Positions 1-64,000 of a DNA stretch of 64,000 nucleotides are shown piece by piece. A program made the position numbers and the translations under genes. The notes below the pieces were generated by a model, which ran no database searches, was not told the DNA's origin, and saw nothing but the letters and a program-made list of their open reading frames with translations. This stretch comes from Okamejei kenojei. Taxonomy: Eukaryota. How positions within the stretch are numbered: the stretch's first letter is position 1; each line of letters opens with the position of its first letter. Location: NCBI GenBank assembly GCA_035221665.1, contig CM069142.1:6014001-6078000 (forward strand). The letters run 5' to 3'.

Positions 1-62
1 AGTTCGAATCAGGGCAAACACGGGAGAGCTCTTGGAATGAACTCGTACCGTGGGACCGGGCT
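1..62. mobile_element. Probable terminus of a PIF/Harbinger-like MITE (rest outside window)
   Basis: Ends ...GTGGGACCGGGCT followed by TTA, consistent with a Harbinger TIR and TWA target. The partner end is not visible. Confidence 0.35.
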
Positions 63-64
63 TT

Positions 65-356
65 AAGTTGTTGCTGTCTAGTTGGCAGGAGAATGTTGCA
101 AAATTAGGTATATGTTTAATGGATGGAGGATCCTACAAGGGAGTGGAAGTGTTAAAAAAGGAATGTGCACAAGCAAAGGCAAACCCAACAGGAAGTAGAG
201 AGGAGGGAGGAAACTAGAAGGGAAGAAGTGTGCAGTTAAATGGTTGGTATGACTTTGGTAGAGGAAGACGATTGGCAGACCACCTGTCCCCACCCATCGG
301 CCCTCCCTCCTTATCACAATATTTACCCAACAACATCCCAACCCCAGAACCCTACG
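65..356 (+). pseudogene. Probable N-terminal gag fragment of the class I ERV
   Basis: Encodes HPSALPPYHNIYP, resembling retroviral PSAP/PPPY/YP late domains. Collinear with the gag pieces at 3124-3503 and 8733-9391. Confidence 0.4.
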
Positions 357-3123
357 GATGCCAGATCCCTCGCTAACAAGATGGATGAACTGAGGCTACA
401 GACTGCAGCTAACAACGCCGTGAAGGACAGCTGCATTCTGTTGATCACGGAGACCTGGCTTCATTCATTAATTCCGGACTCTGCTATTGAGCTAGCAGGC
501 TACACCACACAGGACAAGAGAAGAGCAGAGGAGGAGGGCTCTGTGTGTACATGACCAACAACTGGTGTATTAACACAGTGATTGTGGACAGCCACTGCTC
601 CCCGGACCTGGAGTATGTGACTGTTAAATGCAGGCCCATTTATCTCCCTAGAGAGTTTACTGTGGTCATGATAACTGCTGTGTACATACCACCGGATGCT
701 AATGCTAACTCGGCTGTCGGACATTTGTATGGTAGCACTAGCAGCCAGCAGAGCACATATCCTGACGCTGTTCACATCATAGCAGGGGACTTTAATCACG
801 CGGACTTGAAGGCAATGCTCCCCAAATTCTACCAGCATGTTAAATGTGCTACAAGAGGAACTAACACACTGGACAAGGTCTACTCCAACATCAAGCTGGG
901 CCACAGGGCTAGACCATTACCACACCTGGGCCAGTCTGACCATATGTCCCTGCTTTTAATTCCTGCATATGCCCCCCTCAGGAAAACTGCTCCTACCATC
1001 ACAAAGACCATCACAACTTGGCCTGATGGTGCCTCTCAGCAGCTGCAGGACTGCTTCGACAGGACCAACTGGGATGTGTTTGAGCACCAGGACCTGGAGG
1101 TGTTCACGGACAGTGTACTATGTTACATTAAAAACGGCATGGACAGTCACAGTGGACAAACGCATCCGTGTCTACCCCAACCAGAAGCAATGGATGACCC
1201 GGGAGGTCCAGCGGCTGTTAAAGGAGAGGAACACCGCTTTTAGGTCTGGCGATAGGGCTTTATACAGCACGGCCCGAGCTAACCTGAAGAGAGGCATCAG
1301 AGATGCCAGGTCAGACTACAGGAGGAAGATAGAGGACCACCTGGACAGTAACAACAGCAGGCAGGTGTGGCAGGGGATCCAGTATCTCACCAACTACAAG
1401 ACCAACCTTGGAGCTGCTGAAGGTGATGCCTCGCTGGCAGAGGAGCTGAACCTCTTCTTTGCTCGCTTTGAAGTGGAGCCACCAGAGACAGCCATATCAC
1501 ACCACACGGTCCACAGCAGCTTAACCCTCAAAATAGAGCAGCATGAGGTGAGGCGCACGCTGCGGGCCATCAATCCGAGGAAGGCTGCTGGACCCGACGG
1601 CGTCTCTGGACGCGTGCTGAAGGACTGCGCAGACTAGCTGGCTGGAGTATTTACGAGGATCTTCAACCAGGCTCTGGCCCAGTCCACTGTCCCACCCTGT
1701 CTGAAGTCCTCCACCATAGTCCCCTTGCCAAAAAAACCCCACATTTCCAGCCTCAACGACTACAGGCCAGTCGCACTCACACCAGTGGTGATGAAGTGCT
1801 TTAAAAAACTGGTCCGGGGTCACATCACATCACTCCTGCCCGGAAGCTTTGACCCCCACCACTTTGCGTATAGAGCGAATAGATCCACAGAGGACACTGT
1901 AGCCACAGCCCTCCATGCTGCACTCTCCCACCTGGAGCAGCGGGGGAGCTACATGCGGATGCTCTTTGTGGACTATAGCTCTGCTTTTAATACTATCCTT
2001 CCCCACAAACTGGTGAACAAACTGGGGCACCTGGGACTTCCACATTGCACCTGCATGTGGATAAATAGCTTCCTACCGGGTCGCAGCCAGAGAGTCAGAG
2101 TGGGCCATCACACATCCACGGCCCTCAGCCTCAGTACCGGCTCTCCACAGGGCTGCGTGCTGAGCCCCCTGCTCTACACCATCTACACACGTGACTGCAC
2201 CCCCACCCACCACAGCAACACCATTGTCAAATTCGCGAATGACACCACAGTGGCGGGGCTCATCTCTGGGGGGGATGAGTACACTTACAGGGATGAGGTG
2301 GAGCAGCTGACAGTGTGGTGTGGAGAGAATAACCTGCTCCTCAACATCTCAAAGACAAAGGAGCTCATAATAGACTACAGGAAGAAGAAAATGGACATTA
2401 CACCACTAATCATCAGAGGGGACTGTGTGGAGAGGGTGGCGGATTTCCGCTTCCTGGGAATCCACATTGAGGAGGACCTGACATGGAGCGTGAACACCTC
2501 TGCGCTGCTGAAAATGGTCCAGCAGAGACTGCACTTCCTGAGGGTGTTCAGGAAGAACAACATCACCAAGAGACTCCTGCTGTCCTTTTATCGGTGCTCC
2601 ATAGAGAGCATCCTAACATACTGTGTATGCGTGTGGTACACCAGCTGCACAGCGGCCCAGAGGAAAGCGCTCCAGAGGGCTATTGACAACGCCCAGAAGA
2701 TTGTCGGCTGCCCTCTCCTCACTTTGGAGGACCTACACAGTTCCCACTGTCTCAAGAAATCCCAGAACATTATAAAGGACATTTCCCACCCCGGCCACTC
2801 CCTGATTGAACTGTTGCCGTCAGGCAGACAGTACAGATCAATGAGGACAAGGACAAACAGACCAAAAAACAGTTTTTATCCCACAGCAATAACTACACTT
2901 AATGTAGCCATCAAATGAGCGCAGGAGCGCTACATAGCAAATGGATTGTGAAATCGACAGAAGAATGTATGGTTGTGTGTTTATGCTTATTTTATGGTGG
3001 TGTGTGTATGCTTACGTATCGTTAGCTTTTAGAAATGTGTGAATGGTGCACTGACTGGTTGGCATTTTAATTTAGTTGTACATGTTCACATGTTATAATA
3101 ACAATAAAGATTATTTATCTATT
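357..3123 (+). mobile_element. Rex1/Babar LINE, near full-length ORF (APE + RT), inactivated
   Basis: APE motifs (LITETWL, AVYIPP, AGDFNH, LDKVY, SDH) and RT motifs ([36 protein letters not shown]). FAND replaces FADD; frameshifts and an in-frame TAG at 1635-1637; 3'UTR ends ACAATAAAG plus short tail. Confidence 0.93.
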
Positions 3124-3503
3124 GAGACTATCGAATATACCGACCTGGTGGCAACATGCACCTGAAGTAAGGGAATGCCACCAACCTCTTCCCGTAAAGA
3201 CATATCAAAAAATCAAAAAGATAGATAGATCACATAAATCCAAGCCCAGGAAACCCCAACCGGTTGAAATTGTCAGGACATCCGAGGAGTTGGATGATTC
3301 AGAATCTTCCACTGGTTCAACCAAGGAGTCAGAGCATTCATCTGACCAAAGGGAATTAGATGAGGTAATTGAACCAGTAAGAAGAACGAAGAAGATGTCC
3401 CGACAGTTCCCAGGCAGGCATATGCCTAAATACAATGCCATGCAAGTAGCATAACACCCCCTCATAGAAGTATACCACCCTTAAAAGCCCAATGAGATGG
3501 TGG
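3124..3503 (+). pseudogene. ERV gag fragment up to the capsid N-terminus
   Basis: The frame of ORF 3122-3454 continues *HPLIEVYHP*KPNEMVAIL, capsid-start-like, and resumes in frame (AGINL*KEG...) after the DIRS insertion. Confidence 0.6.
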
Positions 3504-5424
3504 CTATTTTACTTCGGAGTCACGTGAGTGACTTCGTGAAGACCCCGCCAACACGCATGTGCGGCATATCGTCGCGCGCACTCGCACCGGCAGGCTGGGG
3601 GGGGGGGGGGGGGGGGGGGGGAGTGCGCTCTCTCCTCCGGCTCCTTCACAAGACCGGCAGGTGAGTATTACCTTTTCCTTCACAGCATGGACAAGGGCCG
3701 CAGGACGACGCTGTCGAGGAGCTGAGCTGAGCTGCGGCCAGCCAACGGCCCTTGTCCCCGGAGCTGCAAGGAACGCCGGCAGCTTCAACGCGTGGTGGGG
3801 GCAGGAATGCGGAAGTCGGGCGCTCCCGCTGATACAGGGGCCGACTCACCCGAATGGGTTACCGCTCCGGAGCTGGAAGCAACGGGTCCAGACTCCAAGC
3901 CCCCGTCCCCCAAGAGAATAAGGGGGGATACAGGTACGTGGCAAGGGGTCTTGTTCTTCACAGGCAACCTCTCCCCGAGCTCCAGTAGACCCGAGGGGGC
4001 TGGGCCGGGGGACAGCCGCACGACAGGGGAGCCCTGCAAAGTGCAATACGTACCGCAGCCAGGGATATCTGCCATCGTGCAGCCCGGGCATAACACTGCT
4101 GCGTCGTGTAGGCCTGCTGGAGCAGATACCGCCGACAACACACCCCGTCAGGCTGCGGTCAAGGGCGGAGGTGGCAGCAGGAAGCGGTCGGTCAGCTCAG
4201 CGCTGCGAGCGGCCGACCATGCGCCTCCACGCCAAGTAATGGTGTAAGTGTGGAGGTAAGCCTGCACGGACTCCGGGGAGCCAGGTTCCGGGGGCCGGCG
4301 CCGATTCAACTCACCTGCCTTCTTATCAGCCAGGTGGGCCGCCACAGTCTGGGAGAAGACAGACTAGCGGAGAGTCCGTGCGGGAGTCGTATGATCCTAC
4401 TTGGGCTGTAGGTCACGACGACCTGCCATTGGACCCTAGACAGCACCCTAAGGGGGTGAGGTCCGATGGTGGAAGCCCCAGTGAGTTTGCAGGGCCTGGG
4501 GAAGTCGGCTTGTCCGCTGCGTATAGCAGGGACGGTCGCATAGAGCGGTTGGAGCTCTTAAGTGGTGCAACACCTCCAGCGGGACCGGGAACGAGAAGAG
4601 TGGGATTCGCGGGCATCCACTAGCCGTGCAAGGACACCACTCAGCTCCTCATCGTCTCCAGCCAGAAGCATTAATGATTGCCCAGCTGCTGAGTTTGACG
4701 ACGACCAGGGACAGCCAGTGACCGCTGAACCAGAGCATGAGGAGGATATGCTGGATGTGGTGAGTGAAGTTTGCCGTTTCTACCCAGACAGGTGAACCCT
4801 GCACCACGAATTGGCGGGCACCATTGATTGCCTAATTACGCACCAACTCTGGAGTCAGATTCTCAATAATACCTTGGAGAAAGGTTCTCCACGGGCATAA
4901 CGGCGTTTGCTAAACCCTGGTCGGGGATAATGTGTCCAGTAAATAGCATGATGCACTGGCACTCCTATACAACGCCCAGTATGAGATAAATTGCCTGCGT
5001 AAGAGCTCCATATAGCCCACACTAAACCCCAAATTCGCGGGGTTGTGCCGACCATTACCGCTCCACCGCCGCATCAGTTGTTTGGAGACCTGTACAAACA
5101 GGTGAAGGGACTGGACAAAGGAGGCCAAAACAGTGGGCCTCATGAAACTCCATCGGCCAGAGTTCACCCATATCACCGGCAACAGCCTAATACAACCTGT
5201 GAACCAAGGCTGCCGGATAGGGCACAAAGATCCTACCTACCTCCATCTCAACAAATACAACGACCTTTTAGGGCAAGGCCAACAGCGGCCTGCATGGGAA
5301 ATGCGGCCGCCGGCCCGTCAACCTCCATAACGTCCACCCGAAGCACCGTATGTATGGAACCGCCCTTCACTATGGAGGTAAGGGGGTCTGGCTCCTCTCA
5401 CGCCGTAGTATCCCTCCTGCACGA

Positions 5425-7260
5425 ATAGGTGGGCGATTGCGGGCGGCCTTGGACTTATGGGAAAAACTGTCACCACAGATGAGTTTATTTTACAAAGTGT
5501 TCAAGGGTATATAATTCGTTGGAGGTATAGATTCCCATACCCAGCATTCGCCTCGTAGGAATTTACTCTATCCCAAAAAGAGGTGGAGGCAGGGCATGCT
5601 GAAATTATATGGCGAGGTGGGAAAAGTGGTAATTGGCATAACCAAGCATGGACCTATTGAGTTTGAGTCTAATATGTTCACCAGCAGTAAAAAAGAAGAG
5701 GGATGTCGGATTATAATCGATTTAGCTGAGTTGAACACTTTTGTACAATATACCCATGTCAAAATTGATACTTTTGGAACAGCTAGGTGGAAGCTTTACT
5801 CAGGGTACTTTATGGCATGTATCGATTTGAAAGAGGCATGCTATACGGTGCCCATCGCTGAGGCTCACAGGGAATTCTGAAGTTGTCTGGAAGGGTGCAT
5901 TGCCTAATGGAACCATCACAGCCCTAGGCTGTTTACCAAATTGGTATTTACCTGTATTGGCTCTTCTCCGACAACAAGATTATAGTGATGGCATATTGGA
6001 TGAAATCCTTATAGTGGGGCAGACCCTCCAATTGGCAATTCAAGGAGTGGCTGCAACCAAGGCTCTGCTTGAGAAGCTGGGGTTGTAATCCATCCAGACA
6101 AATCAAAACTGCACCCGGTACGGGTTATGGATTTGGTGTTCACCTTAGACACCAATTTAATGAAGTTTATCATCCCCACTAATAAAGCTACTGCTATATT
6201 AGAAGAGTGCCACAATCTTGCTTGCGCCAGGGTATCGACCCTGCGGCAAACAGCAAAAGTTATTGGTATTGGTAACTCTAAATTGGTAACTACATTCCCA
6301 GCTGCACGATTTGGACCGCTACACTACCGAAATTCACAAAGGTCACAAATCACAGCATTAAAAAACAAATGCTGGCTGCTTTGATCGGCCACTTCGGTTA
6401 CCACCAGAAGCTAGAAACGAGCTATAATGGTGGGTAGATAATATTGAAGAATGTCATTGACCTATTATAGGGAGCAACCCTGATGTTGTGCTACTAACTG
6501 ACGCAAGTGCACCAGGCTGGGGAGCAACTGGTACGATGTCCAGTTGTGGTGGCAGATGGAACTCTCATGAGTCTACATTCCTGGAGTCACATGGGATAAA
6601 CTATGTAGAAATGCTGGGGGCATTTCATGGACTGCGGGCTTACTGTACTAATTCATGGGATTACATGTCCGCTTTCGAATAGATAATGCTACAATAATGG
6701 CTGACATCAATCATATGGGTAGTATCAGGTCGCTAGTTTGCAATGAATTGGCTAATACAATTTGGCACTGGTGCATTGAAAGAAATATTTGGATTACTGC
6801 GACCTATTTGCCTGGGAAGCTTAATTCAGTGGCGGACACCAGGTCACGTGTCTTCAATGACAACATTGAGTGGATGTTGAACCCCCAAATTTTGGAGATA
6901 TTATAGCTCAATTTGGGGACACCAGATATTGACCTATTTGCGTCCAGGCTGAACCATCGAATACCAACGTATGTGTTGTGGGAACCAGACCCTGGGGTAA
7001 TAGCATTGGATGCGTTTTATCCATTGGGGGAAATGGGTTGCTACGCGTTTCCCCCATGCTGCCTCACCAGTCGGGTATTGCAGAAATTAAACTAGACTCT
7101 GCAACTGGCATATTGATCATTCCCGACTGGCCTACACAACCATGGTACCCGATGGTTGTAGAAATTTTAAAACAACCATGGATGGCGATTGGGAAACATC
7201 CCAAATTGATTACTCACTCCATTACGGGGGGGGGGGCAGTCATCCTTGCCATGGTCATTT
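5425..7260 (+). pseudogene. DIRS RT / RNase H / N6-adenine methyltransferase-like ORF, fragmented
   Basis: RIIIDLAELN and IDLKEACY (RT); LTDASAPGWGA, INYVEM, IDNAT, YLPGKLNSVAD (RNase H); DIDLFASRLN and YAFPP (MT). Multiple stops and frameshifts. Confidence 0.9.
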
Positions 7261-8229
7261 AAACTTGTTGGCTTGCAGGTTCTGAAAAGACCGCTCATCC
7301 GGGCAGGCATCTCGTCAAGAGCCATGAACCTTATTGCAGCATCGTGCCGGGAATCAACCCGGAAACAATACCTCACTCAAATCAGAAAGTGGGAGGTTTT
7401 CTGTGCCCGGAACAAGTCCTCCAACTCGGCAACAATACCGGATGTGTTGGAGTTTCTAGCAGGCCTCCATTTTGATGCTGGCCTCAGCTACAGTGCCATC
7501 AACAGCGACAGGAGTACGCTGTATTCATACCTGGATATAGGTATCAGCTCCCACCACCTGGTGTCTAAACTAATGAGGGGAGTATTCAATACCAACCCTC
7601 CACGACCCAGATATACAGTAACGTGGGATGTGGGGATCGTGCTGACCCTACTGAGGAGCTGGGCTCCAATAGATGAGCTACCATTGAAACAGCTCACCCT
7701 TAAGGTGGTGATGCTCATGGCACTGACGACAGCCCAACGAGTCCAGACGTTACAAAAACTGCGACTGGACACCATGGTGGCCAACCCTGGTCAAATAAAA
7801 TTCTTTGTTAAAGAATTATTAAAACAGCACAGGCCAGGGGCGCATGGGCTGCTGGTGGAATTTCGGGCGTACCCTGTAGATGCCACACTCTGCATAGTCA
7901 CCCATCTCCACCACTACATCCGAGTTACTGGAGTTATCAGGATGAAGGAACAGGGGCTCCTCATCAGTCATAAAACCTCCGCATCATCGGGTGACTACAC
8001 AGACGATCGCCAGGTGGCTCAGGGTGGTGCTGGATGCAGCAGGAGTTGCTACTAACATTTTTAAGTCTCATTCCACCAGGGCTGCAGCGAGAGCTATGGA
8101 GGTGCCCATGGACCACATTCTCGCCACCGCGGGCTGGGCCAGTGGGGAACAACCTTTCAACGGTTCGATAACAAGCCTCTGGCCGTTCCTTCGACAATCG
8201 CAGAAGCTATCCTGGGTACCGCTCAGTAA
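7246..8229 (+). pseudogene. DIRS tyrosine recombinase, frameshifted near the C-terminus
   Basis: STRKQY, GLSYSAIN, PPRPRYTVTWDV, ALTTAQRVQTL (catalytic R), FKSHSTR (HxxR) and AGW motifs. Confidence 0.92.
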
Positions 8230-8396
8230 ATGTCTGGCCCCGATTTAGGGGTTTGTTGTTTATTTGATTAATAAATTGTGTTGATTTTTCAGCCAGTTTC
8301 GACTGAACTCCATTAACAGCCTTCCTCCATCAGACTGGCGGCAGTGTGATAAGCATGAACGTTGTCCAGGGCATGTTAAATCACAGAGCTTTGAAA

Positions 8397-8507
8397 TCTT
8401 CACGAAGTCACTCACGTGACTCCGAAGTAAAATAGTAAGATTAAACGAGAACTTCCCAAGTTTGAAGGTTGATCTGTATTTTACGAGGAGTCGCGGTGAG
8501 GGATTTC
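8397..8507. repeat. DIRS internal complementary region (ICR)
   Basis: Reverse complement of the left terminus (3504-3542, exact) joined to the reverse complement of the right terminus (8653-8732, one mismatch). Confidence 0.95.
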
Positions 8508-8732
8508 GTGCCCACCGCTCCCACCCTCTATCATAAGGTCAACCAGGTAGTTCTACGTTTTCATCTTACTATTTTTTAGTCATGGTTTGGTTCTGTGATT
8601 CCACACCGCTGCTTTGAAGGATGCCGCGCATGCGTGCTGGCGGGGTCTTCAGGAAATCCCTCACCGCGACTCCTCGTAAAATACAGATCAACCTTCAAAC
8701 TTGGTAAGTTCTCGTTTAATCTTACTATTTTA

Positions 8733-9940
8733 GCCGGCATTAACCTATAGAAAGAAGGAACCACCGACTTCCTCCGAACCTCTATCGCAGTTTCTGCAGC
8801 AGTCTCAAGAAACCTCTGGTCCGTAATTCACCAGACCCTTAGTCCAACTGAGCACGCTAGATTCACAGAACACTTGGGACACCAGCGCATGCGGCCTTAG
8901 AGACCCCACCCAACGAGTCTCCGGTCCGCCAAAACGGCATCTTAACGGCCTTGGCTACTGCCTTGCGCAAACCAATAAGCATGACTACGGACCTGGAAAC
9001 CAAACACAAAAAGGGAGAGGGGGTTGAAGAATTCCTGGAGCACTTTTGCGAAGTTTATGGGAATCAATCGCGTGACACAGCCTATAATGCAGGGAACGAC
9101 TCCCCTGAATATTGCACCATTTTGCTCCAAGCCCTCCCTCCATTAGTGCCTAATGCCGTCCGGACCAATAATATGAATTGGGCGGATAATAGTCGCCCGC
9201 AGATGGAACGAGCAGTAAAATACTATTGGAATGAACAAAAACCAGGAGGAGTTGCTGATGGAATAAAACTAAATATGGGATCTGAGAGAATGAACAAGTT
9301 CCCCCCCTTAAGGGAACAAGACCTCATAGCACACCAGATGGAACCCGAGTTCTGTATACCCGGGTGGGTCGACGCGAGGGGAAGGGGATAGACTCATGGA
9401 AATGGGCTACTATAAATACAGCCATCTCTCTACAAAACCAACCTCAGGCCCTTGACTCCTGCGAACACGACTGTGTTTCTAATTAAGACTTCTGCACCCC
9501 GTGATCTTACGGACCAACCGCTGCTGAACTCTGATCTCACCCGATATGTTGATGGCAGTTCTTCCATTACAGAAGCGGGACATCGTACTTCCGGCTATAC
9601 TATCGTTACTCAGGACGGTCATGTCCGGGAAGCAGCATCGTTCAAAAAAAAAAACCCATCTCTGCACAACAAGTCCAATTGTTTGCCCCCACCCGAGCAT
9701 GCGCTCTCAGAAAGGAAAAAGAGTGTCAACATTTACACAGATCACGGTACGCATTCGGTATTGCTCATGACTTTGGACAATTATGGAAGAATCGTGGCTA
9801 CTTTACCTCCTCCAGCACAGAGATCTCCCATCAGCAATTAGTTATGAGTCTTCTGTATTCTCTGACTCTTCCTCGAAAATTGGCTATCATGAAATGTGTC
9901 GCCCATGTGCTTGCGAGTCACTTGTCTTGGGGAACCTGAC
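8733..9940 (+). pseudogene. Class I (gamma/epsilon-like) ERV capsid C-terminal part and RNase H; protease and RT missing
   Basis: MHR-like KHKKGEGVEEFLEHFCEVY. RNase H motifs DLTDQPL, YVDGSS, VNIYTD/SRYAFGIAHDFGQLWKNRG, LAIMKCVAH. Confidence 0.85.
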
Positions 9941-10239
9941 CTTTGCCTATACACACATACCGTGTCATGATATGATTCGAGGACCAAGAAAGTGCGCCAA
10001 ATTTGCTTCTGCTTGCTACTGCTTATATACTTGTACGATGCCTACTGTAAACCATTTTCTTTGGGGAATACTTGGAACTCCAAGAGAGTGACAGGTCGTG
10101 GACCAGAGTAAGTCCCCGGGGTGACGAATAAACTTGAAGCAAGAACGGTGTTGGTTCAGTATATTTACTGAAGAAATATCGAGGGGAAAATAATCCAATA
10201 ATACAACTAAAATACAACTAATCATTTTGGGGGGAAAAA

Positions 10240-10375
10240 GACAGGAGTGCTGCAGTGACGTTTTGGGTCAGGATCCTTCATCTGAAGAAACGTCACTTAT
10301 CCATGTTTTCAAGAGGCTGCCTGACCTACTGCATTACTCCAGCACTTTGTATCTTTTTTGTAAACTAGTATCCAC
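10240..10375 (+). mobile_element. Degenerate Penelope pLTR-derived short repeat
   Basis: CTGAAGA..AAACGTCAC..GCTGCCTGACC..TTACTCCAGCACTTTG, matching the family at 57234-57318. Confidence 0.7.
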
Positions 10376-10409
10376 GGTTCCTTTATCGTCCATAGTTTTA
10401 TGGAGTCTG

Positions 10410-11640
10410 CATCAACTTCCATCTTACCTCGACCCACTGCAATTCGCATACTGCCACAGGATGCAATCTTACTGGCTCTCCGCTGCGCATTGGACCACTT
10501 GGACAATAAAAACACTTACGTCAGGCTATTGTTTATAGACAACAGCTTGGCCTTCAATACCATCATCTGGTTACCAAGCTCACGGAACTGGGTCACTGCG
10601 CATCCCTCTGCAATTGGATCCTTGACTTCCGCATCCACAGACCACAGTCTGTTTGAATTTGCAGAAACACTTCATCCTCAGTAACAATTAGTTCGGGAGC
10701 ACCTCAAGGCTGCGTGCTCAGCCCCCTGCTTTACTCACTCTATACCCATAACTGCATAGCCGGACATAGTGCGAACTCCATCATCAAGTTTGCCGACGAC
10801 ACCACTGTTGTTGGACGAATCACAGATGGGGACGAGCCAGAGTATAGAAGTGAGATCGACCGACTGACCAAATGGTGCCAGCACACCAACCTGGCCCTCA
10901 ACATCAGTAAGACCAAGGAACTGATTGTGGACTTGGTAGGGGAAGGATGAGGACCCACAATCCTGTTCACATCAATGGGACGATGGTGGAGAGGGCCAAT
11001 AACATCAAATACCTGGGCGTGCATATTTCCGAAGATCTTTCCTGGACCCAGCACACCGATGCAATTATAAAGAAAGCACATCAGCGGCTCTACTTCCCGA
11101 GAAGATTACGGAGATTCGGCATGTCGAAGAGGATTCTCCTAAACTTCTACAGGTGCACAGCAGAGAGCATTCTGACTTGTTGCATCGTGGCTCGGTTTGG
11201 CAACCTGAACGTCCAGGAGCGAAAAAGACTACAATAAGTTGTGACCACTGCCCAGTCCATCACCAGCTTTGACCTCCCCACGGTCGAAGGGATCTATCGT
11301 AGTCGCTGCCTCAAAAAGGCAGCCAAAATCATCAAGGACGCACACCATCCTGGCCACACACTCATCTCACCATTGCCATCAGGAAGAGGGTACAGGAACC
11401 TGAAAACTAAGTCCAGGTTCAGGAACAGCTTCTTCCCTATACCTTCAGGCTATTAAACACAACAACGAATAACCTCTGAACTGCAAAAGACTATTATTAT
11501 TGCACTATATTTGTTATTTATTGAACTGTTTCTTTTTTTCCTCTTCCCCCGTTATGTACTATGTTTACATATTCTGTTGCGCTGCACAAGTAAGAATTTC
11601 ATGGTCCCATCCGGGACATATGACAAAAAAAATACTCTTA
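10410..11640 (+). mobile_element. 5'-truncated Rex1 LINE (RT half)
   Basis: [55 protein letters not shown]; 3'UTR ending TGACAAAAA. Confidence 0.9.
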
Positions 11641-11669
11641 ATGAATGACAATTTCATTATATTTTTATG

Positions 11670-11837
11670 GAAGACGATAGATAATTTCTTGATTAGTACG
11701 GGTGTCAGGGGTTATGGGGAGAAGGCAGGAGAATGGGGTTAGGAGGGAGAGATAGATCAGCCATGATTAAATGGCAGAGTAGACTTGACAGGCCGAATGA
11801 CCTCATTCTGCTCCTATCACTTATGACCTTATGACCT
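11670..11837 (+). mobile_element. CR1/HER1 LINE 3' end
   Basis: GGTTATGGGGAGAAGGCAGGAGAATGGGG...GGCCGAATG..CTGCTCCTAT followed by a (CTTATGAC)n tail. Confidence 0.8.
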
Positions 11838-12223
11838 AGTCTAGGCCTCGTAGTGCCGATGTAAAGGATAGAGGGAAAGACATGACTGGAGGATAATGAA
11901 AACAAGCACTAATTCTTCCACGACGATCTTCATGACTTCAGAATATTTCCACATAATTCCAACCAACTAACCACTTTTTCAATTCTCCGCACTAAAATCT
12001 TGCACCATTCGCCTATTTCATACTCACTACTGTATTTATTATTACTGTATGTTTAAATTAAACACCAATAGCTTTGTTGCATGCATTGCATTGAGACCAA
12101 ATTAAAAACAATTCAAACCAGCCCGATGACAAAAAAAAGTAACATTTATACAAAATGGAATATGCATTGTTCCTGAAGAATTTTTAAATCACTTAAGAGC
12201 TAATAGATGAAAACAATCCCTAC

Positions 12224-12289
12224 CTGTGCTCCCTTCATTACCATCCAAGGAAGGCTTGATGGCTTCTGACGGATTGCTCATTTTAGATT
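12224..12289 (-). CDS. POU2F1: POU2F1 coding exon 2 (66 nt), (E)SKMSNPSEAIKPSLDGNEGST(G)
   Basis: Polypyrimidine tract plus gcatag| acceptor and AG|gtagg donor, phase 1/1. The peptide aligns without gaps to mammalian Oct-1 DSRMNNPSETSKPSMESGDGNTG, better than to Oct-2 EIRMSKPLEAEKQGLDS. Exon 3 is not visible in 1-12223. Confidence 0.9.
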
Positions 12290-12637
12290 CTATGCAAATC
12301 AGAAGAACAGAGAGAATGAAAGACAAAATTCCAATCAGTAACACAATAACTTTTCCTCTCCTGTCTTCTTTCCCCACCCACTGTGTTATTTTTTAAATTG
12401 ACCTTCACTGGACTTTATCTTGCACTAAACGTTATTCACCTCATTGTGTATCTGTACACTTTGGACGGCTTGAATGCAATCAAAAATAGTCTTGTCTCTG
12501 ACTGGATAACACACAACAAAAAAGGTTTTCACTGTACCTTGGAACACGTGGCAATAAACAAGAAAGATTCATTGGCTTAACTTTTTTCTACATTATATTA
12601 ATTAATATATGGTTGCTATATACATAAAATGCATATA

Positions 12638-14107
12638 CAGTGCCCTCCATAATGTTTGGGGCAAAGACACTTCATTTATTTATTTGCCTCTGTACTCCAC
12701 AATTTGAGACATGTGGTCAAAGTGCTCATTGTCAGATTTGAATAAGGGCCATTTTTATACATTTTGGTTTCACCATGTAGAAATTACAGCAGTGTTTATA
12801 CACGACCCCCCCCCCCCCCCCCCCCCCATTTCAGGGCACCATAATGTTTGCGACACAACAATGTCATGTAAATGAAAGTAGTCATGTGGTTATTATTTTG
12901 TTGCATATCCTTTGCATGCAATGACTGCTTGAAGTCTGCGATTCATGGCCATCACCATTTGCTGGTGTCTCCTCTGGTGATGCTCTGCTAGGCCTGTATG
13001 GCAGCCATCTTTAGCTTATGCTCGTTTTGGGGCTAGTCCCCTTCAGTTTTCTCTTCAGCATATTAAAGGCATGCTCAATTGGGTTTAGATCGGGTGATTC
13101 ACTTGGCCACTCAAGAATTGACCATTTTCCAGCTTTGAAAACCTCGTTTGTTGCTTTAGCAGTATGTTTGGGATAATTGTCTTGCTGTAGAATGAACCAC
13201 CGGCCAATGAGTTTTGAGGCATTTGTTTGAACTTGAGCAGATAGGATGTGACTATACACTTCAGAATTCATTATGCTACTACCATCATCAGTTGTATCAT
13301 CAATGAAGATAAGTGAGCCAGTACCTTCAGCAGCCATACATGCCCAGGCCATGACACCCCCACCACCGTGTTTCACAGATGAGGTGGTATGCTTTAGATC
13401 ATGGGGAGTTACTTCTCTCCTCCATACTTTGCTCTTGCCATCACCCGGATACAAGTTAATCTTCGTCTCATCTGTCCACAAGACCTTTTTCCAGAACTGT
13501 GATCACTCTTTTAAGTACTTCTGTAACTGTAAACTGTAACCTGGTCATCCTATTTTTGCAGCTAACCATCAGTGTTTGGGGATTTTTCTTTTTTATTATA
13601 GAGAGAATTCTTCTGTCATCAGCTCACCAGTGCTCTCTTTCTTCTTAATGATGTTCCAAACAGTTGATTTTGGTAAGGTTTGGCTGATGTCTCTAACAGT
13701 TGTATTCTTGTTTCTCAGTCTCATAATGGCTTCTTTGACTTTCATTGGCACAACTTTGGTCCTCATGTTGATAAACAGCAATAAAAGTTTCCAAAGGTAA
13801 AGACTAGGTGCTGAGAGCTCTCTTATAACTGCATTAAGGAGGCAATTGAACACACCTGAGCAATTACAAACGGCCGTAAAGCCATGTCTCCCAAACATTA
13901 TGGTGCCCTGAAATGGGGGACTATGTATAAACACAGCAGTAATTTTTACATGGTGAAACCAAAATATATAGAAATACCCTTTAATAAAATCTGACAATGT
14001 GCACTTTAACCGTATGTGATTTTTTCTATTACAAATCTCAAATTGTGGAGTACAGAGGCAAATAAATAAATGATGTGTCTTTGTCCCAAATATTGCAGAG
14101 GGCACTG
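12638..14107 (-). mobile_element. Tc1 (IR/DR-type) DNA transposon
   Basis: TA target duplication (12636-12637, 14108-14109). TIRs of ~220 bp begin CAGTGCCCTC and contain the internal direct repeat CCATAATGTTTG. Confidence 0.95.
12893..13766 (-). pseudogene. Tc1 DD34E transposase, disrupted
   Basis: N-terminal HTH region MRTKVVPMKVKEAI...KSTVWNIIKK; WTDETK, VKHGGG, QQDN + 34 aa + E (SPDLNPIE), ..GYATK*. Internal deletion and frameshifts. Confidence 0.92.
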
Positions 14108-14665
14108 TAGCTTTCCATTTCAATACAGAATTAAAGCAATAGAAACAATATATTGCTGCAATGGTCATGAGTACTGTTGAAATAAAAACATTATGTCATA
14201 AAAAATGTAAGAACCCTACATAGTTGGTATTTCTGTAATTTGGTTTACCACACAGCTATACATCTACTAGTTTTCACAGAATAGGTCTGAAATTTAGCAG
14301 CTTACTTTAGCCCCCGCACAGGCATGACTACGAGCTGAATTACCAAGCACTCTATAAAGTACCTTCAGTCTGGCAAGGGAAAACTATTAAAGATACCGAA
14401 CAAGCAAATGAGCAATTCAGGGGGTGAATTCAAATCATATATTTGTGAAATGTATGGTGAGGTTTCCAAACCTTTTGTTTAATGTTTATTTTGGATATTA
14501 AAATCTTCAGTTACAAAGACAATACTGGCAATTCCTTTGGTGCCATTGATCACGAAAGGCTTCATGATCCCATTTCCAGTTTCAGTTACCTCTTCCAGCC
14601 TTACAATTCACCACCTTTGCCCTTCAACCTGCCTGTAGTTCTGAATTCTCCCCATGACAACCTCC

Positions 14666-15302
14666 ATGTGGCGCCAACAATGGCCGCCTCGCCAGCAGTC
14701 TGTCACGTCCCTTCTCTTATTATTTTAAGTATGTTTTAAATGTGTGTTTTTGTGGGCGGGGGGGGAACATTTTTCCAGTCACTTACCTCTACGGAGATGC
14801 AACTTTCTCAGTATCTCATCTCCCCCCCCCCACATAAACTAACCCAGAAACATTAATATCGATGTTAAAGCAGTCTTTAACATCGCGGAGCTGCGATCCT
14901 TTGCCGGGGGTTGCCAGCAGAAGTACTCTGACCGCGGGACCTGTGGAATTTTAACATTGTAAGCTGTGTTCTCCGGTAAGAAGCGGCCGACTTGGGAACT
15001 CCGGAGTGTTCCGATCCGTCCCGACGTCGGAGTTTCGTTTATTCTGAAGAGAGGGCCTGAACATCTCTGTAGCTGTGTTCAAAGGCCCCGACCATACGTG
15101 AACAAAGGAGGAAGATGACTGAACTTTATTGCCTTCCATCACAGTGAGGAATGTTGATTCCACTGTGGTGGATGTTTATGTTAAATTTTATGTTATGTGG
15201 CTGTGTGTATTGTTGCTTTTCACTAAGTATGGCTGTATGGCAACTCCGATTTCACTGTACCTTAACTGGTAAGTGACAATAAATGCAAACTTGAACTTGA
15301 AT
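14666..15302 (+). mobile_element. Non-coding retroposon, copy A (Rex1-like tail)
   Basis: Homologous to 41818-42664(-) and 59775-60492(+). Ends TGACAATAAA plus an (ACTTGA)n tail. Confidence 0.75.
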
Positions 15303-15540
15303 TACCCCACCATTTTATCCTTGCAAAGCTCGTTAAAAATCCGTCCCTTTGACCAAGCTCTGAGTGGCTGTATGGTCTTGTGAGATTTGCCACCAATGAA
15401 GCCCAGTGAGATGATTCAATGCAATATAAATGTTTGCATACTGAGGCTTTTAATGGTTAATGCATGACTCCTCCTTGGGGAAATTAGATATTGCAGGGAA
15501 ATTCATAGCCCCAGAAAAAGAGGCAAATAAAATTTCAAAA

Positions 15541-15662
15541 GTTCATAAGACATAGGAGCAGAATTAGACCAATTTGGCCCATCAAGTCTGCTCTGCCGTT
15601 CAATCATGGCAGATCTATCTTTCCCCCATCAACCCCATTCTCCTGATTTCTCCCCATAATCT
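15541..15662 (-). mobile_element. CR1/HER1 3' end
   Basis: Reverse complement of the 3'UTR seen at 11670-11837. Confidence 0.75.
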
Positions 15663-15875
15663 TGCTGGGCTTGCTTTGTGCCCTTTGTCTATTCTGATCA
15701 GTATGATTAATTACAGTTTAGTTAAAATGTGCAGATGCTCCAAATAGTGTAATTGACAGCTAAGAGCAGTTTTTTTCCCCCTAATCTCAAGTTTGAGCAA
15801 CTAGGAGATTATGCCATTTGATGTACAAGATCCCAAAGTTGATGAGATCTTATCACAATTCTGCAGCAACTCGTT

Positions 15876-16222
15876 GGGCGACACGCTGGCGGAGGGGAGG
15901 AGTTGCTGCCTTACAGCGCTTGCAGCGCCAGAAACCTGGGTTCGATCCTGACTACAGGTAACGTCAGTACAGAGTTTGTATGTTTTCCCCGTGATCGCGT
16001 GGGTTTTCTCGGAGATCATCGGTTTCCTCCCACACTCCAAAAATGTACAGGTATTTAGGTAAATTGGCTTGGTAAATGGTAAATGTAATGTAAATGTAAA
16101 AAAAAAAATTAAAAAAAAAAATTGTGCCTGGTGTGTGTAGGGGAGTGTTAATGTGTTACTGGTCGGCGCAGACCCTGGGGGTCAAAGGGCCTGTTTCCAC
16201 ACTGTATCTCTAAACTAAACTA
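15876..16222 (+). mobile_element. tRNA-derived HE1-like V-SINE
   Basis: Pol III A box TGGCGGAGGGG, B box GGTTCGATCC, V-domain core (GGTTTCCTCCCACACTCCAAA), CR1-like tail GGGCCTGTTTCC..CTGTATCTCTAAACTAAAC. Confidence 0.85.
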
Positions 16223-17691
16223 CTCAAGACAGAAAATAGTTATAAAGATATTATTAAACTAGCTTGTATATAATACTGACTTCAAAAAATCCCTAAATCC
16301 TTTAATGTCAATTGCATACATTACAGAAGATGTTGGTATGTGTGTAAAGATAGAGCCGGAAAGAAATTAGCCTTACATTGCATACAGATCCACGAACCAC
16401 TGACAATTTGATTAAGGAACACGGAATCCACAGAAAATGTGTTTTAATGGACCAGAATGCTATGGATACAAATAAGAAAAAAAGTATATGTGGATGTATG
16501 TGATGAAGGGCATGAGTCACGTGCCACGGAATATGCAATAAGTTTGTGCAAATGCAGAATTCAAAATGTTTTAGATAAATATAAATGGACAGATTTTAGT
16601 CCAAACTCCTATTTTGAACCTGTGGCATTAAAAACAAAAATACTGTCTTGACAGCTGCAAGCAGCTCATTGTGCTGTGGTCTCTGATACTTCACACAAAG
16701 ACAACTGTTCTGCAAAATTTACTGTTGGTAAGAAAGTGAAATATGCAAAGACAACATGCAATTAGAAAAACAAACTGTCTGTTAACCTTCATTTCAAAGG
16801 GGTGGCTATCCTGGGCTCATCTTGCTCAAATTATATCGGATCATGATGAGACACATCTAAACTGCTGTATGTAGTGCTGGTCACCCCACCCAAGATAGAT
16901 GGAATCCAGCATCAGACTGATTTTAGGGTCGCACGGACGAGGAGAAATTAAGCAGACTGGACCAATGCGTACTATGTAGACTTTAGTAGAGTGAAAGGTA
17001 ATCTCATTGAAAAGTTCTTAAGGGGCTTGGCTGACTAGATTTGGAGTTCATGTTTTCTACTGTTTGGCTATCTCTAGCCAGACATCAACATCTGAAAACG
17101 AGGACCATCCATCCATTCAGAAGAGACAAGAAGACATCTCTTCTCACAAGGAGTGATGAATCTTGCTGCCCAAGAGGTCAAAGATGCTCAGCTGCTAAAT
17201 ATAATCAAGAGATAATTCCCTTAATATTCAATTTTTTGATTTAAGGTCCATGGGTTAGCGTAGGGAAGGGACACTGGGGTTAAAAACAAAAATCAGCTGA
17301 GATATTGTTGAATAAGGGAGCAGGAATGCAGGAAGGAGAAGGGGAAAGCTACCCACTATCTTCATTTTTTAACACATTCTTATCTCTCGGGAAATGCTTA
17401 GAGTCACACATATCTTTTACAAGTGTGCGGGTCCAAACATTCTGCCGGCCTCGCCCCTACAACCGCTCTGCAATGTGCAGCAGCCTGCAAGTAGTGATTG
17501 TCCCTGCCAATGAGAAGTAAAACTCTGCCCTCTGACCACCCTCATGAACTTCTGAAAGCCTTTCTCACCTGTTCTGAATATCTCTGATGATCAATATGTT
17601 AAATCATAAAGTTTTTTTTTTAACTGAAAAATCACATTCAACTTGAAAATGTTGATACTAATTTAAGTAAAGCAAAAAACAAACCACTTAC

Positions 17692-17772
17692 CTTTTTAGT
17701 GAAAATCAGCAGCCCCATTCAATGTTGCCCTTTCGAGTGATTGAGGCAAGCTAGCCACAACTGATTTTAACA
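17692..17772 (-). other. Candidate 81-nt cassette exon in POU2F1 intron 1 with in-frame stop
   Basis: Acceptor ttttttggcctcttcag| and consensus donor AAG|gtaagt. Phase-1 reading gives VLKSVVASLPQSLERATLNGAADFH*. Confidence 0.4.
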
Positions 17773-17942
17773 CTGAAGAGGCCAAAAAATCTAGTTCACC
17801 CAGCAAAATCTAGTTTACCCTCAACCCAAAACCTAATGGAATGCCACAGTGCTCAGGGATGGGACAGGAAAGCATATGTACCTGACCTCCATTTCTACAC
17901 AGCTGTCTCCTACCCATTAACACTATCTGATCCATTGCTATG

Positions 17943-18792
17943 ATGCAAATAGTTTCCACTGACATCTAATGATAATAAATTCACATTGATGAGGGCAATG
18001 AAAACACTTTGGTGTAAAAACAGCCGAATCTACACAGCAAAAGAAGATTTTCTATCAATGTTATGATTAGAGAGTCTGAACGGACGTTTTTAGGATTCAG
18101 ATCATTCAAATCTGCACTCCAAGGCACTGGTTTTTGCTCATGGGTCAAGCTAAAGATGCATCCTTGCTATCGTCAATCTCAAACCAAATATGCAAAATAT
18201 AATTAGTTCAACAATTGATTAACAATTTCCCAAGAGTAATCGTAAGGAATGAAGTAATGAAAAAAAGTCACTGATATATGAATAATTCTTGCTAGCATAT
18301 ACTGAATGAGGTTTTTAATCACTAGTATGCAAATATTCATGCAATTTCCATATTTTGATTAAACAATTAAGTACCTCCATACAATAAATTCATCACCCTC
18401 CACTTGCAACTGCAGTTTGCACATTGCAATGGTTAAACGTTAGAAAGAGAAAGGAAAGAGAATCAGGTGGAAACAGTACCTTTCTAATCTTTGCCATGAC
18501 TTCAGTAATGTTGGCAACAAGAAACACTACAGGACTTGACTGATTTTTAATGTCACAGCAACAGAGCCAATATAATTCTCGAATTTTGTTACTAAATGGA
18601 AATAAAGATTGCAGCCACCAATTTCCATAATTAAATTTATTCAGCATACGCTTTGTTAATGTCTCGCAAAAATCTCCTTTCTACTAACAAGCTGGCAACA
18701 TCTCTAATGGCCGAGCAAAACTAATTTTGCGTACAATTAAGTTTACTGTTCAGTTTGGACATCTTTATAAATATTTATCAGCATATTTGCAT
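17943..18792. promoter_or_regulatory. Octamer (ATGCAAAT) cluster, candidate Oct-1 autoregulatory element or alternative promoter
   Basis: Perfect octamers at 17943-17950, 18327-18334 (ATGCAAATATTCAT) and 18785-18792 (reverse), within repeat-free DNA. Confidence 0.5.
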
Positions 18793-19344
18793 ATTAATTG
18801 CCAAGTCCAAAAACAGTTCTATGTGACAGTGGAATTCATTTATGTGTGACAAGAGCAACATTGTATTTGATTCCCACCCCCAATTAAAATTCTTTTTTAA
18901 AAATTGCTTCTAGAAACATTGTTCCTGCACAGTATTAGGCTTGCATCCCAAATGAACAATGAGGAGAACATTGTTAATTCTACAAATGCATCTTGTAAAA
19001 ACAAATATTTCCCAACACCTTGAAAGCTCGCAAGATTCTCACGCTATGAAGCGTTTTATAATAAAATAGCAAGATTATGTTCAACAATATACTGAGAAAA
19101 TGTGTGTGTGGTATCCATCAGCTAAGAAAATTTAATGATAGCAGCACCCAGATAATTGCGCATATATGGCTATCTGAACCAGGTTTCTCAAACTGGATCT
19201 GCAGCTCATTCCTTGATATTATGACATTATTCTAAGGGGCCTGAAACACAATATGTTGCATTCATTGAGTGACTCTGTATGGGATCTGGTGTCAAAGGCT
19301 TTTCTCTCTTAAGTCTTGCTCCCTTAAGGCTGTCTTTTTGAGGC

Positions 19345-19632
19345 ACTGAAAACTGAGATCTCCACGTTCAGGAACAACAGGAACAACTTCTTTCCAACAA
19401 CCCATCAGGCTATTGAACACCACAATCACCAACTAAACTCCAAAATGTGTTGTTTGCACTAGGGACCTCTGGCTTTTGTTTTGCACTCATATTTTTACTC
19501 ATTTATTGAACTTTTTTAATATTTTTGTGTTACCTACGAGTAGTGTGTTAACAGGCATGTTATACTACTGCAAGTAAGAATGTTATTGTTCTGATTTTGG
19601 TACATATGACAATTAAGCACTCCAGACTCTTG
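19345..19632 (+). mobile_element. Rex1 3' end fragment
   Basis: TTCAGGAACAAC..TTCTTTCCAACA..ATCAGGCTATTGAAC and a 3'UTR like that of 10410-11640. Confidence 0.7.
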
Positions 19633-20532
19633 AAATAATAAACCTTAAGTATGACTGCCAAAGCCACAAATTGCCAGACCTGGTTAGATCACATTAAGGC
19701 CTAGAAACTCTCACAATCTTCAGTCAAAAAATATCTCACTATTCCTGCCTGCTGCTCTCTTCTTAAATTAACTGGATATACTGTTGTCATACAAGGTCAG
19801 CTTTCCAACACTCAGTCGAAAAAGTCCTCCACTCAGGATTTTTCCCCTCAATCAAAATGTTGAGTCACAATTATTCAGGGTAACAGGAGATTTCCTTAAC
19901 TTGAAAAACAAAAATCACAGACAATGGCAGCAGCCCAGAAACCATGGCAACAGTATTCTTTGCCTCCGTGTGACCAATACCACAGACATTAATATTTGTT
20001 GCACCAAACCAGTCTACTGACCACACATCTGCACAAGCCCAAATATCACATCCACCATCTCGACTTTAACCCTACTTTCCCTCTATAACCTCAAAAAGGC
20101 ACTTGCACCAGGCCTATAAGTAGGTTCAGGAGCCAATGGTGGCGCCTGCCCTCCCCACCAAGGCTTACTTGCAATATAACTTCTCAGAGACACCCAACAA
20201 TATCAACGGTCTCAGCAGGACATTCATACCCGCCTATCACACTACTTGTTCACCACCCTGTACAAAGGGAATTTCCATTCAATTAAATGGAAAGATCAAA
20301 GGTATTGTCTTGTGTTCCTTAGACAAACGCTATCCCCCACATTACCATTCTTTTCTCGGCAAAGCTGCCCGAGTCTGAGTAATACTGTTTTACAACTGGA
20401 GCTTCCAATGCTTTCTCCATTGTCAGGGCTCAACTGAAAGCTCCACAATTTTGCCCATTTCCTTGTCTCAGCCTTTACTCACCTTGAATTAACTGCTCCA
20501 AAGTTCTAAAATAAAAACTTATATCTGCAAGT

Positions 20533-20653
20533 GTCTCGACCTGAAACATCACCTATTCCTTCGCTCCATAGATGCTGCCTCACCCGCTGAGTTTCTCCAG
20601 CATTTTTTGTCTACTTTCGATTTTTCCCAGCATCTGCAGTTCCTTCTTAAACA
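20533..20653 (+). mobile_element. Penelope pLTR-derived short insertion
   Basis: GTCTCGACCTGAAACATCACC...GATGCTGCCTCACCCGCTGAGTTTCTCCAGCA...GTTCCTTCTTAAACA. Confidence 0.85.
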
Positions 20654-20896
20654 AAATCTCAATCTAATTGGTTTCCACAACTGACAGATTACATTGTCAG
20701 CAGCAAATGCAATATATAAAATTCTGTGGAAGTAAATCACCACATCACCTGGAATGTAAATTTGCAGCCTTTAATGATTAAAAGGGAGGAGGTTTAAAGG
20801 CAGTGGTTTAATTTCCTGCAGTTGCAAGGGCTGGTGATAAGAGGAGATGTGGAAATTGATGGAAAGAGAAGACCCAACAAAGCACCTGAGAGGGAA

Positions 20897-21120
20897 TGTT
20901 TAAGAAGGAACTGCAGATGCTGGAAAATCGAAGGTAGACAAAAATGCTGAAGAAACTCAGAGGGTGATGCAGCATCTATGGAGCGAAGGAAATAGGCAAT
21001 GTTTCGGGTCAATACCCTACCTCGGAGTCTGAAGAAGGGTCTCGACCAGAAACGTTGCCTACTTCCTTTGCTCCATAGATGTTGCCTCACCCGCTGAGTT
21101 TCTCCAGCATTTTTGTCTAC
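20897..21120 (-). mobile_element. Palindromic (5'-inverted) Penelope pLTR insertion with hammerhead core
   Basis: Inverted arms with CTGAAGAAGGGTCTCGACCAGAAACGTT in the right arm. Flanked by CTGAGAGGGAA (20886-20896) and CCGAGAGGGAA (21121-21131). Confidence 0.85.
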
Positions 21121-23123
21121 CCGAGAGGGAATGGTCCCTTCAGAATGCTGAAGAGTGGAGACCATTTATCTGCTTCTGCCATCATATTGGAAATGATGAA
21201 CTGAAGGAAAATGTGGAAATTGGTGTGATGGAAGAAATGTTCAGGCAACTGCAGGAGATGTAGTCACTACCTGTAAAGCTCCTCCATTTTAATCATTCAA
21301 AGCAGCAAATGTACGTTCCAGTGATGCAGTGATTTACTTCCACTTGGAAAAGGTGCAGGGGAAATCCTATTCTTGTTCTGTTGGACAGAGCGGGTGAATA
21401 AGTGACACTAACAGAGCAGAGAATCTAATCAATGATGTGAAGGGAATGCCACAGCTACTGTAGAACATAGGAGAAGCACTGGTGTGGCAGAGCAGATGAG
21501 ATAAGAGAGAAAAAGTTACGGCTTCCACTGGTGGAAGTGAATTACAATAATTCCTCAACTCTTTAACCATAATCTTTCAATTAATTACTATTTCTGCCAT
21601 AAGCTTACATACTCAATTTACATTACCAATGGCTGGTATAAGTTTAATGATAATCAGCATTCATGATAGAGAGCTTTTTGTATACATGCCGCGCAAATGT
21701 TTGCAATCGTCCCAATATTTTTTTTAATTCTTCCATGATAAAATTACACAATGAGATAGTAACAGAGGAATCCAATTCTCACTTGTGTTATTTTGGCCGT
21801 CAATTAATGGTCTATACATAGTCAATTTGAGATGAATGCAGAAAATATTTTCACAAAATGTTGATCCTTTTATGTTAAAAAGATTAAAACTAAAATGTTA
21901 GATAAAAAGCGAAAGTTACAATTATTTTATACCTAAATTAATTGACTGCAAACAATTAGTGAGATATCGTCAAAAATTATTTCAATACATGTTCAAGGAT
22001 GTGTTTTCAAACAGCATGGAAAATAATGGGCATATTTAGCACTTCTGACACCCTAATGGGAGAGGAACACATCCATTGCAGTGGAGCAGCACTAATTTGT
22101 ACTAATCACATGTACTAAACAGTTATGAACACAGCACTCGTTAATAAGTACTTGGCAAGCAAAAAGTGTATTTTTCCAAACAAGTTGTGCTTTAATCAAA
22201 ACAGGTGCAGCCCCATTTAACAATCTATACAAAGCCACCATGTTGCCATAATTAAACAGGCAGATGTCTTTGCTGAGGAGGTCAAAGTCACAATAAAATT
22301 TGCTACAGAACATGACCACAAAGCAAGCAACAACAATCACGGCATCTTATTAACAGTAGAAACTAACCAAAAAATCCCCTTCTGCCCCAACAGACTTTGT
22401 GGATATTGTTCATACGGCTCAGTTCTTTAGTTTCCTGTAGCACAAAAAGCAATCAGAAATGATGGCTGGTTAACATTTATCAAGAATACAATTAACTGTT
22501 TTTAAATCATAAAATAACTATGCAATTATTCATTCTGGCAAGTTAAACTTTTACCAGATTGCATAACATCTGTGATTGCTCATTAGTAGTCACAGGTGAA
22601 AAGCATTCAGCAGCAAAAACTCAGATTAGACAGTTTAAACGACGAGTATAATATTACACTAGAGGAGCAGTCAAGTTGGGGAGGAGAGAATCACAACTTC
22701 AGGTTATTTACGTCCCAGATGAAAATCAAAAAGAGCAGATGCAAATGCCATCATGGCTTTTTAGTACACCCGAAAATTAATTTCAATCAACATAATGAAC
22801 ATTTCTGAATTATATTTATACAATGCTCAAAATATACTGCAAGAGATTATAAACAGAAAACAAATGGAGGAAGTGAAGATTTACATGATGCACCTTGCTC
22901 ATTTTATATTGTGCTACCCAGCTGCAGCCATTAATACCAATTTCTGCATAAATTTGTAGTATGTAATGTCCCTCCTTAGGTACTTTCAATCTGAAACCAA
23001 TTTCTTACAGCAAACTGAAAATGCAGGAGGCATCAGATGCATTGAGAAACTAGATTTTAAAAGATTTGACTGCTAATCAATAAAGACTAATGTGAAGAAT
23101 TCATACAACGTTTACAAATAATA

Positions 23124-23221
23124 AGGTAGACACAAAATGCTGGAGTAACTCAGCGGGACAGGCAGCATCTCTGGAGAGGAGGAATGGGTGACATTTCGGG
23201 TCGAGACCCTTCTTCAGACCA
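23124..23221 (-). mobile_element. Penelope pLTR-derived mini-insertion with hammerhead core
   Basis: Minus strand GTCTGAAGAAGGGTCTCGACCCGAAATGTCACC. Exact 11-bp flanking repeat TACAAATAATA (23113-23123, 23222-23232). Confidence 0.88.
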
Positions 23222-23349
23222 TACAAATAATATATATCCCCTTTAAACCCAAAATGCATAGACAAAGCAGCCCAGTAGCTATGTCAAAAATAATATTTTA
23301 TCCAATTAAAATGTTCTTAATGTCACAGAAATCAAGAAATCCAAGGGTG

Positions 23350-24350
23350 AAATTTTTCAACATTCAGTAAAGGAAAATCAATGGTAAGCAAAGGAAAAGT
23401 AGAATATGAGAGAGAGCTAGCAAGAAATACAAGTTTCAATAGATTTATAAAACAAATTAACATATTAGCAAAAGTTAACATGGGTCCCTTACAATCAGAA
23501 ATATGAGAAATTACATTGGAGTAAATAGGGAAATTAAACAAACATGTTTCAACTATATTCTCACAACAAGGCATGGAAAACCTTGATAATGGGGAAAAAA
23601 GTGAGCAAATGTAGGGCAGAGAGGGAACAGCATTAGTGGTGAAGGGAAGGGGGGGGGGGGAGGGGGGGGAGGGGAAATGTAATGGTACTGGAGAAATTGA
23701 CAGGCCCAAAAACCAATTAATCCCCAAATTTAAAAGTTGGCTTTGAGATTGTGACTGGTTGTCACCTTCACAATTCAAGAACAGCTCCTCGCTGGAAGTT
23801 AACAACTTTAACTAAGCATACAAGGCAGAAATAAAATAGTTGGCCTGGGGCAAGTAACAGGGAGCGTGCTGCAACTCATTACTCAGAGTCAATAACATCA
23901 TCCTTGAAAAATCATAGGCTTGGGCAGAATTAACATGGATTTATAAAAGGGAAAATCACATCTGACAAGTCTGTTGGAACTCATAGGTTCTATCTGTCAG
24001 GATGGGGGGTGCACCAGTCAACAGGGCGCATCTGGGCTGTCATGTTGTTATGGTGCCACACAAAAAAACCCAGTAAAATTACAATGAACAAAATATTAAC
24101 AGAGACAGTGGGTGGGTAGACGATTGGTATGGATTGAGGATTGCTTAATGGACAGAAAGAAGGCAGTGGATTCAGACAGCTCATGCTCAGGTTTAGATGT
24201 GATAATGGGATGCCACAGATCTTGGTGTTGGAAATGCTGATTTTCACAATCACCACCCTGAGTGGGCTGGTGGAATCATGAATAATTGTATCCAAATTAG
24301 TCAAATGTAGCAAACAGGAACCCAGATTGATTCTTGGCATGGCGGGCTTG
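23350..24350 (+). mobile_element. Old, fragmented CR1 LINE
   Basis: Patchy similarity to the reverse complement of the CR1 ORF at 35330-35794 and to CR1 RT motifs (CATGGATTTATAAAAGGGAAAATC, TGGATTGAGGATTG). Confidence 0.6.
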
Positions 24351-24884
24351 TCATATTTATTACATATGTAGCGAACATTAATCTAAAATTCATCATCATG
24401 GACAATTTAGTCTATCAAACACACGCAAACATTGAGGATTGTGGGCGAGCCAACCAAATTTACTTATTCTTGAACAACAATTAATCCCATTATCTACAGC
24501 TTCAAAAACAGTTTCCATGTATTTTCCTCAAAACTAAATAGATCCTAATTCATTAGCCATGTAAAAAGATTTCAATCGAGTACTGATTTTCCAACTTATA
24601 ATTCACGTGAAATATATATACACAAAGTAAAACGCAACAACGATTCTGAAATGAACAAATAACTCACATTGTACGATAAGATCAAGAGGAAAAAACACAA
24701 ATTTCATAATGTTTATTGGTGTGTTAGTGGGAGATAATTGGATGCTACAGTGGACTTTAACTATAAATGGTTTACTTGCATGAAATAAAATAATTTACAC
24801 TTTCCTATCTCCATTATTTGAAGCACATACAGTGTAGCATTGTACACTGATCAAATACATCTTGCAAGAGAGGTGTATTTGAAA

Positions 24885-24985
24885 TGTTTAAGAAGGAACT
24901 GCAGATGCTGGAAAATCAAAGGTAGACCAAAATGCTGGAGAAACGCAGCGGGCGAGGCAGCATCTATGGAGCGAAGGAAATAGGC
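24885..24985 (-). mobile_element. Penelope pLTR-derived fragment (3' part only)
   Basis: TGTTTAAGAAGGAACTGCAGATGCTGG...GGAAATAGGCG, nearly identical to 20897-20999. Confidence 0.85.
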
Positions 24986-26021
24986 GTACATGTTTATTGA
25001 GTTACTGTTTCTTACCTACACATTTATTGAACGACAGTCTATTTTATATTTCACTGAAAAATTAGTTACACATTTTGAAATTAATAAAGTTTGCAAGACT
25101 GAAAAGATCAGGTTTTTTTTTAAGTGCATAACATTTTGCACAGTTACCATTTCCCAGGGCACCTATTGGGACATATAATCAAATAATGAAGATAGGTTCC
25201 ACTAACTTTAAAACAAAATGCAGCATGTGATCTTGATTGCTTTTCTCTCGTTCTGCTCAAACTGCAGAGAAGTTTTTAACATGGGAAACTTTATCAAATC
25301 TGCATTCTGAACTGACACCATAGTCTTTTCTGTGGCAGTGAGCTAGCTCTGGTCACCCAATATATATTAACTGAGGAAGATAATACTTGGATTCCCAGTC
25401 TAGTCTATGCAATATCAATGTTATGATAGTGTTTTCTTGGTGGCAGGTGGGGTGCTGATTTGGAAGTGTTATTGAAGAATTAATTTCACAAACTTTTGCA
25501 TCGCCAATTCTGCTATTTCGGACTCATCTCGACACTTACTAAAAAATGGTTTTGTATCAAACAGGAGGCACACAGATGTTAGAAGATAAGTAACAATTTA
25601 ATTCAAAGCTTTTACACGTTTTTAATTGCCAGCATCAGTAACTGATTCCTTCAACATTTTAGTTGATATTTGATTTATTAGGCATAAAGCAATAGAGTAA
25701 TAAAAAACCTTAATAGCAGAAGCCATACATTTTGCAGAGAATAAACCTTGCTTTATCTTTATAATTATATAGAACTTAGAAATCCAGGTGTTTTTATGCT
25801 GCCTCAATAAAATTATTTTAAATATTGGAAGATTTCTACTACTGCTCTCATAGAATTTTCAATGGCACAAAATAGTGGTAAATTGTGTTTCCACTTTAAA
25901 AATATTATAAGGTAGACACTTGACCACACCAACAAAGGTCACACAATTCCCCTCACTTCACCTCATAAATAATTAGCTAATTAGCTCCCGAAACCATAGC
26001 AACTCTTTTCAGCCTTCAGAT

Positions 26022-27013
26022 CAGGGGTCAGCAACCTACAGCCCCCGGGCCGAATGCGACCCGTAACTCGAAATCATCCGGCCCGCTGGCTTTTTTTTCT
26101 GCAGTCAACCGGCCCGCGGTCATGTATTTTTTTCCCCGCACCTAGTTGGATTGGCGGGCTCTGTTCCACTGATCTAAAAGTGCAGTTGCATTTGCAGCGC
26201 CTGCAGTGTCTGATGCTCAGCGCGCCCCGGAACCATTCCGGCCAGCAGGCGGTTTTTTTTTTCCCGCATCAAGTTGGATTGGTGGGCGCTGTTCCACTAT
26301 TTTTGATACAATCCTATTTGCTGATACACAAAAAAAAAAAAAAAAAAATCATGACTGATGTAATCACACGAACAGGACAAAAGGCGGACCTAGAACAAGC
26401 GCAGAAAGTGAGCATGCCAAAACTAGGGCGAGTCCCCAGGGCTGGAAGACAACAGCTTTCCTCCGAAGCAACAGCGACAGTGGCCATCCACTGTGGTGCA
26501 GTTGGCCGAGCAATGCCACTCTCGTAACGACTACTCCGCAGAACCTGCCACGCCTTCAACCCTGGAAATGTGTGAAGTGGGAATCAGCTGTAAAAGAGCA
26601 GCACCGCTGGGGGGGGGGGGGGGGGGGAGTTCCTTTCCACAGCGTGTGGGGAGTCTGGCCCGGGTCAGCGCGGTCTGGGCTGCACAAAGTAGCAAACTTG
26701 GCTGGGTTGCCAGAGGTAAAGTTGCGGGGAGGGCAGGAGCGTTGAAGAGGAGGGGGTCGAAGGAGCCAGACGCGGTGTCATTCAGCACAGGGGCGTGGTG
26801 GTTGGTGGGTAGCTACTGGGCGGAAAGCTGCATGCTCCGACCCGGGCTCTCTCTCTCTCTCTCCCCCGTTATGTGATCTCCCTGAGCCAGGATGTCCCCG
26901 TCCCTCAGACCTGACCCGCACAGCGCATTGTATAAATAGATATATCAACGTTTATTTGATGAGGCCCTCCAACCGCTCATAGACATGGTACCCGGCCCCT
27001 ATGCCGACCCCTG
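26022..27013. mobile_element. Non-autonomous hAT/Charlie DNA transposon
   Basis: TIRs CAGGGGTCAGCA...TGCCGACCCCTG; 8-bp TSD CTTCAGAT / CTTTAGAT; no transposase ORF. Confidence 0.88.
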
Positions 27014-27617
27014 CTTTAGATACATCTCTCTTAATTGCAGTTTTGATGCAGAGGACTGAACATGTGGAAGAGATAATTTTTGGTGCTAATGTGCAGCCAA
27101 ATTTAATTTTTCTCAGTACAAACTACTTAGAAAAATGAATTGTATGCAACCCAAGGTTCATTGGTTTATTTTGTGTTCAATATAATACAGTGCAAAGATT
27201 GCACTTTGTTCAAGTCATTACATTTTAATAAATCCAAGTTTTGACAGACATTTTGTCTGATGTGCCAGTTTACACAGTAAGAAACACTATGTTTGAAAAT
27301 GTAAACGATTATACAGGTTTTACTGATTTGCATTGCAAGTTTGTCTTAACATCATTGGGTGTACTAAAAGGCCATGATGGCATGACGACTTGATACATTT
27401 TACTGATTTGCTACCCTTTTCTTTGCAATTACCTGGTTTCCGAAACCAAATCAAATTCATCAAATGGTAACTGAATGTGGGTTATGCTGCTACACTGATT
27501 AAACTGGATATAGGTGTTTTAGCATCTTCATAATGGAAGTGTCTGCAAACATACAGCCATTAAATAATTGAGACAAACTTTTTCAACTGAAAGCATATAA
27601 TAGAATCATAGTAATTT

Positions 27618-27945
27618 ATAAGTAAGTAAGTTTGCCAAGTGTTCACATACAAGGAATTTGCCTTGGTGCTCCGCCCACAAGTAACAAGTAACATAGTGAC
27701 AGTTACGAATGACTCAGAAAACACTAAACATTAATAATAATAAAACATTAATGATAAAACACCATTGATTAGGCATGTGAACCAACAAAATACCAGATTA
27801 AAGGGAGGCTACAGATTTTTGGCTGTTGAGTACATGTGGATAAAAACTGTTTTTATGTCTGGCTGTGGCAGCTTTGACAGTCCGGAGTCGCCTTCCAGAG
27901 GGAAGTGATTCAAAGAGTTTGTGGCCAGGGTGAGACGGGTCAGAC
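27618..27945 (-). mobile_element. Rex1 3' end
   Basis: SDPSHPGHKLFESLPSGRRLRTVKAATARHKNSF and 3'UTR, near-identical to 58110-58400. Confidence 0.88.
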
Positions 27946-29179
27946 ACCAGTAAGTCCCCGTCCTGGTCTACACCAGTAAACCAGGTTACATGGCCGTTCA
28001 TGTTAATGCTGGCCAATGAAAATCTATTTATACTAAACCTACATTTTGGATCTTAGCCCAGAATGCTATATATCAAGTGCTCATGCAGAAACATTTTTTT
28101 TAAATGTAATAATGTTTTCTACCATAATAAATCTTTCATGCAATGTTCCAAACCCCTAGTAGTCTTGGGATGATATCTCCCCCCAACTTCCCTGTAATCC
28201 TTTCTAACCTTAAATCTTACCTTAAATTTAAGCACTATAATTAGAAAGTTTTACAAGAGAGGGATTTTTATAAAGTCTTGACCTCAAATAAATTAATACA
28301 CCTTGATAAAATCTTCACTCAGCTTCCTCAATTCCTGTAAGAAATATCCACACCCAGGCTTTCCTCGGAAGTGGAATTCTCTAGCCCTCACTCTCTAATA
28401 ATTACTGCAGGGTCTCTATCGCAGCTTTCTATAACGTGATCAATACTGTGTAAAGTAATCCAACCACTGGTGGACTAACTGGCAAGTTGTATATCATTTC
28501 AATTCTTACTCTAAAGTAAGCGGATGGATGCATTTTAGTTGGGATTTTTTGTTGTTGACCTTTATCATTACTGGAAGAAGTGCTGCATGCATGCATACAA
28601 GCTTACTCCATATGTACACTGGAATAAAAGGAAAAGCAAGCCATTCAACACCTCACATCTGCTCCACCATTCAATATTATGGCTGACGTTTTACATCAAT
28701 GCAATTTTCTCCCCAACCCCGCATCCCTCAATTCATTTAATATTCATAAACTATAATCTACTCTAGGAATAGACTCAGCACCTGAGCCAACACATATCTC
28801 TTAGGTAGAGAATTCCAGAAATTCATGTACCCAAGTAGAAATGTATTTTCATCTCAGTCCTGAAAGGTCAACCTGTTTTGTAGAGAATTCCAGAGTTCCT
28901 AGCTAAGGGAAACATTACCCTTGCATCTATTTGGTCAAGACCAATAAGAATATTGCACGTTTCAATGAGATTAATTTGAACCTAATATATAGAAACTCTT
29001 AAATGTAATAAACCCCACTCTCCTGTAGATATGCACAAATCCTAATATTCTCCGTTAAATGTGGAAGTCAGAGGGTTGGAATCAAAAAAATAGATTTGTA
29101 TGGTTATAACTAGCCATCCACATTCATACACTTCTTGTTAAAATTCAGATGGAGAAATAAATTCCACCACGGGGGAAAT

Positions 29180-29705
29180 GGTACCAATGTTACAGTTGTA
29201 CAAGATATTGATGAGGCTACACTTGGATATTGTGTTCGGTTTTGGTCACCCTGCTATAGGAAAGATGCCATTAAGTCAGAAAGAGTGCAGAATGATATAC
29301 AAGAATGTTGCCTCAACTCGAGGGCCTGAGCTATAGGGACAGGTTGAGCAAGCTAGGACTTTATTCCTTGGAGATGTCTCATGATTTTATAATCCTCTTA
29401 TAGAGATGTATAAAACCAAGAGGGGAATAGATTAGGTGAATGCTCAGAGTCTTTTTCCTAGGGTAGGGGAAACAAGATCTAGACGACATAGGTTTAACGT
29501 GAGAGGGGAAGTTTAATGTGAACCTGAGGGATAACTTTTTCCACACAGATGGTGGTGGGTATGTGAAATGTGCTGCCAAAGGAAGTGGTAGTGGCAGTAC
29601 AATAACACTTTTCAAAGTTGTTTAAATATGTATATGGATCGAAAATATTTAGAGGGATATGGATCGAACATAGGCAATGATTCAATCATCATCATAGTCA
29701 GCATG
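29180..29705 (+). mobile_element. CR1 3' part (its tail resumes at ~36013-36050)
   Basis: LGYCVRFWSPCYRKDAIKSERVQ and CR1 3' region, cut at CATCATAGTCAGCATG. The terminal GGGCCGAGGG..GTTTT..CCGTATGGCTCT follows 36012. Confidence 0.75.
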
Positions 29706-30850
29706 ACAATAGACAATAGGTGCAGGAGGAGGCCATTCAGCCCTTCGAGCCAGCACCACCAATCAATGTGTTCATGTATCTGATCATCCCCAATCAGTAC
29801 CCCGTTCCTGCCTTCTCCCCATATACCCTTACTCTGCTATCTTTAAGAGGCCTATCTAGCCCTCTCTTGAAAGCATCCAGAGATCCGGCCTCCACCTGAG
29901 GCAGAGAATTCCACAGATTCACAACTCTCTGTTTCTGGACTCCCCCAACATAGGGAACACGTTTCCTGCCTCTAGCGTGTCCAAACCCTTAATCATCTCA
30001 TATGTTTCAATAAGATCCCCTCTCATCCTTCTAAACTCCAGAGTGTACAAGCCCAGCCGCTCCATTCACTCAGCATCTGGCAGTCCCGCCATCCCGGGAA
30101 TTAACCTTGTAAACCTATGCTGCACTCTCTCAATGGCAAAAATGTTCTTCCTCAAATTAGGGGACCAAAACTGCACACAATACTCAAGGTGTGGTCTCAC
30201 TAGGGCCATGTACAACTGCAGAATGACCTTTTTGCTCCTATACTCAACTCGTCTTCTTATGAAGGCCACCATGCCATTCACTTTCTTCACTGCCTGCTTA
30301 CTTTCATTGACCGATGAACAAGGACTTCCCCTTTTCCCAACTTGACACCGTTTAGATAATAATCTGCCTTCCTATTTTTGCTACCAAAGTGGATAAAACA
30401 TCACACTTATCCACATTAAACTGCATCTGCCCACTCCCCCAACCTGTCCAAGTCACCCTGCATTCTCATAGCATCCTCCTCACAGTTCACACTGCCACCC
30501 AGCTTTGTGTCATCTGCAAATTCGCTAATGTTTCTTTGAATCCCTTCATCTAAATCATTGATGTATATTGTAAATAGCTGCAGTCCCAGCACCGAGCCTT
30601 GTGGTACCACACTAGTCACTGCCTGCCATTCTGAAAGTGACCCGTTAATCCCTACGCTTTGTTTCCTGTCTGCCATCCAATTTTCTATCCATGTCAGCAC
30701 TCTACCCCCAATACAATGTGCCCTAATTTTGCCCACTAATCTCCCATGTGGGACCTTAACAAATGTTTTCTCTAAGTCCAGGTACACTACATCCACTGGC
30801 TCTCCCTTGTCCATTTTCCTAGTTACATCCTCAAATAATTCCAGTAGATT
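29706..30850 (-). mobile_element. CR1/HER1 LINE, 3' segment (left of L1 insertion)
   Basis: DVVYLD, VPQGSVLG, FADDTK, LVRPHLEYCVQFWSP; (CTATTGT)n tail at 29706. Confidence 0.92.
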
Positions 30851-33800
30851 GACTTCCGGTGGCGCTAATGGTGGAGTAGGGTGAGTGCCAGCTAGCTCCA
30901 TGTGAAAAAAACAAAAAAAAACGGGAATTAAATAAAGAACTGACCTGCAGAAATCGCTCCGGCAGCCTGCGTGACGTCATCAGACCGCGACTCTGGAGAC
31001 CTAATGTCGGTAGCACGCTCGCCCACAAAGGAACCGACTAAAAAAAAATTACAAGAGGAAAACAACCGAAGGAGGAAGTAGGCCCGATTGAAGCCTCGGG
31101 CTCAGTTTTAACGTCGTCCCAGGAGGACGTCTCAATGGCCCAGAAGACAAAGATAAAGAAAAATGAAATGGACGAACTTCGCAACTTCATCACAAAGGAA
31201 ATTGCAAGTATAAAAGAAGAATTGATAAGCTTTAAAAATGAATTGAATATTAAAGAAATACTGAAAAGTCTTCAAAAAGAGATAAAGAAGACTTCTTAGA
31301 GTTTGAAAATATAATGACTAATCTTGTGCGTGTGAAACTGACTAATATGAAGGAGGAAATGTCAGTAAATTTCGACTCACAAATCAATGAAGTAAACGAG
31401 AAAATTAAGTCGAATGAAACCAACTTTAATGATAAACTGGAGTCGACCTTCACTACAATGCATCAACAAATGGGGGAGCAAGCTGACGCCATAACTCACT
31501 TGGAAGAAACTACAGAGACACTCCTTGCCGAAAACAAGCGTTTATCAGATTTACTGCATAAAGTAACTGAAAAATGTATTGAATTAGAGGGCCGTCAGAG
31601 AAGATAGAATTTATAAATTGTGGGTGCTCGTGAGGGCAAAAAAGGAAATAAAGATCTACGTGACTTTGCCGCAGACTTATTAAAAAAAGTCTTGAATTTA
31701 GATCAAAAGCCCTTATCAGGGCGGGAACACATAGTTCTTGGATGTCGCTCGGGGACGCCCCCCCCCCCCGAGGCAGCGAAGGTCCAATACGATCATGTTT
31801 TGGAGGATATCATGAAAAAAATTGCTGGCACAAGAAATCTTATGCTTGATGGAGACAAAATCAGCATATTTCGAGATTACCCTGCAGAGGTGGTCAGAAG
31901 GAGAGCGTATTCAACGAGACAAGAGGGATTCTAAAGAAGATAGACAACTTGAAATACGGATTGCTGTACCCTGCAAGATTGAGAGTCACTTATCTGCAGA
32001 AGGAACAGTTTTTCACTGATCACAAGAAAGCATTGGCGTATGCCCAGAAGATAGTGGGTTCGAGTGAGGACTGAATAACATTCATATAATATCGTCATCT
32101 TGCTGAGAATAAATGGAACTTTAATTCGCTTTATTCAAGGCCTAATGAAAGCTGATAATGACAACTGTGCAGTCCCTCCTGTTATGGACATATAATTCTA
32201 ATATTTTAGTACTAATTTTTACTAACAATTACTAATCATTAAAAACACTTGTTCTTATTTTTGGAATAATTAGTTAAAAAAGTGAAATGTAAAAAAAGGT
32301 ATAATTTAGATATCTTATTAATTGGAATTTGTTATGTTCTTCCTTTTTTTACATCAGACTAACACTTGACTAATAATTAACTAAGAGAGTAATAGTCTCT
32401 CACTATATGATTACTAACACTCTGGACCAAAATAGTTTTAATTTAATCCCGTAAATTACTCATATTCAATTTTTTTTTAAAGCGTGGAGCTAGGAATATA
32501 TATTTTTTAATCTACGGAAGTCCTTAGATGGTCAGCCACGTTAGTGTGGCTAGCACTAACTACACTAAATTTAGATGTAGTTTCCTTTTCCTTCTTACAC
32601 TTTATTAATTTTTTATTTTTTTACTTTTTGTATTTTTTACTTAATTACTATTTTAAACTTGAATTAATTTACAAATATTATTTGTGGAGATGTGTCCGTG
32701 AGGAAGATTTATTTGAATTAGATTTACAACTCATCTGTCCTGTGTTCGGGTGGAATGTCGGGTTTACGGTGCTGAGCTATCTGCTCTTTTATAGACCACC
32801 CTAACCACAAGATACAAGACGTAAATAGAAAAAACGGGGGTCAAGGAATTACTTTTTGTAGTTGGAATGTTAAGGGAATTAATGAGTCAATCAAGAGAGG
32901 TAAGGTATTAGCACACTTAAAATCACTCAAAGCAGACATAACTTTTCTTCAAGAGACCCACCTTAAAAACGACGCTCAACATAGATTGAAAGCAAAATGG
33001 ATCGCTGAAACATATCACTCTTCATTCTCTCATAAGGCCGGAGGTGTCGCAATTTTAATTCGTAAAGGTATACCTTTTAAACACATATCAACTGTAGCGG
33101 ACATCAATGGTAGATATATTATACTAGTGGGTGTATATTAAAAAAAAGTGATTTTTCTCAATGTTTATGGACCAAATTTTGATAATCCTATGTTTTTTAA
33201 GAATATACTTAATACTATCCCGGAGCTCACACAACATAATTTGATAATCGGTGGAGATTTAAATTGTTCACGAGATTCCTATCTCGATAGATCATCAAGA
33301 CAAAGAAAAGCAAAATCCAAGACAAGCGAATTATTAAACTCATACATTAATACCACCAATATCAAGGATGTTTGGAGAATTGAAAACCCATCTGGAAGGC
33401 AATACTCATTTTACTCATCAGTGCATAAAACCTATTCAAGGATAGACTACTTTTTAGTAGATTCTAAATTTATCCCATTTACTTATAATTCGAAATATCA
33501 TAACATTATAATTTCGGACCATGCTCCTTTAACATTTATGATCAAACTAAGTGGAATGACTGATAAGCAGACACAATGGAGACTTAATCCTCAAATTTTA
33601 AATGATAAAGCATGTTACGAATATCTTATCAAACAGATAAATGTTTTTTTGAGACAAATGACTGCCCTGAAATTTCTGCCTCCCTTCTTTGGGAAACATT
33701 TAAAGCATTTATACGAGGAAGGTTAATCTCCGCACAAGCCTTTCGTAATAAAGGGAACCGCGCCAAACAACTGGTATTGGAAATGGAAATAACGCAATTA

Positions 33801-35154
33801 GATATGGAAAATGCAATCGCGCCTTCTATGATAATACATAATAAATTTGCTGCACTCAAATATAAGTTAAACCAAATATACTCAGACCAAATCATAAAAT
33901 TTGATCAAAAGACTAAACAGTTACACTTTGAATTTGGTGATAAACCACAAAAATTACTAGCACGCCAACTCCGGAAACAGGAAGGGGAAAAAACAATATA
34001 TAAAATTAAATCAGATACGGGAGAAATATTAACATTACCCAAGGATATTAATGATAGATTCTCTCACTACTTACCATCAAACACTTTACTCAACCATAAT
34101 GGCAGTGGGTTCTGCAGGAATGGAATTATTCTTACAGAATTGTAACCTTACCGGTTTAGACATGAAAGAGAGGGAATTATTAGGGGCCGAAATATACTCA
34201 AGCATTCATGCAACATAAACTCCCAGAAACTTACTTATATCAAAAACGGATAAGGACCTTGAAGACCCAGGTTCATATAGAGCAATTGCACTCTTAAACA
34301 CCGATCAGAAAATAATAACCAAAATTTTAGCATAGATTAAGCTTAATGATTCATAAATTAATACACCCCTATGAAACTGGCTTTATTCCAAAACATTATT
34401 CATATTATAATCTGAGACGATTATTTAACATTATATACTCAAATCGAATAGCTAATGTAGATTTAGCAGTCATTTCGCTAGATGCTGAGAAAGCATTCAA
34501 TCAAGTTGAATGGCCCTATTTATTTTCGGTGATGGAACATTTTCAAATAGGTGAGAAGTTTTGTACTTGGGTTAAGCTTCTATATACCAACCCAACAGCC
34601 AGAATAATGACAAATCAAATGTTATCAAAAACAATTGATTTATCTAAAGGTTGTAGACAAGGATGCCCGCTATCCCCGTTACTATTCGCCTTTGCTATTG
34701 AACCACTAGCAGAAAGAGTTTGAGATATTAAATCTGGAAAAAATTAGATTTGTCTTAATTGACAAACCAGAATTATTTACTAGAAATTGGTCTCCGTTCA
34801 TAGATTATTTGAAGGGGTAGAATGGGCCAGCGCTGATACCCGACGGATTCTTGAACCCAGGACTAGATGAATAGTTATGCTTTCTTACCTACGGACCTAT
34901 CTCCTAAGTTGCATTATGGATAGTTTATTCTATTTTTCTAATTTTCTTTTCTTTTTCTTTATTTTTTCTATCTATTAAAAAATAAAAATTAAGAGTCAAT
35001 GTTAATATGTAACCGATAAATGAAGACCCCAGCTACATTGGTAGTGGAGTCCCTGGAATCCTGAATATTTAATATGTAACCGTTTAACAAAGTTTGTAGT
35101 GGTTCGGACTATGATATGTACATGCCTCTATTAAAATTTAACTTTAAAAAAATA
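30851..35154 (+). mobile_element. L1 LINE with 5'UTR, ORF1, ORF2 (APE + partial RT), internally deleted
   Basis: Starts GACTTCCGGTGGCG. ORF1 ~31004-32075 (coiled coil, LEGRQRR, IFRDYP, LLYPARL). ORF2 has SWNVKG, FLQETHL, NVYGPN, GGDLN, YSRIDY, ISDH, SLDAEKAF, QGCPLSP, then jumps to C-terminal LEKIRF. A-rich tail; ~18-bp TSD. Confidence 0.95.
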
Positions 35155-36012
35155 AAAAAATTCCAGAAGATTAGTCAAGCATGATTTCCTCTTCGTAAAT
35201 CCATGCTGACTCGGAATGATCCTGTTACTGCTATCCAAATGTGCTGCTATTTCATCTTTCATGATTGACTTTTATGATTCCCCACCACCAATGTCAGGCT
35301 AACTGGTCTATAATTCCCCGTTTTCTCTCTTAAAAAAGTGGGATAACATTAGCTACCCTCCAATCCACAGAAACTGATCCTGAATCTATAGAACATTGGA
35401 AAATGATCACCAATGCATCCACGATTTCTAGTGCCACTTCCTTAAGTACCTTGGGATGCAGACCATCAGGCCCTGGGGATTTATCAGCCTTCAGTCCCAT
35501 CAGTCTAATCAACACCACTTCCTGCCTAATGTGGATTTCCTTCAGTTCCTCCGTCACCCCAGATCCTCTGGCCACTAGTACATTAGGAAGATTGTTTGTG
35601 TCTTCCTTAGTGAAGAAGGATCCAAAGTATCTGTTCAACTCATCTGCCATTTCCTTGATCCCCATAATAAATTCACCTTTTTCAGTCGTCAAGCGTCCAA
35701 CTTTGGTCTTAACTATTTTTTTCCTCTTCACATACCTAAAGAAGCTTTTACTATTCTCCTTCATATTCTTGGCTAGCTTACCTTCGTACCTCATCTTTTC
35801 TTCCCGTATTGCCTTTAGTTATCTTCTGTTGCTCTTTAAACATTACCCAATCCTCTTGCTTCCCGTTCATCTTTGCTACGTTGTACTTCTCTTTTATTTT
35901 TATACTGTCCCTGACTTCCCTTGTCAGCCACGGTCGCCCCTTACTCCCCTTGGAATCTTTCTTCCTCTTTGGAATGAACTGATCCTGCACCTTCTGTATT
36001 ATTCCCAGAAAT
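35155..36012 (-). mobile_element. CR1/HER1 LINE, 5' segment (right of L1 insertion)
   Basis: PWLTREV, NSKSFFRYVK, KSPGPDGLHPKVLKE, DWRVANVIPLF; collinear with 29706-30850. Confidence 0.92.
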
Positions 36013-36351
36013 AGTATGGGCCGAGGGTTGTTTTTATACCGTATGGCTCTGCAGCCAGATGATGTGTATCCTGGGAGGCACTTTACATTCGAAGAGGCAA
36101 TAATGCTAACCAGGGCTGGAGACCAATGAATAACTGGACTTATTACAATTTTATTTCACTGGTAAATAGAAATAACACAACCCCAATAAATTTTGAATGG
36201 TTTGTTAAAAAATGTGGTTGACTTCATAAGCACTAATCAATACAATTCCTTTGCTCAATAGCCCTTATTATAATACGCCTATTTGTCAATTTTAATTCCA
36301 GAATCACACGAAAATTATCCAAGCTGATCAAGTACACAAGTTTCACTTCCT

Positions 36352-36615
36352 GTTTAGTTAAGTCTAGAGGTACAGCAAGTCTACTCCGACGAGCTATCTC
36401 TGAACACTAACACTATCCTACGAACACTAGAGACAATTTTATATTCGTACCAAGCCAATTAAACTACAAACCTGTATATCTTTGAAGACTGGGAGAAAAC
36501 CCAGTCTTATGGGGATTAGGGGGAGAACAAACAAATTCATACAGACAAGCACCCATAGTCAGGATTGTCCCTGGTCTGTGGCGCTGTAAGGCAGTAGCTC
36601 TACCGCTACGCCACC
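36352..36615 (-). mobile_element. HE1-like V-SINE
   Basis: Reverse-complement homology to 15876-16222 (GGTGGCGTAGCGGTAGAGCTACTGCCTTACAGCGCC head). Confidence 0.8.
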
Positions 36616-36749
36616 ATATTGTTAATTTCTGGGAGCTATTCATAAGCAGTACAAGTTGGTAAGGAAGATACTATGATATTTTTCCAAGTTGGTATATGAC
36701 TTGCACTTGGCAAGTGCAGTTTAAAGTGGGAAGGAAGACATGCTGTTCA

Positions 36750-37270
36750 GTAAAATGAACATAAAATCTAGATTCCTCTTCTAAATGAAAGATAGCAGAT
36801 AATTATAGGCAAATTGGAAAATATTAGCAGGCAGATATAGAAAGATGGCATTGGAGCTAAATCTGATTACAGTCATAGAGAGAGCAGAGCAAGCACTAAG
36901 AACGCACCCACGAAGAGCCATCTTGCTAATGGTCAGCGAGGTGGCGGCATTGGTATTCCACAATCTGTCTGGATTGGCAGCAACGGGGAATCGTGGTATT
37001 GCATCGGGACGAGTTGAGACCCAGATTCTGGAGTTGAAGGTAAGTTTGGAAGGGACAATGGCTTTGAATACTAAGTTATGGTTGATGAACAACATCCTGT
37101 CCAAGGGATCCAGCACAGAGTGGAAAGCCAGTGAGATCACATCTATTGTGTCAGGTGACGAACTAAAGGTGGTCCAGATCATCACTGGGGCAGGAGTTGA
37201 TTTGTGGCCTAACCAACCTCTTGAAGCACTTCATCACAATGGATGAGACTGCCTCTGTTTGGTAGCCGAT
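36750..37270 (-). mobile_element. Degenerate Rex1 RT fragment
   Basis: RMLFINHNLVFKAIVPSKL and LRGCVLS on the minus strand. Confidence 0.7.
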
Positions 37271-39128
37271 ATAATACAAATGCAGTGTTTCAACATAATT
37301 GAAATATCAGATGTACAGGAAATGATTGCTGGCAATAATAACTCTGTTTAATGAGATTCAAGAAGGGGAGTTGCAGGGCGATACATATATTATAGTAATT
37401 TTTAATTAGAAATTACAAAAGGGACATGGATTAAATTAATAGGTAAAATAGGAGGTCAATGGAATTGAACACGATTGGTGTGTGGTAATGCATTTAGGAT
37501 CTATGAGCTATAAATCACAAGTTTCTATTACATTAAAACGTGTAGAGGAATTATGCGACATCCATGTCTATGTACATAAAGCTAATGGTCAGGCAAAATT
37601 AAAATGAAAAAGGCTGGTTAAATATTCGCCTTCTTATCAAGGAGATGCAGTGCACACAAAGAGAAAGTTATGTTTATTCAGGAGGATCTTGGTCAAAACC
37701 TGGCTGGAATAATACATTGTTTTGAGCAGTACAGGTCATGAAAGATAGACCCACCGCATGGATTCACAAGGATAATACAGGGGCTTAAAAGGTAATTTTG
37801 AAGGAAAATTGCAGAATCTCATTTGATTATTTTCATATGCTGAGGGAAAAAAATTGAGAAGCATGACAGAGTGAAATCGGGGTGATGCACATCCAGATGA
37901 GGAGCATGATTTTAATAAGAGATTCAATTTAGGAATGAAATAAAGAGGACAATTACGCACAGAAGTAGTAATGATGGAAATCGGAAAGCATTCACCCTAA
38001 AGATAATGGATGTTAGACAAATGTATATTTTGAAGACTTAGATCGATAGATTTTTATTAAAAATCTCAAGTTATATACATCAATGTGAGTCACCTATCAG
38101 CCGCAATCTGATTGATCCCGCCTACTATCCAAGGACACTGATGCACGTATACTTTTATGTCTCAATCATATTTCTAATAATATACTTGATGATAATACAT
38201 GCTGAAGCACATTCTCCACCAATGCCACCTTTGTATCTTACCACTTGATCATCAATATATTTATAAAAATTGCACATAATATTTCTTGCACCACTTCGTA
38301 TTTCTCACTGCAGTTTGAGAAAAAACAGCTGAGAACACAGTACACAATCACGATTAATCTTCTCCTGAAAGCTAATGAATATCTAAGGAAATGGGGAAAT
38401 TCTATATTTAAGAACATGAATAGCAGCAGGTGTAGATCATATGATTACTCATACTGCCCTGCCACTCAGTAAAAGAATGAAAGATCTGATTATTAAACTT
38501 AACTCCATTTTGCGGCCTGATCCCATAACCCTCGATTTCCCTACAGACCCGGAATCTATTATAGCTTGCAATATATTTATACTCAAAAAGCACGTTACTG
38601 ATGCAACTCCAGCTGGATTATCCCAGCAATCATTAAAAATAAGTCTCACAAATTGAAAAAAAAAAATTAAGATTATGAAAGAAAATGTATTTCCGTAAAC
38701 AGCAAATGCTAATAATGCGCTCACTGCAGATTTCAAGGACTGCGCTCCACAAAAGTGTTTCCGTCTCTGTAACAATTTCACTATTCAATGATCTTTGCTG
38801 TCAGGCATCAACTTGACAGATCCTTTACATCTAGTCACATTAAACTATTCTCACCCAAAGCAAACCATGAGAGAAAAGAACAATCTGAAATAATATTTTA
38901 AATATGTGGTATTAAAAGACTGTGTCTTGTGTACTAGATTAAAGAATGTACTCAAATATTATAAAATAAATATTGAACTCCCTTAGAATTTTGATATATG
39001 TTGAAAATCACAATATCTACAAGCTTTCTTTTTCAAATTAAGGCCTGTTGCTAAACAAGTATGATTCCATACAAAATTAAAAACCAAGACTTCAAACATC
39101 AATGTGCAAGAATGTAACAGGATTGGTA

Positions 39129-40069
39129 TCTATCTATAAAGAGGGAAGGTGAAGTGGCCTGGTGTGGGCCAAGCCCCGGGCTTTGGGCACTGGGGTGCGG
39201 ACGCTGACACGGACTGGGCCCTGAGCGCGGCTACGGGCCCCGGGCTGGGGTTCGTGCCGGTGTGGGGTCCGGTGGCTGCCGCTCTGGGCCCGCGGGGCGG
39301 GAGAGGAGCGGGACCCGGAGCAAGACTAGGCCGCAGCCTTGGCCACTCCCTCCCGTGGCTCCAGGCTGCTCAGCCCCCCCCCCACTACAACCCCATCGCC
39401 GACGTGGTGGAGCAAACAGCGGTGGTTTACATCGAAATCCTGGGGAGGTGAGGAGGGAGACTGGGGGGGATTGAGGGAAGAGGAGGAGGTAGGAAAGGAG
39501 TGGGAGGGGAAAGTGACGGAGAGTGGGGATAGATGGAGAGGAGGGAGGGTGGGGGAGGTAGGGAGTGGGGATAGAGGGACAGGAGGGCAGTGGGGGAGGT
39601 GAGGAGGGAGAGTGGAGGGTAGGGAGGGTAGAGCGGTTATGGAGGGAGAGAGGGAGTAACTGAGGGGAGGAGAAAGGAGAGGGAGGGAGGGAGTGGGGAG
39701 GGGGTGGAGAGGGGAAAGAAGAGGGAGGGTGAAGAGGAGGTAGGGGAGGGGAGGTAATGCTGGGGGATGAGGGGGGAATGGAGGATAGGGGTTGGAAGAG
39801 GAATGACGAGGTAATGGAGGAGTGGAGGGGAAGAGAGATCAAGTGAGGGGGCGAGGGGAGGAAGCAGAGGAGGGTTGATGGAGGATGGGGAGAGGGAGGA
39901 TTATGAAGGAGAGGAATAGGGGACTGAAGAGGGAGCATGAGATGCGTACACATCAATGTTATATTTTACTAGTTATTGCCATATTGAACTTTAAAAAGGC
40001 CAGCCGCGCCTGCGCAGTTGGGGGCTATGGGTGAGTGTGGAATATTGCTTTGGGGGAATGGGCCCAACA
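39129..40069 (+). mobile_element. Probable non-autonomous Helitron, 3' end lost in gap
   Basis: A|TC start, GC-rich cargo and purine tract. The end TTGGGGGAATGGGCCCAACA resembles the sub-terminal hairpin region of the Helitrons at 60676 onward. Confidence 0.55.
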
Positions 40070-40311
40070 NNNNNNNNNNNNNNNNNNNNNNNNNNNNNNN
40101 NNNNNNNNNNNNNNNNNNNNNNNNNNNNNNNNNNNNNNNNNNNNNNNNNNNNNNNNNNNNNNNNNNNNNNNNNNNNNNNNNNNNNNNNNNNNNNNNNNNN
40201 NNNNNNNNNNNNNNNNNNNNNNNNNNNNNNNNNNNNNNNNNNNNNNNNNNNNNNNNNNNNNNNNNNNNNNNNNNNNNNNNNNNNNNNNNNNNNNNNNNNN
40301 NNNNNNNNNNN
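40070..40311. other. Assembly gap (242 N)
   Basis: Run of N. Confidence 1.
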
Positions 40312-41425
40312 TCGTGTTAGTGTGTACATGTGGCTGCCTTTACATCTTCGCAAAAACACTACGCGGTAATGATAACATTTTTACATATACCGGTTAACAT
40401 TTTTACATATACCGGTTAACATTTTTACATATACCGGTTAACATTTTTACCATCGAGGCCGGGATCACCTTATCTGAACATTTCATGCGTTAATTCTTGA
40501 CTCATTAATGATTAAAAGCCTTAAAAAGTCAAAAGACTTTGAAATGAAAACCACCAGCTTCAAATTATGACATCACAATCGCTCAGTTAGCAGTGCTGAG
40601 CCTGAATGAACATTTCATCCTATATTTGACACGTTGTTCGCGATTAAAGCTTTAAAAATGCCAACTTTAACAAGATTTTTACATATTCTGATTCACATTT
40701 TTCCCCTCTAGGAAGGGATCACTTTCGCTGAACATTTTATGCTTTAATTCTCGACTTATTACTGATTAAAAAATTTAAATACCTTCAATTTCAACCCACC
40801 CATCATCAACTGATGACATCACAATTACCTTTTTTTTAAATCGTGTATTTTTAAAAAACCTAAATTTTAGTCAAATTCTTCTGTTTTCATTCAAAGCTAA
40901 CATCGTGTTCAGGTTATTTTAAAGAAAAATTGTGATTTTCATTGGGGTGGGGGTGATATAGGAGAGAGTTTTCATTTTTTTTAAAAACATTGCGATTTTC
41001 ATTGGGGGGGTTGGGACGGGGGCAAGTGAGGAGTGGGGGAACAGGTGGATACAGGAAGTGGAAGGCAGTAGGGAGGGGAGAAGGAGGGGAAACTGGGGGA
41101 GGTAGGGAGTGGGGGATCGAGGGAAAGGAGGGCAGTGAGAGAGGTCAGGTGGGAGTGTGGGGGGAGGTGAGGAGTAGGGGAGCAGGGAGATAGACGGAGA
41201 AGAAGAGTTATGGAGGGAGGGAGGAACTGAGGGTAGGGGAAAGGAGAGGGAGGGAGGGAGGGAGGGAGGGGTGAGGGAGGGAGGGAGGGGGGGGTGCGGG
41301 AGGGGGGGTGCGGGAGGGGGGGAGTGGGGGAGGGAGGGAGTGGGGGAGGGGGGAAACAAGAGGGAGGGTGAAGAGGGAGGCTGGGAGATGAGGGGGAATG
41401 GAGGAGGATAGGTGTAAGAAGAGGA
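40312..41425 (+). mobile_element. Helitron-like element 5' and internal region
   Basis: ATCTTCGCAAAAAC..ACATTTTTACATAT resembles the reverse complement of 61690-61770. Purine tract similar to 39450-39940. Confidence 0.5.
40373..40450. repeat. 22-bp tandem repeat x3.5 (TAACATTTTTACATATACCGGT)
   Basis: Identical units at 40373, 40395 and 40417, partial unit at 40439. Confidence 0.95.
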
Positions 41426-41426
41426 C

Positions 41427-41576
41427 TGATGTCTGAAGAAGACAATCAGTCTGAAGGGTTTCGGCCCTAAACGTTGCCTATTTCCTTCGCACCATAGATG
41501 CTGCCTCACCCGCTGAGTTTCTCCAGCATTTTTGCCTACTTTTGATTTTCCAGCATCTGTAGTTCCTTCTTGAACA
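41427..41576 (+). mobile_element. Penelope pLTR-derived insertion
   Basis: CAGTCTGAAGGGTTTCGGCCCTAAACGTTGCC...GTTCCTTCTTGAACA. Confidence 0.85.
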
Positions 41577-41817
41577 GAAAATACTCAATAGTGGAAACTT
41601 TTTTCTGCAATTAAGCATCAAAAACCTCCAAATGTTATCAAGTGCCCCTCTCCTTTCCTTTCACATTCCTCGACTGAATCACACTCCAAGCTCAACCTCT
41701 GAACAAAAAATGTTCCCAAAAATATTTTTGGAAGGTGCGCATTTTGGATAAAAGTTGAAGTCAAGTTCAAGTTACAACAGAGATTTTTGACTCTTTGATT
41801 TATTCTACCATCCGTGT

Positions 41818-42664
41818 GAAGTGAACTTTAACGCATGCACCAATTGGTACAGTGAGATTTGAGTCAACATACAGCCATACAAATAAAAAAATAACACGAT
41901 ACATGATAGAGTTTAACATAAACATCCCCGCACAGCGGAATCAACGTTTCCCACTGTGAGGGAAGGCAATAAAGTTCAGCCATCTTCCTCTTTGTTCACT
42001 CGTGGTCGGACCCTTCGAACCCTCCACAGTCGCCGCTACGGGCGGCCCGATGTTTCATGCCCTCTCGCCGGGATGATTGAAGCACCGGCGTCAGAACGGA
42101 AGAGCACACTCAGTGGCTTGGAGTTTCCGAATCGGCCAATTCCTACCAGAGACCGAGGTTCCCGAAGTCCACAGGCCGAGCTGGGCGGAGATTCAACGCT
42201 GGCGACCCCTGACAAGTGGTCCCAGGACTCGGCGAGGTTAAAGCCAGCTCCGCCTGCGGCTGGAAGCTCCGCAAAGCATAGCTCCATGGTGTTAAAGTCA
42301 GCTGGCCCAACACTCCAGACCTTCACACAGCTATCCCCATTAAGGCATCGCCCGCTCTGCGATGGAATTCAGTGCTGCGCCGCTGCTGAAGCTCTGGCCG
42401 GTCTCCGGCAGGAAAGGCCGCGCCAATCCAGATGGTAGGTCTCGGGGGCGGAGGCAAAGATGTGGCTCGGCGAAAACCCGCATCCTCGACCAGGTAGTGA
42501 CTGAGAAACAGTTTTCCCTCTTCCCCCTTCCCACCCCCCACATAAAAAAGACTAAGAAACCTCCAGAAACATACTTTTAGACAGATTAAAAATAACAAAA
42601 AGGATGAAAGGACGGACAGTCTGCTGGCAAGGCTGCCGCGCACATCGCCACCCGATGCCACACC
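41818..42664 (-). mobile_element. Non-coding retroposon, copy B
   Basis: Reverse complement shares TTGCCTTCC(A/C)TCACAGTG..GATGTTTATGT and the CAGCAG(A/T)CTGTC head with copies A and C. Confidence 0.75.
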
Positions 42665-43979
42665 AATCAATAATGCATTACATTTTCAAGTGAAAATGAA
42701 AAAAATGGTAGTAACAGGAAATCTGAAATCTAAACAGAAATGTTAGACATACCCAGATCAGGCAGCATTAGTGGAAAAGGAAACTATCAGAACCGAAGAA
42801 AAGATAAAACAAGTTGATCTAAGTAGCAGAGAAGGTTGGACGGGAGGGGTGAGGAATGGTTAATGGGAACAAAGGGAATGTGCACACTAGGGTGAAATAA
42901 TGTAGTCATTAAATGGGAGATCAAGCATCTTTATCGGTGAATTATGTTGCTAATGTTGTGAAGCCTGGTCCCAGTGGTATAGTCTGGTCCACTGGGACAT
43001 GTCCAGAAGGCCGGAAAATACAAAAGAGAGAAAAAAGGAAAAGAATACCAGGCAAAAATGGCCAGTCTATGTACAAAGAGAAAGAAGGTGTAAACAATCT
43101 AAAGGTGGAGGACTGAGTCCTGCAGGCTGGAACTTGTGCAGACAAAATAAATGAAGTTGCTTGAACATGCTTTGGGCCTTGTGCAACAGTTCAGGAAGCA
43201 CAATCAGAGAGGGAACAAAATGACAAACTGATGCAGGTACTCAGGACACAACCTCTTAAACCTTTCATTCAAAGCAAGCATCTAATCAATTGCCAGGTAT
43301 CAGTAGAACTTTGAGCATACAACTTCCTGGTCCATAACTACTCTGGATTAGCAGCATTCAGGATGGCATTAATAGCATCAGGTTTAAGCACAGAAGCAAT
43401 TCAAAATTGTGATCAATGCAGAAGGAACAACCACAGAAATCACCCATCAGCTTGTGCGTCATGCATCTCCTGTCAGATCAGTGGTAATGTTGCTCCGTTG
43501 GCCGCTTCAGTCATCTCGAAACACACAGAATCAGAGTGGAAGCCAATAATCCTTGATATCAACGGACTATCCAAGAAGAGTGACACACAGGACAACCTGT
43601 CTGTTGCATAGAAAGATATAATTCTGGTCATAATCCCACCTTGTATTAATAGCAGTCAAACCCATGACATCCTCTCATGGTGCATTCCCATTGCCCAAGT
43701 TTGTATGCTAGGTGTTCTCTTTTAAAAGCTTGATTAATAAGTATTAAGGGTCTGAAGAATATTTCTCCAGAAATATTGCCTGACCAGCTGGGCTTCTCCA
43801 GCACTTTCTGTCTTTTTTTGTAAACCAGCATCTGCAGTTCAGAGTGAATGGTATGGCCCTGGTGCGTGTAGAACAGAAGGATCTAGGAATACAAGTAGAT
43901 ATTTCCTTGCTAATGGTGGTGAAGAAGGCTTTTGGTAGACTTGATCAGTCAGAGAAATGAGTAAAGAAATTGAGATGTT

Positions 43980-44360
43980 ATAGTACAGTTGTACAATATG
44001 TTGTTGAGGCAGCACTAGGAGTATTATGGTCACCCTGCTTTAGGAAAGATGCCATTAAGCTGTAAAGTGCAGTGAAGTACATCACTATCATATCACTTTT
44101 CAACAACAAATCAACTCCCAGATATGCCAGGACTCGAGGGCCTAAACCATGGGGAAAGGTTGGGTCGGCTAAGACTTTATCCCTTCGAGCACAGGAGGCA
44201 GAGTGTGATCTTGGAGCTGTATAAAATATGAGGATAGAGTAATGCACAGAGTCTTTCTTCTGCAGACTAGGGGAAATCAAGATCTTAATGGCATAGGTTT
44301 CAGCTAAGAAGAGAAATATATAAAAGGAACCCAAGGGGCAACTTTTTGCATAAAAAGGAA
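43980..44360 (+). mobile_element. CR1 3' fragment
   Basis: Similar to 29190-29540 (TGGTCACCCTGC..AGGAAAGATGCCATTAAG). Confidence 0.7.
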
Positions 44361-46689
44361 CGAGCTTTGTGGACAAGTTGGGACAATGGGCCATTTTTGG
44401 TGCTTTATGACTCCATGATACATTGATTACCCAACTGATCAAGAAGTAAAACCTGAATTCAAGAAGTCTGGTACTTTAGCAACACTTCCAATTAAAACAG
44501 ATTCAGTGAATCAGTGCACACTGGAGAATACAACAGCCATTTTTTATTGGTCCAAAGTCAACTTAAAACTTGGTGACATATTTTAATCATTAAGACATTT
44601 TTACAGTCTAAATACAGAATAAAATGATGCAACATTTTGTTTTTTCTCTGTTTCCATTTGTAATTATTTTTGACAAAGTTAAACTGGCATGATTGGCAAA
44701 AGAGAAACACATTGCACTTTCAAAATAACGATTTAATCATTCATCCTAGGCATTTTTCACTTTTCAAATATTCTACTTGCCTTGCTTATCAAATGAAATG
44801 ACAACTCAGAAGGAATTTCATATCAATATAGCTCAGGAGGAGGAATCGAAGTTCCACGCCCCCTCCTTCTAAAGTAGCCCCGCAATCACAATTCCTCTCC
44901 TTTCCCAATTAAATGAAGATTATTTTCCCTCAATTACATTCTGATTGCCCTAACTGATCTTTTTTCCCCATGAACTTTACTCCCTCGTTCAAGGTACATT
45001 CTGCATGACAATGTTTTCCTTCTAACCCCCCTTCCCCACACTAATTATCCACTAATGGGAATAGTTTATCGCTATTTGCCCAATTTAAATCTATCTTGAC
45101 CTTGAACACCACTACCATATCACCTCTTAACAACATTCAATCTATTCCCAGATTCTCCAAAAACCCTTTACACAAAATCTTTCATTCCCAGAATCATTTG
45201 AATAAATCTTTTTTTACACCTTCTCCTGGACCTTCATATCCGTCCTAGAGAATACTCCAGTTGTGGCCTAACCTGTGTTTTATACAAGTTCCACATAAAC
45301 TCCCTACTCTTGCATACTCGTTTATGGATCCCCAAATCCCATGTGATTTATTAATCACTCTTTTAAGTCTTGGAACATTCCTCTACTCCTGTACATCCAT
45401 GCAAACTGTGCTGTTTAATCCATGCGATAAAGTTCATAATGAACACATTTGTACCATGACCTTTTGCTTTCCATCTCTAAGCTAACTGCTTATCCATGCA
45501 ACCACTGACCAATTTATCTGATACCCAAAATGTTTTTATTTTTATTTTTTAAACCAGCTGTCAAGTGCCTTCCAAGAAACAGAAGAAATGCTCTTTCATT
45601 ACCTTAAACAAAAACATTCAAATCTGGCAAGTCAAACAGAATTTGCTGTCATTTAATCCAGTGCATTATTGATGATCTGTCAGCGTGGAGTTTACATGCT
45701 CTCCTTGTGAACTCGCAGGTTTTGCCCAGATACTGCAGATTCCTCCCACATCTTCAAGATGTTAATTGGTCATTAGAATTTGTCTCTGAAGTGTAGGTAA
45801 GTTGTAGGCTCTGAGATAGTCGTTGAGAATGTGGGGTGAACAACATGGGATGAGTGTAAATTGGTGCTTGGTGGTTAATGTGGACTCAGTGGGCCACGAG
45901 ACTGTTGATTTTCCCTCCCCGCTCAAATCTGTGCTGGCTCTTCATTATAAACTCCTTCTCCGTGCCCATTAATATTCTTGTGATGATCCTCCACAAAAGC
46001 TCCCCCACCAAGGTTAAACTGACCACACTTATGGTGCGTTGGCATGTACTTTCACCACTTTGAATACAGTTATTACATTTCCCATTATCTAGCCATCAGG
46101 TTATCTATGCTATCCGAGAAAAATTGAAAGATTACGGCAAACCCTTCAACAAATACTCCCCACACCACACACCACCAAAACGAGTGAACTATTTACGTCA
46201 AGCATCGTCACCCTTTCCAATTCTCTTTCTTAGCAATTTTCACACCATCCGTTATCTACTACCTCCATTTCTACCGAGATTTGGCAGCATTCCTTTTTTT
46301 AGTTAAAAACTAATTTGCATCCACTGGCAAATGCAAAGGTCAAGCTAATTGAACTGCACATGGTGCAACATTATCAATATACTGCTCCACTGAAGTGCTC
46401 ACTGAGGTCAACACGAAAATCATTCAGATGCATTCTATCTCATATTCAGCTGGGATGTGGAAAGCAGTCACTCTTCGTTTTTGAGAATATATCACAAGAA
46501 AACCTGCTAAAAAAGTGTTTGTAGTTGGGAATAAGTAAATGTCAAAGAACTAATGCAATTTTTCATCTGCAAAATTTTAATGATCATGTGAAAATGAATT
46601 CTCCATTTGAAAAACAGTGAGAAAAATCAGTGGGTACAATATTAGTAAAAATCCATGATTCAGGTTGGAATTTTGTAGCTTGATATTTT

Positions 46690-46912
46690 AAACACGTGCA
46701 GAGCAAGTTTTTGATGGTGGGGGGCTGGAATGCATTGCCAGGGATGGTGGAGGCAGATACGATAGCACCGTTTAAAAGGCTTTTAGATAGGCACATGGAA
46801 GAGCAAGAAATAGAGGAATGTGAATCATGTACAGGCAGAGGGATTCAGTTTAACTTGGCAGCATGTTCAGCTAAACCATCGTGGGCCGAAGAGCTCATTC
46901 CTGTGCTGTACC
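46690..46912 (+). mobile_element. CR1 3' end
   Basis: WNALPGMVEADTIAPFKRLLDRHM followed by the tail GGGCCGAAGAG..TTCCTGTGCTGTA. Confidence 0.8.
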
Positions 46913-48120
46913 AAGGGTTTTGCAGGTAAACAAAAGCATTGCAGCAAGGCCCTAGCAACATCACAATTTAACAGAAATAGTAAATTCTGCAACATTAGGC
47001 ATCTACTAACTACTTTTTTTAGCCTGGGCCATCAATGTTCAGTCACAGGTTGTTCACCATTTCTCCCAAACACCAGGTCCAGAGAGATAGGGGAAAAAGA
47101 ACAAGCACGGCAGATTGCTAGTGGAGGCTTCAGAAAGGGACAGTCAGCAAAACGTTGAGACCTGTTTCTGACTCCAGTTACCTATTGGGGCCATGTCTCC
47201 CCGAGCCTTAATATGAAGTGGAACAAAGCAATTCTCTTGCCTCACCAACTCTCCAGGCCATAAGTGTCAAATGCCTTGCTGAAGAATTATTAGCTAACTC
47301 GAATTACAAACCACACCAATACTAGCAGGTTAAAAAAGTGTTTTTTGGAAATACAAAAATCTTGTATAGTTTAAGCTCTATTCCTGACTGACTTTTGCAA
47401 CTTGGTGCTATTAATAACATCAATATTATTTCTCCACAACTTATAGGTCAATAATCTGACAGAATGCTGGTTCAGTGATATAACGATAAGCATTGGTCAA
47501 ATTTTACTGAACAGAATCAAGATATAAGTGTTCAGGCCAATGGCTGTTGTAATAAGCATTTTGTATTCCAATATTACTGAAATATTACCAACAAACTACA
47601 CTTTGAGAACTGGCTGTTCAGGATGTAGTATTTATTAAACTTCTGGTCATTTGCTTAAACTAACTTAGACATATATAAACTTTGCAAAACAGTTTCAAAT
47701 CTCCTTAATCTCCTGCAATACTTCAGCTTTTCAGGTTGGCATTTAGGGGCCACATGGTGCCATTTTTACACCATTCCACTCTGCGGTATTAAAGTTCCCA
47801 TTGTACCTCCCCAATTGAGAGTGTGCAGACTATTAAACTTGGTCCTCCACATCATGTCAGATAAGGACAGCCAGTTGAGGAACATGCCACCATCACATTC
47901 TTAGAGCCATGCCCTACAATTCAACGCATAGACCTCATTTTGTTCAACCCCACTCATGTTCTTACTGAACATTAACATCTACAGATGATTTTGATGTTTC
48001 CTTGGACAAACATTTCCTTGGAAAAGTTTTTTCTGCTCTCCGCCTATGACTTTCATCCTAATTATCCACCCAACATCCGATATCCTTTTTTGTCTAAAAG
48101 ATATTCCCTATGCCAACTAA

Positions 48121-48553
48121 TGAGTACTGGATTGGTTTGTTTTCATTTTCCTCTTATGGGAATTTTCCCTAAATTATATCCAAAATGTTCTTCTTTAAAA
48201 ATTCATCCATTGCTTGGTTAGTTTAATCTGCCATCCTTCACTATTTAACATAGACAGGAACTCCTCTCCTCTCCATCTACTTGAGATTTCTCCATAGCTA
48301 ATCTTAATTCCTACCCCACCAAGTATTCTCCCATTTGAGTACTGGATTGGTTTGTTTTCATTTTCCTCTTATGGGAATTTTCCCTAAATTATATCCAAAA
48401 TGTTCTTCTTTAAAAATTCATCCATTGCTTGGTTAGTTTAATCTGCCACCCTTCACTATTTAACATAGACAGGAACTCCTCTCCTCTCCATCTACTTGAG
48501 ATTTCTCCATAGCTAATCTTAATTCCTACCCCACCAAGTATTCTCCCATTTGA
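48121..48553. repeat. Near-perfect 215-bp tandem duplication
   Basis: 48121-48335 matches 48336-48550 except CCATCC/CCACCC; TGA microhomology at the junction. Confidence 0.95.
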
Positions 48554-48774
48554 TCGACCTCATTCCACAGAAACAGATCCAGCAATATTAGTTTCCACAC
48601 TGGTCTAAAACAAACATTCACTACTGCAGCATGTTCTCCAGGATATATTTCAGAAATTACACTCACAACCTTCCCACCGACTTATTTCAGCTTTACTAAT
48701 ATCCATCTCTGGAAATGTGCAATTATAGACAAAACCACAACTCTACCACAGAGTAACATTAAATCCACAACAAG

Positions 48775-49820
48775 GCAATAAAGGATGCAATCTCACTGGC
48801 TCTCCACTCTGTAATGGACCACTTGGACAATGAAAACATAATCAAATAGTCGGCATTTAAGACCATTCCCCTGTTGATACCTCTCAGAACTGGGTCTCTG
48901 CACATCTCTCTGCAATTGGATCAGACTGCAACTGCAACAGACCACAATCTGTATGAATTGGCAGCAACTCCTTAGTAACCATCAGCACAGAATAACCTCA
49001 GAGCTGTGTGCTCAGCCCCCCTGCTCTTCTCACTCTATACTTACAACTGTGTAACCGGACACAGTTCCAACTCCATCTTCAAGTTTGTCGATAACACCAC
49101 TGTTGTTGGACGAAGTACAGATGACGATGAGTCTGAGTATAGGAAAGAGATCAATCGATTGATCAAATAGTGCCAGAACAACAACCTTCCTCTCAACATC
49201 AGCAAGACCAAGAGACTGATTGTGGACTTTGGAAGAAGAAGGATGAGGATCTGCAAACCCGTCTACATCAATGGGATGGTGGTGGAGAGTCAAAAGCTTC
49301 AAATTCCTGGGCGTGGAAATCTGTGACGATTCGTCCTGGACTCAGCACATTGATACAATCATAAAAAAAGTCAACCAACACCTCTACTTCCTGAGAGGAT
49401 TGAGGATTGGTGTGTCAATGAATACTCTCTTGAATGTCTACAGGTCTACAGTAGAGAGCATATTGACTGGCTGCATCATGGCCTGGTTCAGCCACTCAAA
49501 CGACCAAGAAAGAAGACTGAAAACTAACATCCAGGTTCAGGAGCAGCTTCTTCCCTACAACCACCAGGCTGTTAAAACACTGCAAGCTCCAAATAGGCTC
49601 TGAACTATATAGACTTGGGGGCATTATTTTTGAATGTTTACTATTATTGGTTATTTATCTGTTTGTTTTTATACATATATACTGAACATTTTTTTGTTTG
49701 TTTGTTTGTTGTTTATGTGTTTTTCAGAGTACTATGCTGACATATCTGTTGTGCTGCTGCAAATAAAAATTTCATTGATCCGTTTTGGGGCGTATGACAA
49801 TAAAACACTCTTGACTTTGC
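48775..49820 (+). mobile_element. Rex1 LINE, truncated and internally deleted
   Basis: Homologous to 10410-11640 (CVLSP, KFVDNTT, VKSFKFLGV, HLYFLRGL). Confidence 0.88.
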
Positions 49821-50827
49821 AATAACTGGTTTCATTTTTCTGAAATACTGCATCAAAAGGAATCATATTCTTTAAGATTTTACTATCCATTATAGACATC
49901 GCAACATGCATAAAGCATCAAAGATTTCACAGAACCATATACACTGTAATATAAAAGTATACTTCACCAGAATTAGCACCAAAACCTTCAAAGTTAAACG
50001 ACAGGAACAAACATTATTTTTATCTTGATAAATCAAAACACTATCTCTGGAAAGCTAAAGTTAAAATACAAAATGTTATAATCAGTTCAGGCAATATCAG
50101 TGGAAAGAGACCTGCTGTGCATTTGCAACATTTCTGTTTTTTATCTCATCGAGAGTATGAAACCGAGTAGTAATGTAATTGTGTTCAGAACATCAAAGGC
50201 ATTTTATAGGATAAGCACAAAGAATCCATTTTTTACTGATATCAGAATAGAAAGATAGGGAATCAAAAGCTTTGGGGCAAATGAACAGTGGAGCAAGAAG
50301 AATGTCCAAAGCCTGTTCCTAATGTTCCTAGCTGACTAAATCGAAAGGTTACACTGCAATCACACCTACCCACTACCAATGGTATTGCACAGTCAAAAGC
50401 ACTTAAGGCGTACGTTCAGACTAAAGAAAGTGTCAAACAAGTACTTTATGAGTAACATACAAGGACAGTTTTGATTAAGTTACATCTACATAGAAAAATA
50501 CCCCATGTACAAGGAAAATTAATGGTAAGCCAAGGATAAAGAGATTTGGTGGTATGAACAAAAAACTGGCTTAATTAGAGAATCAATCAAGGCAAAAACA
50601 ATTGAAGGCACAAGCATCAACTGTGCAGTGCAGGTACATGATACATTGCAATTAAGACTAACTCGATGCAGACCTTTCTGTTAATTTTTTTTGAACCACT
50701 GACATTTCAGGTATTACAAAAAGAATTTCATGGAGCATTGAATATCAGAGGTAACCTGATATTCAGATTGATACCCCATTGGACTAGGGACCAGCACAGG
50801 TGTTTAAGCAGAGTTGGAGTGAATGAG

Positions 50828-51039
50828 GGTACACAAAAGGCTGGAGAAACTCAGCGGGTGCAGCAGCATCTAAGGAGCGAAGGAGAAAGGCGACGTTTTG
50901 GGTCAAGACCCTGAAGAAGGGTCTCGACCCGAAACGTCGCCTATCTCCTTCGCTCCTTAGATGCTGCTGCACCCGCTGAGTTTCTCCAGCCTTTTGTGTA
51001 CCCTCGATTCTCCAGCATCTGCAGTTCCTTCTTTAACAC
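50828..51039 (+). mobile_element. Palindromic (5'-inverted) Penelope pLTR insertion with intact hammerhead core
   Basis: CTGAAGAAGGGTCTCGACCCGAAACGTC at 50911-50938 between near-perfect inverted arms. Flanking direct repeat TTGGAGTGAATGAG (50814-50827, 51040-51053). Confidence 0.9.
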
Positions 51040-51319
51040 TTGGAGTGAATGAGACTTGCTACAATTTGGGAAAAAAGGCAGTTTTAGGTTTCTGTTGTCA
51101 GAGTCAAAGAGGCAAGTTATTTGCACCACCGTGGCTTTACACACACATACACACACACAAACTCCATTTGTCTGTATGAATTCCACATCCTTCTGCTAGC
51201 CTGCAATGCTAATCTTGAGAATTCATGTTACCGCAGAAAAATAGTTAAAGCAGGCCCAATCTTATGCAAAGAAAGCACATGTTCGTTTTTTTTCCCCCAA
51301 TTGTATTATTACCAATTTT

Positions 51320-51935
51320 AGCTTGGTTTGTTTATTATTGGTACAGGAAAAAGCTTTTGGTTATGTGCTATCCAGTCAAAGACTATACATGATTACAATC
51401 AAGCCGTCCACAGATAAAGGAAGAAGAATATGTTTAGTGGAAGATTAAGTCTGATTAAAGATAGTTCAAAGGTTTCCAATGAGGTAGATGGGAGGTCAAG
51501 ACCACACTACAGCTGATGAGAGGACAGTTCAGTTGCCTGATAACAGTTGAGAAGAAACTGTCCCTAAATCTGGAGGTATGTGTTTTCAAACTTCTGAACC
51601 TGTTGCCTGACTGGAGAGGAGGTGAAGAAAAGAGTGTGACTGTGGCGACACTGGTCCTTGATTTTGCTGGTTGCCTTGCCGAGGAGCATGAAGTATAGCA
51701 TGAAGTGTAGATTGAGTCAATGGGAGGATGGCTGGTTTGCATGATGGACTGGACGGCGTCCACAACTCTCCACAATTTCTTGTGGTCTTGGACGGAGTTG
51801 TTCCCAAACCAGGTTGTGATGTATCCCAATAAAATGCTTTCTGTGGCGCATCGTTAGAGGTTGGTGAGGCTTGTTTCGGGGCTTGCCGAACATTCTAACC
51901 CTTCTAAAGAAGTAGTGGCGTTGGTGTTCTTTCTT
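51320..51935 (-). mobile_element. Rex1 3' part
   Basis: ITTWFGN..KKLWRVVDAVQSI..SGNRFRSLKTHTSRFRDSFF. Confidence 0.85.
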
Positions 51936-52309
51936 GGTCATAGTTTTGACAAGACAAGCAATATCGTTCATTTTGGACACATATGGATATTTGGACATGT
52001 GTGTATTTACTTTGATAAAAGTGTTTCCATTTATACGGACAAATTATGAATTGACCAGAATAAATGAGCTAACTGGACTCAATGCTTGGATCAATTAACA
52101 ACAGTGAGCAATACACATTGGAAAAAAATTCAATACATTAACTGGAATGTTTCATTGCTAACTTTTTTTTTGAGTGGGTCGGAAGACAAGTACATTTTGC
52201 TTACAATTCTCTTACGATTTTGTATCCTGCATTTCAAAACAATCAAACAAGTGCCATTAAATGTGCAATTGAGTGAACAATAAAGTGTTAACTGGCACAC
52301 AAATTAATT

Positions 52310-52575
52310 GATTGAATGGTATCGCATGGAAACAAACCCTTCAGCACACTGAATCTATGCCGACCATCGATCACCTGCTCACGCTACATCTATGTTATCC
52401 TACTGCACACCCACTCACTCCCTACACACCAAGGGCAATTTACAGAGGCCAATTCACCTAGAAACCCATGTGATCACAGGGAGAACATTCAAACTCCACA
52501 CAGGCAGTACCCAATGTCAGGATTGCATCCAGGTCTCTGGTGTAGAGACAGCACCTCTACTACCTACACCGCTGT
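52310..52575 (-). mobile_element. Degenerate HE1-like V-SINE
   Basis: GGGCAATTTACAGAGGCCAATT..CACAGGGAGAACATTCAAACTCCACACAG, the reverse of the V-SINE core. Confidence 0.7.
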
Positions 52576-54219
52576 CCAAACTATAAAAATAGAAATAATT
52601 GAATTAAGTCACTGATTAAATCCATACAAATGGCTGGAGAAGTGAAAATAATCCAACAGTTCCCACATAACTTTCCATTACTCTTTCCTTCCAAACTCTA
52701 AATTATACATTCACTCATCCCCAAAATCAAGGCTTATTATACCATGTATTGCTGTTTTATGCACAACACAGTGAAACTACTTTCCATTCTCCCACCATCT
52801 TGCATTGAAAAGGCCCAAACACAACCTCTCCGTTGTGGTTACAAATTTGAAACAAACCATCCAGATGGTTCATGAATATTATACTTTCAGGCTGGTAACC
52901 CAAAATAATAACTACGACATACACCAAAATTATGGTGCTCTTTAGTACTATTAATTAGGTCTTCCATCTATTCTCCTATATGACCATAAAGAAGTTATTC
53001 TGCTCTCTAGGTTTAGCCTACTTGCGACTAGACCAAGTGTTGGCTTCCAAGCCTTCAGATTGGACCAAAAGGTTTTTCAGCAAACATGGAGAAAGATTTT
53101 CACTCACAATCTTCTAAGGATAAATCAGATTGTTGAAACCTTTAAGCAAGAATGGGCAATAAATTATGTATGCTGGCATAATCCACATGCTAAAAATATT
53201 TTTCATGTAAAGATATCCATGATGTCTATACTAACCTTTTAATATCTTGGCACTCTTTAGTACTATTAATTAGGTCTTTCATCTATTATCGTATATGGGA
53301 AATGTAACAGCTCGACATGCATCCTTCTGAAGGATCCTGACATATCTCAACACAGCTACACTTAGAAGGACAATTTGGGGGAATTAGTAAAATAAGTATA
53401 GTAACCTATTACATTCCATATATAAACAAATGGCATTAGTTACGTCACTAGAAAAAAAGTTTTTCAGAAACAAGTATGCTGTGATAAATGGATTCATAAT
53501 CACATCTAAAGTAAATATTCCTTGAAATAGGACTAGATTCAAGGTACAATTTGTGGCATGTCCAAAATTGTACTTTCCCCATATTAATTCCACGTTTTAT
53601 ATATATATTAAAGCACCAAGTTACGGGCAGACATTAACATCGTGGTTTACATAAATTTACCCAAACACCATCTGATTAAAACTAACTTTATTGGATCTGT
53701 CAATATTTGATTCATGTTTTATTTTAATCCCTAAACCAGTGCCTGAAACATTATTTGAGATTACAATGAGACAAAATGTTGTATTGTTTTGCATGCTGTT
53801 AATCATTTTCTTCCTTATAATCAAAAATGAAACGTACAACTATAAAGATAGATATACTTTTAAAATACGACCAACTGCGCACATTTATTAATAAATGTGA
53901 TTAATCAAATTTAAGAGAGTTTAAAGCAGACTGCTTCAATAAATGCGGGCGTCACGCTTTATAAAATAAAATAATAAACTAAAACAATCAGTCAAGGCCT
54001 GGATTGCTCATTAAAACCTCGGGGCAAATTTTAATCAACATCTCCGCTCGCATTCGCCGTCATCCCAGCTCAGCAGCAAAAGTAATGAGGCAAGTCAAAA
54101 TAGTGAACACGAACACACACACACACCCCAAACGTGGACGTCTGTTATTAAACCTATTCGACTAAACATGAGGGGCGTTCCTGCCATTTAAAAACAAACC
54201 CTCTTCAGCCTATATTACA

Positions 54220-55400
54220 CATTGAGAGAGGGAGAGTTTGATGCTGCTCGCACACGCGGGGAATGTAGGGGAGGGAGGTTGCTGTTTGTTGTCCGAGGGC
54301 CGAGGCTCGGCGGGCCGAGCGAGCGAGCGAGCGAGCGGCCGCTGTGCCCTCACCAACAGCGTCCACTATTTCACCCCCTTTGCCCGCAGGCCGGCCGAGC
54401 ACTTGATCCCGAATCACCACAGGCCGCTTTCACTCACACCCAGAAACCAAGACAAGCGGCAAGAAAAACGTAAAAGCCCGCGCCTTGTTTTGCATATTTA
54501 TTTTTTTTATTATAAGTCGGAACCATCCTCCCCCTCGCTGCCTTTTCTCTCTTATTTGTTTTATTTTTTTTTCCCCCTTTCAAAAATTCCTGGCGGATTT
54601 GCGCTGGGTGGAAAGCGGCCGCTCTGGGCTGCGTTCCTGCCGGGAATAAACGCATTAAAGTTTTCTTTTCGCTCGCCCCGCAATCAAATACAGTAATAAG
54701 GCAAAATAAATTATGCTAAATGGAAATATGAATATGTAAAATTAGAGCCATTACCGGGCTTTTCATCTTTGGACGCTCCATCCGCCATTTTGAATATCAA
54801 TTCGCTTTACCCGGCCTCCCCCGCGCTCGCAGGCCCGGCGCCCGCTGGACGATCCCCCCCAACCCGAACCCCGCCGCTCCCCGGCTCCCCGGCTCCCCGG
54901 CTCCCCGCCCGCCGGCCCTCGCCGCCCCGCCGCCGAGCCGAGCCGAAACCCCCGCCGCCGCCCGCCCGCCAACGATTCGTTTTTTTTAATTCCCCCCCCC
55001 CCCCCCTTGAGGCGCGCCTTTGTCGACGCTTCGACGGAAACGGACGGAGATTGACGATCTGCTCGCTGCGTGAGTGTGTACGCGGGGTTTTTTTTTTATA
55101 ATTTAAAAAAAAAACCCCGTCGGTTTGCTCGTTTTTTTTTCAATGCGGTCTGAGGTAATTGTTATCGGTTTGCGGTGGAAGCACGGGGTTTGGTGTTTTT
55201 TTCCGGAGATTGCCGAGCGGTTCGGGCGCCGACGGGCCGTTGACCGCATTCGGTGGGTGTTTTTCCGGAGATTGCCGAGCGGCGCTCGGCGGCTGCTCGG
55301 CCGGAGGCTCATTAACTGCAGTCATTTGCTTGCATTGTATTCCGCTGTTTATTAAAATGATTCCTAATCGTTTTCTGCTGCCCACAGCGGAAACGGACGG
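54220..55400 (-). promoter_or_regulatory. CpG island / POU2F1 ubiquitous promoter and 5'UTR
   Basis: GC- and CpG-rich, non-repetitive block around exon 1 with GC-box-like tracts. A YY1-type motif CCGCCATTTT (54782-54791) overlaps the start codon. Confidence 0.85.
54755..54788 (-). CDS. POU2F1: POU2F1 (Oct-1) coding exon 1, MADGASKDEKP plus 1 nt (phase 1)
   Basis: Minus strand reads gatattcaaaATGGCGGATGGAGCGTCCAAAGATGAAAAGCCCG|gtaatg inside a CpG island. It resembles the mammalian Oct-1 N-terminus MADGGAASQDE and splices in frame to the exon at 12224-12289. Confidence 0.88.
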
Positions 55401-55914
55401 AAATTCACGAATGCATTGAACTGCTTTTGGTCGTGAGCTCTTTCTGCAGGAATTCTTCAGTGAATTTTGGGGGGGGTTTCATTCAGTGCTGGAGGTTCTG
55501 TTGTCAAGTGTTCAATGCTTTTACTGCACAAGCATTTTTATACTTGGTGATATTAAACAGTAGATGGACACACTTCTAATGAAACTCAACATTGCAACGG
55601 CGAGGTTTTCATTTGATATAATACTCCGGATTATGGTAAGGATGGCTTCACTGTGAAGAGACCCGATTTTGAATAAACTATTAATGAGAACTATTCAAAA
55701 AGTGAATGTGTGCAGATTTGTACTCCTGAGGTGGAACCAATTTGCTTCAATAAAAAGCGACAAAACCAGGAGCTTGTTAAAATACATCAGCTCAGATCCT
55801 GGAAATAAGAAGCGACTACACAAATATTAACAACTACAAAAAGTGGTTAAAAATCATCTTAAGTTCTATCTAAACAAAATAATTGTATTTTATGCCTGTT
55901 TTTTAAAGTTATAG

Positions 55915-56222
55915 AGTAGCCAGGATCGAAGGCCTGAGCTACAGGGAGAGGTTGAGCAGGCTAGGACATTATTCCTCAATAGTGCAGGAGGATGAGGGTT
56001 GATCTTCGAGAGGTGTATAAAATCACGAGTGGAATAGATAGATAGATAGATAGATTAGTGGAACCCAGAACCAGAGGACATAGGTTTAAGGTGAGGTGGA
56101 AAGATTTAATAGGAACCTGAGGGGCAACATTTTTTTATAAACAGGAAGGGTGGTGGATATATCAAACGAGCTACTAGAGGGGGTTGCTGAGGCAGGTACG
56201 ATCACAACTTTTAAAAGATAAT
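55915..56222 (+). mobile_element. CR1 3' part, tail resumes at 57320-57395 after the Penelope insertion
   Basis: GGCCTGAGCTACAGGGAGAGGTTGAGCAGGCTAGGAC as at 29323; terminal GGGCATGTTAGTCGGCACGGGCAAGTTGGG..GAAGG. Confidence 0.8.
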
Positions 56223-57318
56223 TGGGAGTTCTTCCGTCTAGGCCGCATCTGCGTCCCAAATGAGATGTTCCAAACCAGGACATCTGAGATGTCCTCGTTC
56301 TTTAGGGAATGGGGTGGTTCCCCTCTTCCATCATATATGAGATCTTCACACGGGTCTCCTCAGTGTCCTGCAGCTCCACTCCTGCTGCCCCTACCTCCAG
56401 TCGCAACAGGAACAGAGTCCCCCTAGTCCTCATCTTTCACCAATTCAGCCATCGCATGCAGCACGTAATCCTTCTACATTTTCACCACCACCAACGGGAT
56501 CCCACCAGTAGCCACATATTCCCATCTCCACCGCTTTCTGCAGAGACCGTTCCCTCCGCAACTCCCTGGTTAACTCATCCCTTCCCACCCAAACCACCCC
56601 CTCCCTAAGTACTTTCCCCTGCAACCGCAGGAGATGCAACACCTGTCCCTATACCTCATCCCTCGACTCCATCCAAGGACCGTGACAGTCCTTCCCGGTG
56701 AGGTTCACTTGAACCTCCTCCAACTTCAGCTAATGTATCCGCTGTTCCTGGTGTGGTGGACTCCAATATATCGGAGAGACCAAGTACAGGCTCGGCAATC
56801 GTTTCGCCGAACACCTCCGTTCAGTCCGCCTTGGCCTACGTGATATCTCGGCTGCAAAACATTTTACCTCCCCCTCCCATTCCCACACTGACCTTTCTGT
56901 CCAGAGCCTCCTCCATTGTCAGAGTGAGGCCCAACGCCAACTGGAGGAACAGCACCTCATCTTTCGCTTGAGCAGCTTACAGCCCAGCAGTTTGAGTATT
57001 GATTTCTCTAACTTCAGGTAACCCTTGCTTTCCCTCTCACTCTATCCCTCCCCCATCGTAGGTTTCTGACTAGTTCTTCTGTCCTCCTGATTAAATATTA
57101 CTGATTGTATGCCTCCTTATCACTTCCCACTCAGCTAACAATGAACCACTCTACATTTCCTGAGCATCATCTGCTTTGATCTTTTGTTTCATGCCTTGCC
57201 CTTCCATGTCTCTAGATTCCATCTCCCCTAACTCTCAGTCTGAAGAAGGGTCTCTACCCGAAACGTCATCAATTCCTTCTCTCCAGGGATGCTGGCTGTC
57301 CCGTTGTTACTCCAGCAT
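56223..57318 (+). mobile_element. Penelope-like element (Neptune-type) 3' part: RT C-terminus, Cys-rich linker, GIY-YIG endonuclease, pLTR with hammerhead core
   Basis: FFRLGRIC..TRTSEMSSFFRE; TFPCNRRRCNTCPY; CIRCSWC..YIGETK..RFAEHLRSV; LEEQHLIFRL..IDFSNFR*. CTGAAGAAGGGTCTCTACCCGAAACGTC at 57240-57267. Confidence 0.92.
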
Positions 57319-57624
57319 TGAGTGCAGATGGGGCATGTTAGTCGGCACGGGCAAGTTGGGTTGAAGGTCCTATTTCCAAGCTGTTTGACTGACTCACCTG
57401 CGATTTAGATGGCAGAACCGAAGGCTTTTATTCTGAATGTTGTAGATTCAAGGGCCATTCGAGAGCACAAAGGATAAAGCTAGGACTCTAGTGAGTTATT
57501 GAGGGAATGCTACTCTGTTGGAGGTGGATAGATTCAAAGATTTATCAGCTAAAAATTGGACATAAATTTTATATCACATGTTCCTAGCCCAACCGTTAAA
57601 TTCAACACAGCGAACTAATGATGA

Positions 57625-58400
57625 AAGAAACCGCAAGTGACACAGCTGGCATCCTGGTGCCGTCGCAACAACCTGGAGCTCAATGCTCTTAAGACAGTGG
57701 AATTGACAGTAGACTTTAGGAGAGCTCCCCCTCCCTTCACCCCACTCACCATCAACAGCACCACAGTCACATCTGTGGAGTCTTTTAACTTCCTGGGAAC
57801 CATGATTTCCAAGGGCCTTAAGCGGGGGGGGGGGGGGGGCTACCATCGACTCCACAGTCAAAAAGGCACAACAGAGGATGTACTTCCTGTGGTAGTTGAG
57901 GAAGCACAATCTCCCACAGGCAATGATAGTCCAATTTAATACGGCCATCGTAGAGTCTTCTCCATCGTGGTCTGGTTTGGCTCAGCCGCCAAGCACGACA
58001 TCCAGAGGCTGCAGCGAATCATCCGATCAGCTGAGAAGGTCATTGGCTGCAACCTTCCCTCATTGACGAACTGTACACTGCAAGGGCCAGGAAGCGAGCG
58101 GGTATGATCATCTCTGACCCCTCTCACCCTGGCCACAAACTCTTTGAATCACTTCCCTCTGGAAGGCGACTCCGGACTGTCAAAGCTGCCACAGCCAGAC
58201 ATAAAAACAGCTTTTTTTCCACGAGTAGTTATTTAATTCACATGTTTAATCAATAATGTTTTATTATTAATGTTTAATGTTTTATGTATCATTCCTAACT
58301 GTCACTGTATGTCATGTTGTCACTTGCGGGCAGAGCACCAAGGCAAATTCCTTGTATGTGAATACTTGGCCAATAAACATATTCATTCATTCATTCATTC
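57625..58400 (+). mobile_element. Rex1 3' part
   Basis: WCRRNNLELNALKTVELTVDFRR, SHPGHKLFESLPSGRR; (ATTC)n tail. Confidence 0.9.
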
Positions 58401-58419
58401 AAGATACAAAAAACTTGAG

Positions 58420-59355
58420 CAAAACAAAGTGCTGGAGAAACTCAGCAGGCTAGGCAGCATCTGTGGAGGAGATGGGCAGACAACGTTTCGGGTTGGGACT
58501 TGTGTTTAGTTGATGAATGAAACAGTGGCTGGCAAGCCTAAATGCCAGGTATTAGATGTCAATTAGATCTAATTTTGGAAGAACAGCAGAATGTGCAGAC
58601 ACTGTTATGTTGCACATTTGCCGGATCTGACGGGGTACCATGTTCTACCCAAAGACATGTTTAGACTCGGCACCATCTCCCAATGCCAATTGTCCAATTG
58701 TCTTTCTGCTGACTGGTTAGTACGCAACAAAAGCTTTTCATTGTATCAGTGCATGTGACAATGAACTGAACTGAACTGATTTGTGGCACGTCATGACTTG
58801 GCTTAGCTGCAACTTCTTCCATGCAAAGACTGGGAAGAGCATGTCATCACCCCAGTTTGATTTCCACACCCTCATCATCAGTTTCACTTCCCCTATTATC
58901 ACCCGAGGTTGAACATTTTCATTTCCAAAATGTATCTTCTACCATCTGTTATTTTGCCTATCTCCATCCCTGCCTCAAACCAACTGCTGCTCTGTCATAC
59001 AGTCTGAAGAAGGATCCATACATAAAACGTCACATATCCATGTTCTACAGAGATGCTGCCTGATCAGCTGAGTTACTCCAGCACTCTTGCTTTTTTCTTT
59101 GCTTTGTCATCCATAGCTACATTTGTTCATCTCAACCAATGGGCACGTTTGTATTTGGTCTCTCATCCTCCGCATTCTGTAAACATCAGGCGTGCACAAA
59201 GTGTCTCGATCCAATATCTCACCTATCCATGACCTGAAGACAGGTCTCTACCCGAAACATCACCTTTTCCTTTTCTCCAGAGATGCTGTCTGTCCCACTG
59301 AGTTACTCCAGCTTTTTGTGTCTATCTCCCGAGATGATGCCTGATCTGCTGAGTA
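58420..59355. mobile_element. Cluster of degenerate Penelope pLTR fragments (58420-58500 minus; 58999-59085 and 59200-59355 plus)
   Basis: CTGAAGA..GAAAC and GATGCTG..CTGAGTTACTCCAGC motifs. Confidence 0.75.
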
Positions 59356-59774
59356 TCTTTGTGTCTTTATAGTATATGTACTATATCACATTGTCCCTAT
59401 CACTGATCATCTATTAGCTTTACCCAATCTCTATAATCTTGTCTCACAATTTTAAATCACCATCTCAGTAACATTCTCCAGCAGTTCGTCCTTCCATGAA
59501 TTCCTGTGTCACTTTTGTATTACTATTCCTTCATCAAGTGACAATGTAGATTTCACTTTCTGCAATCCCCAATATATCCCCTCTCCTGTTCACCAGCTTC
59601 TTTTAGACATTTAATTATATTGCAGTCTTGCCATCATCTCACCTCCAGTCTAATGAAGCCTTGAGATTTTCTTTTAAATGTGCAAATTTTGAAATTGAGG
59701 TGCAAGTTATTACAATAATGTAAAAGACTTTACATTATTGTATGCAGTATCTCCATAAAAATAACATAACATGA

Positions 59775-60492
59775 GGAGTGGCGGCAGCTACCTGCAGTCT
59801 GTCTGTCTTTTTTTCTTTATTTTGTCATGTTTATTTTGGGAGCATGTTTTTGGTTTTATTTAAGTTGTGTATATGTGGGGGGGCGGGTGAGGGAAACTTT
59901 TTAATTTCTTCCCTGAAACTTTTCCCTTGTCGTGTCTCCGTTTGTCGTTGGGCCTAACATCGCGGAGCTGGTGGCCTCCATCCGGGATCGACCCCTCCAT
60001 CCGGGATCGAACTGATGGCTCCAGCCATAGAGCTGCAACCTGGCCGGAGCTTAGGAGCTTCGGCCGCGGGCCCTGTGGACGGTAGAGTCGGGAGCTCGCA
60101 GGTCCCTGGTGGGAGAACGATTTTCGGAGCTCCCGCAACAGCAACTTCTCCCACCCGAATCGAGGGTTTGAATCGGCACGGAGCGGGGCCTTACATCGCC
60201 CGGCGCGGCTTAAATGGCCGTGGGACTTACCATCGCCCGCCGGCGGCTTTAACATCGGGAGCCCCGGTCGCCTCAACTTTGCAGTTTGGCTGCCTGACCG
60301 CGGGAGAAGAACAAAGGACAGGGGAGAGATAAGACTTTTGCCTTCCTTCACAGTGAGAAGGTGTTTGGAGATTCACTGTGATGGATGTTTATGTGGAATT
60401 GTGTGTTTTGGTCTTTTTCTTGCTGTTATGACTGCAGGAACGAAATTTCGTTCAAATGATGTTTGAATGACAATAAAGGGCAATTGAATTGA
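59775..60492 (+). mobile_element. Non-coding retroposon, copy C
   Basis: Shares TTGCCTTCC.TCACAGTGAG..CACTGTG.TGGATGTTTATGT with copy A; ends TGACAATAAA plus (AATTG)n. Confidence 0.75.
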
Positions 60493-60675
60493 ATAACGAT
60501 TCTGGTATCTGCTTTTTGGTTTGCTATCATGCCTATGCAGCCCATCCTCTGCTCTGCTCTGCTTTCTCCATCAGAATTCCCATGGTGTCGTGATGGGTGC
60601 ATCCAATTTTCTAACTGAACTATTTGTAGATATATTTACAAGGGTGGATTTAAAACCAGAAAACTTTGATTTATA

Positions 60676-63600
60676 CTAGAGCAAGTGCAGATCCGCTGGG
60701 TCTGTTCCCCCAACGCGCGTTTGCGGGAAGGGGGTGCTGCGGCTTCACACGCACACTAACCACACACACACACACGGGGGTGAGGGGGAGGGGGGACAGA
60801 GGAAGGAAGAGAGAGGGGTGGAGGTGGAGAGAGAATGGAGAGGGAGGGGGGGAGCGAGGTGGTGGAGGGGAGAGGGGGGAGCGAGTTGGAGGAGGGGAGA
60901 GGGGGGTTGGAGGAGGGGAGGGGGGTTAGAGGAGGGGAGAGGGGGGTTGGTGGAGGGAAAAGGGGGTTGGGGAGGGGAGAGGGGGGTGGAGGTGGTGATG
61001 GGGGGCCGAGACAGAAGGGGGAGAGAGGAGGGGGAGCGCGTTCGGTTTGCAGCAGGAGGGAGGGGCGTGACTTCACTCGCTGCTCTTGGGGCAGGTTTCC
61101 CAGAGGGAGTAATGGCCGCGAGGGCCGCCTTCTCATCGCATGCCCTCGCACGACGATAACGGTGGCCGCCGCCATGTTCTACCATCGGGCAGGGGACAGA
61201 GAGGATTCAGACGCAAGCCAGTGGCCTCCAGTGACTGGCTGTGACCTCCCGATCTACAGAACGCTCGTTCTTTATGTGCATTTTGAAGAACGGGGGTGGG
61301 GGGAGGGGAAGAGTGGTAACGTACCTCGTGAAAAACTGCGCATGCGCGTTGACATTAATGCGGGGGGCGAGGTCATGATCGAGCTGGGCCACGTGCAAGG
61401 GCATTGTGAGGTCAGCAGCTGGGCAACCTTAATTTTTTTTTTTTAATATCCCTTTGGTTATAAATTTTAGTAAATATCTCGGGAAATAATTGACCAAATT
61501 TATACAGGATTGGATTTTTGAAATAAGGAAAATTTCTACCAGACAATGTAAAAATGTCACTGTTATTGTAACGTCAGCAGCTGGGCAGTGGTCAGATTTT
61601 AAAAAAAGATCTGAATGGTCAACAATTTTAATTTTAAAAAGGTCAGGAAAATAATGTACCAAATATACAAATCACAAGGAAACTCTCTACTGAAATATGT
61701 AAAAATGTCCCCGTTTCGGCATCTGGTTTTCGAGGAGATACATTACAAAGGCAAAATCACACACACGCACACGCACGCGCACACACATGCGCACACATAC
61801 ACACACACCTCGTTGGGTCTGTTCTCCCAACGTGGGGGGGGGCATGCGGCATCACACACTAACTACCCCCCCCCCCCTGCACACACGCTAACTACCCCCC
61901 TTGATATATTAATTTGCTCCTTTTACCCCATAACAGCCCTATCCACTGACACATAGCCCCCAACTCGCAGGCGGGTCTAGAGAGGGAGGGGGGGGGTGTA
62001 GAGAGTGAGGGCAGAGTGAATGGGGAGAGACAGAGAGAAACGGGCAGAGACAGAAGGGCAAGAGGCAGGGGGAGGGGGGGGTGGAGGAGGGGTGAGAGAG
62101 ATGGGAGGAGAGAGAGGGGGGGAAGGGGAGGGGAGAGGTGGGGGGAAAGGGAGGGGGAGAGGTGGAGGTGAAGGGAGAGGGAGGAAGGGGGCGAGAGGGG
62201 GGGAGAGAGACTGAGAGCGAAATGCAACCGTGCGTCACGCATTCAGAATGTTCTGGAAATGAAGCGTCCACGTCTCATGCACGAAAGCTGTCGGCAGCTC
62301 TATGGAATTCAGGGGAGGACCCCCTCACACACACACGCACACAGCGGGTCCAATCTAAGCTGTCAATGGAGACAGCAATTTTTTTTTTTAACTGTCTTTG
62401 AAATTAACAGTTAATGTTAAGAATTAGTAATGTTAAATGAGAAATAATTCAATTCAATTCAATTCAATGAAAAACAATGGAATCAACAACCTGGCAGGCT
62501 GGGGGAGGGGCAGGCCGGGCGGGGCCAGGAGGCAGTTGGGCCAGGTTCAAAGGCTTCAAAAAGCAGCTGGGCAATCTTAATATTTTTTTTAAATGTCAGT
62601 TTGGTGATAAATTTTAGTAAATATCTCTGCAAATAATTGACCAAATTGATAGAGGATTGGATTTTTGAAATCATAAGGACATTTTCTACCAGAAGATGTA
62701 AACATATCAGTTATTGTAACGTTAGCAGCTGGGCTGCGGTCAGATTTTTTAAAAAAAAGGTCAGATTGGTTAACAATTTTAATTAAAAAGTCAGGAAAGT
62801 AATGTAGCAACGGTACAGACAAGTGGATTTCAAAACTCGCAAGGAAAATCTCTGAAATATGTTTTTAAAAAATCCCTTTTCAGCGTGTGGTTTTCGAGGA
62901 TATACGTTTCACATGCAAAATGACACACACACGCAGAGTTTTAATAGATACTCGACCGAGTGCAGACCCGTTGGGTCTGTTCCCCAATGTGCGGTTGCAG
63001 GGAGGGAGGCAGCATGCGGCGTCACACACACTAACTATCCCCCCCCCCCCCCCGCGCACACGCTAACTATAGCCTTGATATATTAATATTATTAATTTGC
63101 TCCTTTTACCCCACAACAGCCCTATCTACTGAAGCATAGCCCCCACTGGCAGGCGCTTCTAGAGGGGGGGGGATAGAGAGTGAGGGCAGAAAGAGAAGGG
63201 GCGGAGACACAGAGAGAGGGGCAGAGACAGAGAGAGGGGCAAGAGACAGAGGGAGGGGAGGAGAGGGGGAGGGGGAGAGGTGGGGGGAAAGGGAGGGGGT
63301 AGGGGGTGAGAGGGGGTATGGATGGGAGGAGCGAAGGGAGAAAGGGGGAGGGGAGTATGGATGGGAGGAGCGAAGGGGTGAGGGGAAGAAAAGGGGGGGA
63401 GAGGGGGGTTGTTACCGAACCGAACTCACTGCGGAATGAATCCATTAACGGAGCCATTCTGCTGCTGGATTCAAAGTTGTCCCTGCATTCCCTCTGGAAG
63501 CCTCCTCGTTCCCATCAGATGTCGAGTTCCCAGAGCCCTGGTTAAACGTGGGGGCCGCTCGCGGTTAAGTGTGTGAAGGCGGCCCCATCAGAGACTGTGA

Positions 63601-64000
63601 TGCCTCGCATCCTTGGCGCTGCAGACCCCGAGTACGGGGGGGGGGAAAGTGGAGCGGGCGGGCGTGATGCCGAGTGAGCCTGCGGGCCAGGCGTACGCCG
63701 TCAAGACGCTGCGTACGACGTTGATACGCTGCATACGCCCGTCGAGTGAGCCTGCGGGCCGACAGGCCATTGACGCGCGGGATTTTCGGACAGTGGGATT
63801 TTCGGATAGAGGACGGCGAAAAGCAGCGGAGGAACGGCCTATCTTTGGCTTGAGCCAGCGTGGGCCGGGGGGGGAATGGAGGAGAGTCGGGCGGCAGCAG
63901 CCGTTATGGTCGCGCAGGAGACGCAATGAGAAGGTGGCCAAGAGGAGGAGACTTTTAAAACAGTGTGTGTGTGTGAGTGAGTGTGGGGGGGAAGGATTTT
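60676..64000 (-). mobile_element. Head-to-tail cluster of three non-autonomous Helitrons (~60676-61807, ~61808-62948, 62951-end)
   Basis: Minus-strand CTAG|T end at 60676 preceded by hairpin CAGATCC-GCT-GGGTCTG (60688-60704). Perfect CAGACCC-GTT-GGGTCTG in unit 3. TC 5' end at 62948 next to a GT microsatellite. Units share homologous blocks. Confidence 0.75.

Follow-up and report, generated by a model that had tools for sequence, protein, structure and literature searches.

Minimal type I hammerhead ribozymes are known from the pseudo-LTRs (pLTRs) of metazoan Penelope-like elements, where the published account, in its accessible part, describes a CUGANGA core, an unpaired base before stem II, a G-C first pair and a palindromic mini helix III, with thousands of single motifs per genome, some of them near one another and on opposite strands (Cervera and De la Pena 2014, PMC4209133). 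In vitro, the reverse transcriptase of the Anolis Poseidon element PAc starts at two internal sites that bound a tail, nicking and extension take place on both target strands, the uncleaved RNA is the substrate and the protein is predicted to be dimeric, while the steps that follow internal initiation were left untested, going by the accessible portion of that report (Frangieh et al. 2024, PMC11167929). EN+ elements of Adineta form head-to-head pLTR insertions with a tail on one side, target-site duplications (TSDs) of ~10 bp and palindromes at the joint (PMC3846280; overview in PMC8557442), and the passages available to us state the regeneration of pLTRs and the formation of tandem and inverted insertions in Penelope-like elements as open (PMC2377424, PMC8557442). 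Animal non-LTR retrozymes, as described in the sections available, are short non-coding, pLTR-related repeats with type I hammerheads (Cervera and De la Pena 2020, PMC7229834; Li et al. 2026, 10.64898/2026.07.22.740005).

The DNA analysed here, called the window, is a 64,000-nt stretch of Okamejei kenojei contig CM069142.1. An initial annotation had assigned about a dozen of its short repeats to one family with a hammerhead core, derived from Penelope. We confirm that the family is real: a profile built on the terminal 145 nt of the repeat has 16 matches at 12 listed sites in the window and none in the reversed-sequence control. The interpretation given in that annotation is partly supported. 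Below, positions in the repeat are counted from the C of CUGAAGA as +1, the short copies are called stubs, and S and T denote their shorter and their tailed 3' stop. The features are as follows.

10255..10383, no strand assigned: old rearranged head-to-head copy, core not intact
20529..20653, plus strand: solo stub from about +7 to T, without CUGANGA
20897..21121, no strand assigned: head-to-head palindrome, minus arm stopping at T, plus arm at S
23124..23220, minus strand: solo stub, -2 to S, lying in sense orientation to the POU pre-mRNA, core at 23217
24885..24986, minus strand: solo stub from +28 to T, without core
41432..41576, plus strand: solo stub stopping at T, its own 5' end repeated briefly ahead (41431-41443)
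43749..43840, plus strand: degenerate stub with an internal deletion
50828..51038, no strand assigned: young head-to-head palindrome, minus arm stopping at S, plus arm at T
54756..54788, minus strand: short first coding exon of a POU-domain gene; copies to its left lie in the first intron
56220..57320, plus strand: 5'-truncated long Penelope-like copy with broken C-terminal ORF, 3' UTR and hammerhead at 57240-57267
58420..58500, minus strand: solo stub stopping at S, without CUGANGA
58999..59098, plus strand: solo stub starting at -4, stem II decayed
59200..59358, plus strand: stub with mutated core at 59234, a same-strand short fragment ahead and a 34-nt repeat behind

Three stand-alone copies had been described as flanked by TSDs, and the duplications are exact, of 11 bp (20888 / 21123), 11 bp (23113 / 23222) and 14 bp (50814 / 51040), but only 23124..23220 is a single unit, the other two being the palindromes 20897..21121 and 50828..51038, of which the latter folds into one long hairpin. 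The nine remaining sites in the window have flanking repeats of just 4-7 bp and no convincing TSD. The short repeat ahead of 41432..41576 is likely a restart at the 5' edge. Independent insertion is borne out in a wider sample, in which TSDs are 8-19 bp long, mostly 10-16, and a TSD score of at least 9 is reached by 23/88 solos and 24/74 palindromes, compared with 0.6 and 0.8 in shuffled pairings. An unselected 1.2 Mb of the genome holds 487 ends, which scales to ~1.1 million genome-wide, with short copies outnumbering long ones ~6:1.

As had been proposed, one copy (56220-57320) is the 3' terminus of a GIY-YIG Penelope element; its ORF remnant encodes a Cys linker and a GIY-YIG domain, the latter at Pfam E 0.03, below the cut-off. 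The uninterrupted parent is ~3.9 kb long (locus L211: unit of 3935 nt, open frame of 1190 codons, 12-bp TSD), and its frame matches RVT_1 (E 2.5e-4) and then GIY-YIG (E 1.6e-3), both below the Pfam curated cut-off. Partial-tandem pLTRs, inverted 5' copies and an optional 30-40-bp tail, the hallmarks of EN+ Penelope-like elements, are all present. The stub sequence sits at the 5' end of the parent, directly ahead of the ORF, and stubs of 100-135 nt represent the first 100-135 nt of the unit. The repeats are the pLTR of an RT plus GIY-YIG Penelope-like element. The linker before GIY-YIG reads C-x4-C-x2-C; a CX2-5CxxC linker at this place marks the Neptune/Nematis clade in the accessible part of PMC8557442, and by this motif the parent is a putative Neptune/Nematis-type element.

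The parent also has the features of a minimal type I hammerhead (core, stem II, unpaired base, palindromic helix III), and its motif is accordingly assigned as the candidate minimal hammerhead of a GIY-YIG Penelope-like element. The complete string CUGAAGA-A-stem II-GAAA-CG-U-H, given earlier for the best copies, does occur at 50911 (the intact minimal core 50911-50938 in the plus arm of the young palindrome) and at 57240, but nowhere else in the window, where 2/16 matches retain the core, four stem II pairs and the palindromic helix III. Among the other copies, stem II or the core is broken at 59234 and at 21029 (stem II of the plus-arm core of 20897..21121), helix III carries a CpG change at 23217, and the CUGANGA box is missing at 20533, 24885, 43749 and 58420. 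For stem II, previously drawn with 5 bp and a 2-nt loop, a reading with 4 bp and a YYCG tetraloop is preferable (GGGU-CUCG-ACCC, or GGGU-UUCG-GCCC in another subfamily). The reading of helix I as ~2 bp holds (G-C plus U-A or U-G); this is short of the 4-5 bp expected of a minimal type I hammerhead and matches the D. virilis motif in the part of PMC4209133 available to us. Neither the copies nor folding revealed a conserved extension of helix I, the Rfam search gave no hammerhead match up to E 10, and in the folded 5' RNA of the parent the hammerhead is not favoured (stem II pair probability 0.02). The motif is intact in 31/299 sampled copies (12/135 short, 9/101 arms, 10/63 long). Preferential conservation of core nucleotides is absent: non-CpG sites of the core are conserved at 0.935, compared with 0.91-0.96 at other invariant sites, and CpG sites within it at 0.70-0.76. 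The ribozyme of the stubs is a neutrally decaying passenger.

What, then, defines the stubs? In the unselected sample 223/420 short ends start within a 12-nt window around +1 (125/234 non-paired short ends and 98/186 palindrome arms), these edge positions being accurate to ~4 nt as they come from profile alignment. Start density is ~19 per nt at the edge and 0.1 per nt upstream (48 ends over ~470 nt), and because it drops more than 100-fold across the edge, random 5' truncation is rejected as the source of stubs, while it does fit 64 long copies (55-1800 nt). Together with two 3' stops ~34 nt apart, the sharp start yields discrete length classes, with the discrete 5' and 3' ends of a SINE, rather than a continuum. 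The shared start is the 5' edge of the ribozyme, upstream of the cleavage site, and starts at the cleavage site are rejected, with 3/234 non-paired short starts in that bin; the window copy at 24885 is nearly alone in starting there. Ordinary stubs begin mostly at -3/-2, most solos have lost bases -5/-4, and the edge carries a CAGT that is conserved between subfamilies with diverged UTRs. The same edge appears in contigs from sequencing runs (several perhaps DNA), as loose ends at -4 to -2 and as jumps back to it. No support was obtained for a DPE positioned in register with the putative transcription start.

We consider it probable that the stubs are run-off cDNAs from the 5' end of the Penelope-like parent RNA, started internally and often inserted as head-to-head pairs. 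The reverse transcriptase would initiate within the parent RNA at either of two sites, lying ~95 and ~130 nt in from the 5' end, and proceed to that end, which likely coincides with the uncleaved hammerhead's 5' edge, the edge being a putative capped transcription start at -4 to +3. The run-off cDNA could then be joined to the target as a solo, anneal with another cDNA whose primer is the opposite target strand to give a palindrome, usually of a short and a tailed arm, or jump to a different parent transcript at its A-tailed 3' end to give a mini-tandem. Long copies and partial tandems would derive from a template that takes the enzyme past the edge, with a circle or a read-through multimer as the likeliest form.

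Jump products occupy 5/30 loci holding the ORF start (a second set of such loci being those that match the tail/ORF junction), and 26 distinct joints connect the edge to parent sequence whose last base lies between +569 and +582, through fillers in which 94/104 bases are A. A G directly precedes the first templated base at 20/26 joints, with starts at -4, -3, +1 and +3, and in the young jump class 25/26 starts at +3 are preceded by G. Repeats within one insertion carry differing joints (L274, L285), and in many jump products the ORF-containing piece again stops at the edge. Such joints, from the edge to +569/+582 with an extra G and an A-run, occur in rare copies and are new here. The extra G and short A-run are suggestive of capped starts and of template jumps; the G would arise as well if the enzyme added an untemplated C. 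In ordinary stubs a cap G was not detected (0/5 starts at +3 in the unselected sample), and since the extra G is confined to the young jump class and the bases before AGT are mixed (C 17, A 12, G 9 and T 4 in 42 solos), a cap is not demonstrated for them. Splicing was rejected as the source of the +570 joints, which lack a GT donor and vary in position.

Alternatively, the edge might block reverse transcription within a longer RNA, by the ribozyme fold, a bound protein or a splice junction, and the stubs would be piled-up 5' truncations. The edge does fall on the 5' strand of helix I and on a pyrimidine tract that runs into CAG|T, an intron of D. virilis terminates at helix I in the available part of PMC4209133, and most ORF-start loci run past the edge (19/30, with only 2/30 starting at it and continuing into the ORF). 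However, an enzyme is expected to halt ahead of a structure and not beyond it, the hammerhead is not favoured in the fold described above, and the G plus A-run joints at several starts resemble real RNA ends. Splicing onto CAG|T is contradicted by the absence of a common exon upstream of 147 solos, and back-splicing from the donor-like site at +161 by the absence of such a joint among the matches listed. We regard a barrier as improbable. The 19/30 loci that pass the edge do imply that a single linear RNA with inefficient transfer is insufficient and that a second type of template must be assumed.

The palindromes fit the run-off reading in their composition. In 69/94 a short arm is combined with a tailed one (p 2e-6), and both arms belong to the same subfamily in 32/36 assignable pairs, where 23% is expected. 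Their centres vary in the sample, the uniform centre in L001-L030 being a product of query selection; with variable centres and both outer ends at start sites, one palindromic master copy is rejected. Either arm may reach further 5' (n=22: short arm 13, tailed arm 9), so plain fold-back self-priming is rejected as the sole route, and this asymmetry favours two cDNAs over the self-priming proposed for Adineta in the accessible text of PMC3846280.

Could short copies instead be transcribed in place, keeping an internal promoter and start signal, and be mobilised in trans by the Penelope protein, as SINEs are? The excess of stubs over long copies and the conserved CAGT would agree with this, as would the sufficiency of pLTR sequences for trans mobilisation (PMC3846280, in its accessible part) and a deleted 248-nt unit with an identical joint on two contigs; rare arm variants are mirrored in 24/217 cases, a finding with which gene conversion or the copying of decayed short loci would be compatible. 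Yet all six subfamilies have long members, none of the six is short-only, and nearest-neighbour distances of short copies are equal for long and short partners (0.116 vs 0.117; 304 short, 60 long). Downstream of 138 tailed copies no shared flank was found beyond other repeats, jump partners hold ORF-start sequence that short loci lack, and bases -5/-4 are gone from most solos. This route is unlikely in our view.

Tandem minis are a separate matter. Five insertions of the young subfamily (L306, L312, L319, L322, L325), with mid-unit starts and S or T ends, have 2-3 identical joints at periods of 187-462 nt, and these copies outside the window look like retrozyme-like head-to-tail hammerhead units. 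They are what would be expected if cleavage and ligation freed small circles that were then reverse transcribed, as in a non-LTR retrozyme. For the stubs this is very improbable: no such tandem minis occur in the window, none of the 487 sampled ends belongs to a tandem with a period above 100 nt, and the stubs occur as monomers or as inverted pairs, their cores uncleaved and in decay. The suggestion that a separate ribozyme-driven SINE/retrozyme family gave rise to the stubs finds no support in these results, given also the long members of every subfamily, the neutral core and the starts upstream of the cleavage site.

We also offer, tentatively, a broader strong-stop scheme: capped RNA starting at or inside the 5' hammerhead would disable the ribozyme, its run-off cDNA, begun about 100-130 nt downstream, would be integrated, paired with a twin or transferred to an RNA 3' end, and ribozyme-made circles would give rise to long copies, pLTRs and newborn retrozymes. 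If true, the genome records about a million arrested cycle intermediates as well as the birth of retrozymes from their parent. The run-off step, if true, would help to explain how Penelope-like terminal repeats are rebuilt, and the copies yield base-level predictions: the RNA start, both start sites on opposite strands per insertion, and jumps from 5' ends to A-tailed 3' ends. Through these copies, small tandem hammerhead units also gain a direct link with a full-length parent. To the host, the stubs are abundant dead repeats, the palindromic ones predicted to form long hairpins in pre-mRNA. Minus-strand copies had been placed in Oct-1 pre-mRNA; the minus strand does carry a POU-domain gene, among the POU2 genes presumably Oct-1, whose POU exons lie ~30 kb past the left edge of the window, but in its first intron a full core is kept by just one minus-strand solo, 23124, and there helix III bears a CpG change. 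There is no sign that a ribozyme controls this gene.

In retroviral minus-strand strong-stop DNA synthesis and in R2-type template jumping, a short cDNA is begun internally, extended up to the 5' end of the RNA and then transferred to an RNA 3' end. The stub route differs in being target-primed, without a tRNA primer, and in that the short product is mostly integrated as such. Relative to the hammerheads of PMC4209133, all the motif features listed at the outset are shared, as are abundant single motifs, some close on opposite strands, but there are about a million ends here and stem II has only 4 bp; start mapping of single copies and G/A-run joints, both given here, do not feature in the accessible part of that report. 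The rare tandem minis fall in the size range of retrozymes and are direct deletion derivatives of their parent, whereas the window stubs are not tandem and carry minimal rather than canonical hammerheads (compare the available sections of PMC7229834 and 10.64898/2026.07.22.740005). With Adineta (PMC3846280, PMC8557442, as far as accessible) they share head-to-head pLTRs, the one-sided tail, TSDs and palindromes at the joint, here as bare arms of 100-135 nt in great abundance. Finally, the two 3' ends of the stubs match the two in-vitro internal start sites of PAc and its tail; compared with that system, as given in the available part of PMC11167929, the element here is of putative Neptune/Nematis type, its ORF begins behind the tail, and its genomic copies reveal the probable fates of the cDNA after run-off.

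A profile of the terminal 145 nt of this one repeat matched the window 16 times, with no match in the reversed-sequence control, and these matches include all 12 sites that the initial annotation had listed as a single family. The copy-number search proposed there, for which the same profile was run on an unselected sample of 120 stretches of 10 kb from the 37 largest contigs (1,198,500 bases), returned 487 ends, extrapolating to ~1.1 million ends, or 0.9 million insertions, genome-wide. Three window sites had been credited with ~11–14-bp flanking repeats, and exact target site duplications (TSDs) of 11, 11 and 14 bp are indeed found there, two of the three being palindromes of two stub arms head to head. 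(Stubs are 100–135-nt end pieces of the pseudo-LTR; solos are single stubs.)

The parent was reached by a stepwise upstream walk through the genome, starting in the window at:

56220–57320, long copy encoding a Cys linker and a GIY-YIG domain, both broken

On contig C9 an uninterrupted parent has a unit of 3935 nt, with 1190 open codons in the order reverse transcriptase (RT) to GIY-YIG (both matches below the Pfam curated cut-off), a pseudo-LTR at each end and a 12-bp TSD, in agreement with the GIY-YIG Penelope parent named earlier. In this unit the stub sequence occupies the first 130 nt, with the ORF beginning immediately behind it. Its CX4CX2C linker suggests an element of the Neptune/Nematis type (PMC8557442). 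Between the N-terminal domain and RT the ORF contains a long proline-rich low-complexity stretch of variable repeat length (L211:4820-6300, the full-length parent locus). In the unselected loci L061–L180 the 3′ UTR upstream of CAGT differs greatly between subfamilies (about 110–310 nt), and the stretch between −4 and T stays conserved despite this divergence (the C of CUGAAGA is +1). A pyrimidine tract with CAG·T is found at −1, and the subfamilies share a donor-like AAG·GT(A/G)TG at +161 that overlaps the probable start codon (L212:350-362; L100, L149); no joint from the latter site occurs among the assembled contigs listed. Such contigs from several organisms show the same ribozyme 5′ edge (about −4 to +3) and jumps back to it; as assemblies they do not show where RNAs end.

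Do the stubs form a ribozyme-bearing, SINE/retrozyme-like family, as had been proposed? Diagnostic bases define six subfamilies (296 copies assigned, 68 unassigned), and long copies, solos and pairs occur in every one. The distance of 304 short copies to 60 long copies is the same as to size-matched short sets. Core bases outside CpG are conserved at 0.935, on par with other invariant sites and so without the preferential conservation looked for, and those in CpG are reduced to 0.70–0.76. The proposal is thus not upheld: judged by their sequences, the stubs are not a separate lineage. The hammerhead core ascribed to the best window copies is intact at 50911 and 57240 and nowhere else in the window; in the larger sets the motif is intact in 12/135 short copies, 9/101 arms and 10/63 long copies. 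Helix I has 2 bp, as first noted, the palindromes fold as a single long hairpin in which the motif is buried, and the suggested Rfam comparison gave no hammerhead match. Read at this level, the stubs probably contain no working ribozyme. Core positions are invariant between subfamilies, as constraint in active parents would predict, but so are many positions further downstream. In kind the stubs are nothing unusual: both the element they derive from and the motif they bear are known, and they do not represent a new ribozyme-driven SINE.

Minus-strand ribozyme copies had also been placed in the Oct-1 pre-mRNA. The POU-domain exons do lie on the minus strand; within the intron just one minus-strand solo, at 23124, has the full core, and its helix III is mutated. 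No sign of regulation of the POU gene by stubs was found. The split POU-domain exons are present on a small contig (G000:C522) in addition to those near the window (C12:5984032-5985216), possibly as a haplotype duplicate. At 48121–48550 two direct 215-nt copies, head to tail and 100% identical, are possibly a recent duplication or an assembly artefact. The inverted repeats listed here are likely DNA transposon remnants, and the decayed fragments were recognised by eye in translations.

~30 kb left of the window, minus strand, POU-domain exons
54756–54788, minus strand, short first coding exon of the POU-domain gene
8428–8732, inverted repeat with 94-nt arms
12636–14109, inverted repeat, arms flanking a transposase-like frame (13011–13502)
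20749–21321, inverted repeat, 77-nt arms flanking the 20897 palindrome
491–2918, decayed LINE coding fragment
7210–8055, decayed tyrosine-recombinase coding fragment
32776–34723, decayed L1-like coding fragment

The 487 sampled ends comprise 186 palindrome arms, 234 unpaired short pieces, 64 pieces reaching the 3′ UTR or ORF, and 3 at stretch edges. They have two 3′ end positions, S (~+95) and the tailed T (~+129). The 5′ starts pile up within 12 nt at the ribozyme edge in 125/234 unpaired pieces and 98/186 arms, and 3/234 unpaired starts fall in the cleavage-product bin; long copies begin anywhere 55–1800 nt upstream. Retention of the parent base, scored in 102 well-anchored solos, is 75% at −1, 67% at −2 and 55% at −3, dropping to 31%, near background, at −4. 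TSDs of 8–19 bp flank 23/88 solos and 24/74 palindromes, with 0.6 and 0.8 shuffled pairings, respectively, reaching the same score.

Among 30 ORF-start loci, 19 continue past the edge into the UTR, for 49 to more than 1370 nt, and just 2 with continuing ORF begin at the edge, so a second type of template is needed. In 5 of the 30, a stub follows parent sequence that begins at the edge and reaches +387 or +571–580, and a second set of 30 such loci has similar joints at +198, +200, +204, +340 and +377. A search with one joint as query gave 30 loci (including two overlapping pairs), from which 26 distinct joints were parsed after exclusion of a partial match and three loci of older subfamilies. 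The parent part stops between +569 and +582. A accounts for 94 of the 104 filler bases, and the last filler base, directly before the first templated one, is G at 20/26 joints, with starts at −4, −3, +1 and +3; the query joint has no such G. G precedes 25/26 starts at +3 in the joint-search loci, and two insertions carry two differing joints in series. In L272–L300 (e.g. L274, L285, L287) a stub is linked via an A-run and extra G to a parent end at +569 to +582, which may reflect a short, A-tailed transcript covering the element 5′ end, without a nearby AATAAA.

Cap copying and template jumping are known for other reverse transcriptases. Here the enzyme would copy the cap at the RNA 5′ end and then switch to a second parent transcript at its short A-tail. 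The second piece carries part of the ORF and in many cases stops at this edge as well; the edge therefore belongs to the parent transcripts. The cap reading does not readily extend to ordinary stubs: the extra G is absent from all five +3 starts in the unselected sample, and among 42 solos AGT is not preferentially preceded by G. The preferred start is +3 in the jump class and −3/−2 in ordinary stubs. In the published literature, subscription journals and Repbase entries aside, we found no description of the edge pile-up, the G/A-run joints or this family.

Palindromes combine one S and one T arm in 69/94 pairs, against 46.6 expected, and both arms share a subfamily in 32 of 36 assignable pairs (55 examined). 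Their centres differ in position and make use of short palindromes found at the edge and within stem II. The arm extending further 5′ is S in 13 cases and T in 9, which rules out fold-back of a single cDNA as the general route. Instead, two cDNAs would be primed by opposite target strands, one per start site, and joined at their 3′ ends, yielding head-to-head arms.

In five insertions (L306, L312, L319, L322 and L325) an identical joint occurs two or three times, with a period of 187–462 nt. They begin within the unit and finish at S or T, and several are flanked by TSDs.

L306, L304, L312, L319, L322, L325, tandem mini-units with identical joints, 187–462 nt, deletion derivatives of the parent

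Such tandems are rare, with none among the 487 sampled matches or within the window. One joint is found unchanged on two contigs, C6 and C23. By sequence the tandems look like copies of small circles, of the type put forward for retrozymes and Penelope elements (PMC4209133, PMC7229834), although local duplication may also account for them. The stub ends provide an unusually clear record of a transposition cycle, and their S and T sites agree with the tail and the pair of start sites mapped in vitro for the Anolis element (PMC11167929).
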